Origin: Peribolospora baueri
Lineage: Eukaryota
Assembly: GCA_029717555.1 (NCBI GenBank)
Contig: JAMDHS010000040.1
Span: forward strand, 124,001-188,000
Direction of reading: 5' to 3'
DNA length: 64,000 bases
Made by a program: the position numbers and the translations under genes
The notes under the pieces: model-generated
What the model saw: only the letters and a program-made list of their open reading frames with translations
What the model was told of the DNA's origin: nothing
The model's database searches: none
Part shown: in pieces, positions 1 to 64,000 of the stretch
How positions within the stretch are numbered: the stretch's first letter is position 1
Layout: each line of letters begins with the position of its first letter

Positions 1-37
1 CCGTCTGTCTTCGGCTCCACAATGCGCCAATCCAAAG

Positions 38-2223
38 GCACGGCGTTCTCGACCTCGGTCGGCGCCCAAGCCGTCCATGACGCTAGCTTCCTGGCCCTGC
101 TGACAGAGTTCACGACGGCCATGGCTGTGGAGGCGCTCTGTGGTACAGATGGATCTTTCATCCCGTGAGCCGCCTTTGCGCTTTGATGACATTTTGCTCA
201 TTTGCCACAGGATCTGGGCCATGGTCTAGGGCGGTGCTGATGTGCATGCTCTCCTCAGCTTCATTCACGACGTCGCTCGGCCCCATCCTGGCCAAGTGGA
301 GAGCGCAGCGACTCTTATGAGCCTCCTGGACGGCTCATCGCTTGCAACGCATGTCGCCGACGAAAAGGCGACGCTACTCGGAGAGGACGATGGACACCTC
401 AGGCAGGACCGCTACTCTTTGCGTACGTTCTAGGCACGAGGTTGCCGAAGCCCGCTCATCGCTCATTGCAGGCATCTAAGCTGCTGTTGCCGCCACCGCT
501 CCCACCCCGTCTCTGCGACAAACTTGTAGGCACCGCTGCTCAGTGGATTGGCCCACAGATAGAGGACATCAGGGCGGCGCGTCGGGCCCTGGAGATTGAG
601 ATGAACAGCACGACGGACAATCCGCTCATTGATGCCGAGAGCAACCACTGCGCTCACGGCGGCAACTTTCAGGTAAGAGGAGCGAGGCCCCGGCGGAGGG
701 CGACCAAACTACGAAGTGGGATAGCGGAAGGATGTCAAAGAAAAGGAATCTGAAAATTCGGACGATCCGCTCGGCCGTGGTCCTACGCAGGCCATGTCCG
801 TGACCAACGCCATGGAAAAGGTCAGGTTGGCCCTAGTCCACCTAGGTAAGTCGCGACATAGAGGCGCTCCTTTCGATTCATCTAGCTAAGCCCCTCGCTC
901 CACCGCCGATGACTCGATAGGCAAGCTTACCTTTGCTCAGCTCACGGAACTGATCAATCCGAGCATGAATCGCGGGCTCGCCCCCAACGTGAGCACATGT
1001 CGAGTGGGGCTGACCACGGTTGTCCGGCTGACTCTGCGATGCTCCTGATCGACGGAAACCATCCCTCCTGCTATAGCTGGCTGCCACCGATCCGTCGCTC
1101 AACTATCATGGCAAGGGCGTGGACATTGCCATCGCCGCCGTGACTGCCGAGCGTGAGTGGACCAGTTGTCCGTCTTGGCTAGGAAGGGGGAGACCGCGGG
1201 CTGAACCGGCGGTCGTGTCACTTCGATGCTTTCAGTCGGCTTCCTCGGATCGCCTGTGTCCACTCACGTCCAGAGTGCCGAGATGCATAATCAGGCCGTC
1301 AACTCTCTGGCCCTTATCTCAGCCCGCAAGACAGTCGAAGCCGTCGAGGCGCTTTCAATGGTACGTTTCGCACTTTGAGGATGGCCTGGGTGCGTCTATG
1401 GTCCGCTGACTATCTGCCGACTTTCTCGCACCGTAGATGCTTTCCTGGGCGCTTTACCTGCTTTGCCAAGCCGTTGACCTGCGTGCGCTACAAAAAAGGG
1501 TCTCGACCCAGTTGGAGAGGTACGTGGTCGACTCGGTCAAAGCCCGCTTCGGCGACCTATGGGGCCCGGCCGAAGCCGCCATTGCGGCCGCGAAGGTTTA
1601 CCATCGCCTCGCGAAGCGTCTCGCGGAGACGACCACAATGGACCTCAAGGAGAGAATGGCAGACTCGTGCGCATTCGCGAGCTACGAGCTCTTGGAGAGG
1701 TGAGTTTGGAGCTCTGTCTAGCTGCATTTTCCCCATCGCGCAATGTCCGCTGAAGGTTTGGTCGTCGTGACAGGTGTGAGCAGGGTGCCAAGGCGGGCGC
1801 CAGCGACGCATGGGACGCTGTGACGGCCGCCTTTGCTTGCCGCGACGAGTGGGCCGCGTACGGGGAGCGACTCTTCCTGTCCGAGACAGAGGCTTTGCTC
1901 TCCTCCCCGTGCTCTTGTCACGCTGCGCCGCTGCTCGGCCGCACGCGCACAGTGTACGAGTACGTGCGCAAGGAGCTTGGCGTGCCCGTGCACGGCATGG
2001 AGAATTTCGTGCGCTTCGAGGGCGAGAAGGGGAAGATGCGCACGACGATCGGCGAGCACGTGTCCCGGATCTACGAGGCAAGTCTTTCCTCGACTATGGA
2101 GGGAGCCTTTGTTTTCAGATGTGGGTGACCCTCCACGAACTGATGCTCTGGTGCGTCTCCTTCCCGCAGGCCGTCCGCACAGGTGACCTCTACGGCGTTC
2201 TCGTGAACGTCCTCGCCGCGTAG
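38..2223 (+). CDS. PAL: Phenylalanine (aromatic amino acid) ammonia-lyase, C-terminal part; multi-exon, 5' end lies upstream of the window
   Basis: Spliced exons give [16 protein letters not shown]..., [56 protein letters not shown] and [17 protein letters not shown], all hallmark PAL/HAL-family motifs. GT-AG introns; stop TAG at 2221-2223. The MIO motif and specificity residues are outside the window, so TAL activity cannot be excluded. Confidence 0.95.
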
Positions 2224-3606
2224 ACCTCTCGCGATCCATCGAGGCGATCGAGCACTTCTATAGCGACCTGGTTCCCTCTTGCGACGATTTAAAGCCGTTG
2301 TTCGCCTACCTTCAGCCCGGACGTTTGCTATTGAGAGGCCTGGTCCGTTCCTCTTTTATTTATTTTACCGGATCCAGGCTCCCTGGTTTCCCGACTGTAC
2401 CGGGATGACCGATTCACTTTATTCGATAAGGCTTCCCTGAGAAGCAGGGTCGTGCTTGAGCTATGATGATAGGCGCTCTAGCAAGGGCACGTTCTCTCTT
2501 GTGTTTATTAGGATGATGGTTGTAATAGCGGATTTGTAAACTCGCCCAGAGGCCTCCTTCTGTCTTAGCGTCGCCGGCGCGCTTTTCAGCCGAGGGTGAC
2601 GCGATGCGCTCCGTCGAGCTCGTTCTCAACGGCGTCGGGGCGCCGAGCCATGAGTGAGAAAGCGAGCGCCATGCCCGTCCAATCAACGACGATTGGAGCA
2701 TGGACGAACTCGGCGTCGGTGCACGAATGCGCCACCACGCTGTCGCTAGCCACATTCCTGCGTGCGTCACTGTGCGCGAGAGCACGGGCGGGCGCGGACG
2801 GACGCGGGCGGGAAAATTCCGCGGAGGAACTGGTGGAACGGGACGGGGAATGCTGCCGTTTGGCGAGCAGGTTCACGGCTTGGCGGGAGCATGTAGCTTA
2901 AAGCGTACCGTAGCGCACGGAGGAGCCGGCGTCGTCTTCGTTCGGCTGGAGTGATGCACGGACGTGACTAACTTAGTCCCTCTTCACGAGAGAACGTGTG
3001 GGCCCATACATAGCCCCGTCCGCCCCCCGGGTTGTCCGATGCCGCGGACGACGCCTTCACGCCACAATCGGAAAATCCGTTCCAAGACGCAGGACAGGCC
3101 GGCGCGCTTCCCCGCTCGGTAAGAGCGGGGGCTCAATGACACCGTTCCGATCGAGCGGCTCTTAGCGGAAAGGACCGCCCTACCCGTCGCCGCGTTTGCC
3201 GACGGTTTCGGCCCCAACGCAGTACGAGCTAGTGAAGCTCAGACGTTCAGGCCGAGGTCACAACACAGGAGATGCTCCAGGGCGACGGCACTCCATGAAG
3301 ATTCTCGGTGACGCATCCGGGCAGGCATAGATTACTGAAAGGGAGATACACAACTGAAAAGGGAGATACACAACCGGAAGACAAGCCATTGGCCGCAGCT
3401 CTGGCCCTTACAGGACACGAACATTACAGATGGCGCGAGGTCACTCGGGGTCGCGAGGACAAAAAGAGGAAGGAAAGGACGAGACGGAGGACGGCGACGA
3501 GGAGGGGAATCGAGGCTTCGAAACGCGAACGCCTTGCAAGTGTTCGTCTGTCCGAGGCCGTCTGAGAAGAAAGCGCAGAGTGGACGTTGGTGGTATGTGC
3601 CCGCTC

Positions 3607-5077
3607 CTACTTTTTCCCATTGTCATAGTGGTACTCGACGCTTTGGAAGACGACGGGTGCCCGTGTCGATGGACCAACGCGACCGGCTCCAGCGGCGGGC
3701 ATGGAGTGAGAATTGGCGAAAGGCGTCGGATCCAGAGGGCCTCTCGTCCTGCCATCCTCCAGGTATTCGCGCTCTTCGAATTCCTTTTTGGTTGAGAGCT
3801 CGTCGGCGGGACTATACAACGACCCCGAGGTGCTGTAGTTGTCGGGCAAGGCGACTCGCGCCTTGAGCTCGAGCTCCTCGTCGGGAATCCGCGCGCCGCG
3901 GGTGCCGTTGCCCTTGATGATCGCGGGCCGGTTGCTGTCGATGGAGTTGTGGAAAGGGCCCAGCTTGGACATCTGAAGTATCCCAGGGCTTAACGGCTGA
4001 CGAGGGCTGGAGCAGGAGCCACGTGGATACCCAGCAAATCCCCCAGCGCTTGCCGTCGCATGAGGGCTGGAGCCGGAGCCCTGTAGATGCCCGCCCTTTT
4101 GCGTGGGCAGCTTTGGCTGGTCGGCCGACAGCTTCAAACCGCGAAAAACACGGCCAGCCATGGACGCGGTGAGCGCCAGGTTTGGAATGGTGAACATGCT
4201 TCGTATGACTGGATTCAGGGACGTGCTGGCGATGAGGCTAAAGGTAATGACGTTGGAGGCAATGGTGGCAAAGTAGTACGCCATGCCGCCCTCCATGATC
4301 TCCCTGGTCATCGCCGGCATGTCTCTGCGGGTGGTGAGCTGGCGGATCCACCGGAACGGGTTCCAGGAGCCCGTCACGTTGTGGAATAGCTTGGCGGAGA
4401 CGGCGAGCCAGACGAACGTGTCGTTCAGGGCGGTCAAGCCTGGGGCAGCGGAGGCGTACCCTTTGGCCACGACGTTGACGCAGTGCCCCGTGTTGGCTAC
4501 GCTGCCGCCCTGGACAGCGAAAACGACGAGGAGGCCGCCGGCGAGAGTGCCGAGCCATAGAAGCCCGAAGACGATGATCACCCATTTTCGATGGCCGTAC
4601 ACCGCCACTGTGCGCAGGTAGAAAATGGCGGACGTGGACGGGGAAGCGAAAGCGTAAGCAATGGTGATCGCCCGCGACGCCGCCAAGCAGGAGCTGACGG
4701 CCGTGGCTTGGAAGACGAAGGACGTGATGATGTAGGCGAAGACGGATATCCTGCACGGAGAATGGATAGGTTTCGGTGAGCCCGCGGCCGAGACTGCAGA
4801 AGCTACCGCCTCGCAGTCAGAAGGCTTTTCCCCGCCCGTGCGCGCGGTCGATTTCCCACCTGGAAATGAAATAGGCCACGGTGGGGAGGCCAATGCGATG
4901 CTTGAACAGCAGTCGATAGTCTTCGTTGAGCGTCAGCAGGACGTCCCACGCATAGGCGCCCATAGTAGCGGCATAGAGCAGCTGGGAGACGACAAAAGTC
5001 TGGCCGATCTCCGGCGGGAGCCAGACCAGCGGGTCATAGTCGGGAATGAAAGGATAAGAAGGAGGCTCTTGGGACAT
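3607..5077 (-). CDS. Multi-pass (about 7 TM) fungal membrane protein, GPCR-like/DUF6533-type; 2 exons
   Basis: ATG at 5077 (MSQEPPSYPF); intron 4859-4751 joins AYFISR|ISVFAY. Motifs WDVLLTLNEDYRLLF, AYFISR, FYLRTVAVY and EGGMAYYF, several hydrophobic helices and a long polar C-tail. Confidence 0.75.
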
Positions 5078-5362
5078 GATCCAAACGGGGTGGCGGGCAG
5101 TAACGAGCGGCGCTTTGAGGGAAAGAGAGGATGGTGGAAAGGGGGCGGGGGGGGCGAGGTTGAGACGTCCCAACCAGAGAAATCTTGTCCCTCTCCCGCT
5201 GCGCGCCTCGTCCTACGACAGACTATATACGGCAGGAGCAGCCTCGGACAACGTCCAGTCCTGGCGGCAGCGGGGACGGAGTTGCTTAGGCTGTGAAAGA
5301 AGTGTCCGTGCACAGACGTACGATTTCGAGGTCTCGCCTTTTCCGTGCGATGTCATTGCGCG

Positions 5363-5495
5363 ATACGGTCCTGTCGGCTTTGTGGGACCTCACTCTGTCC
5401 TTTTGCTAGCGTCTTACGTTGGCCAATAGCGGCATTTCCATGCCGCCCTAACATAGTCACATTCTCAGACGAACGCCCCGCGACTTGCCGGCGGC
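5363..5495. repeat. Copy A of a ~130 bp inverted repeat (partner at ~11983-12122), in the divergent promoter between the membrane gene and the GMC gene
   Basis: ATACGGTCCTGTCGGCTTTGTGG...CGTTGGCCAATAGCGGCATTTCCATGCCGCCCTAACATAGTCACATTCTCAG matches the reverse complement of 12019-12122; contains a CCAAT box. Confidence 0.9.
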
Positions 5496-5760
5496 CGAAG
5501 TGGAGCGACGCGTTTGTGGGATCCGCTCGGACGCTAACGGCCCCTTCAAGAGTCGGCGCACAGATACAGACGCATACTGTGCTGCGCATGCCTCCGAGAA
5601 CGCCGCCGGAGTCGGCCCCAGCGTCGCCGGCACTTTTATTAAAGACATTGGCGGCCCAGCCGTCGCCTGATACACGACGAGGTCGGCAGCTGGAAACGAC
5701 GCTCCACTTGAACCACACTCCGAACTCGATTCGCCTCATCCTTACCCGACAGCCACGACC

Positions 5761-8445
5761 ATGAACACGAGCGCTCTGACCAAGTTGGAGCAGTACGATG
5801 TGATCGTAGTGGGGGGTGGGTGGACTCGGACGTCTCATGGCGAAGGGCCGCTCGACCGCGGCTCCCCCGATGCAGGCGTTGGTCCCTTTTCTGATCTCTT
5901 CTCTCGTTCTTCTCGGAATGCCCAGGCGGTTCCGCGGGCTCCGTCGTCGCCGGACGCGTGAGCGAAGATCCAAACGTGAAGGTCCTCCTCATAGAGGCCG
6001 GCAAGGAGTCAGTCCAAGCTGAAACGTTGGGCGGGGCGGGCGAGATAGAGAGAAGCGAGGAAGGCTCGGCTCGGACGGCCATGAATAGCCTCTTTCATGA
6101 CGCGCTGAACTTCTGCCTTTCTGGCGTTCTCTCCCTTCTAGCAACGCTGGAGACCCTGCGGTTCGACACCCCATTCAATACCTCTCACTGCTCACGTCTG
6201 AAAAGGTCAAGTTTTACTTGTCCGAGCCGGCGCATGGAGCGAAGGGGAGGACGATCGCCATTCCTCAGGCCAACGTGCTCGGGGGAGGGTCGAGCGTGAA
6301 TTTTCAAATGTGAGCCGCACTCTCGTCAGTGTGACCCACGTCGCCGCCGCAGCAGCCCCATGGATCGGTCGCCCATACCTAGACCCACTTCCATCCTCGT
6401 ACAGGTTCTCTCACGGTTCAGCTTCCGACTATGATGCATGGGGCGCGCTCGGCAACGAGGGATGGTCATTCAAAGACCTGCATAAGTACCTGCTCAAGGT
6501 GAGTTGTTTGAAAATGAGGATGTCCTGCTTTGGGCCTGCGAATAATCACGTTGTCCCCACCTGTCGATCAGTGCGAGAACTACCAAGAAGAGGACACCGT
6601 CCCTGGCGCGCACGGCAAAGGCGGCCCGATCAACGTCTCATTCGGACGCCATTTCCTTCCTAAGGCCCGTCTCCAACCAGATGCCTTCCTCGAAGCCGCC
6701 GAAAAGGTCGGCATCCCCAAAGTGGCCGACCTGCATGATTTTCACACCGGCCACGGCGCTTCCAACTGGCCCAAGAGCGTCGACGGCATCAAGGGCACTC
6801 GCTCGGATGCTGCATCGGCATATCTCGGCAAGCGCGACAATCTCGAGGTGGTCACCGGCGTCAAAGTGACCAAGGTGAACATCGACCCTGTCACCAAGAC
6901 GGCGACGGGTGTGAATATCGCTCTGTCTACGGACCTCTCCCAGTCTCGCTCCGTCTCTGCACGCCAGGTCGTCCTCTCCGCCGGTGCTTTCGGCTCCGCA
7001 CAGCTTCTTCAGGTATCCGGCGTGGGCGACAAGTCCGTCCTCTCCGCCGCCGGGGTTGAGACCCTCGTCGATCTGCCCGGCGTTGGCAAAAACTACCAAG
7101 ACCACACCCTCCTCTGTCTGGTTTTCCGCGTCGAGCCGAGCGTCTACTATTCGCATGACGGAGTGGCCTTTGGCTTTGACGCCGATGCCATCAAAGCCGC
7201 CCAGGAGGAGTTTGAGCTCAAGGCGAGCGGGCCCCTTGCGACCAACTCGATCGATGTCGGCATCAAGCTGCGCCCGACGGAGGAGGAGGCCAGACAAATC
7301 CCCAATTTCTACGAGAACTGGAAACGGGACTTTTCGGAGAAGAAGGATAAACCGCTCCTCTTCCTCGGACATATGGTGAGCCCAAGTGTGGGGGACGGGA
7401 GTGCGCGCCGGAGGACCTTTCGCTCAGCACATCCATGCTCGTTCTGGCTCTAGTCTGGCTTCCTGGGCGATCCATCCATCTTTGCTCCTGGGCACTACAT
7501 GACCTTCGGCCTGGGTATTCAGTATCCCTACTCGCGCGGAAGAGTCCTCATCAAGTCCGGCGACGTTTCGGAACCTCCCGTCCTAAAGGATGGCTACGCC
7601 ACGGACGATGCCGACATTCGTCCTTACATCTGGGGATACAAGAAGGCGCGTGAGCTGGCGCGCAGGATGAGAGGCTACAGGGGAGAGTATGAAAAGTCTC
7701 ACCCAGCGCTCAGCGAGAGATCAGCGGCAAGGTTGACGCACCTTGACCAGAACATCGAGGTCTCCGAGGATCTAAAATACAGCCAAGAGGACGACAAGAC
7801 GATCGAAGTGCGTGAACTTGCGTGTAATTGTGTCGAGAAGCGACGACGAGAATGCCTCGCTCACTGCTGCCGTCTTTCGGCATTTGGTTGGTCAACGACG
7901 CGGTCCCTTGCTCTTCTTCGGCAGGAGTGGACACGCGCCAGCATTGGAACAGCCTGGCACCCCATGGGCACTGCGTCCATGAAGCCTCGCGAAGACGGCG
8001 GCGTCGTGGACTCGTCGCTCAGTGTGTACGGAGTGAAGAATCTCAAGGTTGTCGGTAAGTGATTGGTGATCGGTGAAGCTCCCGTAGACGTGGCTGGACT
8101 CTCAACATTTCTGTCTTTCCCGTCGAGTAGATCTGTCAATCGCGCCTCTGGTGAGCTCAGCGGCGCGCGGTCGAGTTGCGAACGGATCGACGATGGCTCA
8201 TGTGCTTCCTTTCGCTCGCGCAGATGGTCGGCGCCAACACCAATTCGACGGCCTTGGCGATGTGAGCTGTTTTTCGTTCTCGTTCACACGGCCTTCCGGT
8301 CGGCAGGATCGTCCGTCATCTTCCGTTTGTTCTTATCGCTTTATCGCTGACGCTACTTCCTATGGCGGGCTCGCAATTGCCGTCGGTTCGCTTGTCCAGC
8401 GGCGAGAAGGGCGCAGACCTCGTTCGCGCGGCTTTGGCATCTTGA
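5761..8445 (+). CDS. GMC oxidoreductase, alcohol-oxidase-like clade; multi-exon
   Basis: YDVIVVGG|GSAGSVVAGR (GxGxxG FAD motif), LLIEAG, ANVLGGGSSVNF, SAGAFGSAQLLQVSGVG, PGVGKNYQDH, catalytic WHPMGTASM and GANTNSTA (His/Asn pair as in alcohol oxidases), GEKGADL; stop at 8443-8445. Confidence 0.92.
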
Positions 8446-9530
8446 ACGGCGCCGGCGGAAAGGATCCCATGGAACTTTTAATCAGTCTACCAGCTCCTTT
8501 TTTTTTGCTCCTCGGAGGCCTTTTCCTGCGCCTCTTGTATGGCATTAATCTAGGCCCGCTTTGTCTTTATTGCGCGTGGAAAGTGTTGTCCAAGCTCCCG
8601 GCAGATTTGCGTCCGTGATGAGCATGAAAGACGCAGCGGGATGGCTGTCTGTCGGGCGAAAAGTTTGCAAATCTGGCTTGTGGATCAAAGACACTGTTCC
8701 TGTCGAGGACAACGATGAGTTGTGGGGAGGGTAATGAACGTGCGCAGCAGCCAGTCACAGAACGTGAGGAGGTTGCGAGACTACCTGCAAGTGCATCGAT
8801 GCGGCTTGGCGAAGCGCAGCGGATCCTGTCGCGAGCACGCACGGTGGGTGCAAGTCCGCGCGCTGGGAGACCTCTGACATGCCGCTCCATGGTCCGAGGC
8901 GGCACGCCGTCTGTGTCGTCGTTCTGCATCCCTGTACGACTGCCCGTTTGCGTTATCTGCGCCGGCTCGAGGAAAGGATGAAAATGACATGGAACCGTGT
9001 GACTAGTCGAACTAGCTGGATTCGCCATCCCGCGCCAGGCTCGGCCCGTGGTTCGCATCTAAACGGTGCGCCCACCCAACGGCCGACGCTAAAGAGCGCA
9101 CTGGCGACGATCTGCGCCGCTCGTCTAATCAGAATTAAAATTCAGATCAAAATTCAAATTATAAGAAAAAACTGAAGAAAACATGGGATATAATATTTGG
9201 TAGTTGTCCCGTCTCGGACGGACGGACGACGAACGCAGTGACTGACTTTGTTGCTTCCCCAGCGCCACCCGCCCAGCGTCGGTTAGGATGTGGCTGGATA
9301 GACTGACAAGGCTCTCTCCCTCTCTCTCTCTGTGTGTGTCTCATCTCTCTCGGTATTCAAATGCGGATCCGGCAAACGGCCCGCCATGCAATCATCCTGT
9401 TCGCCCTCCATTCTCTCACACATCACTCGTTCGAACCGTAAACCTTCGTTTGCACTCAGTCGCTCCTTTTTCTCCCTTGAACCACCGCATTGTACGCTGT
9501 CCGCATTCGATCACGGGCTGGCAGCCGAGC

Positions 9531-11682
9531 ATGCGATGGTCGACGACCACCTCGACAGCGGTGGCTCTTGCCCTGGGCCTCCTTCAATCTACCCTGCCCT
9601 TCGTGGTCAGAGCGGCCGCACCGACCGTCTCGCTGAATTATACGACCGTCACTGGCGTCTACGGCGCCAGCTATGACCAGGATTGGTGTAAGCAATCGAG
9701 CGCACCGTCCCCAGCTCGCCCATGTACGTCGCGGGGTGCTCAACAACTGACTGATCGGATTTGCCTGTCGCCGAATACGCAGTCCTCGGCATTCCGTATG
9801 TCCATCCACCCGTCGGCCAACTTCGCTTCGCGGCGCCGTCGCCGATTGATGCCACCAGGGCGGGGCCGACCACAGCGACTGCCTATGGACCGGCTTGTCC
9901 TCAGAATTTCTTTCTGGGCGCGGAGCCCTCTCTGGTGCGGTGGCTTTTGCAGTCTCGCCCGCGTTATCCTGGCACGGCGGGCAGCAGGATGGACACATGG
10001 ATCGATGGGCTGACCTGTTGTTTCCTCTCGTTTCGTGTTTCCAGGACCTCAGCAACATGAGCGAGGACTGTCTCTACTTGAACATCCTCCGTCCGTCCAA
10101 CCTGAACAGCAGTAGCCTCCTCCCTGTCATGGTCTGGATTCACGGCGGATCGTTCCAAGAGGGCGGATCTCATGAGAGCAGTGCGTGTTCGCTCTCTAGA
10201 CTTGCGCTATTTCAAAGCACATCTGGCACCTGGCCTGACCGGTGACGCTTTCCATTCAGGGTTCAACGGCACTGACCTCGTCCATCGGTCCACGAGCTTT
10301 GGCACGCCCATGATCTTCGTCTCCTTCCAATACCGCCTTGGCGCGCTCGGGTTCGCCTCGTCGCCATTGTTCGCCCAGCAGGGCTTGCTCAACCTCGGCC
10401 TACGCGACCAGCGCGAGGCACTCTACTGGATCCAACGTCACATCAAGGCCTTTGGCGGGGACCCGAAGCGCATCACGCTCGCCGGCGAGAGCGCGGGTGC
10501 CATCTCCGTGCAGCACCATCAGGCGTGGTACGGGGGCAAGAACGAGAGCTTGTTCCAAGCGGCAATCCTCGAGAGCGGGACCGAGACGTTCTTCCAGGTC
10601 AAGCCTTACAACGACCAACAGGTCTACAACGCCACGCAGCAAATCGTCGATGACGTCGGCTGTGGGAACGCCAAGGACACGCTCTCCTGCCTACGCCAGG
10701 TGAACACGGCCACGCTGCAGAGTTACACGCTGCCTTACTCAGTGCCCAACCTGGACGCCGGCCTCAACAGTCAGTTTCCTTTCAAGCCCGTCATCGACGG
10801 AACTTTTCTGGTCAACTATCCTGTTGTGGCTGTCCTCGAGAACAAGCTCGTTGATGTTCCCACCATCGTAGGCCAAAACACTGACGAAGGCACCCTGTTC
10901 GTCAACCCCGCCGCGAACACTTCGGTCGAGTTTGTCAATTATGTCAAGTCCGTCGGCAACTTTACCGACCAAGAGATTTCGGACATTGAAAAATACTATC
11001 CAGATAACCCCGCTGATGGCTCTCCTTTTGGCACCGGCAACGACACATTTGGCCTCGGCTTTGAGTTTAAGCGGTGAGTGCTTATGATTGGCTTGAGCTT
11101 GCAAAGCAGTGCCGAGGTCGAGGGCGGCCCTGAAACGATACTGACGCACCGTCGCCTGTGCATTTCGACAAAACTCCTGGCGAGCCCAGTCTGGCCGCCT
11201 TTGCCACAGACATGTTCATCACGTCGCAGCGCCGGCTCCTACTCGAGTCCCAGTCGGCCGCGGGCAGGGCCAACATCTGGTCCTATCGCTTCGACCAACC
11301 CGAGCCCTGCGCCCCTCCTTACACCGGCGTCATGCACACGTACGAGCTTCCGTACGTCTTCGACCGTCCCTTCCAAGTCGACAGCCAGAGCGTCGCGATC
11401 CCGTGCACCGAGCCGGCGGCGCTGACACTGGCACAGCAGAACCTCTCCGACATTGCCAGCTTTTTCTGGGTTTCTTTCGTCGTGTCTCACAAGCCCCTGC
11501 CCTTCAACTGGACCTCAGGCGCCTGGCCCGCTTGGACGGCCAAGGCTCCGGTCAACTTTGTCTTCCAGGCGGTCAACGCGTCAGCCGGCCGGGGCCCCCA
11601 CGTCGAACAGGACAATTTCCGACAAGGACAGGTCAACTATTTGATGAACCTCACCGCGGTCGCAACCGGTGCTCCGAACTGA
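9531..11682 (+). CDS. Secreted type-B carboxylesterase/lipase; multi-exon
   Basis: Signal peptide [48 protein letters not shown] oxyanion hole, GESAG nucleophile, NTDEG (Glu) and GVMHTYE (His) complete the triad. Confidence 0.93.
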
Positions 11683-11982
11683 CAAAATAATGCTTCTTTG
11701 CCGTGTATATACTGGACTCCGACGGAGCCTGTTCATCCGTACCTCTGTCCCTATGAGGAAACGATGGGACGACCACGTTCGCTACCTTTTCAAAAGCCGC
11801 TGTTGTAGCCGTGACGATGACGTTGCGCTTGGAACGTTCGACGGCATTCCAGCCTAGGCAGTTGGCACAGGAGCGGAAACGACCTTGGAAATGCGGTCCA
11901 AAGTCGTCGCTGATTCAACGCTGCGCGAATGAGTGGAGGCCATTGGACGCTGAGCTACAGGGAGGGCGGGCGTACGACATAC

Positions 11983-12122
11983 GCCCGCCGGCAAGTGACG
12001 AAGGCGTTAAGTAAATCCTGAGAATGTAACTATGTTAGGGCGGATGGAAATGCCGCTATTGGCCAACGTGAGACGCTGATAAAAGGCGAGCTCGAGATTC
12101 CACAGAGCCGACAGGACGGTAT
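11983..12122. repeat. Copy B of the inverted repeat (partner 5363-5495)
   Basis: CTGAGAATGTAACTATGTTAGGGCGGATGGAAATGCCGCTATTGGCCAACGTGAGACGCT is the reverse complement of ~5410-5468 with a few changes. Confidence 0.9.
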
Positions 12123-12342
12123 TAACACGAGAAATGCGGCAGTGCGCCAGCGGCACTGAAGCTCCATGCTATGGGAACTGCATTGCTTCGACCTAGAGGC
12201 GACGAGCGCTCGGCCCGAGTTTCCACGATGCGCGTTTGGAAATGAAATGAAATAAAATAAAATAAAATAAAGTAAATAAAAAGCAAAAGAATCCAGGGGA
12301 ATGTACATAGTGCCAGGATCCGTTCAGGGAAAAGTCTCTTAG

Positions 12343-12577
12343 CCCGGGCTCCACATTTCATTTACATGCAACTGCTCAACGAGCCTCGCTACGAGGACTA
12401 TGACATCGCCTACCTCGATGTATGGCAATTTCGTCTCTTCCTGTCCGCTCCTGACCGGGCAAGTTCACTGAATTGCCCATGCTCTTCGCATATTTAGAGG
12501 AATCGCTTTGCCTTTCTCGGTGATGGTTCACCAGGGCGGAGGTCGAAGGCGGCGACCTGAGTTATTTCCTTACCTGA
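12343..12577 (+). pseudogene. 3'-terminal relic of a flavin-dependent (Baeyer-Villiger-type) monooxygenase gene
   Basis: Reads PGSTFH(Y)MQLLNEPRYEDYDIAYLD | intron 12420-12497 (GT..AG) | RNRFAFLGDG(F)TRAEVEGGDLSYFLT* after correcting two 1-nt frameshifts. It aligns with the C-terminus of the intact BVMO (WPGSCLHACKTLHHPRWEDYNY...NRLGWLGNGWTDAELNGGDRRWYL). Confidence 0.8.
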
Positions 12578-13577
12578 TGGTTCCATGCAGTGGGACGCTC
12601 GAGCAGCCTATTCGCTCTGCCATTGTATAGGAGATGACGCTCTCGAGGGGAACTACGGGGTTAAGATGTCAAAGCCAGCTTTTGCAATTCGAGAATTTAT
12701 GGGTCTCCCCGAATCCAGAGAGAAACAAGCTGAGCGCGCGGTTTCATATCTGCATCTGTGCGCCGTAGGGTCCCCCTTAACCGTGCGTGGACAGCCTCGC
12801 TTTTCGACAAAGCCGTGACGGGGCGAGTGTAGCCCTTATGTTCTTGATATCAACCTTACGCCGGGGCTTGACCTAAGACAAAACACTGATAGATGCATTT
12901 AAGGAAGACAAATGCGTCCCAGGAACGGGAGATGTGAACCGTCGCTTCAGGAACCTCGCCCTCTTTCTGTCCGCTTGTGTCTATGGTCTCTGCAGCCGTG
13001 ACATTTTCAGATTCGAACGCTCGCCCTCAGATGCCTTGCCCGCGTAGGGAGCGGGGACCAGGGGGAAGCTATTCCATCGTCGCTGTGCAATACTACGAGC
13101 CGTCGACTCTGCAGCCCTACTTGCGAAGTCTCGCCGCGTTAGGCGTATTCTCCGCATAGGACAAGGGCGATGGCAGCGTCAGATGGGAACCAGCTCGATC
13201 ATTTGTCCGGGCTCCGAGCAGTGGAACAGCTGGTCCCTGCCAGCTTCGTCTCTTGTTCCCCTTCTATGGTCACCAGGTAGTCAACAGCGAACGAGTCGTC
13301 CCGTCTCTTCAAGAGTCATGACCGCCCATCGGAGCCATGATGCAGAAAGCGTCTAATAGGCTTAAGCTTGTCTCATCAGGTCGGTCGGTCGGTCGGTCGG
13401 TCGTGCAATTCTCTGGCCCGGTGAGAGACGGCCGTGGAGGGCAATGCGAGGGACCGAGCGTGTAGGGAACTCCTCATCCGCGGTCGGTAGGCGCATCCTT
13501 CATAGGTGGGTTCGCCTGATTTGATGAATTGGTCAGACTAGGCAGGCCATGGAACGGTCGAAAGGTGCCGAGGGCGT

Positions 13578-13641
13578 TGGGCTCAATGCCGGAGCAAGAT
13601 TCACACGGTCATGTCAATGAGGAATGCCGAGACGGCAGGCA
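13578..13641 (+). repeat. Copy 1 of a ~62 bp direct repeat (copy 2 at 14771-14832)
   Basis: TGGGCTCAATGCCGGAGCAAGATTCACACGGTCATGTCAATGAGGAATGCCGAGACGGCAGGCA, near-identical to copy 2. Confidence 0.92.
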
Positions 13642-14770
13642 AGATCGGCCGTTCCTGTCACTACCATAGGAGTCCTAGTTATATAACGGAAGAAGTTTAC
13701 AGAGACCGTATAAGGGAACAACAAACAACGATGTGAACTCTACTGTACTTTACACTGGTACAATGGCAAGATACGAGCCGTTGAAGCATTCCGAAGGAGA
13801 CGAGGTCCACAAATCTTGTCTCTGGGAGACTGCGTCAAGAGCATGCCCTCAGTTACAGTGCATACTTCATTGTTCGAGGACGTGGGTCGCCTCGGGTGGC
13901 AGAACGTCCAAAGTCAGTGAGTCCATTAGTCGCTAGCCTCATGCCCAAGTTCGGACGACCGTGCACCGAGTTGACGAGCACGAGCGGTTCGATGGGAGGG
14001 CAAGCATAAGTGCCTGCTCGCGGGTAACTCTGCACTCTGGACGTTCGCAAATGTGATACACCAAGCAGAGCACGAGTCGAGCCAGTGGCCACCGTCGTTC
14101 CTTAGGGCGCAAAGACGAACACGGTGGCGCTGACATGCTGTTCGGGTCCATATCGGCACTGCAACTGCGCTAACCCAAACGGGGAAAACGGACGAGCGAC
14201 ATTGCTGGAGCGGCAGGAGACGCTACATTACTTAGCCAAAGGGAAGCCGGGGCTAAAATAGCGATCTCTGTGGCTGCAAACTTGGTAAGATGTCTTAACA
14301 GACGAACCCGCCGCCGTCGACCCTCCGGATGGCTCCCGGACCTGGACGGAGGTTTCTGCCCAGACGCCAAACGGATGGTGCTGCCGGTGCACGAACTTGA
14401 TGGTCCAAAACGCTTCCTTGGCCAGACTGGCCGATGTGGCGCAGACAGCCGACGACTGGAATGAAACGCACGTTCAACGGTGAGCTGACGGGGTTTGATT
14501 CACACGCCATCGCGGGTGAAGAGCGACGTGAGCCATGCTAAGGTCGAACCTCTACCACGCCTTTGGCAGAGAGAAGCCCATTCTATGCTGTTGTAACCCA
14601 GTCTCCCGCCGTCCGCTGAGAGCCTCCGTTGAGAGGACATTTCGCAGTGCGACCGGACCAGCTGCCTGTTCGACTCGTCGTTGTGCGCCAGCGGGAAACA
14701 TCCTGAGTCGGCGCGCTCTCGCATCGCGGGCGCATTCCTCGTCGGCCTAACGTGTCCGGAAAGTCTTCCC

Positions 14771-14832
14771 TGGGCTCAATGCCGGAGCAAGACTCACGGT
14801 CATGTCAATGAGGAATGCCGAGACGGCAGGCA
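14771..14832 (+). promoter_or_regulatory. Copy 2 of the ~62 bp repeat, ~205 bp upstream of the CoA-ligase ATG; candidate upstream activating element
   Basis: Near-identical to 13578-13641; contains AATGCCG twice. The repeat is seen directly; the regulatory role is inferred from position only. Confidence 0.5.
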
Positions 14833-15036
14833 CGCCCGGCGGTGCGGCTTGAGGCAAGTTGATGCGCTCGCAGTCTGTGCGCATTAAAAGGAATGCGTGC
14901 ACCTCTCGCACGGCAGCGGCCATCGTCTCCGGCTTTCAGTTCCTCGTTCCCTTTACGACGACGGCTCCATCCCACGTTGATACCCAGGCGACCTTATCTG
15001 ACCTGAATCCTGACCAAAGCCGTCTGTCGGCTCGCC

Positions 15037-18000
15037 ATGCTGTTCCATAGCCTTTACCCGCCTGTGCCCTCCATCGTGGACTCGATCGACACGTACTCCT
15101 TTCTGTTCCACCACTTCCCACCTGACCGTCCCGACCCGCGCGGAACTGGCGTGCCTCTGGTCATCGACGATGAGACTGGCCAGAGATGGACCTTCGAGGA
15201 GTTTCGGGAAAGAGTTGACGCGCTGGCCGTCGGATTGAGGGACGAGATGGGAGTAGGTGAGTGTATAAAGCAGAAAGGAACGGCGGGGGGTGATGGACGA
15301 AAGTTCACGTCCTCCGGCTTGCATGGTCCGTCGGCGTGCGCTCCATTTCCGCGGCCGTCGTCCTATTGGCAAAGGTTGGGACACCACAGTGGCTCTGTGC
15401 TGCCCCAACGCCGTCGACTTCCTCACCGCAGTCTGGGCCGTCCATCGTTGCGGGGGCATCGTTTCCACTGCCAACCCTTCTTACTGCGCGAACGAGCTCG
15501 GTGAGGGCAGTGTTCTCTGGCTGCATAGCGAGAGAGTTAAAATACGCTCGCTGATACATTCTCGCGCGGACGGGCCATGCGTATGCGCATCCGTGAATCA
15601 TTGCCCTTCGTACGACGCGCGCCCAGCTTATCAGCTCAAGGAAGCGAAGGCCGAACTTCTCATCGTCGGCGACGGCGAAAATCAACGTCGGGTCGGCCTC
15701 GAGGCGGCAGCTAGCGTCTCGCTCCCGTCTCATCGTGTTCTCGTGCTTCAACAGCCGCGATCCTTCCAATCCGCGACGTCAGTGAACGGAGCTTCCTCTC
15801 TCCCTGCCAACGGCGCGACGAACGGAGTTGGCAATTCAAAAGCAATTGGCCCACCGTGCAGCCAAGGCGACCAGTTAAGGACTTTGACAAGTCTGATCGA
15901 AGCTGGTCGCGCGAGTTTGGCGGAGGCTCAGACGAAGGGAGGTGACAAGGCTCGCACCCAGCTACTCGAGAAAGGGCGGGCCGAGTTGACATCGGGCCAA
16001 GCGAGGACCAAGCTAGCTTTCCTCAGCTTCAGCTCCGGCACCACCGGTCTTTCAAAGGCAAGTATGCAGTGGACGGCCTAATGCGCTCGGCGAAGTCTCT
16101 GAGACAGAATAAGACTGACCCTCTCCTTACTTGCGCGGCATACCTTTGGATCCTCTCGGCTGGGCGTGTGCCTGCACTAGGCTGTTGCAATCCCGCACTT
16201 TTCCCTGGTTGCCAACACGCTCCAGATGATGGTCTTTAACGGCGTCCGTAATACCACGAATCACTGCGACGCTCCAAAGGACAGCCGATTCTTGCCTGGA
16301 CAAGACGGTGAGTGCTCTGCAACTGTCCCGTCTGTGTGCGGGAGAGCGTGCGTCCCGACCAGAGCGCCACGAGCTGGCATATTGACGATGTGGGTCAAAC
16401 ATCCTCGGTCCTGGATATCATATGCAAAGTGTCTCTGGGAGCTCTGCCCTTCTACCGTGAGTCCATGGCCCAGTCTTCAAGGTCGCCGGCGCTGCGGTGG
16501 AGAAAGTGTCGGCAGTACCACAGATCACTCAGCACTTCTGACCGCCGTGTCCTCCGTTCCTCGCGCGACGTTTACAGATATCTACGGTCTCATTGTCGGC
16601 TGCCACTTTACCTTTTATGCTGCCGTCGCCAACGCCGTCATCCCACGCTACGCCTTCGAGCCAATGCTGGAAAGCATCATCCGCCATCGCATTTCGGTCC
16701 TGTGGCTTGTCCCCCCGCAGATCATCCATTTCTGTAAGAACCCGGCAACGGAACGTCTCCGCGACGAGCTCCGGCAAGTTATCCGCATTGTCACCGTTGG
16801 CGCAGCGCCTCTTACAGACGACCAAGCCAAGACGTTTGCAAATATCTTCCCAGAGGCGGAATTTGGCCAGGCGTACGGTGAGGTCGCAAAATAATTGATC
16901 CCTCGGTCAAGTACTCACAGCCACCCTTGCCTTCGTCTTTTGGGTCCGTGGCTCCCCACAGGCTTGACCGAAACTGCGACGTGTGCGCTCATGTTTCCGC
17001 ACGAAGTCCGTCCCTCGATCGCGGGCTCGGCTGGTCGCCTTATTTCGAGCTGTGTCGCTAAAGTGGTGCGCCGGGACGGCTCTCTCTGTGGCTTCGACGA
17101 GCCAGGAGAGCTCTGCGTGCGTAGCCCGAGCAACTCGCTCGGTTATCCATATAACGATCAGGCGTGAGTGCCTTCGCAATCCTTTCCTTTGCGCGTCCCG
17201 TTTTCCGCTTGTTCGACGGTATAGGCGAGCTCGGCGCTTAGCCGCGATGTCGTCCTGCGTTGATTGACTATGCCGGTATGCCCCGTGCCGTTGCGATTGC
17301 AGTACCAAAGACGCCTTTGACGAGGATGGCTTTGTTCATACCGGTGACGAGGTCGTCATCAACAAGGCCGGCGATGTCTTTGTCATCGTAAGATGCCAAT
17401 TTTATGAACCCGACGCTGGGGAAGCCTCGTGTAAGCCCGCTGGACAACGAGACTGCTTGTTCCTGACTCTGTCTCGCATATCTCCAGGACCGGCTCAAGG
17501 AGCTGATCAAAGTCAAAGGGTTCTCGGTCGCACCTGCTGAGCTCGAGGGCTTCCTGCTTGAGCACCCCGCCGTCGCCGATTCCGGCGTCGTCCCCGTCAA
17601 GGACGAGGCCAGAGGTGAGGCGCCCTTAGCTTTTGTCAAGCTCACGCCAGAATATGAAAAGCGGGTGCGGGAGGCCGGGCCTCAAGAGGCACAGTGTCTA
17701 GCGGACGACATCGTGGACTTCGTCGCTCAGAACAAGGTGAGCTTCTGGTGGATTGCGGGGGGAGGCCAACACCAAGGCGAGCGCCGAAGCATTCGACTTC
17801 GGTACAATCCTCCTTTCCTTCTCCCGCGGGACAATCCATTCTGGGCTCACGACCCTCCTTTGACTCCCCGCCTCCATTGCTTCCATCTCTCCTAGGTTCG
17901 CTACAAGCACCTCACGGGCGGCGTCGAGTTTGTTCAAGCGATTCCCAAGACGCCATCCGGGAAGATGTACGTATCTTCCAGCACAGTGACGTGGTTCACA

Positions 18001-18159
18001 GGCCTGCATGTCAATCGGTCCAATGGCGATGGTGCCCACGCTGACGCGTACAGACTTTCGTCTCGTGCTACGTTGTCTCGTCATTCATCGCATGGCAGTC
18101 TCCGAAGGTTGCTACGCGAAGAAGCGAAGCGAGTCGTGCAGAACCGGACCAAAGTTTAA
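15037..18159 (+). CDS. 4-coumarate:CoA ligase-like / aryl-acid CoA ligase (ANL adenylate-forming family); multi-exon
   Basis: SFSSGTTGLSKAV (AMP-binding box I), GQAYGLTETA, GELCVRSP (similar to 4CL box II GEICIRG), FVHTGD, DRLKELIKVKGFSVAPAELE, IPKTPSGK; ends RTKV*. Confidence 0.9.
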
Positions 18160-18592
18160 AGAGGGGTGACAATCGTCACCATCTGCAGGTAGAGCGACGT
18201 CGGAACTGTTCAATTGGCGTCTTTCCTACGCCGATGACGGCGAAGCATTGAAGCGAGGTCGTGCGGTGGACCGCTCTCTTTCTTTCCCTTCCGACGCGAC
18301 ACATTTCTGTCTGGAAGAGAGAGGGCACTCTACATTCTTGTGCAAGTCAGGAAAGTCTATCTTTACGTTCAAGTCGAACTCTGCCTTGCTTGTCCCCCAG
18401 ACTTTGAAATTTGAGATTCGTGGAAAAATTCTCCTTCTCCGAGGGACATTTCTGTACATTAGAATCGAGAGGATGCGGACAACAATTAATATTAATTAAC
18501 ATACACATTCAGACGGGCCAAGACAATAGGACGAGGGGGGTTCACAAAAAAATACGGTCGAACACCTTAGAGGGCGAAGCAATCGAGAAAAC

Positions 18593-20445
18593 CTAATCTG
18601 ACTTGAAGTGACCTATGTTCGCCTTAATGCGCGCAGCCAGTTCGTGGACCATAGAAGGCTCGAGCCAGTGGTGATTAAACTGGAGCTGAAAGTTGAATTC
18701 GGAGTCAAACGTCCAGAGCATAAACCAGCTGTTGGGCAGGCGGCAAGAAGGTCAGCAAAGCGGGAACAGAAGCCGAAAGGAGACGAACGCAGCGCTGCTC
18801 ACGGGCTCGGCGTGTTGATGCGAGCGAAGAAGGACCAGTCGTCGATCTCGAGGCTCGAGCCGTCGTCGGGATTGCTTAGCCGAGGCGGAATACGCTGATC
18901 GATCACCCCAAGGGACGTCACGCCTGGAACGGGTTCGATGGGCCTGTAAGAGCAGGAAAGAACGCGGAACAAGCGGGATGGAGCCGAGGGTCAAGGAGCT
19001 GTCCCTCGCCGGGGAGTGTACTGGCATTTCTCCCGCTACTCACGGATTTGGCCCGGCGTTCTGCATCTGAGCGATCAGCGCCTCGCAGATGCCATCGCTG
19101 CACTGAGTGATGATTGGCGTCTGCATGCACTTCGCCAGCTCCGACGCCCACTTTTCAGCATAGGCATCCAACAACTTTCTCTTCTCGTCGGTCACGTCCT
19201 CCGGGTCGCTTGTCCTGACCACTTTGGCAAAGACGCGGCTGAAGAGGAAAGGCATGAAAGCGCAAAACCCGGGGGGGGCGAAAGGCAAAGACGGGTCGAG
19301 CCATCGTCGACTGTCGACGATGCAGGGCAAGGCGAAGCCTGAGGATGAATCCAAAGGGCACATTTCAATCATCCCCACGGCCAACGCAGCCACCAAAGCC
19401 GTGGTGACCGTGATCCCGCGGGACTTGCAGCCGTTGACCAGGCGGCGCGTGTCGGCTTTGGACAATGTGATCCGGGCGCGATCTGCGCGCCATGGACGAG
19501 ACGAGAGATCGCCGTCGGGGAGGGGCAGGACGATTCCGGGCTGTTTTCCCGGAAAGAAAGGTGAGACATCCCGTTTATTTCTGGGCCCGTCGGTACGTGT
19601 AGAAAGGGGGCGAGGACGAAGGATACGAGAGGAGAAAAGGGTCTCTCACCGCATTCTGCTGCAGCTCGGCAAGCTGCTCTGCCAAGAGGGCGTCCGCTTC
19701 TGCTGACGGCTTTTCCAAACCAAACGTCGCCAACACGGTGCAAGGCAAGCGCTTTATCTCGTTTCCCCAGGCCTCGTCGACAATGGAGCCGACGCCAAGG
19801 CCCAGGAGAGCCTTGACAAACGCAGCGATGATAATGTTGACTCCTCCGGCGTCTAGCATAGTGTGGTTGAAATGAAGCACCATCCCGACGCTCGTCCTCG
19901 ATCCATGTTGGGCGACTTGCGGCGCCGTCCAGTGCACGCATGCTGCAAAGCCATCGACGGAAACATGCCGAGACTGCATCAAGTCGTCATAGAGTTTGGC
20001 GTGTTCTGCGTGAGGGTGAAAGAACGTTGTCTTTTCCAGCCATTCCCGGGCCTCTTCTTCATTGCGGGGGACCTGATAGATGCACTTGCGGAACGGCGGC
20101 CTCGTTTCATCTTCCTCGAGCGTGCAGGCAATCTGCGGGTGAAGCTTTCGCAACGAGACCCATGCCTTTGGGATGCGCTCAACGAAACGGTCGGCGGGCA
20201 GGGACGTGACGACTTTGAAGGCGATCGCCAAGTTGAAGTGGCCCTCGACGAAGAGGTCGACGGCGTCGCAAAGCTTTTCGCCTCCCCATACGGGCCTGGA
20301 CGGACACCGAGGCGGTAAAGGTTGAGCAGCAGGAACGAAGCCCGAGTTCAAACTGGATGAAGATGCGTCAAGCGACTCACCTGGCCAGCTTCCCAGGTCC
20401 GACAGGCGTCCACGACTGGACTGGAGGTAGCGACAGCTCGGTCAT
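18593..20445 (-). CDS. CoA-dependent acyltransferase (HxxxD; alcohol acetyltransferase/Tri3-like fold); multi-exon
   Basis: Model MTELSLPPVQSWTPVGPGKLAR|PVWGGEKL...KAWVSLRKLHPQIAC...LHFNHTMLDAGG (HxxxD)...CKSRGITVTTALVAA...TSLGVIDQ...LWTFDSEFNFQLQFN...*, with consistent GT-AG introns. Confidence 0.75.
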
Positions 20446-21120
20446 GATCGGATTTTGGAGCCCGGATCGAGGTAGCGACGGCAGATGTAACGAGGCGGAG
20501 AAGCGAAAGCTCGACGAGTACGTCTCTCCGGAGTATACCCTCGAAGACGCTGGATATCTGTCTCTCTTTTGGCTGGCCCGGGCGTGTCAGAGCTCGGGGG
20601 GCTTTGCGCATGCTCCGTTTCCCTTCGTAGGCAGCCTTGCTCAGTCGGTCCTCGCGATCCGAGAGACACACGGCTCCACATTTGCGCGAACGAACACCCA
20701 GTTCGGCTCAGGTGCTGCCGAGGGACGCCGCCCGAGGCGCGATGCTGTTGCCTGTTGCCGATGTCCGGCGGCCCGCGGATGAATGCGGATCGACACGACG
20801 TTCCGCTGAAGCTTGACGTCTCCAGCGTGGGAGCAAACCAGGGGGAGCGGGGAAGGCTACTTTAGCGCGCGAGCGGTTAGCGTTAGCGTCAGCGTTCGAA
20901 CCAGCAGAGCAATTTAGACCCGCCAGTTCACTAGTTCGGTTCGACTGATCACGAAAGCGACTACGCAAGTCCACCTAGCGACGCCCCATGGGATCGCCAT
21001 GCGGTGCGACGGAATTAAGTTGCGTCGGTAGTGGAGCCTGAGCGCCAACGGTGGTACAAACTAGATATCGGGAGCCACGTGCACGTGCCTGGTCACGTTC
21101 CAGTTACGTTGCACGTGTCA

Positions 21121-21206
21121 TCCTTTCCGAGACGGAGGCTTTGCTCTCCACCGTGCCCTTGTCACGCTGCCCCGCTGCTCGGCCACACGCGCACAGTGTA
21201 GGAGTA
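21121..21206 (+). pseudogene. Duplicated fragment of a PAL coding exon (source ~1875-1963)
   Basis: TCCTTTCCGAGACGGAGGCTTTGCTCTCCA--CCGTGCCCTTGTCACGCTGCCCCGCTGCTCGGCCACACGCGCACAGTGTA versus PAL TCCTGTCCGAGACAGAGGCTTTGCTCTCCTCCCCGTGCTCTTGTCACGCTGCGCCGCTGCTCGGCCGCACGCGCACAGTGTA; about 90% identical by eye. Confidence 0.93.
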
Positions 21207-22039
21207 ACGTCGAGCCCGATCACTTCTGTCCGTCACATGTATGTTATGTCACCTAGAGAATGCAATTCTGTGCAACATCAAAATTTTTTCTCGCATCAAG
21301 CAAAGTCGTAGAGAATGCAGAAGTGCGCGACCTGTCAAAAAATGAGAGAAATCCAATCTGTGAGTGCTGAGATATGATGAAGGAAGTGTGGCGAACGGCG
21401 GCCAAGAAGCATTTCACACGTCACTGCCAAACCGCCGTTAAGCATTGTCCTTAAGTGAAGTCACTCAAATCTCAAGTGATTCTTGCAGTTTTTTATGTGA
21501 GCATATTCACCAAAGAGCGAGCTCTCTATTCATATAGAAATGGAGGCATGAATTGATCATAATTGAGGAAATATGGGAGGGGGTTCGAGGCAGGGTCCGA
21601 CGCATGGATGTTGGTCGCTGTCGCGCACCGGTACTTGGTAACGACGAGATCGCCGGCCTCACAGCATTTACACTGATATCTACGAGGCCGTTGACCTGGG
21701 GTTGGGATGGACGTGGTACGCCATACTCGAGAGAACTCCGTTCGGATCAAGGTGTTCCAGTTACAACTATGAGACCAGCTGAGAGGAGATCCGCTCCTGT
21801 AAGTGGGCACGCCTCTAGGCGTGCATCCGGTATCGGCTCGCCCGGCCGCCGTCTACCCGGATACCAGTCACGTGCGGACCTGCGCGTGACCAGGCACGTG
21901 CGACTATCCCGCCAGGTGGGAATCCGCCACTGCGCCCACGCCGCCGCCGCCGGCCCCTCGTATGAGGCGCCGTCGCTGTGCCCCTATGTAGTTATACTCG
22001 ATCCATCACATATGTACCTGGTCGCACAAGTGTCTTAAA

Positions 22040-25000
22040 GTGCATGAAGCACGACATGGCTGAGATGATCATGAAGCTCGGTGCCCACCCTGACAAGACC
22101 TCATGGCAGGGCATCCTTGTCAAGGCCAAGGATTACGAGGAATCGATGCGGTTCACTCGTGCCTTTCTGCGTGACAGGAAGGCAGAGAAGACCCCCCTTG
22201 GCAGTTCGCCAGGAGGGGGCAACCCCTCTAGCTGCCCAGCTCAAGGCGCTGGATGACATAAAGGGTCAAGCCTTGGCACACCGGTCAAGGCTTCGAGCAT
22301 GCCACTGCGCGCTCTCGCTTGCAATACGAGCAGCGGGCCACCGCCGCTCGAGCTGCTGGTCGAGCAGCTCCTAAGTCAACCGACTTGAGTCGAGACCAAT
22401 GTGCTCGATGCAAGAAGGTCGGCCATTGGGCAAGCGAGTGCCCATTACGCCTGCGAGTCAACAAGGTGTATTGGGACACCAGTGACGAGCATGGCAGCCA
22501 TGGGGGAGATGACCCGCATGAGGACTCGGTACCCAGTCAGGGTGACGAGGAGACTGATGTCATGTTGCACGACATCGACGACCGCCTTGCCGAAGTGTTT
22601 GAGATGGCGGCGGCGGTCGATGAGGACCACCTCGATGATGAGTACGTTGTCGACGTGGACCCTCCTGACCTAGCGGCCAGCTAGGTCCATCGAGCCGGCT
22701 CTGCAGCAAAGCCCAGTTCGCTGGAGCCGGATCCCGTGCTTAGCAACGCTAAGCACAAGATGCCATTGGGGCAAGCGTCGCCAATGGCAGCGAAACGACT
22801 CCCCGGCGTTCCGCCCCTACTTGCCCCGGTGCAAGTAGATGGTCAAACAGCACTCGTGCTGTTTGACACGGGGTCAACTATCGACCTCATATCGTCTTCA
22901 TGGCTTGACGTACACCAGAAGAAGACATATGCCCTCCGCGAACAGGAGGTCATTCAGCAGGCCATGACTGGGTCTAAGGCCAAGCTGACTCGTGCGTACG
23001 AGGCGCACGTCACTTGCGGACCCATCGTCCGTGAGAAGACATACTTTGATATCGGTCCTCTTGACCGGCAGGAGGTCATCTTCGGCACTGCCTGGATGAA
23101 GAAGAACGATGTTCTTCCGGATCTTGTTAATAACAAGATCTTGTTCCGACATCACGGCGTCAAAATCCGCGGTTGGACACAAGCCCAAGCGCGACAGGGA
23201 GCACTGGCTTCCCTGACACGTAACGGTGAACTGTTACATACGGAGTCCGGACCTCAACCTGGAGATCCGGAATGCCCGGCGGAAGTCGTTCGACGCCGTG
23301 AGTGGTGGATCAAGCGCACCACCGATATCTGGGGTGAGATCCCTCTCATCCTGCTGCCCTGGTGAACGATCAATCATCGCTTAAAGCTGATTGACCCATC
23401 CTTTCGCTATGTGAAGAGATATCCGAAATGCCCAGAGGCATTCTGGCAGCAGCTCAGTGATAAAATTGAGCGCTATACCAAGGCGGGTTGGTGGGAAGAG
23501 GTCCACACTGACAACGCTGTACTGCTCTTGTGCATCCCAAAGAAGACCGGGAAGCTCCGTACTGTGGTAGACGCTCGTCAGCGCAATGACAATACAGTTA
23601 AGGACATGACGCTTTTTCCGGATCAGGATGTGATCCGGATGGCCGTGGCTCGTGCACGAGTGCGCGCGAAGCTCAACATGTTCGACGCGTACGAACAGAT
23701 CCGTGTCGTACGCGAGGATGTAGCGAACACAGTGTTCGTTATGATATATGGGACGTACGCTTCCCATGTGATACAGCAAGATGATTGCAACGCCGTTGTT
23801 ACATTTCAGCGTCTTATGACACATCTCTTCGCCGTACATCGGCAAGTTCGTCCATGTTTACCTAGACGATATCTTCGTGTTCTCTGACATACCCGAAGAG
23901 CATGAAGAGCACCTTCATATCGTCTTCGACGTTCTCCGGAACGCGAAGATGTACTTAGCCAAGGCTAAGGTGGACTTGTACTCCGAGTCCATGGATTGCC
24001 TAGGCTTCCACGTGGATGACAAAGGTCTCCACGCTGGCGACGATAAGCTCAGTGCGCTATCATCATGGCCACAGCCGAAGAAAGTGCATGAGATGCAGCG
24101 GTTCTTGGGTATGGTACAGTACCTCGTCCAGTTCCTTCTGGAACTGAGCCGGTATGCCGGCCCGCTCTCTATGCTCACACATAAAGGCTGGAAATATGAA
24201 TGGCAGCCCATTCATGCAGACGCCTTCCAGGCGATCAAGCGCCTGGTTGCCCATGCGCCTGTCTTGCGACCCATTGACCCGGGTCGCCGTGAACGGATAT
24301 TCGTTCACTGGGACGTAAATATCGCTGGCATCGTGGCAATGTATGGCCAAGGGCCTTCGTGGAAGCGAGTCCGCCCCGCCGGCTTCCATAGCCATACGTT
24401 CATGCCTGCGCAAGTGAACTATAGGACTCACGAGCAGGAACTGCTCGCGATCCTTGAAGCCCTAATGAAGTGGGTAGACCAGCTCCTTGGCCGCCACTTC
24501 ACGGTCATCGCCGACCATGATAGCCTCGAGGTGCTCAAGCAACAGAGCACGCTCTCGAGGCAACACGCGCGATGGCTTGAATACCTATCACGCTTCGATT
24601 TTAACATACAATATGTTGAAGGTGTAATGCACGTCGTCGCCGACGCGCTATCTCGCCTTCATGAGGCGAGCGAACCGTCCGCCGAGCTCCCAGCGTACGC
24701 CTGCATCGATGCAGATCGACGTTTAGACCTGGAGGCCGAGGATCTCCCACCTCCGGTTACGCCGCCGTCCACGTTGCTGAGCCCACTGCTCCTCAATGCC
24801 GTGCAGCGTGCCTTGCCCCCATCCGTGGGCGACGTTCCCCTTCCAGATGCCCCCGCGACCACGTTGTTCGACCTCAACGACATTAGCCCTCAGTTTCCTG
24901 AGGCGTACAAGACTCACCCAGTCTTGTCTAAAGCCATCGCGCGCCCGGATGACTTCATGACCTCACAGTCGGTGATGGTTTCCTATATACGAATAACCGT

Positions 25001-26320
25001 TGCGGCGACCGCTATCTTGTCGGGCCACCTCTTATTTTGAAGGGGCGGCGGGTGGCGGAATGCCTGATGGAACAGGCCCATGACAACATTGGGCACCTCG
25101 GTCGAGAGAAGACGCACAATCTTCTCCGCCACCAGAAATGGCTAAGGACGTAGAGTCCTACTGTCGCTTGTGCGCGGTCTGCGCAGCGATTGTCACGAAC
25201 CGGTGAACTGGCGGTACGAGGTAGCTAACCTCGGCCGGGGATTCCCAACGATCGGTCACTAGACAAGACTAAGAAGGCTATACGATGCACACTCTGATCA
25301 CGAAGACAGGGTTGGACTCTGATCCAAGCTGTGGTTTCCCTCATGATGCGACATAGATGGTCCTTATGTACACAGTGGTCTATAGTACGAAGTGCCCTCT
25401 TCGGTCGGGGGACTTCGGGCCGTGTCTGCACGTCCGCTGAAGCGTGCAGGAGGCCAGACTTGCCATCGGGTGCTGCCAGGAGGGGCGCTCCGGTCGCTCC
25501 CGTCATGCCTACGCCTTCGCCCATGGCTCACTCATGGCTTACCTGCAGGGGAGGGCTAGACGGCCATGTACTTCTGGCATGAATCAGGTGGTCGGGTATT
25601 AGGAGAAGAGCGAGCTTAAGCGGCTCGTGGGCACGTGACCGAAGTGCCTTCAGAGCTTCGGTCGGGGCATTGAAGCGACGAAGATGACCAACTGGTATCG
25701 GCCGGGGAAGCTATGCCCCTTGCCCATCCCGGCACGGCAGTGGTCATCGATCGCAATGGACTTTGTTGGTCCATTACCCCTCTCCGAGGGTTACGACATG
25801 GTCCTTGTCGTGATCGATCGACTGACGTCGATGGTCCACCTTCTCCAGACGACGGCGAAGGTCACAGTGGCCCAGGTGGCTTCGCTGTACTATGACCAAG
25901 TCTGCAGGCTCCACGGCCTACCAGAGACGATCGTATCCGATCGTGACGTGAGGTTCTTCCAAGTTCTGGCAAGAGCTCTACCTCCTTGTAGGCGTTTAAC
26001 TGTTGATGTCAACTGCCCACCATCCACAGATGGATGGTGTGACCGAGCGGGCCGACCGCACGGTCGTGCAGATCCTTAGGGCAATGATGTCGCCGGATCA
26101 ATCCGACTGGGCTCAGTTCATTCCAGCCGTCGAGTTCGCTATGGACTCGTGTGTAAGCTCGTCGACAGGGTGCACGCCCTTCGAGCTTAACTTTGGGTAT
26201 AACCCATCCTTATTCAAGACGATCTCGTACTTATCCGAGTACAAGAGCATCAAGGACTGGGCCGAAGCGGCTCGCTAACCTCCAGCGAGCTCATGATGCG
26301 ATCGTTGCATCTAGAGTGTT
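22040..26320 (+). mobile_element. Degenerate Ty3/gypsy LTR retrotransposon (gag-PR-RT-RNaseH-IN), truncated, with stops and frameshifts
   Basis: Gag zinc knuckle CARCKKVGHWASEC; protease LFDTGST; RT VYLDDIFVFS (~23855-23885); RNase H EQELLAI and DHDSL; integrase HHCC (HDNIGHLG...CRLCAVC), IAMDFVGPLP, IVSDRD and HHPQMDGVTER. Domain order is gypsy-type. No 3' LTR seen. Confidence 0.95.
25191..25674. mobile_element. ~480 bp insertion (probable solo LTR) splitting the gypsy integrase
   Basis: Begins TGTCAC right after the integrase CAVCAA codons; the integrase resumes ...TKMTNWYRPGKLCPLP after it. Flanked by GCGAT/GCGAC, a putative 5-bp TSD with one change; the 3' end TTGAA is an imperfect TG..CA terminus. 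Confidence 0.65.
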
Positions 26321-26742
26321 CTTTTCTATTTTCAAACTCGGGGGTCTCTCTGCCTATGAAAGGCGAGCTCCATCATAGGCTTTCAGTGCAGTCCGACGAA
26401 GTGGTCCACACCGATGAGTGCCTGCTACGTCGGCCTCCGCAATGGTGGGGCCCCGCACGAGCCTCTCGCCGGGCGTTCACCTCCGTCCCACCTCCGTTGT
26501 TTCCGAGCCTAAGGGTGTCACCCAAAACATTTCGCCCGGAATGCTAACCCAGTCCTAGATACCATACAGCCCGAGGCTCACCATGTAAGCCGCTGCTCCT
26601 GCCTACCTTCATCTTCGCAATCACTCCCTCTCTTCCTTCCCCTCTTCCATCCTCTCTGGGCCAGCCCTCTTCTCCTAGGCGCAATCGTTCCCTCCGCGCG
26701 CGCTTCACCTCCCGTGCCCTCGTCATCGCATCTCAACTCACC

Positions 26743-29700
26743 ATGTCTCTTGCCCCCCTCTCTTCAAACAACGTTACCTCCAACAACGCCGCCGCCTCGC
26801 CACAAGGATTTGCGGCTAATGGCTTCCGCTGCGAACCCCATTCCATCGACGCTGCTCGCCCTCTCAGGGTCGTGGTCATCGGCGCCGGTCTGAGCGGCAT
26901 CTATGGTCAGTCTCCAGTGCTCCCACTTGGCCGCCTCTTGAGGTCTTGAAGAGCCAGTCGTCATCGCCCTTCTCTGTTCCGTCTTCTTCTCCTCCCCGTT
27001 GACTCTCCCATCGAACTTCCGAATCCCATAATAGCCGGCATCCGCATCCCGCGCGCTCTTCAAAACGTCGACCTGCAGATCTATGAGAAGAACGCCGACG
27101 TCGCCGGTACCTGGTGGGAGAATCGGTACGCCGGCTGCGTGAGTTTGCCCACCCATTGATATTTTCAGACCAGAACCACCTCTCCCTGGGGATACTCGAG
27201 CAACCGTGCAGCGAGGGCGCCCACTCGTCTCTAACATCCTCCCTTCATTCCCTCTTCTGACCTGTGCGTCCTTTCCTTCAACCAGGCCTGTGATATCGTG
27301 AGCTTCCTCTCTTCTGTCACCGCCAAGCTCTACTTGTCGTAAGCGACGTGCTGAGCTCCAAGCTGATTTTCCCATGTCTCCCATATCCGTCTCATTCGCT
27401 TGTCGGCCGTCTCGTATGATGCTCACAGCCCGCAGTGAGCCATAGTCTCTTTTTAGAGGAGAAATGCGACCGATGCCCGACTATTGCTGCTGGCGGCTCC
27501 TCAAAGAAGCTTTTTGTGCTGACCCTTTCCCTTCGCGTGCGCCTTCGCACCGCCGCAGCACTGCTACTGCTACACCTTTGAGCCCAGCCCGAACTGGTCG
27601 AAATTCTATGCGTCGTCCAGCGAGCTGTTTCAATACTGGAAAGGTGCCCACCCTCCGCTACGCCAAAGGACCTTGTCGTTCTGCCTTCTTAACGTCTAGC
27701 TGACCGCCTTCACCTCGGCACCTCGTCTTCATGTCCTCGCCTTCCCCTGTCTCCCGATTTTGCAGGGGTCGCGGTCAAGTACGGCGTGCCGAAGTATGTC
27801 AAGCTCGAGCATGCCATAGTTGGTGCTCGTTGGGACGACGCTGCAGGCCTCTGGAAGCTCAAGGTCGAGGACCGTTCTGGTGGGAGGGGACAAGGACAGG
27901 GCCGGCGTTTCGATGATTATGCTGTGAGAGGGTGACGGTAGAAACCGACGGGACACGGCGCAGGTTCGGGCCGAGCCTTCCTGACCAAACTTCTGCACGA
28001 CTTCACAGCATGTCGTTGTGAACGCGACAGGAGCTTTAAACAATTGGAAGTGGCCGGACACGGTACGTGTCTGATATTGGAGCCCGAAGAGACCAATCAC
28101 ATACTGACGTTGGCGCTACCCTTGCTTCATGCGCACAGCCTGGCCTCGACTCCTTCCAAGGCCACAAGGTACACTCGGCCATATGGGACGATTCGTACGA
28201 CTACATGGACAAGCGCGTGGCCGTCATCGGCAGCGGCAGCACGTCCATCCAGATTGTACCCGCACTCCAGCCAATCGTCAAGCATTTGGGCTCCTTCGTT
28301 CGTGGTCGGACTTGGATCGGCTTTCCATTCTCAAGCGATCTGCTAGCAGAGAAAATGAAAAATGGCAACTGTGAGACCGGAAGCTTTGTGCTTTCTATCG
28401 CACCTCTTCTCCATATCTTTCTCTCTTAACTTTCCTTGTCCTCCCGTCGCCACCAGACGCCTACACGGAGGAAGAGAAGCGCGAGCTGGCGGATCCGGAA
28501 ACGCACCTCAAATACCGCAAGTTGCTCATGGACGATCTCAACAGCAGTCACGGTAATCTTCAGAAGGGCTCTGAAGGGCAAAAGATAGTCGTCAAGTTGT
28601 TCGGTGACAACATGAAGGAGAAGCTCAAGAAGAAGCCCGAGATCTTTGAGGCCATTCAGGTAGGTGGTGACTTGGTTGACACCGCCATGATGAACACGCT
28701 CGTCCACAATTGTGTCATCATTTTACACCGCTTCATCCCTTCCGACAGCCCGATTTCCCTGTCGGCTGCCGACGTGAGCTTTGGATCCTCCCCGAGCTAT
28801 TGCCAACGTGATGATCCTCCATGCTGACGGAAAATCCACTATGGATCCGGTCAGGACTGACGCCTGGCCCTGGTTTTCTGGAAGCGCTGGTCGAAGACAA
28901 TGTGGGGGGATCCCTTTTTCCCATCGTCTTTTCCTTCGGTCGCCGGTTGAAGCGTATTCCACTCCACGTCATCCTCAGGTCGAGTTTGTCAAGCAAGAGA
29001 TCGACAAATTCTCTCCTAAGGGCATCGTGACGAAGGACGGCAAGGAGCGCGAGTACGACGCCATTGTTTGCGCCACTGGCTTTGACACGGTGCGTTCCTC
29101 TCTCTCAAGACATTCCTCCATCGTATCCAAGCGCCGCTAACTTGGTCTTGTCCTACATCGTGAAACGCGTCTGCATTGAAGACGTACCGGCCCCGCTTCC
29201 CCATCATCGGCAGGAACGGCACCGACCTCGCCGACCGATGGGCCGACTTCCCGCACACGTATCTCTCCGTCGCCGTGGACGGTTTCCCAAACTGGTTTTT
29301 TGTGAGACTTCGGTGCCCAAGCGGTCCGGCGGGCAAGTTGCTCCCGCCCTTGCTGATCAGTTTGCTGACGGCGGGTACGAAATTTTTACACTGGCCGACA
29401 GGTCAACGGCCCAAACAGCGCTGTAGGAAGTGAGGCGTGTCCTTTTTGCAAGGTGAAAGCAACTGTTTCGCAAATCCCCGCTGACGACGCTATTGAATCT
29501 GCTATTCCCCCAGGTGGCGATCTCATCATCGTATTCGAGCACGAGATCGAGTACATCGTTTCCGTGATCAGGAAACTGCAGATGGAGCGTTACAAGTCCA
29601 TCGAGGTCAAGCCTGAGGCGGTCGCCGATTTCTACGAGTACTCCCAAACTTACTTTCAACAAACAGTTTACTCTACCAAGGTAAGCGCTCAGGCTCACAA

Positions 29701-30202
29701 CCACGCTCTTCGTCCTGCGTTTTCGAAGTTGCCAAGCTAAGGACCTTCCCCTGCCGTGCGCCACTTCCGTCTTTTTTCTTCATTTTTTGCATCATGGCGG
29801 ATAGTGCCGGACGTGGTACAAGGGCGGCAAGACGGAAGGTCCCATCACTGCCCTCTGGCCCGGCTCTTGTCTGCACGCTTGCAAGACGCTCCATCACCCG
29901 CGGTGGGAAGGTGAGCGATGACGAACGATACTGCATCATGTCGCCGTCGTGTGTCAAACGATATACAAAATGACCCATTTTCTGCCTCCCTTCAACGACT
30001 CCCCCCAATCATCCTCGACCGCGTTCCCTGTGCAGATTACAACTATGAGCGCCTGCCCAGCGCTGGACCCAACCGGCTCGGCTGGCTCGGTAACGGCTGG
30101 ACCGACGCGGAGCTCAACGGAGGAGACCGGCGTTGGTACCTCAAGCCGAACGAGGAGGCTCAGAAATCGCTTAACAGCGGCGCCATGCGCTTCTCGATGT
30201 GA
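26743..30202 (+). CDS. FAD/NADPH-dependent Baeyer-Villiger monooxygenase (type I); many small exons
   Basis: [36 protein letters not shown], BVMO fingerprint FQGHKVHSAIWD (FxGxxxHxxxWD), VIGSGSTSIQ, CRRLTPGPGFLEAL, ATGFD, WPGS...PRWED. Confidence 0.93.
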
Positions 30203-31131
30203 TGTAGACCCACTTCGTCTCTCGGCCTCACAGTGTTGTCGGGCGCTCCGTCACGCCGCCGCACCGGCCGTGGTCACGGTTTCATCTCCCGGCGCTAGAT
30301 TCTCCTGCTGCCTCTCAGATACCTTTCGGAAGCTCCCTGAGAACTCTTTCACGTCGCTGGTCATGTTGTCTTCTTGGAATTAAAGAAAAGAAAAGAAAGG
30401 AAAATCAGATGAACTCGCGAGTGTCCTCGCCGTTCTGGTGCTCGTTGTCGGTCATGATGTTCCTCGCCTCCCCCGTGATCATATGAGCGATGGAGAGGAC
30501 AGTGACGAGCGCAGACCGGCCCTGGCGGCCCTTTTCCCTTGCATTGCAGCGTGACCTTGATCGTGCTGACGAAGGTGACAGAAGCCTCCAAGGAGTCCGG
30601 CTTCCACCATGCGCTCCTTCCTCTTCCTAGTTGTCTTCTTGAATGTAGTCGTGGCTCTGAAAGAGTGGGGAGGGTTAGGGCGTGAGGATGCCACCATTAC
30701 CAGACGGCCCAGGGTACCTGTGGGCTTAAAGAAGGAAGAGAACGGACGTCGGCATCGGCATCGGCATCGGATCGCACGCATTTCAGCCGCCTTGATGGGA
30801 ACGTGCACACATATGCAAAGCCCCGCCTCGACGGCGGGCTGCCTCTCCTCTTCGAAAACGGCTCTGCATATCTCAAAACCTGGGGCAAATCATGTCACGT
30901 GCAAAAACATGGCGGAGGGCAAGAACAAAACAAGGAAGGATGGGGGGCCGACGGGCGGAAAGCTGAGATGAGGTGACTGGGGCGACGTGCAATCATATAG
31001 TTACGGAGAGACGGACTCAAAGCGTGTATGAAGATGAGCGGGTAGGATGCTTACATCGCCCTGTCCCATCAGACACGCACACCCTGCTCGGCCGGGCTTC
31101 CAAACCTCCAGTGACTCCTTCCTCGAGTCGA

Positions 31132-32494
31132 TCACGAGAAAGCGCTGGTCACCGTACCCAACAAGGTGACCCAAGCGCCCCTGTAGAGCGCCTCGATGCC
31201 CTCCTCATCCTTGATCTTCCTCGCCGCGTCAAGCATGCCCTCGTAACGCTCCACAGCCCCACCCTCTCCCTCTCCGGCGAGCGCAAGTGCTGGCGAGCTG
31301 GCACTCGGTCGAAGCTCGATGACCGGCTCCGAATAGTCGGCGTCCAAATCCGAGTGCGAATGGAAGGACGGGGAAGGGGTGGGGCCGCCCGCATCGCCAT
31401 TGGCACCTTGCTCCGCGGCAGCACTAGCCTGGTGCGAGTAGGAGGAGATGGAAGGCGAAGGTGGTCCAGACGGTCGCTGGACGGCCAGACGGATCATGAG
31501 AACCTCCAGAGGTGCGAGGATGCCGGTGGAGAGGATTTGGAACAGGAGGAAAAAGAACAGGCCAATGTAGGACACCTCCACCTTGCGGTCCGTCCCCGAC
31601 TCGTCCTCGAACGGCCGCGAAGCCGCGGCGGCGGCGAGACCAGGAACGGTTATGTTGCGAATAACGCGACCCACAAGACCGACCCAGCAGACGTGAGCTA
31701 GAGTGGCGGGCAAAAGACCCGGGAGGGTGTACAACGACCATGGGGCGTAAAACTCGGCAGGAGTGAGGAGAGCGCGAAGGTTGGCTCTGGGAGTGGTCCA
31801 CGGCAGCCTCGTTGGGTGAGTGATGGTCCTGAGGAGGTCATAAAAACCGTGGCAAGTGAGAAAGTCAGCTTCGTTGCAATATGCATGGTGGCCCTTGTCG
31901 ACCTCTGGCAACAGCGGCTTGATAGGCTGCTCACCTATACGTGATCACGCTGAGAGGGATGGCTACGACGGTAACAATGACCAGAAACAGCATGTTCTTC
32001 CAGAACGCGCCGGGGCTCGACGGCGTAGTGCGATAGGAGGTGTGCGGAGACATGGCCGAGGCATCCATCCATAGCATGCTAAAGGTTGAGATGACGAGCA
32101 TCTGTATGGCTGTCGGTGTGAAGCCTGGGGGGGAAGAGAGGTCAGCGGGCGAGCGGGCGTGTGATCGGTCTGAAAGCACGCCGGGCGGGATCGTAGCCAA
32201 GCGTGATGACGACTCACCCTTCCAAAGCCCTATCCATCCCTCAATCCTTCTCGTCCTCAACGCCATCTCCCACACTCCCCTGACGACCGGCCCGATCTTG
32301 GCATCGCCCTGAGCGAACGTGGCCGTTTGGCCATTTTCCTCGTCCAACTCGAGTCGGATGGCCTTGGGAAGATAGTTTGCGCGCAGGCGGACGAGGGAGG
32401 ACTGGAAGGGCTGGACTATGAGCAGCGTTATGAAGATGGAGGGAACGAGGAGGAGGAAGAAGAGGACAGGGAAAGAGAAGTCGGCGGAGGCCAT
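31132..32494 (-). CDS. Mitochondrial carrier-domain protein; multi-exon
   Basis: Carrier-like signatures QPFQSSLVRLRAN, RIEGWIGLWKG, APLEVLMIRLAVQ and YEGMLDAARKIKDEEGIEALYRG. Confidence 0.7.
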
Positions 32495-32928
32495 CGTCGT
32501 CCAAGGTCGCTCGCTGATCAGTGATCGGGGCGAGACTGATGCGGGTGCACAGAGAGTCGATCGGGCGTTCAGTGAGGCGCCGGCCGACAAAGAACAATGA
32601 GCGTTGGCGAAGACTGGAGATGTGTTGAGAAGAGTAGAGTAGTCAAGCAGCCAGATGAAATAGAAAGATAGATAGTTGGATGACACGGCAAGTCGGCAAC
32701 TCGCTGACGACGCCCAACGCTGGCACCGACAAGCGCAGCTGCGGGAGCGGCTCATCCACGTGCACTTGGTGGGCCCCATACTTAAGCAAGGCCTTAAGGA
32801 ATGTCGCTTTCTTGTCTCGCTTGGCCTTACGCTCCTTATCGCGCTCGTCTTCGGGCATCTGTCAGCACAAGCAGATCCGTCTATATACCCGCCAAGCCAT
32901 TCGCAAAGCACAGGCGATCCGAGCAATC

Positions 32929-34651
32929 ATGGACATCAAAGGTGAGCGCTCGCGTGACCCGTGCGTGTCCGTTCCGGCCCGCGTCCACCTTGCTGTTTGA
33001 CAAAACGCTCGTCTCGCCCTGCTATCGCGGTGTGCTCGCTTGCAGAGTGTATCAACCTCCCTCCCGTGGAGCTGTCGTACGAGAATCCCAAGGGCTCGCA
33101 TGAGGAAATCGCAGGCCTCAAGACGTACGTCGTGGGCGACGCGAAGAGCAAGCGAGCCATCGTCGTCGTGTGAGTCGGCGAGGCCTCGGGATTGCGCGTA
33201 CTACAAGGTCGTGCGGCCATTGAGAGGATGTACGAGGGGAGAAGTGAACAGGAGCTGAACATGTATCTGTACTGTCGTCCGTTTGTGCCCAAAGCTACGA
33301 CATCCACGGCTTCTCTTCACAGGTGGGAACGACCCCCTTACGAGCTTCCCGACAGTCGCACGGCCCGAAAGGCTCACCCCCACTTCCCGTTCCTTTCATT
33401 CTGTCTGGATTGATTCAGATGGTGCAAACCGCAGACTTGCTTGCAGACGCTGTTGGTGCTCGCGTCGTGAGTGTATGCAGCCGATGGAGTGCGAGGCGCT
33501 GCTGTCCTGAATGCCTGCTTACTGTGCAGCTCTCGACCTCTTCTCAGTACATTCCTGACTTCTTCAAGGGACAGGAATTCCCAGGAGACAAGTACAAGGT
33601 GCAAGCACGAGGGTTCCGCCTCTGGACTTGATCTCTTCGCTTCGTACATACTAATTACAAAGTTTACTTTCTCTCGTCTCTTGCATCACTTTATATGTGA
33701 AGCCTAACAGCCCAGAGCGCGCGGAGGCCTTTGCCAAGTGTGAGAAGGACGTGCCAATGCATCCCCTTCTCAGCTCATTTGACTCGGCGTCTGACATCCC
33801 ATTTTTGTCCTCGCTCTCATCCCAGTCTTACAAACCGCTGCCGCGATCCGTCCTGCGCTCGAAGCTCTCTCCAAGATCGTTTCCGCGATCCGATCTACCG
33901 ACGTTGCCCCTCACGTGGGCGGCATAGGATTCTGCTGGGGAGGAAAGGTACTTGTCCTCGCCGGTGGGGAGGAAGATACCGCAAACAAAGACAAGGCCAG
34001 CGGTCTTGATGGGATTGTTATGGTACATCCGGGGTGTGTTGACGTGCCAGTCGTGTCGTTGTTTTGATATCTCGGGTCGCAACGGCCCTGTGGCAGGCTC
34101 TGTCTGCCCTCGGCGTCGTCTGGTGGAGGTGGCCACCCAAATGACCGTGCTGATAAGTACTCGCTCCCGTTTTCCCTTTTGCACCCTGCTTCTCCGCTGC
34201 ACAGCCGCCTCGACCCTGCAGACGCAGCCGCGTTGAAGATTCCCGTCGCCTTCTTCCCTAGCAAGGATGAGCCTTCCGAGGCTGTGAGTATGGACCGATC
34301 TTGGCCTGACTTTAGGAGATCCCTTTCTGGCCGTGACAGTGTCTGACTCTTCTTTCTTCTGTTCGGCCATTCTCCAGGTCGAAAAGTTTCAAGAAAACGT
34401 GACCAAGCTACCGTTTGCGGGGGAATGCGTGTCCAAGGTGTGTTTCTTTTTCTGATTCTCCCTCCTTCTCCTTGGGTACTGTCTGTTGTCAATTCAGTTT
34501 CCCTCACCGTCTCTTCTCGTGGTAACAGATCTACTCTAATATGTTCCACGGATGGGCCGGAGCTCGTGCCAATCTGAAGGACGAGGACAACCTGCGCGAG
34601 TACAAAGACGTTCTCAGCCGTGCCGCCGCTTTCTTGCAGGCCAGGGTGTGA
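32929..34651 (+). CDS. Dienelactone hydrolase family alpha/beta hydrolase; many very short exons
   Basis: MDIK|ECINLPPV...KTYVVG, YDIHGF, ADLLAD, YIPDFFKG, nucleophile GFCWGGK, MFHGWAGARANL; ends LQARV*. Confidence 0.85.
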
Positions 34652-35593
34652 GCCTTTTATTTGACGCGAGGTACGGGTGCCAGGCTTGTAAGGCAGAAGC
34701 GGCTTTCAACGTCTTCTTGGATTGGAACCGTCGCTGATGCACTTTTCGGGGTGGAATTCTGACTGACGAATGGATCATGATAATGGTAGCGGCAGCTTAT
34801 GTACGTGCAAGCTGGAAAGGAAACATAGAATTAGATCGCAAGCTGGGTGGAGGGGAGGTCGTTGAAGGTGATCCCTTGCGGTCAGGGGTACCCCTGACGC
34901 TGTAGATTGAGAGTGAGAGAAGGCGCGGGGATTGATTCCAACCCTTCTGAGGCTCCAAGATTCCATGTTCTCACCTGAAAAGGCGGGTCGCCGCACGGAC
35001 CATCGCCCTGATGATGGTCGACTGACGCGTCCTTTTTTGCATTGACGTGTCGGGCCGCTGTCCGTCGGTCGGCCTTGCTTTCTTTCGGTGGCCTCTTTCG
35101 AATCCTCGCGCCCTGCCAGACATTTAACGCATAGGGACTTTTGACGCTTTATCACAGCCGTCGAGGTGGTCTTCCCTTTGCCTGGCTTCGACGCAACGTC
35201 GGGCTTCGAGTGTCTTGTCCTGTGGAACACGGTCTGACATCGAAGCTTCTCCGTGCAAGTTTGAAACAGTTGAGAAAAAGAACGCGAAACAAATAGCTTC
35301 CACTCGTTCGGGTGAGATATGGTACCGGCACAGGCAGACGAGGAAAGCCCAGAGCCGACGATGCTGCGCGTATGCTGCACAAACCCTGGGCAAGACGATG
35401 GCCGTTTCGGACTAATCTTCCTAACTCCAGTTTACTTTTGGCGCAGACGTCAAGTAACGGCGGTGTGACCACCTATCCACCTATTACTGGTTCTCAGCAG
35501 AACGCTCTTGTTCCACACCACATATCAGTACTTGGGTCTCCCAGGACACGGAATGCAGACGTAAAAGGCGACTCATGCACGACACAGACGGCG

Positions 35594-36075
35594 CTATCGG
35601 CAGAGCCTATACGCCCCAGCAGCTAGGCAAGCTGGAAGCCAGACGACGGTTATTTGGAAACAAGAAAAGTAAATATCAGCCATTATTGTGCCTGAGCAGA
35701 GTACCACAACAGGGGAGGCCGAACCTGCTCCAAGGCGATGACAGGCCGGAAGATGGGCGAGCGCTCACCGACGCCAAAGGCGGCCATGCCGGCTGGGCCC
35801 ACCGAGAAAGGTTTCGCCTTGGAAAAGGCGCCTGCGCGACGTGCCTCGTACAGGGCGTAGATGCCGAGACCTGCGGACGAGGGACGATGTGGAAGGAGGG
35901 CAGCGTTGGTAACATGTACCGCCCGTCATAAAATCGGCGCTCCGTGTTCCTCACCGCCCATTCCAGCGGCGCCAGTGATTCGGCAAGAGAGGCAGTCCTG
36001 AAACTCGCCCTGCTGGCGAGCAATGTCTTCGTTCGGACTGGAGAAACGCACGCCCGAGACTTGTGCGGCCGACAT
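35594..36075 (-). CDS. Small DUF4536/DMAC1-like mitochondrial membrane protein; 3 exons
   Basis: MSAAQ...QDCLSCRITGAAGMG|GLGIYALYEARR...GMAAFGV|ACLAAGAYRLCR*; DCxSCR motif followed by two hydrophobic segments. Confidence 0.7.
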
Positions 36076-36489
36076 GTAGGATTTCAAGAGATGGTCGTCG
36101 CCGTCGAAGCCATCGCAAGAGCGAGGCGCGTTCAGAAGAACATGCACATGTAGGGTTAAGGCGGAGTTGACTGATCGGCGGGGAAGAAAAGCCGAGCCGA
36201 GCGTGCTGACGATGGCGCCTTTCCTCTTCTTCTTCCACCTCGATTCGTCGTCAGAGACTACCCGCCGGCGCCCCAGTCGGTTAGATACCCCTAGGTGAGC
36301 GCCGCCTTGTTCTTTTCGGCAATATGAGGGCAAACGTACCAGTCAGCACGCAAAAGCACCGCTTCGCATGTGCTTACGGACGTCTGGCACGGCGGACGAT
36401 GTCTCATGGAGATTTCACTGTCGCGTGATTCAGTGCTTCTACCACCACCTCTGCCTCCTACCTACACCCGCCGATCAAGTCAGACTGCT

Positions 36490-38899
36490 ATGTCGCAAAC
36501 CCACCCCGTCGAGTTTAAGTGGTGAGCCCGGTTTCCTCGAAAGCACCAAGCCACTGCATTCTTACGGGAGCGAATCAGCCCGGCACTGAAGCGCACCTCG
36601 GCTGCCTTTCATGCATGACCAAACGATATGACGACGAGACAGGGACCATCCTTCAGCGAAGGACATCGTTGTGACGGGATCGTTTGACGACTGGAAGAGC
36701 ACGGTCCACTTGGAGAAGGGTGAAGACGGCGTCTTTCGCAAAACCGTGAGTGCTTTTTGCGAGCTTCTCCTGCTCACTAGCTCCTGTGGTTGTCTCTTCA
36801 TCTGAATTTAAGGAAACTATTAGCTCACCATATGTGGCGTGCTTTCGGCGTTCCCTTGCGCCTCCACCTCCATGGTATTTTTCTCAGGTTGAGCTTCCTC
36901 GAGGATCTCACGTCACTTTCAAATTCGTAGTCGACGGGGAGTGGACGACGAACGATGCCGAGCCCACCGAGAAGGATGACGCAGGCAACGTCAACAATGT
37001 CATAACGGTTCCTGATGAGGAACCCAAATCGGAGCAGCCGGCGGAGCAGCCCAAGAGCAGCGAAGCTAGCGATTTGGCAAACGGAGCTGACGCACAGGCG
37101 AAAGGTATGTTGTGAGGATTGAAACTGCTGTACCTCATGGCCTCTCCTGACTAACATTTAAGATTTCATTTCTCCTTTCCACCTCTTAAGAAACGGGGAG
37201 CATCGGGACATCGCAAACCGTTCCTGTCCTTGCGGCCACTGGGGCCGCCATCGCAACGGTTATCGGTACCGACCCCATCAACCCTCCACCACTCCCGGTG
37301 GCCAGTTCTTCCGAGGATACCACTCCCGCTGCCTACGACACCGCCGCGGAGACGACGCCGGCGGGCAACGCGAACGCCAAGGGGACTAACGTCTTGTCCA
37401 ACTCGAGCGAGTCGAAGACGGACAAAGTCCACGACGAAGAAAAGGTGCAACATTCCCTCAACACGGATAATGGCCCATCTACGGGAGATGATGCTACGCC
37501 CAAAGTGAGAGCCGAAACGGAAGAAGCGAAGGAGACGGCGAATGGTTCTGCCAAGTCTGACGCCGCGACGGCGGCGGCGCCCGAAGCGGAGAACCTGGAG
37601 CCCCCAGCCGCCACTCCGGACCAGGACGCATCCAAGACAGAAAACGCCAATGTTGGCGTTTCGGATGAAGCGCGAGCCGAGACAGTCAAGGAGGATTTGA
37701 AGCCGAACGGTGCACAACATGCCGAGGGCGACGCTGCGGATGCCGCGGTCAGCAGCCTTCTCGCCCCTGTCGACTCGCAGGACGTCAAGGCCGAGCCGGA
37801 TGTTAAGGAAGAGTCGAAAGTAGAGGCAGTCAAAGAGGCTTCCTTGGGAGCAGCAGCTGGCGCAGCTGGTATTGCTGCAGATGCCTCGGCCGGCAGCTCT
37901 GCCCCTCCTGTCGACTCGCAGGACGTCAAGGCTGAGCAGGACATCAAGGCTGAGCAGGATGTCAAAGCCGACCAGGACGTCAAGGCTGAGCAGGATGTCA
38001 AAGCTGAGCCGGATGTCAAGGCGGAGTCGAAAGTACAGGCAGTCGAAGAGGCCTCCTTGGGAGCAGCGGCTGGCGCGGCCGGCAGCTCTACCTCTCCTGT
38101 CGATTCTCAGGACGTCAAGGCTGAGCAGGATGTCAAGGCTGACCAGGACATTAAGCCTGAGCAGGATGTCAAGGCCGACCAGGACATCAAGGCTGAGCAG
38201 GATGTCAAAGCCGACCAGGACGTCAAGGCTGAGCAGGATGCCAAGGCTGAGCAGGATGTCAAGGAAGAATCAAAAGTAGACACAGTCAAAGAGGCTTCCT
38301 TGGGAGCAGCGGCTGGAGCGGCTGGCGTGGCTGGCATTGCTGCAGCTTCGGCCGCATCTCCAGCTGAGGAGCCAGTGGCACCTGCTCCTGTTACGGAGGC
38401 CAAGCCTGCCGGTGAGAAACCCGAGGAAGCCCCGTCCACCTCAAAGGAGGCGGCCCAGGAGGGGGAGCCCTTGTCGCAAGCGACGGTGCCAGAGCAAAAG
38501 GAGGTGGCGCAGGAAGTTACCGAGGGCGCTTCTCCCCAACAGCAACAGCAGCCAGAGCCGTTCCCCATCACCGATGCCACCGGCGCACCTCAACGACGTG
38601 AGCCGTCGAGTGGGAGCCAGGCGAAGCGCTCGGAGCGACGCAGGAGCCTTTTCGGCACCTTCGGCCGGAGCTCGAAGAACGAGCCTAGCGAGCCCGTTCC
38701 GGCGCTTCCCGGTTCTGCGGGCGCTGTGGCTGGGAACGCCGCTACGAACGGGGGCGATGCCGCGGGTGCTGCTCCCGCCGATGCTCCCCATGCCGAGCAG
38801 CAGCGGGACGAAGGGGGAGGAGGAGACGCGCGTCAGCTGAGGAAGAGGAAGAGCAGCTTCTTCCAGAAGGTGAAGAAGGTGTTCAGTCCTAACAAGTGA
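36490..38899 (+). CDS. CBM48/AMPK1_CBM-domain protein (Crp1/Mdg1-like) with a long acidic repetitive tail
   Basis: N-terminal FKW|DHPSAKDIVVTGSFDDWK...VELP...FKFVVDGEW...DDAGNVNN is the AMPK-beta-type glycogen-binding fold; the tail ends KRKSSFFQKVKKVFSPNK*. Confidence 0.85.
37766..38325 (+). repeat. Nested coding tandem repeat: 18-bp (DVKA[E/D]Q) units inside three larger units
   Basis: Three PVDSQ-(hexapeptide)n-KVxxVxEASLGAAAGAAG blocks with n = 2, 6 and 9. Confidence 0.95.
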
Positions 38900-39568
38900 T
38901 GTTAACGTGGGAAGCCCGATCCCGTGTCCGTGCTCGTATCCCCACCGCCTCTTTCTTTCTTGCTTTCTTTCTTGCTTTTTGCTTTCTCTTGCGCCCTCTG
39001 TCTTTCGTCTTATAATCGCCCCTATATTTGCCCATCATTCTATCATTAGTCGGACTGGCCCGCTGCTCTGTGTACGTATTGATGCGGGCCTCGCGCTTTC
39101 CGTTGTCGCCATCTCAAAATTTGATTGATACGGTTCAGTTGCTAATAATGAACCCGACACCCTATCTTCTATCGCAAAGGCATCACGTGAAGAATATTTG
39201 CGAATTTTCGGCGGTGTCGATGGAAAAAGGTTTGACGCGAGTCACGTGCAGCGGTGTGCGCTGGCCGGCCTCGGTGGGCGTTGCCGGTCGTGCGCCCGCA
39301 GGAAAGGTGGCCTTAGTTAGGGGCGCGACGGGATTGCATTCTTCCCCTCTCCCACCAAGTCAGTCAGTCCATCTCAGTCCATCGCTGTCTTAGCCCACCG
39401 TCAATTCACCTTCCAAGGTCACCCCTACTCCAGTCCAACAGAGAGCCTGCCTCCAGCCTCGCAGTCAGCCAGAGCGAGCGATCCAATCCCCAGTCGTCGC
39501 ACTTCCGACAACCATCCTCGCACGACACCTCCCCGCTCAGTCAAGTTTAGCCCAGACCTAGTCCAATA

Positions 39569-41068
39569 ATGGCCGCTGAAACCGCCACCGCCACCGTCGA
39601 AACGGTCGTCGTCACGGAGACGGAGACGACGACGACCACCGTCGCTCCCGACGTCCCCGCACAGCCCGAGTACAAGGTCTTTGCTGGCAACCTCGCCTTC
39701 TCGACCACCGAGGACGACCTCAAGAAGATTTTCGCTGAGGTCGGCAACGTGTGAGTGCAGATACGTGGACGTTGAGAGAGGAATGTCGGGTGGATGTGCA
39801 CACCGCGGGTTCCTGCTCGCTTGCTGGGATGGCAGGCGCGGATGGAAGGGGATACGGGAGTGCTTGGAGAGTATATGCTGGCCCGCTTAGCGACTCTGGT
39901 CCATCCCCGCGGTCCGCGCACGACTGTGCCTTCGTCACTTGCCTTGAGGGCCGTCCGCGGGTGGTGCGAACCTTGTGTTTTGTGCGAGCCACACAAGTTC
40001 TGCTGCATGCACGAAGACGAGGCTTTAGCTCGTCCCCGTTCGAGCGTTCCGCCACCGCCACAAACGTCGTGCTGACCGAACGACCAATCTTGATCCCTCG
40101 GCATGCCCTCCTGCAGCACCAACGCCCAGATCATCATGCGCGGCACCCGCTCGCTCGGCTACGGCTTCGTGACGTTCACCACCGAGGCCGACGCCAACAA
40201 GGCCGTCGAGGCTCTCGACAAGAAGGAGATCGATGGCAGGCCAATCAATGTCGAGGTGGCCAAGCCTCAGGACGAGAAGCCGGCCAAGCAGCCCAAGGCC
40301 AAGTCCAAGAAGAAGAAGGCTGCCACGTCCGAGGACGCTGAGGGCAAGGAGGACACGGGTGAAGAGGGCGCAGAGGGAGAGAAGAAGAAGGCGTCCAAGG
40401 CCAAGGCCAAGGCTAAGGGGCGCGGCACAGTGAGCTGTCCATCTCGCTCCCACCCACATCGTTCGGACGCTTCCAGCTCATCCTCCATTTTTTACTCTTA
40501 ATTTCGTTTTTAGCGTGGCGGTCGGGCCTCTCGCCGCCCCCGCACGGACGCTGACGCCGAGGACGGCACCGGCGACGTGCCTTCCGACCAGGGCGCCGGT
40601 ACGGAGGGAGAGGAGGGTGCTCGCGGCAAGGGCGGCCGCCGCGGTCGCGGTGGCAAGGTCAAGACGGGCGAGCGCCCCAAGCGCCAGCCGAAGGGCGAGC
40701 CCGAGGGCGAGCCGTCGAAGACGCTCCTCTTCGTGGCCAACCTGCCTTTCAACACGACCGACGAGCAGCTCGCGGCCGCTTTCGAAGGCTTCAGCCTCAG
40801 CTCGGCCAAGGTTGTCAAGCGTCGCTTCGGCACTCGCTCCAAGGGCTTTGGCTTCGTCGACTTCAAGGACGAGGCGGAGCAGCAGCGTGCTCTCCAGGAG
40901 AAGCAAGGCGCACAGCTCGAGGGCCGGGAGCTCGCGCTGAAGATCGCGATTGGTCAGGCGCCCAAGCCGGCTGGCGAGGAGGGCGCCAACGGCACCGGGG
41001 CCGCCGAGGGAGAAGAGAAGGAGAAGGCCGCCCCCAACGGCGAGGCCAAGGAGGGGGCCTCGGCCTGA
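39569..41068 (+). CDS. Double-RRM RNA-binding protein with a central Lys/RGG-rich linker (Sbp1-like architecture); 3 exons
   Basis: RNP2 VFAGNL and RNP1 LGYGFVTF; second RRM LFVANL and KGFGFVDF; RGGR...RGKGGRRGRGG linker. Confidence 0.85.
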
Positions 41069-41848
41069 GCCTCTTTGTCCATCAACAATAGCCTCGCTGA
41101 TTCGTAGGGGGAGGGGATCCGGTAGCCCGGCGAGGCAACCCGGCCGTTTGGGACGACGGGTGGTCGTAGTCTACATCCCATTCCGCCCGGTACCGTCTAC
41201 CGTCCCGTCCCGCGGCGATGAAAAAGCGAGGTCAAGGATAGGCGGCGATCAAGCCCACGTATGTTCATCCCCGTTTGCGGAAAACATGGTCACGAAGAAA
41301 AAAAGTGAAGAAAAAAAGAAAACAACCTTTGCAGAACCGCCATCCAACCATGTCCGCCGTCGTCGTGCCATGTTATGTCCATGTTCCCATCCAACCTCGA
41401 TCCTCGTCCCCCTTCCCTCCCCGCGCGTTTTCCTTACCCCCTTCCCTCCCATCGTCGTTCGTCAGCCTAACCCATCCATTCATCGGCCCAGAGTCCATGA
41501 CGTTGTTCTGTCCATTTTGCCGAGCGAACGTCGTCGTCCTCTGCGCTGACCACCGTTTGATAGTTTTATTAACGTCCACGGGGACCGGGGCGTCCACTTC
41601 CGGTTCCTTGATGATAATCTATGATTTTTCCCCCGATGAGACGCCGACGTTAGGCAAGAAGTCAGACAGACAGACAGACAGACGAGCATACGTCGCGTTA
41701 TGGCGCGTCAGCCTGGGGGAAGTCGGGAATCTTTTCGGATGTTCCATCTCGATCCATTCTTCACTTTGCCTTCTCATCCGAGGTCGTATTGTCGTCCGTC
41801 ACAGTCATAGTCAAAAATGGTCGTCACGAGCATATGGAAAGTTAGCAG

Positions 41849-41938
41849 GGAGTGATGGTGTATCTGGGGTCAGCGCCTCCGCTTGTCGAAATGCTTATCA
41901 ACATGGAGGAGGTGTCGGTTCGAATCCGACTCGCTCCA
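41849..41938 (+). tRNA. Intron-containing tRNA gene, best read as tRNA-Asp(GTC) but atypical
   Basis: Acceptor GGAGTGA/TCGCTCC, D stem GTGT/GCGC, perfect T arm GTCGG-TTCGAAT-CCGAC, downstream T tract at 41951. The anticodon arm is ambiguous (see findings). Confidence 0.7.
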
Positions 41939-42630
41939 TTCGTTTGAAACTTTTTTTCTTTCCTTTTTTTCTTTCCTTTTTTTCCTCTCTGCGTTTAGTT
42001 TAACAGTTTTCGTTTCAGTTCGGTCTGGCGTTGCCACTGCGGGGTTAAAGTGTGAATGACGACGACGATGGACGGGGCGCCGGAGCGTGGTCGCTTTTCG
42101 TCACAGCCGGCCAGAGCTAAGCGGGGATGGGCGGAGGAGAGCGGTGGGCCAAGATTGCCGACACGGCATTCTCGGCGATCGGAAGGAAGCAAAACGACGA
42201 TTCGGACGGATGATGATGATGTGCGAGGAGAGAGAGCGAGCGCCAGCGGGGGGGCTGACGAAGCAGGGCGGAGGCAGCGCAGGGACGCGCGAAGGAAGCG
42301 AGCCAGGGCCGAAGGTCGTCGGTTTGGTTTGGCCTGGCCTGGCCATCGCCGTCGCCGTCGCCGTCGCCGTCGAGCCGAAGAAGCGTCTCGAATCGCGCAA
42401 TCCGCCCTTAAAGGCCGGCCAGAGTCCGGAGAGCGCGCCCGCATTCTCGTCTTAACGCGCAACACCGTCGACGCCAGCGCACCTTCAAAAGGCAGACCTG
42501 ATCAGATCAGCCATACAATACACCAGATAGACAGACAGACGCTGTCAGCCACACCACTCCAACCAACACACCCGCCAAGCGCTCCGTCTCCACGCTTCCC
42601 TTCCCACCACCACCACCACCACTGACCACA

Positions 42631-44248
42631 ATGACAACCACCACAACGATTCCCGAACAAGGCAACGTCGCCGGTCCGCTCAACATCCCCACCGTCGAGC
42701 TCAAGCCCGACAACTGGGAGATGCCCCTCGTCGGCTTTGGCCTCTGGAAGGTCCCCCAGGAGAAGACGGCCGACACGGTCTATGGGGCCATCAAGATGGG
42801 CTACAGGTCCGTCCGTCTGTCTCCCAGACGCCTCTCTCTATCGCCGCTTGTCCTGACCTCCTCTTTCTCTTCCCTTCCATCAAAGGCTCTTCGACGGCGC
42901 CGCTGACTACGGCAACGAGAAGGAGGCCGGCGAAGGCATCCGCAGGGCTATCAAGGACGGCCTCGTCAAGAGGAACGACCTCTTCATCACCACCAAGATC
43001 TGGAACACGTGAGTTTTAAGGTTTCGTGCGTACGTAACGTACGTATGCATGTATGTATGCGATCCGCACAGACGTCTTCCCACTCGGACGCGTCCGGGTT
43101 CATGCTCACCTTTTTTCCCTCTTCTACCCCCTCCAAAGCTTCCACCACCCCGACGCCCTGAAGAACGCGGCCAAGATGCAGCTCGAGCACTGGGGCCTCG
43201 ACTACTTTGACCTCCTCTTGATCCAGTGAGCCCGACTCTCCCCCATTCTTTCCAATCGCGTTTGACGGTCGTTCTGGAATACAGAGAAGAAAGACAAGAA
43301 GCTCAATTTCCCTGTTCCCCCCAGCTTCCCCATCTCGCTCAAGTTCATCGACCCCAAGGTCAAGTACCCGCCCGAGTGGTGGGACGAGTCTGGCAAGGTC
43401 GTCCCCGGCAACATCTGCCTCGCCGATGCCTACCGCGCCCTCGAGGAGGTGCACGAGCAGAGGCTCGCCAAGAACATTGGCCTCTCCAACGTCCAGGGCT
43501 CCATGCTCATCGACATCACCATGGGCAGGGAGATCCACCCCGCCGTGCTCCAGATCGAGTGCGTCTCGCGTCCCTGCCAGTTCTGTCGAAGGGCGAATCC
43601 AACCATCTGACTCGGCGCTTGCCTATTCATTCTCTCCCTCATCTATCATCACCAGGCACCACCCCTACCTCGTTCAGGAGCCCCTGATCCGCCTCGCTAA
43701 ACGCCTCAACGTGGCCGTGACGGGGTACAGCAGCTTTGGCCCCGCGAGCTACCACGAGCTGGAGAACGTTGGCGCGCTCAGGACCAAGCTGCTCTTCGAC
43801 CAGGATGTGGTCAAGAAGGCTGCCGAGAAGCACAAAGTTTGTGAGTGTCGCCTTGGTCGTCGTCGTCTCCGTCTCCTTCCGCTCGTTCACCGATCCTTCC
43901 CCCCAAAACGCAACGCAGCCCCCGCTCAAGTCCTCCTCCGCTGGGCGACCCAGCGCGGTATCGCGGTGATCCCCAAGTCGTCCAACCCGCAGCGCGCCAA
44001 GGAGAACCTCGAGTGCTGCAAGTTTGACCTCGACCCGGAGGAGATTGACGCCATCACCAAGCTCGACATGGGATTGCGGTGAGCTTCCCGCGTCTCTTTC
44101 ACGCTTGTCGTCCTCCGTCGTCGGGCGAGAGGCGCGTGCGTGGGTTTTGGTGCCTCTTTTCTGATCACTCCTTTTTTTTTTGTTCTTTCGAAATCCAGCT
44201 TCAACGACCCTGCCGAGATTGACGACCGCCTGGCCATCTTCGCCTGAG
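42631..44248 (+). CDS. XYL1: NAD(P)H-dependent D-xylose/aldose reductase (aldo-keto reductase); multi-exon
   Basis: [75 protein letters not shown]. Confidence 0.88.
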
Positions 44249-44681
44249 CGGAGCGGGCGTCCAGCAGACGCGATCGTTCCGAACCCTTTCTCCGTCTCAT
44301 TCCAATTCTCACTTCGTCTCATGTCTCTAACATACTTCCGAAAGTTGCCATCCCAAAGACGATGTGATGACATGACATGTGATGCGATGCGATGCGACCG
44401 CCGTGATTCCTGGGAGGCTTTCTTTCTGCCTTGGTAATGAAAGAACGAAAGCCTGAATGAATGAATGAACGAACAAACGAAACGAAACGAAGGAAGGAAG
44501 TACGGACGGATTGACGGACGAAAGGATACGTGAAGAAGAAAATCGGCTCGCTGGCTTGGCGGGCGGGAACTGGAGCTGGAAAGCGCAGCGCAGCGCTTCG
44601 CTTCGACAAGAGAGAAGGACAGGAAGCACGACGGCCACACTACACACACACACACATTTACGAATCCCTTTACGACCGAAT

Positions 44682-47234
44682 CTATCGCCCGCGGCCGTTG
44701 CCCCTCCCCGCAACCCGTCCCCTAGCGCCCACTTCGCCCCTCTTGGCCAGCTCCACCAAGCCCCTAAGGGCGCCTCCGAGGGGTACGAATCCGTGGCGGT
44801 CCATCTCCTCCACCACCCTCCTCGCGCCCTCGACGTCGCCCCTCCGCTTGAGAAGGCCTTCGAGGAGGAGGAACCAGGTGCTCTCGTTCGCTCGGATACC
44901 TCTCTCCGTGCGCATCTCTCGCAGCAGCGAGCCGGCGAGCCCCGGCGCAGAGCGAGACGGGTGGGCCAGGAGGGCCTTGATCAGGTAATGGTACGTCACC
45001 CGGTTGGGGAAGATGTTCGCAGAGCGCATCCGAGAGAGGAGCATGAGCGCCAGCGTAACCGTCGGGTCGTCATCGGCAGTGGCATATGCGTCACCGGACG
45101 ACGACGACGGCCCAGAGCCGGCGGCGACTAACGCTGCGACGGCGGCCGCCGCGTCGGCCGGATCCGATCGCAGCGCGCCGCCGATGAGGCTGGTGAAGGT
45201 GACCTCGTTGGCGCGGACGCCGTCAGCCTCCATCCGACCCAACAGCTCCACCGCCTGCGCCAACCTCGGCGGGCTCTCCTTGAGCAGCGCGTCGACCATG
45301 GCCGAGTAAGTGAACACGTTGGCGCGCACGCCCATCGCGTCCATGATCGCCAGCACTTTCTTCACCGCGTCTCGCTTGCCCGCTCTCGCCAAGGAGGAGA
45401 GCACGGTGGTAAAAGTCACCACGTCCGGCTCCGCGCCCGCGCTCTTGATCGCTCGCACCGTCGCCGCGAGCGCCGTCAGGTCGGCTCGGCGGCCATGGTA
45501 GCGCAGCAGGACGTTGTACGCCTCGATGGCCGGCTTGAGACCATACCGCTTTTCCATCTCCTCCATCGCCACCGTCGCCCGTTCCGCCACTCCGGTCGCG
45601 CATAGGCCGTAAATCAGAGCGTTCCACGCCGGCCTGCCCTTCTCCGTGCCCAACAGCGCCCCCGGCGCCTCAGCTCCTTCTCTCTTCCTCACGTCCCGCT
45701 TCATCTCCTCAAACGTCGCCTCGGCCTTTTCGGTTTGCTTCCCGCGGAAATAGGCGAGCATCATCGTGGTGTACGTCACCAGGTCCGGTTCCACGCCCTC
45801 GGACAGCATCCGCGACCAAGTAGACTCGGCCGCTCCGAGGTCGCCCGCCTTGCCATAGCCGTCCAAGAGGCCGTTGTAGATCACCGCGCTGGGCTTGACG
45901 CCTCGAGCGAGGAGGCCCTTCCACACCTCTTCGGCAAAGTCAAGCCGTTGGACGTGTACAGCGCCGGAGAGGAAGGACGACCAGACGCGGTCGTTGATGT
46001 CGTTCGCGGAGAGCCAGTTTGGCTCTCCCACTTGCCCTCCCCCTTCGCTCGCACTTATCATCGTTCGGAACAGAGCCCGCGCCTCCTCCGTGTCCCTCTG
46101 TCCGAACGTCTTGGTCAGAAGGTTCAGCAGCCTCCTCGGCTGCTCGACGCCCTGCGCCAGTTGCGCGTGTCGTGCAAGGTCCACCGCGCGCTCCACGACC
46201 TCCCGTCCGCGAGAAGAGAGGTGACGCTCGAATATCGTCCGCGCCCTTCGCGTTTGGATGTCCGCCGGCGTCTTGCGAGCGAGAGACAGCAGCGGCGTGA
46301 GTGCGGGATGGTCCCGAGCGGCGAAAGAGGCGATAACGATGCAGAACATATCCGTCTCCTGCGCTGAAAGTCGTGTGCGGCCATCTGCTGGCCGTCCGAT
46401 TTTATCATGATCTCCGGAGAGCATCCCGTCGTCCACCTTTCCGTCCGGAGATGAAGAGGTGTCTTCCAACAAAGCTTCGCTCAAAGAAGGAGCGAGGTCC
46501 ACTTCAGGTTCCGGCTCGACCCTGTCCTGCGCCGCCGTGGCAGCGTACGTGTCCCACATTTCGGCGACCCTCTCAAGCTGGCCGCCCGGGACGAGCTCAG
46601 CGACCATCCAATCCTGTACCCTGGCGGGGTCGCCCGTGCCAGCAGCCCACTGGGCCCAGCGCCCGTACCTCTCCTGCCACACGTGCGCCTCCTCGCCCCC
46701 ACGAAGCTTGCCTGCCTCTCTCCTAGCGACCCTGGCGAGATCTTGAGCATCGCTCCCACGCAGCATGCCCAGCTCCCCGGCCATTTCCAGCGCTTCCCAC
46801 CCTTGCCAAGCCTTGGCGAGGTCTCGCTCCAGCACTCCGGAGCGGAGGACGTGGAGCGCCGTGTTGACGCTCTGCAGCTGAGCGGGGGTCATGCGCGGCT
46901 TGTTCAGGACGCGGAGGAAGGACTCCACCTCTGCGGCATCGGAGGGGTCACCTCGCGGTCGTCGAGATGAACGGCGCTGGAGTGCCGCGCGGGATCCGGG
47001 GGGCGCCGATGCAGCAGAGGTGGCCCACGTCTCTCCTGAGGGGGATCGGTGAGAAAAGAGGGCGGCGGCGGAGGGTCGAGGCGGGCGAGAAGACGGCGTG
47101 GAGGAAGAGGCGCGTCTCCCATGACATGAGCCTGAACTTGGCGCGTGAGACACATGACGGAAGGCGGGATGAGAAGCCCATCTTGGGGCGAGGAACTCGA
47201 AAAGAGCGGCGGAGGAGACGGAGCGGCGAAGCAT
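44682..47234 (-). CDS. Pentatricopeptide-repeat (PPR) protein, probably mitochondrial; single exon
   Basis: Tandem ~35-aa repeats (VIYNGLLDGYGKAGD, VTYTTMMLAY, AYNVLLRYH, VTFTTVLSSL, FTYSAMVDAL, VTYHYLIKAL); Arg/Ser-rich N-terminus MLRRSVSS. Confidence 0.9.
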   Translation of the reverse strand: MLRRSVSSAALFEFLAPRWASHPAFRHVSHAPSSGSCHGRRASSSTPSSRPPRPSAAALFSHRSPSGETWATSAASAPPGSRAALQRRSSRRPRGDPSDAAEVESFLRVLNKPRMTPAQLQSVNTALHVLRSGVLERDLAKAWQGWEALEMAGELGMLRGSDAQDLARVARREAGKLRGGEEAHVWQERYGRWAQWAAGTGDPARVQDWMVAELVPGGQLERVAEMWDTYAATAAQDRVEPEPEVDLAPSLSEALLEDTSSSPDGKVDDGMLSGDHDKIGRPADGRTRLSAQETDMFCIVIASFAARDHPALTPLLSLARKTPADIQTRRARTIFERHLSSRGREVVERAVDLARHAQLAQGVEQPRRLLNLLTKTFGQRDTEEARALFRTMISASEGGGQVGEPNWLSANDINDRVWSSFLSGAVHVQRLDFAEEVWKGLLARGVKPSAVIYNGLLDGYGKAGDLGAAESTWSRMLSEGVEPDLVTYTTMMLAYFRGKQTEKAEATFEEMKRDVRKREGAEAPGALLGTEKGRPAWNALIYGLCATGVAERATVAMEEMEKRYGLKPAIEAYNVLLRYHGRRADLTALAATVRAIKSAGAEPDVVTFTTVLSSLARAGKRDAVKKVLAIMDAMGVRANVFTYSAMVDALLKESPPRLAQAVELLGRMEADGVRANEVTFTSLIGGALRSDPADAAAAVAALVAAGSGPSSSSGDAYATADDDPTVTLALMLLSRMRSANIFPNRVTYHYLIKALLAHPSRSAPGLAGSLLREMRTERGIRANESTWFLLLEGLLKRRGDVEGARRVVEEMDRHGFVPLGGALRGLVELAKRGEVGARGRVAGRGNGRGR

Positions 47235-47597
47235 GGACGCGAAGAGAGATGGGACACGAAAGCGTCGACGGTTGAAAAGAGAGAAAGAGAGAGAGTGGGA
47301 GAGGTAGAAGCGATGACCGGCGGCAATCTTCTTGCTGCGGCGACTCTGCGTCCGCCAACGTCCGCTTGTGTGCGCGGGCCGATTGAGCTGGCGCCTGAGG
47401 CGGTTCACACTTTGTTGGCTGGGCTTGCGAAGGTCTGGCGAGCATCGTCCAACCTTCGTCCTCATCCTTCAAGCTTCTTGGCCACTCGCCATCGCCCTAT
47501 CTTGCGTTTCTTCCCAGTCTGCGCCCGCCCTAGGCCCATTTGTTATCCCCTCGTCCTTTGCGAAGCGCCGCCCAACTCGACTCTCGCTCGGGCCGGC

Positions 47598-48288
47598 ATG
47601 GCGATGTCACTGCTGGTGCCCGTGGGGTACATCACCTTCCTCGTCGTCTCTCTCACCCTCTTCTCCCGGATCTATCGACACAGGCGCTCCTCCAAGCTCG
47701 CCTCGTCTCACAAGCCCTGGTTCCCAGAAGGCCATAAGCCGAGGGACACGTACATCACGCTTCTGTCCATCTCCGACCCGCCCACGCCAGACGTGGTGCT
47801 CAAGTCAGCGCTTCTCTGCCGCGCCATGGAGGACGTGCGACGGATCATGCGCCTCCGCGACGACAAGCAGGCGCTCTCCGTCCTCCTCCAGAAGGGTAGC
47901 ATCGGTGACGAGGCGCTGCAGCGCATCCAGGTCGCCGAGAAGGAGCTCGAGGCGGAGATCCTGGAGGTCATCGCCGAGGCCAACACGTTCCGCGAAGGGT
48001 GGGGACAGATCATCTTCCAGACGGCTGCCGAGATGGTGAACCACCTCAAGCACAAGGAGTTGTACTACAAGATCAAACAGGAGAGGGACGAGTATGGTGA
48101 GCGGGAGCGAACGGTTGCGTCTCGGCCTGTCCGAGCTGGATCGCTGGACCGCCTGCTGACAGCTTTGCGTCCTCTCTCTTCTCTTCGTCCCCTTGCCTGT
48201 CTATGTAGAGAAGCGCCTCATTGCCGCCGGCGTGTCCTATCCACCCCTCTTCCAGCTACCCCCCGGCCCTCTCCCGCTCTCCCGGTAG
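47598..48288 (+). CDS. SEC66: Sec62/63 translocon subunit Sec66; 2 exons
   Basis: N-terminal TM (LLVPVGYITFLVVSLTLFSRIYR), LKSALLCRAMEDVRRI, LLQKGSIGD, EANTFREGWGQIIFQTA; intron ~48097-48208. Confidence 0.85.
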
Positions 48289-48516
48289 AAAGCGACATAC
48301 GAACGTCCCGTCCAGTGGTTCAGAGGTTGCGAATGCGGCGAGGGTGTATGTAATGTAGATCTATGTAACGGATTCCCAAAACGCCCAGTGCCACGCAGGA
48401 CACATGTAGAAAAAAATGCGAGGGTCCATGTGCGGCATAGCTCCGGGATTTGCGTGGGCAAAAAAAGTGCGACAGGTAGCGCCGCCCACAGAAGGCGCAG
48501 TGCGAGAAAAAAAGAG

Positions 48517-48609
48517 TGGAGAAGCTGGAAGTCGAATCCAGGACCTCGTGCACACACCTTAGTAAGTTGCATGCTAAGCACGCGCTCTAACCAACTGAGC
48601 TACATCCCC
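48517..48609 (-). tRNA. tRNA-Ala(AGC) with a ~19-nt canonical intron
   Basis: GGGGATG TA GCTC AGTTGGTTA GAGC G CGTGC TT AGC A[intron]T GCACG AGGTC CTGGA TTCGACT TCCAG CTTCTCC A; G3:U70 Ala determinant; poly-T terminator follows. Confidence 0.95.
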
Positions 48610-50672
48610 ATAGAAGGACGAAAGACTCGCCGGCGGGCAGTACATAGGCCTCCTAAGCCTTGTTGCATTTTCGTATTCGTTTCGTTTTGGGAAGCGCTCG
48701 GCATGCCCTTGTTCGGCTGTTAGCTTTAACCGGCGGCCCGGAGTCCGGACGACCGACGTGAGACGGGAGGGGAGGCACATACGCCAACCATACGTTCGTC
48801 TGCACGTGTGTGTCGCGCGGTGTCTCGCTTAGCAGTGAAGGCGTGAGAGAGGGCTCGCTGGCCAACCTTGGTTCACGCTCCGAGCGGTGCTAGGTCGCAC
48901 AGCGGTCGTCGTCCCGGCTGCGCTTTCTCGTATTCGCCGATGCGGACGGACGAACGAACGAACGAACGAACGGGCCTGTGAACAGATCCGCCAGTACACA
49001 ACTACACATGCGCGAAGGAACCGACGGGGCAAAGGAAAGGAAAGAAAAGAAAGCGGCGAGGAAGGCGCATCCCCCTCAGCGCGGCTGGCCTTGCCTCGCT
49101 CAGACTCGGAAGGAAGAACGGTCGAGGCGAGGTGGGTTGGGGTGGGCACGTTGAGACGATCCGACCCGACGGAGGTTAGAAGACGATATCCCATCGACAA
49201 CCACAGCAATTAGCGGGCGGGAGGGCGGCGTTTTAAAAGAGTCCGTTCGTAGGATTAATGGTCATGACGCCCTCGAATCCTGCGAGTAGAGCGCCCTTGC
49301 GTAAAACGTCCGAAGCGATGCTCTGACGGACGGGACTGACGACGTCACAGATCGAACGAGCACATATACATCCTAACTTGGCCAACCGGAGACTGGATCG
49401 CTGAAGACATTGGCTTACCATGCTCCGGACATTGACTTAACCATTCTCCAGATATGACTTAGCTGGACGCACGCGCACCTCGACCGATCGACCACACGGC
49501 CGGTTCTCTTTCTCCTGCGTTCGCCACTCGCAGCCATTGCATCCGTCTCTGGCGCTGCTTTCACCGTCTCGCTGGCCCGTCTGCTCGCGCTCGCTGATCT
49601 CTGATCTACGTCCTATCATCGAGATCCCGGCTTGCGCTCACGCCACGCATGATTTGCACCGTCTAGGCCTCACTCGGCTCGGCTAGCAGCTTCGCCGGGC
49701 CAATTTGACCAGCGGCACACACCGCCCGCACGCGAGATCCATGCTAAGTGCCCGCTAACAGCCCGACTTGGTGGATGGATGGAAGGATGGATGGATAGCG
49801 AAAGGAGGGTGCTCAACGTACAGGGCGCTGATGGGATAGTTACCTACTTAATTTCTTTATGACTAGCTTCCTCGGGTAGCGACGCCTGGGAACGTCTCGC
49901 AAGCGAAGCGAGCCTGCACTGCCTGCTCGCTCGATTGCCCGCAAAGGGAAACCCGGCGGCGCTCGCTCATGTGCAAGTCGCACGTCTCTTCCCACCCAGA
50001 CAGAACCGGGGAGAGGGCGGGACAGAGAGGAGAGGGAGGCGCAGCGCAGAAACCAACACAAGGCGCCGCCCTGTGTCGAGGAGACCCCACAGACTGACCG
50101 CTATTCCTCGTCTTTCGTAACTCGCTGCCGGTCACTGCAGACCGGTCAGACCGAGGTGTCGGGTCCATGTTTGCGTAGACGCACATACGGTAGTGTAGTG
50201 TCATGTCTCAGCGCGCGTTTGGGATGGGACTGACTGCCCAGTCTAGAGTTGGCGGGGAAGGGAGACGGAACGTCGATGCTGCTTCCGCTTTCTTCTTCCT
50301 CTCCTTCCTTCTTTTCCAGACTCGAGATCGTCACTTGTCTAATTCCGAGTCGCCCGCCTCGCTGTCTCTCGTCCGGGCTCGTATATAGTCAACCACCCAG
50401 GCCATTCCATGCGCCTCGCACCCGGCCACCCGCTGACCGCCCGCAGATGCTTCCCAGGTCTCCTCCTCATCTTGCTTAGCTTCCTCAGTACCGCCTTTTT
50501 TTTTTGTCTTCTAACCCGCGGGTCGACGACCAGCGAGTGATCCACCACGTCGCTCCAGGTCGCCCGTCCAGCCGCTCTCCGTCCTTTTCCAAACGACGCA
50601 AGGGCAGCGCGGCCTCCTGGTCTTTCTTCGCCACGAAGCCTACATCGTTCAGGAGCGGCGCAGGGAGGCAAG

Positions 50673-53218
50673 ATGGCAGCCAGCGTCGAGGAGTGGGCCG
50701 CGCCGAGGGACTTGCCCAGCAAGGGCACCCCGTTCTTGTACATTCCCTCTCCAGTCATGCAGCATGATCTTCTCGTGAGTATAGGATCTCGTTCGGAAAT
50801 GGGCCCGCACAGGCTTCCTTGTCGGCGCCCGACCGCCTTCGAAGCAAGCGCGGCGAAGGACGCGCACGGTTCTGACCAGATTCGCTCTCTCGCTTGGGCC
50901 GTGACCGCTTCGCTTTCTCTTTCTCGGGACCAGGCTAGGTGAGCCACGACGTTCTCGTCTTGCTTCCCCGCCGCCGCTGAGTGCGCCGATCGACCTTGGC
51001 TAAGGACGGTGCCGTCTTATCGTCGTCGTCCCCGGCCCCCAGCATGCTTGTTTACGCTGTGAGGATCCCACTGGCCCACACGTCCTCGGACCCCTTCCTC
51101 TCCTCCCGTGGTGCTGACATCAGCGCTTCTCTCTCCTCCTTCTTCCGTCACAACTCGGCGATCCTCGTACGTAGGCAGCGGCGGGCATGGTCGGCGTGGA
51201 GCTGCTGGGCAGCCTGCAATTCGACATCAAGCTCTTCCTAAGACCAGGCTGGCGCGTGCCCTCCAAGGTCGCCAGCCGGTCCGCCTACCTCATCTCTCGG
51301 TACGCCGCGTTCACGTTCGCCTTGCTCGTTGTCCTCTTTGAAAGTGAGCCGGTCGTCTCGACCTTCTCCCCCTTCTCCGCCTCAGGTTCGCTCGCACTCG
51401 TCGCTCATCGCCCGAACGGCATCGCTCTGCCCCTTTTCCTTTTCCCCACAGCCTATCCGGGCATCGACTGTGACGTCCTGCCCAAGGTTTTCGACGCCAT
51501 GGTGATCATAAGCCACATTTGCACCACCTTTGTCTTCGCCATCCGCTGCGTCGCCATCTGTCGGTCCTCGATGTGAGTGGGAGGAAGAGCAAAGCAGCGA
51601 CAGTGCCATTCCTCTGAACTGATGGAGGAAAACCCATCCGACTTGCTCTTCTTCGTCTACGTCCCCAGCTGGGTGCAATGCTTCGTCTTCTTCATGTTCC
51701 TCTACACCTCCGGCTGGGCCATCTCGTTGTGCCTCATCCCACGCGGCATCAACCTTCCCGGCTCGCCTTTCTGCCTCTACCTCACCAAAGGCCCGACCGT
51801 GGTCGTGCCGCTCGGCTGGCTCGTGCGTTCCACCATCCACCCATTTCTCGACTCCGTTCGTCGTGGTCCCTTATTCCTTCCGCGTTTCATCACTGACGTT
51901 ATGTTCGGCCGCCCGGCGTTCCGCCTCTCCCGCCTTCTTTTCTCCGATGCCGAAATCTGTTCTGACGCACCCAGTCGTCCACGATCGCCTTTGACACCAC
52001 CACCTTTGTGCTCACCGCCAACAAGCTCGGGGCGCTAAGGCTGGTCTGGCGCGATCGCCTGAACCAAGGTCCCATGCTCACCAAGATGCTCTTCGAACAG
52101 GGTGAGGGAGCGCTCCTGACAGTTTCCGTCGTTGTTCCCCGCGGGTGAGCGGGCGAAAGAAGGGCGTCTGCAGACTGATGCGACTTGCTCCCTTTGCTTC
52201 CCCCCTTCCTCCCTTCCCTTCATCCCGGCCAAAGGCTTGCTCTACTTCATCGCTTCGCTGTGTTTGACGATCGGGAGTATGCTCATCTATACCCTCGGCC
52301 CGGACGATAACATTAAGGTGAGTGAAGAGAAGAGGAGGAAGCGTGGGGGCCTGGACCACAGCTGATGACGTTACCGTCTGCTCGACCATACGGCCACGGC
52401 GAAGGCAGTTCCTTGAAACGCCAATCTTGATCGGCGCGCAGAGCATGCTCGCTGGACGAGTATTCCGACTGACGTGGAAGCTGGTGGGCGGGTCGGGGGA
52501 CGTATACGGGTCGAGCAAGAACAAGGTGTCGTCGCAGTCTCGCCTCCGCCTTCCCCATCATCACTCTTTCTCGGGCCTCGGAAGTCTGGGAAGCCCGACG
52601 TCGGGGATGATGTCTAGGAAACAGCAGGGCGCGTGGGGTCCGTTGGAGGGCGAAGGGAAGCAGGGCATGGACGACGTCGAGCTTGGGAACATGACGATGA
52701 CGGCGACCATCGACCCCGATCACGGCGGTCACGACGAAGGCGGGAGCAATGGCGGTGGTGTCGACGGCGGCGGCGTCTCGAACAGCACCTACGTCGCCGC
52801 GGTCGGCGACTACGGCGCGGACGCCGGGGTGACGTTCCCGCGTCGGGCGGCGTCTCGGGGCGGCGAGGAACGACGACGAAAGGGAGGAGGAGGAGGCGGG
52901 CGGCGGTCGACGCCGGGGGTGAGGGCGGAAGCGTCGAGCCCGGGACTGGTGATCATGTCGACGACGCAACGGGAGGTCACCGACGCCGAGGGGCGCCTTG
53001 TCACCTGGGGCGACGGGACGAGCGCGACGGAGGAGCCTCTGATCCGGTCGGACATGAGCGATGACGGCCATCGTCGCCACCTCACCGCCGACTTGCACGC
53101 GCATTACGCCGGCGGCGACGGGAACGGTGACGGCGACGGCGGCGGCAGCGGCGCAGAGAGTCGGTCGGTCCTCTCGTCGGTGCCGTCGATCCAGGACCAT
53201 CCCTTCCGGGGGCGATGA
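50673..53218 (+). CDS. Second GPCR-like/DUF6533-type multi-pass membrane protein; many exons including microexons
   Basis: AYLISRY, FVFAIRCVAI, FDTTTFVLT, EQGLLYF, QSMLAGRVFR; homologous by eye to the 3607-5077 product. Confidence 0.7.
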
Positions 53219-54809
53219 AATATCAACACGACACGCTCTGCTCTAGCCTTGCGGGCCTCTTCATTTCGTCTCTTTCCTTTTTTCCCTTACTATGCCTTGC
53301 TTTCATTTTCCTTTCCGTCCTGCCTTGCCTCGCTTGGGCGCATTTGGCGTTGTCTCGCGCCGCCGGCCGGCCGCCCACCCGCCGTTATTTATTACCTTGC
53401 CCATTTTACCCTACCCACCGGCCTTTTTCGCTCGGCCCATTCGTCAACGTACGCGCGTGCCGGCCTGTATCTTATCATAGAAAAACGGATAAAAGAAAAC
53501 CGATGTCGGATCCGATCGACCCAAGGGAAGGGACGGACGTGGCTGGTTGGCCACTTGGGACGACGGACGGATGGAGGATGGGATGGGGGTGAACCTGGGA
53601 AAACAAACGCTGGCCGGCGTTTTTCGAGGTCGGTCGGTTCCATGTGAATATGGATTGGGTTCGTCTTTGTCGTTTGTCCGATGCGTCGGCAGCATCATCA
53701 TCATCATCGTTGTCGTCACTGGACGCCCCAGCAGCGCCCGCCCAGCGCCATCGCATCGTAGCACCATCGATCAAAAACGAAAACGTGTGCGATCGAATTC
53801 GGAGTGTCGTCATCCCATCCATCCAACCATCTTATCATCCATCCATCCTCCGTCCTTCCTTTCTTTCGCTGTCCATTTTCACGCGACGCTTTTGCAACGC
53901 CGCAGTTTTTTATTATTTTTATTTTTATTTTGCGCTGTCGGCGGCAGGCGGCCTTCGGCTCCGACCGAGGCCGATCGGACGCTTGAGGGAGCGAGCGAGT
54001 GAGCGAGGACGGTGGGGACGGATGTGACGTAAACGGCGACGAGGGAAGAGGGCGACGGGCTCGCAGTTGGTCCGCCGGCCAGCCGCAGTGCCCCAAGCCA
54101 TCCATGTCATCCATGTCATCCACCCATCATCCATCCACCCAGCATCGAAATGAAGAACGCCACACGATGGGTGTCACCATCGCTCGCGGCCGTGATCGTG
54201 ATATGATCGGTCGGAGGACGTCGGTCGAGCTTGGGCCGGAACGACGGGTCGTGTGAGTGGCCGCAGCAGTTGCCGCAGCAGGGCGTGGCGAGCGAGAGCG
54301 ACTTGTTGGGGAAGTGACACCAGCGGCTTTGTTTTTGCTGCGTCGATACAACGACGTCCCGGTCGGGGCGATGAGACAGACGACGACGAGCGGCGGTCGG
54401 CGGGGCAGCGGATGGGGACGAATGCTGGGGCGTGCGTGGAAGAGACAGAAAGACAACCAGCTCGAGACATGATAAACGGAGGAGGGGCGAAAGCGAGAAC
54501 GAGAGTCGTCGTCGTCACTCACCGACCCATTTCTTCGTCTTCCTCCACCACCAACCACCGCTTCTTCTCGCCTTAGCCCGGCCTCACGTTCATCCCAGCC
54601 TTCTTCTTTCCACCACCCTCGTTTCGGCGCCCCCGGTCCGCCTCCCCACGTTCTCGCCGCACTTACTTATATCAACCCCAGCCCCTCCCCGCCGTCTTCC
54701 TTTCCTCCATCTCCGTTCGCCACTCACCTTCTCATTCCTCCTCCCTTCTTCTCTTCCCTTCTTCTCCCTCTCGAACGATCTTCCTTCCACATCTCCCCGT
54801 CGCCCGGCC

Positions 54810-56609
54810 ATGAGCCTCGACGCCGACGCCACCTTGCGCGGGCGTCTCCCGCACGCCTCTCTCGACGACTCGGACTCGGCCTCGCCCGTCGTCGTCGAGG
54901 CCAAGGGCCACCCGCTGGGCGCCGCCAAGGTCTCCGCCACCGCCACCGCCACCGCGCGCCCCTCCAAGCCCGCCCGCTTCGCCCAGGCCGAGCCCGTGGA
55001 CGCGGACATTGAGGACGACTACGTGACCCGCACGCTCGCCTCTCAGAAGGCGCTCCCGCCCGTGACGTGGAGCAACTTCCTGTCCGAGGTTAACTGGCTC
55101 TCCACCATCATCCTCACCGTCACCCCGCTCCTCTCCATCTACGGCCTCTTCACCACCAAGCTCCAGGCCAAGACGTTCTGGTTCGCCATCTTTTGGTACT
55201 ACGTCACCGGTCTCGGCATCACCGCCGGCTACCACCGTCTTTGGGCCCACCGTTCCTACACCGCCTCCAAGCCTCTCCAGTACGCCCTCGCTCTCGCCGG
55301 CGCTGGTGCCGTTCAGGGCTCCATCAGATGGTGGTCCCGCGGCCACCGCGCCCATCACCGCTACACCGACACCGACCTCGACCCCTACAGCGCCCACAGG
55401 GGTCTCGTCTGGTCCCACATCGGCTGGATGGTCATCAAGCCCCGCCGCAAGCCCGGCGTGGCCGACGTGTCGGACCTGACGAACAACGCCGTCGTCCGGT
55501 GGCAGCACGAGAACTACCTCGCCCTCCTCCTCCTCATGGGTCTCGCCGTGCCCACCCTCATCCCCGGCCTTTTCTGGGGTGACTGGACCGGCGGCTTCTT
55601 CTTCGCCGGCGCCGCCCGCCTCTGCTTCGTCCACCACTCTACTTTTTGCGTCAACTCGCTCGCCCACTGGCTCGGCGAGGCCAGCTTCGACAACAAGATC
55701 TCCCCGCGCGACCACGTCATCACCGCGCTCGTGACCATTGGCGAGGGCTACCACAACTTCCACCACCAGTTCCCAATGGACTACCGCAACGCCATCAAGT
55801 GGTTCCAGTACGACCCCACCAAGTGGTTCATCGCCACCATGAAATACCTCGGCCTTGCCTCCCACCTCAAGGTCTTCCCCGACAACGAGGTGAAGAAGGG
55901 ACAGCTGACGATGCAGCTCAAGAGGCTCCACGAGATGAAGCAGACCATCGAGTGGCCCAAGAGCTCGAACCACCTGCCCGTCGTCTCCTGGGACGACTTC
56001 CAGGAGGAGTCCAAGACCCGCCCCCTCATCGTCGTCCATGGCTTTGTGCACGACGTGAGCTCCTTCCTCGACGAGCACCCCGGCGGCCGCCACCTGCTCA
56101 TGAACAAGATCGGCAAAGACGCCACGACAGCCTTCCTCGGCGGCGTGTACGACCACTCCAACGCGGCCCACAACCTGCTCGCCATGATGCGCGTCGGCGT
56201 CCTCGACGGCGGCTACGAGCTCGAGGCCAACAAGCCCCAGTACCGCGCCGCCGCCGCCGCTGCGCACGCCGGCCGCTCCGGGTCGGCCTCGGACGCGACG
56301 AACCCGGGCGTGACGACGTCTTCGGACGAGAGCGACGACTTTACCTCGTCCGGCCCTCCGACTCCTCTCTCTTCTCGGTCCGAGGAGAACCTCGTCCTCC
56401 CCGCCGCCGTGTCCGCCAAGGCGCCCACCTCGTCGTCCTCCGACTCTGCCTCGGCCTCGGAAGATGTGGTCATCCTCACCGACGGACGACGGATCGCGCC
56501 GTCGGCGGCCAAGTACCTACCCCCGAGCCAGATCCTTGACATTGTTTCCCGCGGCGAGTTGACGGAGAACGCGAGGGCAAGGAGGGGCAAGCTTGGCAAG
56601 TTGCTCTGA
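54810..56609 (+). CDS. OLE1: Delta-9 acyl-CoA desaturase with C-terminal cytochrome b5 domain; single exon
   Basis: His boxes HRLWAH, HRAHH and HNFHH; GEGYHNFHHQFP; cytochrome b5 HPGG. Confidence 0.97.
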   Translation: MSLDADATLRGRLPHASLDDSDSASPVVVEAKGHPLGAAKVSATATATARPSKPARFAQAEPVDADIEDDYVTRTLASQKALPPVTWSNFLSEVNWLSTIILTVTPLLSIYGLFTTKLQAKTFWFAIFWYYVTGLGITAGYHRLWAHRSYTASKPLQYALALAGAGAVQGSIRWWSRGHRAHHRYTDTDLDPYSAHRGLVWSHIGWMVIKPRRKPGVADVSDLTNNAVVRWQHENYLALLLLMGLAVPTLIPGLFWGDWTGGFFFAGAARLCFVHHSTFCVNSLAHWLGEASFDNKISPRDHVITALVTIGEGYHNFHHQFPMDYRNAIKWFQYDPTKWFIATMKYLGLASHLKVFPDNEVKKGQLTMQLKRLHEMKQTIEWPKSSNHLPVVSWDDFQEESKTRPLIVVHGFVHDVSSFLDEHPGGRHLLMNKIGKDATTAFLGGVYDHSNAAHNLLAMMRVGVLDGGYELEANKPQYRAAAAAAHAGRSGSASDATNPGVTTSSDESDDFTSSGPPTPLSSRSEENLVLPAAVSAKAPTSSSSDSASASEDVVILTDGRRIAPSAAKYLPPSQILDIVSRGELTENARARRGKLGKLL

Positions 56610-58603
56610 TCCGGACAGAGAGGACGGACAGACGGCTGACGGGGCACGGGGTACGGTCCGGTGCGAGCGAGCATCATGTGTGACGCCCTTGCAACGACCT
56701 CTTTCGTCTTCCTCTCCTTCCTCTCCAACCAACCACCACTTTCTCATGTCCATTCGACGCCCTCCTCCCACGCGCAAACGAACATTGTTCTTTCCCTCTC
56801 CTCTCCTCCCTCTCCTCCTCTCCGTTCTCTGATTGCATCTGTGATATTAGCTCGTCCTTTGACCGCCAAGGTGATGATTGTGAAAAACTGACGATCGATC
56901 ATAATTTGCGACGCGACGCGACGACGACGACGACGGGACGGGATGTGGGAAGCGTTGGCCGTGCGTGGCCCGTGCGTGCGCGTGCGGTCGGTCGGTCATT
57001 CGTTTCGGTCCGACGGGGAGTTAGTTGGGAGTGACTGAAAAGAAAAGACGAAAGCGTGTCGTCCCGCGAGGACGGAACGATGCCCAGGCAAGACACACCG
57101 ACACTACGGGATAGATTGAGCGATCCGTCCGTCCGGACGGTCTGGCTCTCGATCCTTGTATTCTCCTCCCTCTTTTACTTTTCTTTTGTTTTCTTTCCAC
57201 GGCCGTCCACGTCCATGCCCGTGTCCATGTCGATCTGGCTGGGACGGGTGGGGTGGGCTAGGTGGGGGCTGGCCGGCTAGCCGTGCCACATGTGGGCTCG
57301 AGTTTGGAAAACCCGATCGTCCGACCGACCGAACGGATGGACGGACGGACGGATGGGGGCGGACGGAATGAGCTCAGGTCGCCTCGCCTCGGACCCGATC
57401 GTGGGGAGGATCAGATGAGCTGGAGAAGGCTGTCTGTCTGTTCGTCTGATCTCATTCTCCTTCTCATCTTCACTAGCTTTCGCTCTCCCTGGTCGATATC
57501 AACCTAGCTGAGTTGAGTGGCCGGCTGTGGCATCACGTGACGACCCTCACCGCCCATTCCCATTCCCATTCACATCGCATTCCCAGTTGTATTTTGTCTC
57601 TCCTCCGTGTTCGTGTGGGCGGGTTCGTCGTCGTCTGGTCTCACTCAGCTTGCTTGCTGGCTCGCATATCCTCCAAAGACTCCCCCCATCCCACTCCGAC
57701 CAGCGCCAGCCACGACGGACGGCCGGCCGGCTGTAGATCACGCGAGCCCCTTGTTTCTCCTTTTCTCTCCACCCTCTTTCTCCTTTGCCTCCGCTCGCCC
57801 TCGCCTCGGCCCACAGACAGGCAGGCGCGCTTTCCTTCCGTCCCTCCCCCGGTCTTTCTTCCTCGACGTCCCACACATCGTCGTCGTCCACCACATCGGC
57901 GGCCGAGCGAAAAGGAAGAAAGAAAGACGGAAAGAGAGAGAGAAAGAAAGGGAGGGGTGCGAAGAGGCAAGCGAAGAGAGACAGCCCTCGCTCGTCGGTC
58001 GGTCGGGGCGAGACCAGGTTGTCTTGTCTGTCATTTGCAAACCCATTTCCTTCGTTTTGGCTTTCTTTCTTTCTTTCTTTCTTTCTTTGTCTTTCTCGCT
58101 GCCCCGCTCCGCTCCCACGGCCGCGCTTGCGTTAGCCCGAGATCGTCGTTGCAGCAACGCATCCCCGCCCGTCGACCACCGTTCGTCTCGTCTCTCTGCT
58201 CGCTCGTGCGACGCCGTCGTGTGGACGGACGGACGGATAGACAGGCAGACGGATAGACAGACGAACGAACGAACGAACGAACGAACGAACAACGAACAAA
58301 CGGCCAAACGGACGAACGGCGGGCGCGGACGGACGAGAGGACCGGCTCATCTCCTTCGTCCACCTTCTCCCCCACGCCTTCGCTTCCGCCCTCCTTCCTC
58401 GGTTTCACCTTTGCCAGCAACCCGTTTCGCTTTCGGTCAACCCGCCCGACCACTTTACCCGCCGCCCCGCCGTCTATACGCATCCCACCACTCCGCCCCG
58501 AGCCCTTGCTTGCCATCGACGCCGAACAAAACCGGGTGCTCCCTGCCCCGGTCGTTCCCCCTCTTCCTCGACGACAACGCCACCACCACATCTGCAAGTC
58601 GCC

Positions 58604-60652
58604 ATGGCCCCCTCCACGGCCGCCTCCTCGCCGCCCCTCCAGCCCGCGCCAGGGCAGAAGCAAGCGTCCAAGCCCAAGTCCACGATGGCTGACGCTCCAC
58701 TTCCTCAAAGAAAACCGCTTTCTTCTCGACCCAACTCGGTCATCGGCCTCCTTCGCCTCCCCCTCCCCAAGCGCATTCGTTCCTTCTCCTCTTCCTCCTC
58801 CGTTCGCTCCGCCAGCCTTCGCGACTCGCCCTTCTCCCCCGCTCTCTCCGGGCCCCTCAGCGCACCGATCCTCGACAAGGAGGAGGACCCCATGCTTCGT
58901 CCCACCCCGCCGCCGCCGCCGCCCATCGCCCCATCACCAGACCAACGGCGGGCAACCGACGGCGCCAGAACGGCCGTCTCCTTTGTCGTGACCTCCAAGC
59001 GGTCTTCCTACCTCGGACCCGCCGCCCGCGCTCCTCCGGCTTGCGCTGATGGTAGCAAGGCCTCAGCGACCCCGCCCGTCGACATGGCCGCCGCCAAGTC
59101 CACGTTCGCCGACACGCTCTCCACTTCGCCCGACTCCTGCTCCCCCGTCCTCAGCGATCCCACCTGTGAGAGCCAGACGACCATCACCAAAACGCTCGTC
59201 GGTCAGCGCCACCGCGACCGCGGCCGAGACTCGGCTCTCTCCTCCTCCGCCGCCTCCTCCTCTTCCGCCTTTTCCCTCCCCCTCACCGACCGCTCCACTT
59301 CGCTCACCCGTTCCCGTTCCAACTCGCGTTCTTTGTCCGGCGCCGGAAGCACGATGAAAGGAACGCAGGAGAGCGACTGGACCGGCTCTTGGTCCAGCTT
59401 GGAGGAGGCCGCTGCGACGGCTACGGTGGCCATCGGCGCGGCGACGTCGCCGCTCAAGGGGCACGATGACGACGGCCCAGGTCACCTCGCCGGTGTCGTC
59501 CCGGCGAACGCCGCGGGGAAGGCGGCTTGGCGGCATGCGCCTTCTCCCTCGTCTGCGTCCACCTTATCCGCCGCCACCGTCGCAACGACAACAACAACAA
59601 CAACAACGACGACGATGACGATGCCGCCGCCGCTCCTCTCCGCCGCTTTCCTTACTCCCACGCCCTCCGCCGAACCGTCGCCTTCCCCTTTCTTTACCCC
59701 TCTACCCTCCGCCACGCCCTTGCTCGCTCCCTTTCCCCTATCCCAGCCTATCGATCCACATAACGATGGCGAGGCCGGTGGCGGTCACGCTCACCCGCCC
59801 GTCCTCGTCGATGGACGACAAGGGCGGTGTGCGCAAGAGCGAGAGGCGGCCGGCGACGATGACGTCGGCACGTCTCTTCCAGCTTCTCTTACCACCACCC
59901 ACTCCGCATCCCACCCTTCCTTTCCCTCCTCCTCGTCTACCTCCCATTCCTCTTCCGACCGCGCCCCCACCCTCCTCCGCACCGTCTCCCTCGACGCTGT
60001 CCTCCTTCCTCTCCCTCCAACAAGCAAGAACGAGATATTGGATCTTGCCGACCCACCGCCGCCGCCGCCGAATACGTCCTCTCCGTCGTCGTCGGCCGTG
60101 GCCGTGCCTCGCTTGGAGGAGGCTGACGGGAAGGGAAAGATGGAGATTGATGGTCGGATGAATGGGTCGGCGGCGAGGCCGGTTCTTGGCGTTGGAGTTG
60201 AAGAGACGATGGCGGCGGCGGCGGCGAAGCGGGTTCTGGGCGTCGGAGCTGAAGCGACGTCGACGACGACGACGACGACGGAGAAGGAAGCGGCCGCCGA
60301 CTCGGGCCCGCGAGACGACGCGCTCGGGCTCCTCGGTTCTCCTCTCCAACACCCTTTCGTCCTCGCCCCTTCCCGTCCCCCCGTCTCTCCTCCTCACCAC
60401 CTCTCCGCCGCTCGAACCTTGTCCTCCCTGACCCTCGCGTCCACCTCGCCAGACCACCCCGTCGCATCTCCGCCGGAACCTGCCGCCCACGACGCCGCCC
60501 TCTGCGACGCATCGTGCCTCTGTCTCGGTTGTTTGCGCACCAGCGTAGCTCCGCTCGAGGCTTTGGAGAGGTGGAGCGTAAAGGTCGTCGTCGACGCTGA
60601 GAGGGAGCGCCAGGTGGAGGTGGTCGCGGTCGCGGTGGCGGCGGACATCTGA
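58604..60652 (+). CDS. Hypothetical low-complexity Ser/Pro/Thr-rich protein (682 aa)
   Basis: Long uninterrupted ORF with trinucleotide runs kept in frame; no recognisable domain except a C-terminal CDASCLCLGC. Confidence 0.5.
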   Translation: MAPSTAASSPPLQPAPGQKQASKPKSTMADAPLPQRKPLSSRPNSVIGLLRLPLPKRIRSFSSSSSVRSASLRDSPFSPALSGPLSAPILDKEEDPMLRPTPPPPPPIAPSPDQRRATDGARTAVSFVVTSKRSSYLGPAARAPPACADGSKASATPPVDMAAAKSTFADTLSTSPDSCSPVLSDPTCESQTTITKTLVGQRHRDRGRDSALSSSAASSSSAFSLPLTDRSTSLTRSRSNSRSLSGAGSTMKGTQESDWTGSWSSLEEAAATATVAIGAATSPLKGHDDDGPGHLAGVVPANAAGKAAWRHAPSPSSASTLSAATVATTTTTTTTTTMTMPPPLLSAAFLTPTPSAEPSPSPFFTPLPSATPLLAPFPLSQPIDPHNDGEAGGGHAHPPVLVDGRQGRCAQEREAAGDDDVGTSLPASLTTTHSASHPSFPSSSSTSHSSSDRAPTLLRTVSLDAVLLPLPPTSKNEILDLADPPPPPPNTSSPSSSAVAVPRLEEADGKGKMEIDGRMNGSAARPVLGVGVEETMAAAAAKRVLGVGAEATSTTTTTTEKEAAADSGPRDDALGLLGSPLQHPFVLAPSRPPVSPPHHLSAARTLSSLTLASTSPDHPVASPPEPAAHDAALCDASCLCLGCLRTSVAPLEALERWSVKVVVDAERERQVEVVAVAVAADI

Positions 60653-61153
60653 ATGAATCCGACATGGACATTTTTTCTGCAGTCTCTCCTCCTACTTCTT
60701 CTTCTTGCTCCGCTCGCTTTCTCCCTTCCTTTCTCTCTCCGGTATCGACGTAACGGTGTATCACCACGGCTGGTTCGGTTCGGTTCGTCTCTCTTCGTCA
60801 CCGTCGTCTCTTTCTTTCTTCCTTTCTTCTTGTCTTCTCTTGTCCACCGCTTCACGCCATACTCGTCTTCGTCTTCGTCTTCCCGCCGCGTCTCCCCCCT
60901 TGTGTCCCCCCTTGGCCCTTGTGTTTGTCTGTCTGTCCACGTTGAAACTCTGCCCTAAGATGCGTTCGAGCCGGACAACGGCTCGCGTCCTTTTCTCCTT
61001 TCTTTCTTCTCTTTCCGGCCCGTCCGCCTGCTCTCGTCTACGTTGTTGCCCCTCCCCTCTCCCCTCTCTCTCTCGCTCTTTACCGTATCCACTCGTTCTC
61101 GCTCCCTTGCTCGCCGTATCAGATACGGATACCGCACACGAGAATCGGAATTC

Positions 61154-61568
61154 GTCTGATGAGCGTGCATTCCAGCACCTTATTTAACCTCGCGGTCGCG
61201 TTCGCATTCATACCGCATCGTCAGCCAGTTCTGCTTAACCGAAAATGGCCCCACTAGAAACTCTCATCACGTCCAATCAAGTGACAAGAGCTTCTTGCAC
61301 ACTTATAAACTTTGAAAATAGGTTAAGATTCGTTTCAACCCGAGGCTCGCTTTACCTCATAAATCTGATGCGAGTTTTCTGCTATCCTGGGGGAAAACTT
61401 TGCGCAGGAAACCAGCTACTAGATGATTCGATTAGTTCTTTTCGCCCCTATATACCCAAATTTTGACGATCGATTTGTACGTCAGATATCGCTACGAGGT
61501 CTCCACCAGAGTTTTCCTCTGGCCTTCGTTCGCCCTATTCAGGCATAGTTGGTGCACCATCTTTCGGG
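61154..61568 (-). pseudogene. Degenerate internal fragment of nuclear LSU (25S/28S) rDNA
   Basis: The plus strand follows the reverse complement of conserved LSU tracts (GTCTGATGAGCGTG, CCAGTTCTGCTTA, CGCTTTACCTCATAAA, TTCTGCTATCCTG, ACCAGCTACTAGATG, TTCGCCCCTATA, CCCTATTCAGGCATAGTT, CACCATCTTTCGGG) with many small indels. Confidence 0.9.
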
Positions 61569-61881
61569 GGATTTTTTTTCCGAGCCGTCCTATTGTACAC
61601 CCCACCCGGTCGGGTCACGTCGGGTCGCGTGCGTGTCGGCGCTTACTTTATCGCTAAACAAACGTCAGGCCAGGCTGGCGGAGCGAAGAAGAAGCGCCGA
61701 CACCCACCCACGCCGCCCGACGGACGAATAGGGCATGGCGGACACGACACACCAGCACTCGATGGAAACCCAGTCTTGTACTAGAGCGTGTGTAGGCGGG
61801 CAGGCAAGCAAGAAAGGAAGGCAGTCGTCTCGTCTCGTACGTACGTGCCGACCACCCGCCCCGTCCCTCCGCCGCCGCCAT

Positions 61882-63940
61882 TCAACCCGTACCCGCCGAC
61901 TCGGCACCGGCCTCCTCCACCCTCTGTTTCTCCTTCTTCGCCGCCGCCGCTGTTATCCGCTCGATCTCCGCTCTCTCCTCTTCCGCGCTCATTGCCGCAG
62001 GCCGAGGTCGGCTCTGCTGCTGCGCCGGTTTGGCATGCGCAGGCCGAGGCCGAGGCGGACGGTTATGCTGCTGCTGTTGCTGTTGTAGAGACGGGCGCTG
62101 CGGGACCGAGTGCCAAGGTTGGTAGGGCCGATACTGGTGTTCGTGTTCCCGTCCGGCCAAAGGTCGCGACTTGCCTGACCTTGACGACGAGCTCCGGTCG
62201 GTCGCTGGCGGCGGCCGAACATAGGACCGGGCGCCGAGGTCTGTACCGGTGAGGGAAGCACCGACGTCAGAGACGTCTGGAGGCGCCGGGTTGATCTTGT
62301 TAGGGATGTCGAGCAGCGCGCACAACGCTTCCGTCTGTGGGTTCGTGTACCATGGCGCTGGTGACCGTCGTGTGGGAAAGAAGAGAACGTGGCAACAAAG
62401 CACGTTGAGCAGCGGATCAGGTGGGACGGGAACAGATGGAAGCCAGGTAGGAGTCACTCACGCATCCTCGTTTCCCTTCCGCCCGGGTCGACCGGAGATG
62501 GCGCCGTCCTGTGAAACGTCTGCGTCCTCAGAACGTCGAGCGGGTGAGAGTGCGCGGTCGTCAAGCCTTCCCTCTCATCTCCACCGCTTTCGCCGCCACT
62601 TTGCTCCTTCGACAAACGCTCTTTGATCCATCCCATCTCCTTCTCCACCATTTTGCGCAACTCTGCAGAGTCCGGTTGAGGGAAAGGAACGGTTGGGCGG
62701 TGCGAGAGGGGCAGGTAGGGGTGAAGTGCGCGCGTGATGGCGAGCCATCGAGGCGAAAAGCGAAAAATGGGAGGAGAGCTAGATTCGGGTGCGGGTATGT
62801 CGACGATCTGTGGGCATGGAACAAGGAGTGAAACGCGCCTTTCAGCGGCCGCCGGAGTACGTAGGTGAACGAGGGAGGACCAAAAAGCACGAGTGCCGTT
62901 GCCCACCTCTAGGAAGCCACCTTTGGGGGTGCACTTGCTTAATGCCAGAAAACTTGTCGTCCTAGCAGAAGCCAAAGGGGCTTCTGCCGCCGGCTCGGCA
63001 GATGGACCCAAATCCACTTCTGTGGCAGCCGTCTCCTCCGTCATACGGCTTGTGTCATCCGCCGCCGCGGTCTCGTCATCCTCGTCCACATCAATGTCGA
63101 TCGCATCGGGATTCGTAGACGGGGCCATGTCGACCATCACGTCGTCGTCATCAATGACAATCTCTTCCGGGTTTGCAGACTGCGGCGCCTCCTCAGCTTG
63201 CGCAAACGGAATTCCTGACACTGATCCCCAATCGCCTGCCATCTTCGAAGAGCTATCGTGCCGATATAAGGCGGGGAATCTGACGTGCAGGTGCGCAGCG
63301 AACCAGTGCGAAGGCTTCAAGGTCTGGAGGAGGTCCAGAAGCGGAGGGGAGCCAAGGGTGCCTGTGTTGACCTGTTACGTACAGGGAATGAGCGGAAAGA
63401 AACATGAGATACTGCAGAGACAACTGAATGGCTCAATGGGAGCACACCTCCTCCGTAAAGAACCGCTTCTTGCTCAGAAGAGCTCGCAGGTCGCCGTGCT
63501 GCTCGATCGTGTTGGGCCAGTCGTGAGAGAGGAAGATGTCCGGGTTCTCGTCGAGCTAAGCATCGAAAAGGAAATATGGGAGATTGAACGGGTGTACCCT
63601 GTGAAAAGGAAAAGAAGCGTCTCCGGCTTACCATCATCAGCTTGAGAATATCATACCTTCGGACATGGTAGATGCTCCGCATGTCGCCAGCAGAATACGG
63701 CATCCTCTCGAAATGACCTGTCGTGGGCGGCGGGAAAACCAGGTCAGACAACCCAATCCCCCAACCTATCCGTGAGCTCTCTTTGGTTAAAATGGCGAAG
63801 GCGGATGAGTCATTCACCGAGATTGTAATCGTGGGATTTGTAGATGCCTGACGCCCCGGCAATGGTCAGGCCATTCACTTCGACCGCACCCGCAAAACCG
63901 AGAAAATAGATGTTCGGTGCTAGCCAACCTCCGTGATACC
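61882..63940 (-). CDS. DBR1: RNA lariat debranching enzyme, partial (5' end beyond the window); multi-exon
   Basis: [76 protein letters not shown]. Confidence 0.95.
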
Positions 63941-64000
63941 TGAACAGAAAGGGATAGATGCGAAGCCTGATAAATGTTTGGTAAATCAAGCGCGAAAAGC

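Follow-up and report, generated by a model that had tools for sequence, protein, structure and literature searches.

In the left part of the window (the whole 64,000-nucleotide stretch of DNA analysed here), which comes from a poorly sampled basidiomycete, seven genes that are not of housekeeping type lie together, and three of the seven could, judging from their sequences, make an aromatic ester. The explanation that we tentatively prefer, regarding it as possible rather than probable, is that a phenylalanine/tyrosine ammonia-lyase (PAL), an acyl-CoA ligase and an acyltransferase constitute a small module for aryl-acyl activation and transfer, with no backbone synthase in view. In this model PAL would convert Phe (or Tyr) into a cinnamate-type acid, the ligase would turn this acid or a chain-shortened benzoate into its CoA thioester, and the acyltransferase would pass the acyl group to a hydroxyl or amine acceptor. 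The model builds on the family of PAL, the subfamily of the ligase and the catalytic motif of the acyltransferase, and proposes the activity of the first, the substrate of the second and the donor and acceptor of the third. A Baeyer-Villiger monooxygenase (BVMO) may also belong to the module, as a former head-to-head neighbour of the acyltransferase that was later parted from it by a retroelement, while a GMC enzyme, a lipase-like esterase (predicted to be secreted) and a DUF6533 protein are more likely bystanders. The neighbourhood would be a lineage-specific, transposon-scarred accessory region.

Gene content and boundaries of the neighbourhood

Gene content was surveyed with Pfam, applied to single exons and to the 101 ORF pieces (stop to stop, at least 100 amino acids) of 1-32 kb. 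Close to where the first-pass annotation had placed them, this recovered seven genes (PAL, DUF6533, GMC oxidase, carboxylesterase, AMP-ligase, HxxxD acyltransferase and BVMO; Table 1), and families of housekeeping type were found from ~31 kb onward, as it had also claimed (mitochondrial carrier, AMPK beta CBM, RRM protein, PPR protein, Sec66, desaturase-cytochrome b5 and DBR1, with an aldo-keto reductase gene among them). The window had been described as lacking a PKS or NRPS; Pfam on the ORF pieces of 1-31 kb detected neither, and the search of this interval likewise yielded no transcription factor, transporter, P450 or methyltransferase, which counts against the module. The close grouping of the genes holds in that all seven are present, but the annotation had overlooked a gypsy remnant, a 3.3-kb gene-less stretch and a PAL pseudo-fragment.

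Table 1. Features of the left part of the window and its right-hand boundary
Feature	Position	Strand	Basis or remark
PAL gene, 3′ two thirds, ~10 exons	1..2223	+	Pfam Lyase_aromatic; 5′ end outside window
Multi-pass membrane protein with DUF6533 motif, ~433 aa, 3 exons	3607..5077	-	Pfam on exon 4844-5077
GMC flavoprotein oxidase, alcohol (methanol) oxidase clade	5761..~8300	+	GMC_oxred_N + GMC_oxred_C; 3′ end uncertain past ~8261
Type-B carboxylesterase/lipase, GESAG nucleophile elbow	9531..11682	+	COesterase 1.7e-47
Gene-less stretch, lower G+C, short repeats	11683..15036	.	ORF-piece Pfam scan + gene finder
4CL/phenylacetyl-CoA-ligase-like acyl-CoA ligase, 12 exons, ~593 aa	15037..18159	+	AMP-binding + AMP-binding_C
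Orphan HxxxD acyl-CoA-dependent acyltransferase, Tri3/Mac/PapA5 (condensation-like), 5 exons, 495 aa	18593..20445	-	Tri3 + PapA_C
PAL pseudo-fragment, ~95 nt	21118..21210	+	88% identity to PAL exon sequence 1872-1965; frameshift + stop
Decayed Ty3/gypsy remnant, ~4.8 kb	21538..26278	+	Pfam zf-CCHC (gag zinc knuckle), protease, RT, RNase H, integrase pieces
Type I BVMO, 16 exons, 593 aa	26743..30202	+	Manual splice model, open frame
Mitochondrial carrier gene	31132..31944	-	Mito_carr 6.6e-8; first housekeeping-type gene, right-hand boundary

Within the gene-less stretch, none of 48 ORF pieces of at least 50 amino acids (138 scanned in all) had a Pfam match and the gene finder returned no positive model. 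The G+C content at 12-14 kb is 0.534, the segment 5363-5468 returns in inverted form at 12018-12122, and a repeat at 13578-13641 recurs at 14771-14832. The Ty3/gypsy remnant (~21.5-26.3 kb) lies between the acyltransferase and the BVMO; its successive ORFs are divided by in-frame stops, and no LTR-like direct repeats were found. Were it removed, acyltransferase and BVMO would have a divergent promoter of ~1.5 kb in common, a point in favour of the module. The pseudo-fragment was detected by blastn and tblastx self-comparison and occurs in both isolates compared here. Because the acyltransferase has this PAL-derived piece 670 bp upstream of it, the two loci have some sequence history in common, and this too favours the module.

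Such a landscape could also have arisen without any functional link, if a gene-poor, repeat-bearing accessory region had gathered unrelated members of large, fast-turning families (GMC, carboxylesterase, AMP-ligase, flavin monooxygenase, DUF6533 and Tri3-like) and PAL merely borders it. The retroelement remnant, the pseudo-fragment and the short dispersed repeats are consistent with a chance neighbourhood, as is the lower gene density of the left region (~1 per 4.3 kb versus ~1 per 2.6 kb to its right). A search for a common promoter word among the neighbourhood genes, a weak test, found none above the shuffled-sequence expectation, which points the same way. Against chance, we roughly estimate the probability of a ligase of this family falling within seven genes of PAL at about 1% or less, and that of a ligase immediately adjoining the acyltransferase at well below 1%; both figures are inferences from assumed copy numbers and are suggestive only, because very many windows had been scanned. 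Overall we judge a chance assembly somewhat unlikely.

The ligase and the adjoining acyltransferase

The ligase exons cover positions 13-383 of AMP-binding plus AMP-binding_C (Pfam) and encode the motifs SSGTTGLSK, YGLTE, GELCVRS and PKTPSGKILRR, the first and third being variant forms of Box I (SSGTTGxPKG) and Box II (GEICIRG). Plant 4CLs are the best solved relatives for two of the exons and for one full-length relative of the ligase, P0051, for which the match to 4CL (1.4e-64) exceeds those to luciferase (1e-55) and fatty acyl-CoA synthetase (3.4e-52). Among ANL enzymes the sequence thus appears nearest to 4CL, by a modest margin, and the earlier label of a 4CL-type ligase is refined to 4CL/phenylacetyl-CoA-ligase-like; the small distance from fatty acyl-CoA synthetase weakens the module. 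Nt4CL2 (5bsm) and Populus 4CL (3a9u) share with the window ligase a Box I-like motif, the tyrosine of HIY and motifs A8/A10, whereas on its substrate-pocket exon plant 4CLs score only ~25-30 bits, and where the At4CL1 fusion (3tsy) has Lys and Nt4CL2 has Met, just ahead of the conserved S-G-A-A-P-L, the window ligase has Thr-Val. The tyrosine of the HIY motif is described as stacking on the aromatic ring in plant 4CLs, together with the caution that the substrate of such a ligase cannot be read from its sequence (PMC12917453), a caution that holds here too. The window ligase keeps this ring-stacking tyrosine, and the module is favoured in part for that reason.

The ligase has 53 basidiomycete relatives with 35-52% identity, with which the gene is colinear by tblastn; names such as ‘phenylacetyl-CoA ligase’ and ‘4-coumarate-CoA ligase’ attached to them are automatic annotation. 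A PTS1-like end, x-[KR]-[LM], is found in 49 of the 53, whereas the window ligase ends in TKV. The tails point to a peroxisomal family, and the TKV tail may or may not target the window enzyme. PTS1-like tails are absent from the models of the acyltransferase, PAL and BVMO, and this disparity with the ligase family weakens the module. Predicted compartments that are mixed in this way (a signal-peptide-like esterase, a ligase of a peroxisomal family, and PAL and acyltransferase without a targeting signal) would be expected of a chance assembly, and so would a family that is multi-copy in some basidiomycetes (seven of the 53 matches come from one Ceratobasidium).

The acyltransferase lies tail-to-tail with the ligase, with 433 bp between them. 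Its large exons matched Tri3 (1e-5, 24.8 bits, cut-off 23.5) and PapA_C (1e-7, 32.1 bits, cut-off 30) in Pfam, and only two PDB entries, PtMAC2p (8jor, 3.2e-6) and Tri3 (3fot, 1.1e-4). Of 1.84e9 representatives, 41 are related to it, with identities of 33% at most. Its HTMLD aligns with the HxxxD of nine full-length, colinear relatives; aligned globally, it is 18-24% identical to its closest database relatives, and in the atlas it lies next to Tri3, condensation and AATase clusters. Membership in the BAHD family (Pfam Transferase, PF02458; HxxxD + DFGWG) was ruled out, as PF02458 was unmatched on either large exon. The enzyme keeps the HxxxD motif, but it is of Tri3/Mac type and not BAHD.

PtMAC2p (8JOR), a mannosylerythritol-lipid acyltransferase of Pseudozyma tsukubaensis, and the Fusarium 15-O-acetyltransferase Tri3 (3FOT) belong to the same fold family as the window enzyme and also have in common with it HxxxD, acyl-CoA-dependent O-acylation and a length of ~500 aa; both are known with fatty acyl- or acetyl-CoA as donor rather than with aryl-CoA. 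More generally, the Tri3/Mac-type acyltransferases characterised so far are known to use acetyl- or fatty acyl-CoA. For PtMAC2p, its paper (PDB 8JOR) gives a non-aryl acyl-CoA as the donor. The proposed route from Phe through cinnamate and an aryl-CoA to an ester or amide is matched by the presence of PAL, 4CL-like and HxxxD enzymes, but it sits uneasily with the non-aryl donors of the acyltransferase relatives.

The module is favoured because a producer of acyl-CoA (the ligase) and a consumer of acyl-CoA (the acyltransferase) converge on each other across 433 bp. The ligase and the acyltransferase have their closest Pleurotus ostreatus PC15 and P. cornucopiae relatives on different scaffolds, an arrangement that fits the chance reading and counts against the module, although orthology is doubtful. 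A sister isolate is colinear at ~0.2% divergence, too close to speak for deep conservation. Exons of the ligase, acyltransferase and BVMO make up 25% of the compared 20 kb and contain two of 31 SNPs and none of 12 indels (binomial P 0.008 and 0.03, respectively, from two isolates), while the retroelement takes 12 of the SNPs and five of the indels. The three genes are intact and under constraint in the sister isolate, and that all three are intact is a further reason to favour the module.

PAL at the window edge and the strobilurin precedent

PAL lacks its first third in the window, and the MIO motif (Ala-Ser-Gly) and the Phe/His selectivity switch belong to that third. Four of its exons cover, in order, positions 187-227, 231-273, 275-323 and 392-430 of 466 in Lyase_aromatic (Pfam), and the ab initio model keeps an open frame to its stop. 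Exon 1437-1697 corresponds to residues 522-605 of R. toruloides PAL (1t6j/1y2m), its sole match among all PDB chains, and contains the C-terminal extension specific to eukaryotic PALs. Between PAL and the ligase lie 13 kb with three functionally unconnected genes and the empty stretch, which counts against the module.

Co-location of a PAL and a CoA ligase has a proven basidiomycete precedent, on which the preference for the module partly rests and which also argues against chance. In the strobilurin cluster of Strobilurus tenacellus and S. lutea, the benzoyl-CoA starter is supplied by Str11 (PAL), Str8 (non-haem iron oxygenase) and Str10 (CoA ligase), and Str4 (GMC oxidase) and Str9 (flavin-dependent oxygenase) belong to the cluster as well (PMC6158276). 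By gene content the window resembles it, since here too a basidiomycete has a PAL and a CoA ligase in company with a GMC enzyme and a flavin oxygenase. However, the highly reducing PKS, two methyltransferases and non-haem iron oxygenase of the strobilurin cluster have no counterparts at 1-31 kb, and the window ligase, unlike that of the strobilurin cluster, is paired with a Tri3/Mac-type acyltransferase. The ascomycete pathway from PAL to cinnamate-CoA involves the same activation that is expected of the 4CL-like ligase, but it feeds a PKS, and its beta-oxidative helper enzymes were not found in the window.

These precedents allow an alternative in which the window shows the right flank of a backbone cluster, with a gene for a highly reducing, non-reducing or type III PKS, or an NRPS-like gene, just upstream. 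PAL and the ligase would then supply a cinnamoyl or benzoyl starter, and acyltransferase, BVMO and GMC enzyme would act in tailoring. Both documented fungal sets of PAL and CoA ligase (strobilurin and squalestatin) feed a PKS, and in the strobilurin cluster, of which PAL forms one edge, a GMC oxidase and a flavin oxygenase are likewise present (PMC6158276). The window moreover begins inside PAL, and the contig of one isolate extends ~11.3 kb upstream and ends in a repeat that is also present in the retroelement, leaving room for a gene. However, PAL itself takes ~1-1.5 kb of these ~11 kb, a tight fit for a highly reducing PKS of 9-10 kb; Pfam detected no strobilurin-like methyltransferase or non-haem iron oxygenase at 1-31 kb; and the strobilurin PAL is outermost, whereas the candidate partners in the window sit on the far side of PAL. 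We consider this backbone-cluster alternative unlikely.

The oxidases and esterase, and a possible catabolic role

The GMC model opens with GxGxxG, and its exon 6572-7375 is closest to the alcohol oxidases AOX1 (5hsa, 5.4e-46) and P. chrysosporium AOX (6h3g, 3.7e-40), ahead of aryl-alcohol oxidase (3fim, 2.4e-16) by 25 orders of magnitude. The aryl-alcohol oxidase clade was ruled out on this ground and on the lack of a signal-like N-terminus in the model. A score of ~0.6 bit per residue suggests a diverged paralogue and not the canonical methanol oxidase. The DUF6533 assignment is close to threshold (24.4 bits, cut-off 24.1), no further family was matched, and hydrophobic segments are visible in the model; support for the former label ‘receptor-like’ ends at a multi-pass membrane protein. 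Exon 10262-11071 of the esterase matched A. niger EstA (1ukc, 2.1e-44), O. piceae sterol esterase (6e-42) and C. rugosa lipases. The enzyme resembles secreted lipase/sterol esterases and is predicted to be secreted, its N-terminus being signal-peptide-like in a model whose N-terminal exons are ab initio only.

The BVMO has an exact FxGxxxHxxxW fingerprint (FQGHKVHSAIW) between two GxGxxG folds (GAGLSG and GSGSTS) and an ATGFD motif; its FMO-like Pfam match is weak, and exon 28139-28369 matched cyclohexanone monooxygenase best (6era, 6.1e-12), followed by other BVMOs. Cyclohexanone, phenylacetone and steroid monooxygenases carry the same fingerprint and two Rossmann motifs. In bacteria, type I BVMOs often have an esterase as their partner for ketone catabolism. 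Here, by contrast, the sole nearby esterase is 15 kb off, with two genes and the transposon remnant in between, and appears to be secreted. The six-enzyme pathway envisaged in the first-pass annotation is weakened by the methanol-oxidase-like GMC enzyme, the secreted-type esterase, the 13 kb to PAL and the retroelement before the BVMO.

The neighbourhood might instead serve the harvesting and catabolism of aromatic acids. A secreted esterase would free cinnamate-type acids from plant esters, PAL would yield cinnamate from Phe, a peroxisomal-type ligase would activate the acids for beta-oxidative shortening, and the BVMO would convert aryl ketones (e.g. acetophenone) to aryl esters for hydrolysis. 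The PTS1-like ends of the ligase relatives and a BVMO of the cyclohexanone/phenylacetone monooxygenase type accord with this. A precedent is the proposal that the basidiomycete Bjerkandera adusta forms acetophenone from Phe by a beta-oxidative route that passes through cinnamate (PMC9823374). The window esterase is also of the lipase-like kind to which basidiomycete feruloyl and chlorogenic-acid esterases of SF12/13 are related, along with choline esterases (PMC5084320). Yet catabolism leaves the acyltransferase without a role, and hydratase/dehydrogenase, thiolase, thioesterase, ring hydroxylase and dioxygenase are absent from 1-31 kb (Pfam). The esterase, predicted to be extracellular, would be unable to hydrolyse the product of an intracellular BVMO, and the TKV tail of the ligase is not a canonical PTS1. 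We give a catabolic role little probability.

In its strongest form, the preferred module would be a self-contained phenylpropanoid cluster without a backbone gene, in which PAL, a formerly peroxisomal ligase and the acyltransferase produce an ester or amide of cinnamate or benzoate that is tailored by the BVMO. On that reading, the ligase would have left the peroxisome through a change of its tail from x-K-L to T-K-V. We hold this fuller version to be unlikely; if true, it would represent a class of fungal cluster that is invisible to genome-mining tools keyed on backbone enzymes.

Gene content of the left-hand region

Stop-to-stop ORF pieces of at least 100 amino acids were scanned against Pfam in the left part of the window (101 pieces, 1–32 kb) and in the right part (140 pieces, 32–64 kb), and the apparent gaps were scanned with 138 further pieces of at least 50 amino acids. 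The first-pass annotation had described a candidate phenylpropanoid/aryl-ester gene cluster of seven genes, without a PKS or NRPS in the window and with housekeeping genes resuming at about 31 kb. From the Pfam results, both the seven genes and the boundary are real; what had been missed are a retroelement, a 3.3-kb gene-less stretch and the fact that the PAL gene is cut by the window edge (see table). The gap pieces yielded only two integrase fragments; with no such match among these or the ORF pieces, Pfam reveals neither a PKS or NRPS nor a transcription factor, transporter, P450 or methyltransferase in 1–31 kb.

Features of the window (positions in nt unless kb is given)
Feature	Position	Strand	Domains or remarks
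PAL	first bases to ~2.2 kb	+	Lyase_aromatic (Pfam)
Membrane protein	~3.6–5.1 kb	-	DUF6533 (Pfam)
GMC oxidase	5.8–8.3 kb	+	GMC_oxred_N, GMC_oxred_C (Pfam)
Esterase	9.5–11.7 kb	+	COesterase (Pfam)
Gene-less stretch	11683–15036 (3.3 kb)		lower G+C; no detectable gene
Ligase	15.0–18.2 kb; model 15037–18159	+	AMP-binding, AMP-binding_C (Pfam)
Acyltransferase	18.6–20.4 kb	-	Tri3/PapA_C (Pfam)
PAL pseudo-fragment	21118–21210		95 nt
Decayed Ty3/gypsy element	21538–26278 (~21.5–26.3 kb)	+	in-frame stops between successive ORFs
Retroelement domains	22.3–25.0 kb	+	gag zinc knuckle, aspartyl protease, RT, RNase H (Pfam)
BVMO	28.0–28.4 kb; model 26743–30202	+	FMO-like, weak match (Pfam)
Mitochondrial carrier	31.1–31.9 kb	-	Mito_carr (Pfam)
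Aldo-keto reductase	43222–44079		Pfam

The window is G+C-rich (0.53–0.66) with intron-rich genes, and the organism-named protein relatives of its genes are fungal in every case. Between 32 and 64 kb, Pfam identified an AMPK beta CBM, an RRM protein, an aldo-keto reductase, a PPR protein, Sec66, a desaturase-cytochrome b5 and DBR1. The aldo-keto reductase, which lies among the housekeeping genes 13 kb to the right of the BVMO, is the only other small-molecule enzyme of the right half, and nothing ties it to the left-hand group.

Gene models were built with a purpose-written dynamic programme using codon usage and splice sites, and those of the ligase and BVMO were corrected by hand where conserved motifs were absent (YGLTE in the ligase). 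Database comparisons were made with single exons or via relatives, not with spliced proteins. Only ab initio prediction underlies the first (N-terminal) exons of the esterase and the last exons and 3′ end of the GMC gene, which are uncertain. Several introns of these genes measure 120–160 nt, a length regarded as long for a basidiomycete.

The ligase and the acyltransferase

The ligase model (12 exons, ~593 amino acids) carries the motifs SSGTTGLSK, YGLTE, GELCVRS and PKTPSGKILRR, and five full-length relatives are colinear with it in tblastn. Plant 4CLs were the top solved relatives for two separate exons, and the full-length relative used as query (P0051) scored 1.4e-64 against 4CL, 1e-55 against luciferase and 3.4e-52 against fatty acyl-CoA synthetase. 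Through a word-index search, 53 basidiomycete relatives were retrieved, with 35–52% identity over the exon; every organism-named one is a basidiomycete, and the labels that they bear ('phenylacetyl-CoA ligase', '4-coumarate-CoA ligase', 'acetyl-CoA synthetase-like') come from automatic annotation. A PTS1-like peroxisomal tail, x-[KR]-[LM] (AKL, TKL, GKL, SKL, ARL, AKM etc.), ends 49 of these 53 proteins, and the four without it look truncated. The modelled C-terminus of the window ligase is TKV, which might reflect weakening or loss of the peroxisomal signal, and no PTS1-like end was found on the PAL, acyltransferase or BVMO models.

In one annotated relative, a 787-residue protein of Tetrapyrgos nigripes (P0063), the ligase is joined to a PF20152 domain; we take this domain to be DUF6534, which usually accompanies DUF6533. 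The fusion suggests that in T. nigripes either a DUF6533-like membrane protein stands beside such a ligase or two gene models were merged. Reading the specificity of the window ligase from 4CL pocket residues was abandoned, since its pocket exon aligns with 4CL at only ~25 bits and a 2026 study cautions that 4CL specificity is not fixed by a few pocket residues (PMC12917453); for the same reasons we infer, rather than assign, the ligase substrate.

The acyltransferase model (5 exons, 495 amino acids) can be aligned over its full length with nine relatives, placing HTMLD in the HxxxD column. Characterised relatives use acetyl or fatty acyl donors. The only two PDB matches were PtMAC2p (8jor, 3.2e-6), described as a mannosylerythritol-lipid acyltransferase (PMC10619693), and Tri3 (3fot, 1.1e-4). 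The Tri3 domain is present in most of its relatives, and the neighbours in the atlas are consistent with this. The enzyme is not of the BAHD family. In a HMMER search of 1.84 billion representatives, 41 relatives were found at E ≤1e-3, two at ≤1e-10 and none at 1e-30; the closest was 33% identical and there was no self-hit. No longer proteins matching the acyltransferase exon were found via the word index. Relatives with an organism name comprise hypothetical proteins from Tulasnella, Pleurotus, Obba and Roridomyces together with a trichothecene 15-O-acetyltransferase of the ascomycete Cirrosporium, the one exception to their basidiomycete origin. A metagenome scan with the exon produced a single 3.3-kb sediment contig (34% over 72 residues), of no use for synteny.

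The PAL, GMC, esterase and BVMO genes

The PAL exons tile the Lyase_aromatic profile in order (187–227, 231–273, 275–323 and 392–430 of 466), and since this tiling begins at position 187, the window starts ~40% into the gene; the MIO triad and the residues for Phe/Tyr selectivity fall outside it. For the C-terminal exon, Rhodosporidium toruloides PAL was the only match among all PDB chains, and this exon represents the part specific to eukaryotic PAL. The 268-amino-acid GMC exon matched alcohol (methanol) oxidases at 5.4e-46 (5hsa) and 3.7e-40 (P. chrysosporium AOX), and the aryl-alcohol oxidase clade was rejected on a score of only 2.4e-16 against the former value. At ~0.6 bit per residue, the enzyme would be a diverged member of the AOX clade; its gene model has no signal peptide.

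The esterase has a GESAG motif and a signal-peptide-like model N-terminus, and its 270-amino-acid exon matched A. niger EstA (2.1e-44), Ophiostoma sterol esterase and Candida rugosa lipases. Because basidiomycete feruloyl/chlorogenic-acid esterases (SF12/13) are described as kin of lipases and choline esterases (PMC5084320), a hydroxycinnamoyl-esterase role is possible. The BVMO model (16 exons, 593 amino acids, frame open) contains two GxGxxG motifs, the type I fingerprint FQGHKVHSAIW and ATGFD, and its 77-amino-acid exon matched cyclohexanone monooxygenases best (6.1e-12), then other type I BVMOs. The model requires a 12-nt micro-exon (ACDI, 27286–27297), followed by the longest intron of the region (261 nt, 27298–27558).

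The PTS1-bearing ligase family, the esterase type and the BVMO would all fit a catabolic or harvesting function, as would the beta-oxidative Phe-to-acetophenone scheme put forward for Bjerkandera adusta as a proposal (PMC9823374). Such a function, however, leaves no role for the acyltransferase, and we regard it as improbable.

Co-location, intergenic DNA and alternative readings

Two arrangements count for a functional link: the acyl-CoA-forming ligase directly adjoins the acyl-CoA-using acyltransferase, tail to tail and 433 bp apart, and a 4CL-type ligase lies within seven genes of PAL. With copy numbers assumed, we infer a chance of at most 1% for each. The basidiomycete strobilurin cluster offers a precedent, as its co-located PAL and CoA ligase (Str11 and Str10) are described as proven partners; like the window, it contains a GMC oxidase and a flavin oxygenase (PMC6158276). 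Both known fungal PAL and ligase sets supply a PKS, and the window begins within PAL; on these grounds the genes may instead flank a backbone cluster upstream, a reading that we consider unlikely. In a search of open-access literature for a PKS-less fungal cluster of PAL with ligase and acyltransferase, or of PAL with BVMO, the strobilurin paper was the only relevant result.

Of the first-pass annotation, the observation holds in part and the interpretation finds partial support. Several points count against a six-enzyme pathway: PAL and ligase are separated by 13 kb that hold three genes without a functional connection and an empty stretch, the GMC enzyme falls in the alcohol-oxidase clade, the acyltransferase has characterised kin with acetyl or fatty acyl donors, and the predicted compartments would clash (secreted esterase; peroxisomal-family ligase; cytosolic PAL, acyltransferase and BVMO). 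A weak test of five upstream regions found no common promoter word that stood out from 200 shuffles, the strongest candidates being one 7-mer in all five (shuffle maximum 3) and one 9-mer in three. The nearest relatives of ligase and acyltransferase are on different scaffolds in Pleurotus ostreatus PC15 (1.57 vs 3.27 Mb) and P. cornucopiae (1.86 vs 2.65 Mb), and at 23–26% identity they can hardly be orthologues. A chance neighbourhood, although somewhat unlikely in itself, is nearly as likely as the reading that we favour.

The acyltransferase and BVMO genes are transcribed away from each other and are separated by ~1 kb of unique DNA, a PAL fragment and the decayed Ty3/gypsy element, around which a repeat search found no LTRs; removal of the element would leave them a common divergent promoter of ~1.5 kb. 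The PAL fragment, 670 bp upstream of the acyltransferase start, is 88% identical to penultimate PAL exon sequence (1872–1965), is broken by a frameshift and a TAG stop, and occurs in both isolates compared below; it could be break-repair filler DNA or the relic of a rearrangement that joined both loci. At least one further partial copy of the retroelement family flanks the region, because contig depth over a 300-nt piece (23165–23464) is double that of the neighbouring sequence and a further piece of 54 nt (25210–25263) recurs ~11.2 kb upstream of the window, at the end of an assembly contig running ~11.3 kb beyond it. Within the gene-less stretch, 12018–12122 is a 105-nt inverted copy of 5363–5468 between the DUF6533 and GMC genes, and 64-nt direct repeats (13578–13641 and 14771–14832) bracket 1.2 kb; perhaps the stretch derives from a small non-autonomous element or from a gene that has decayed.

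Assembled contigs of two DNA runs were compared with window positions 11000–30999. The sister isolate is colinear, including the transposon remnant, at ~0.2% divergence. Exons of the ligase, acyltransferase and BVMO make up 25% of this interval and contain two of the 31 listed SNPs (binomial P 0.008), namely H152D in the acyltransferase and a synonymous change in the BVMO. None of the 12 indels lies in exons (P 0.03), three being in predicted introns and five in the retroelement. All three genes are thus kept intact, a result that at ~0.2% divergence has no bearing on deep conservation, and the placement of SNPs and indels supports the splice models at the variant sites.

The likeliest reading, held tentatively, is a small aryl-acyl module of PAL, ligase and acyltransferase, possibly with the BVMO, in a transposon-scarred accessory region where the other three genes are bystanders. 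All the families are ordinary; the orphan acyltransferase and the lack of a backbone gene in view are what is unusual. Since the case is built on common enzyme families being found together, it is a lead and not a discovery. If catabolism were instead the function, the region could point to enzymes of the proposed white-rot beta-oxidative route from Phe to aryl ketones. If PAL, ligase and acyltransferase work as a unit, they would constitute a fungal aryl ester or amide route needing no PKS or NRPS, of a kind that backbone-keyed genome-mining programs would miss, and would provide the first function for a Tri3/Mac-like acyltransferase branch with almost no sequenced relatives.
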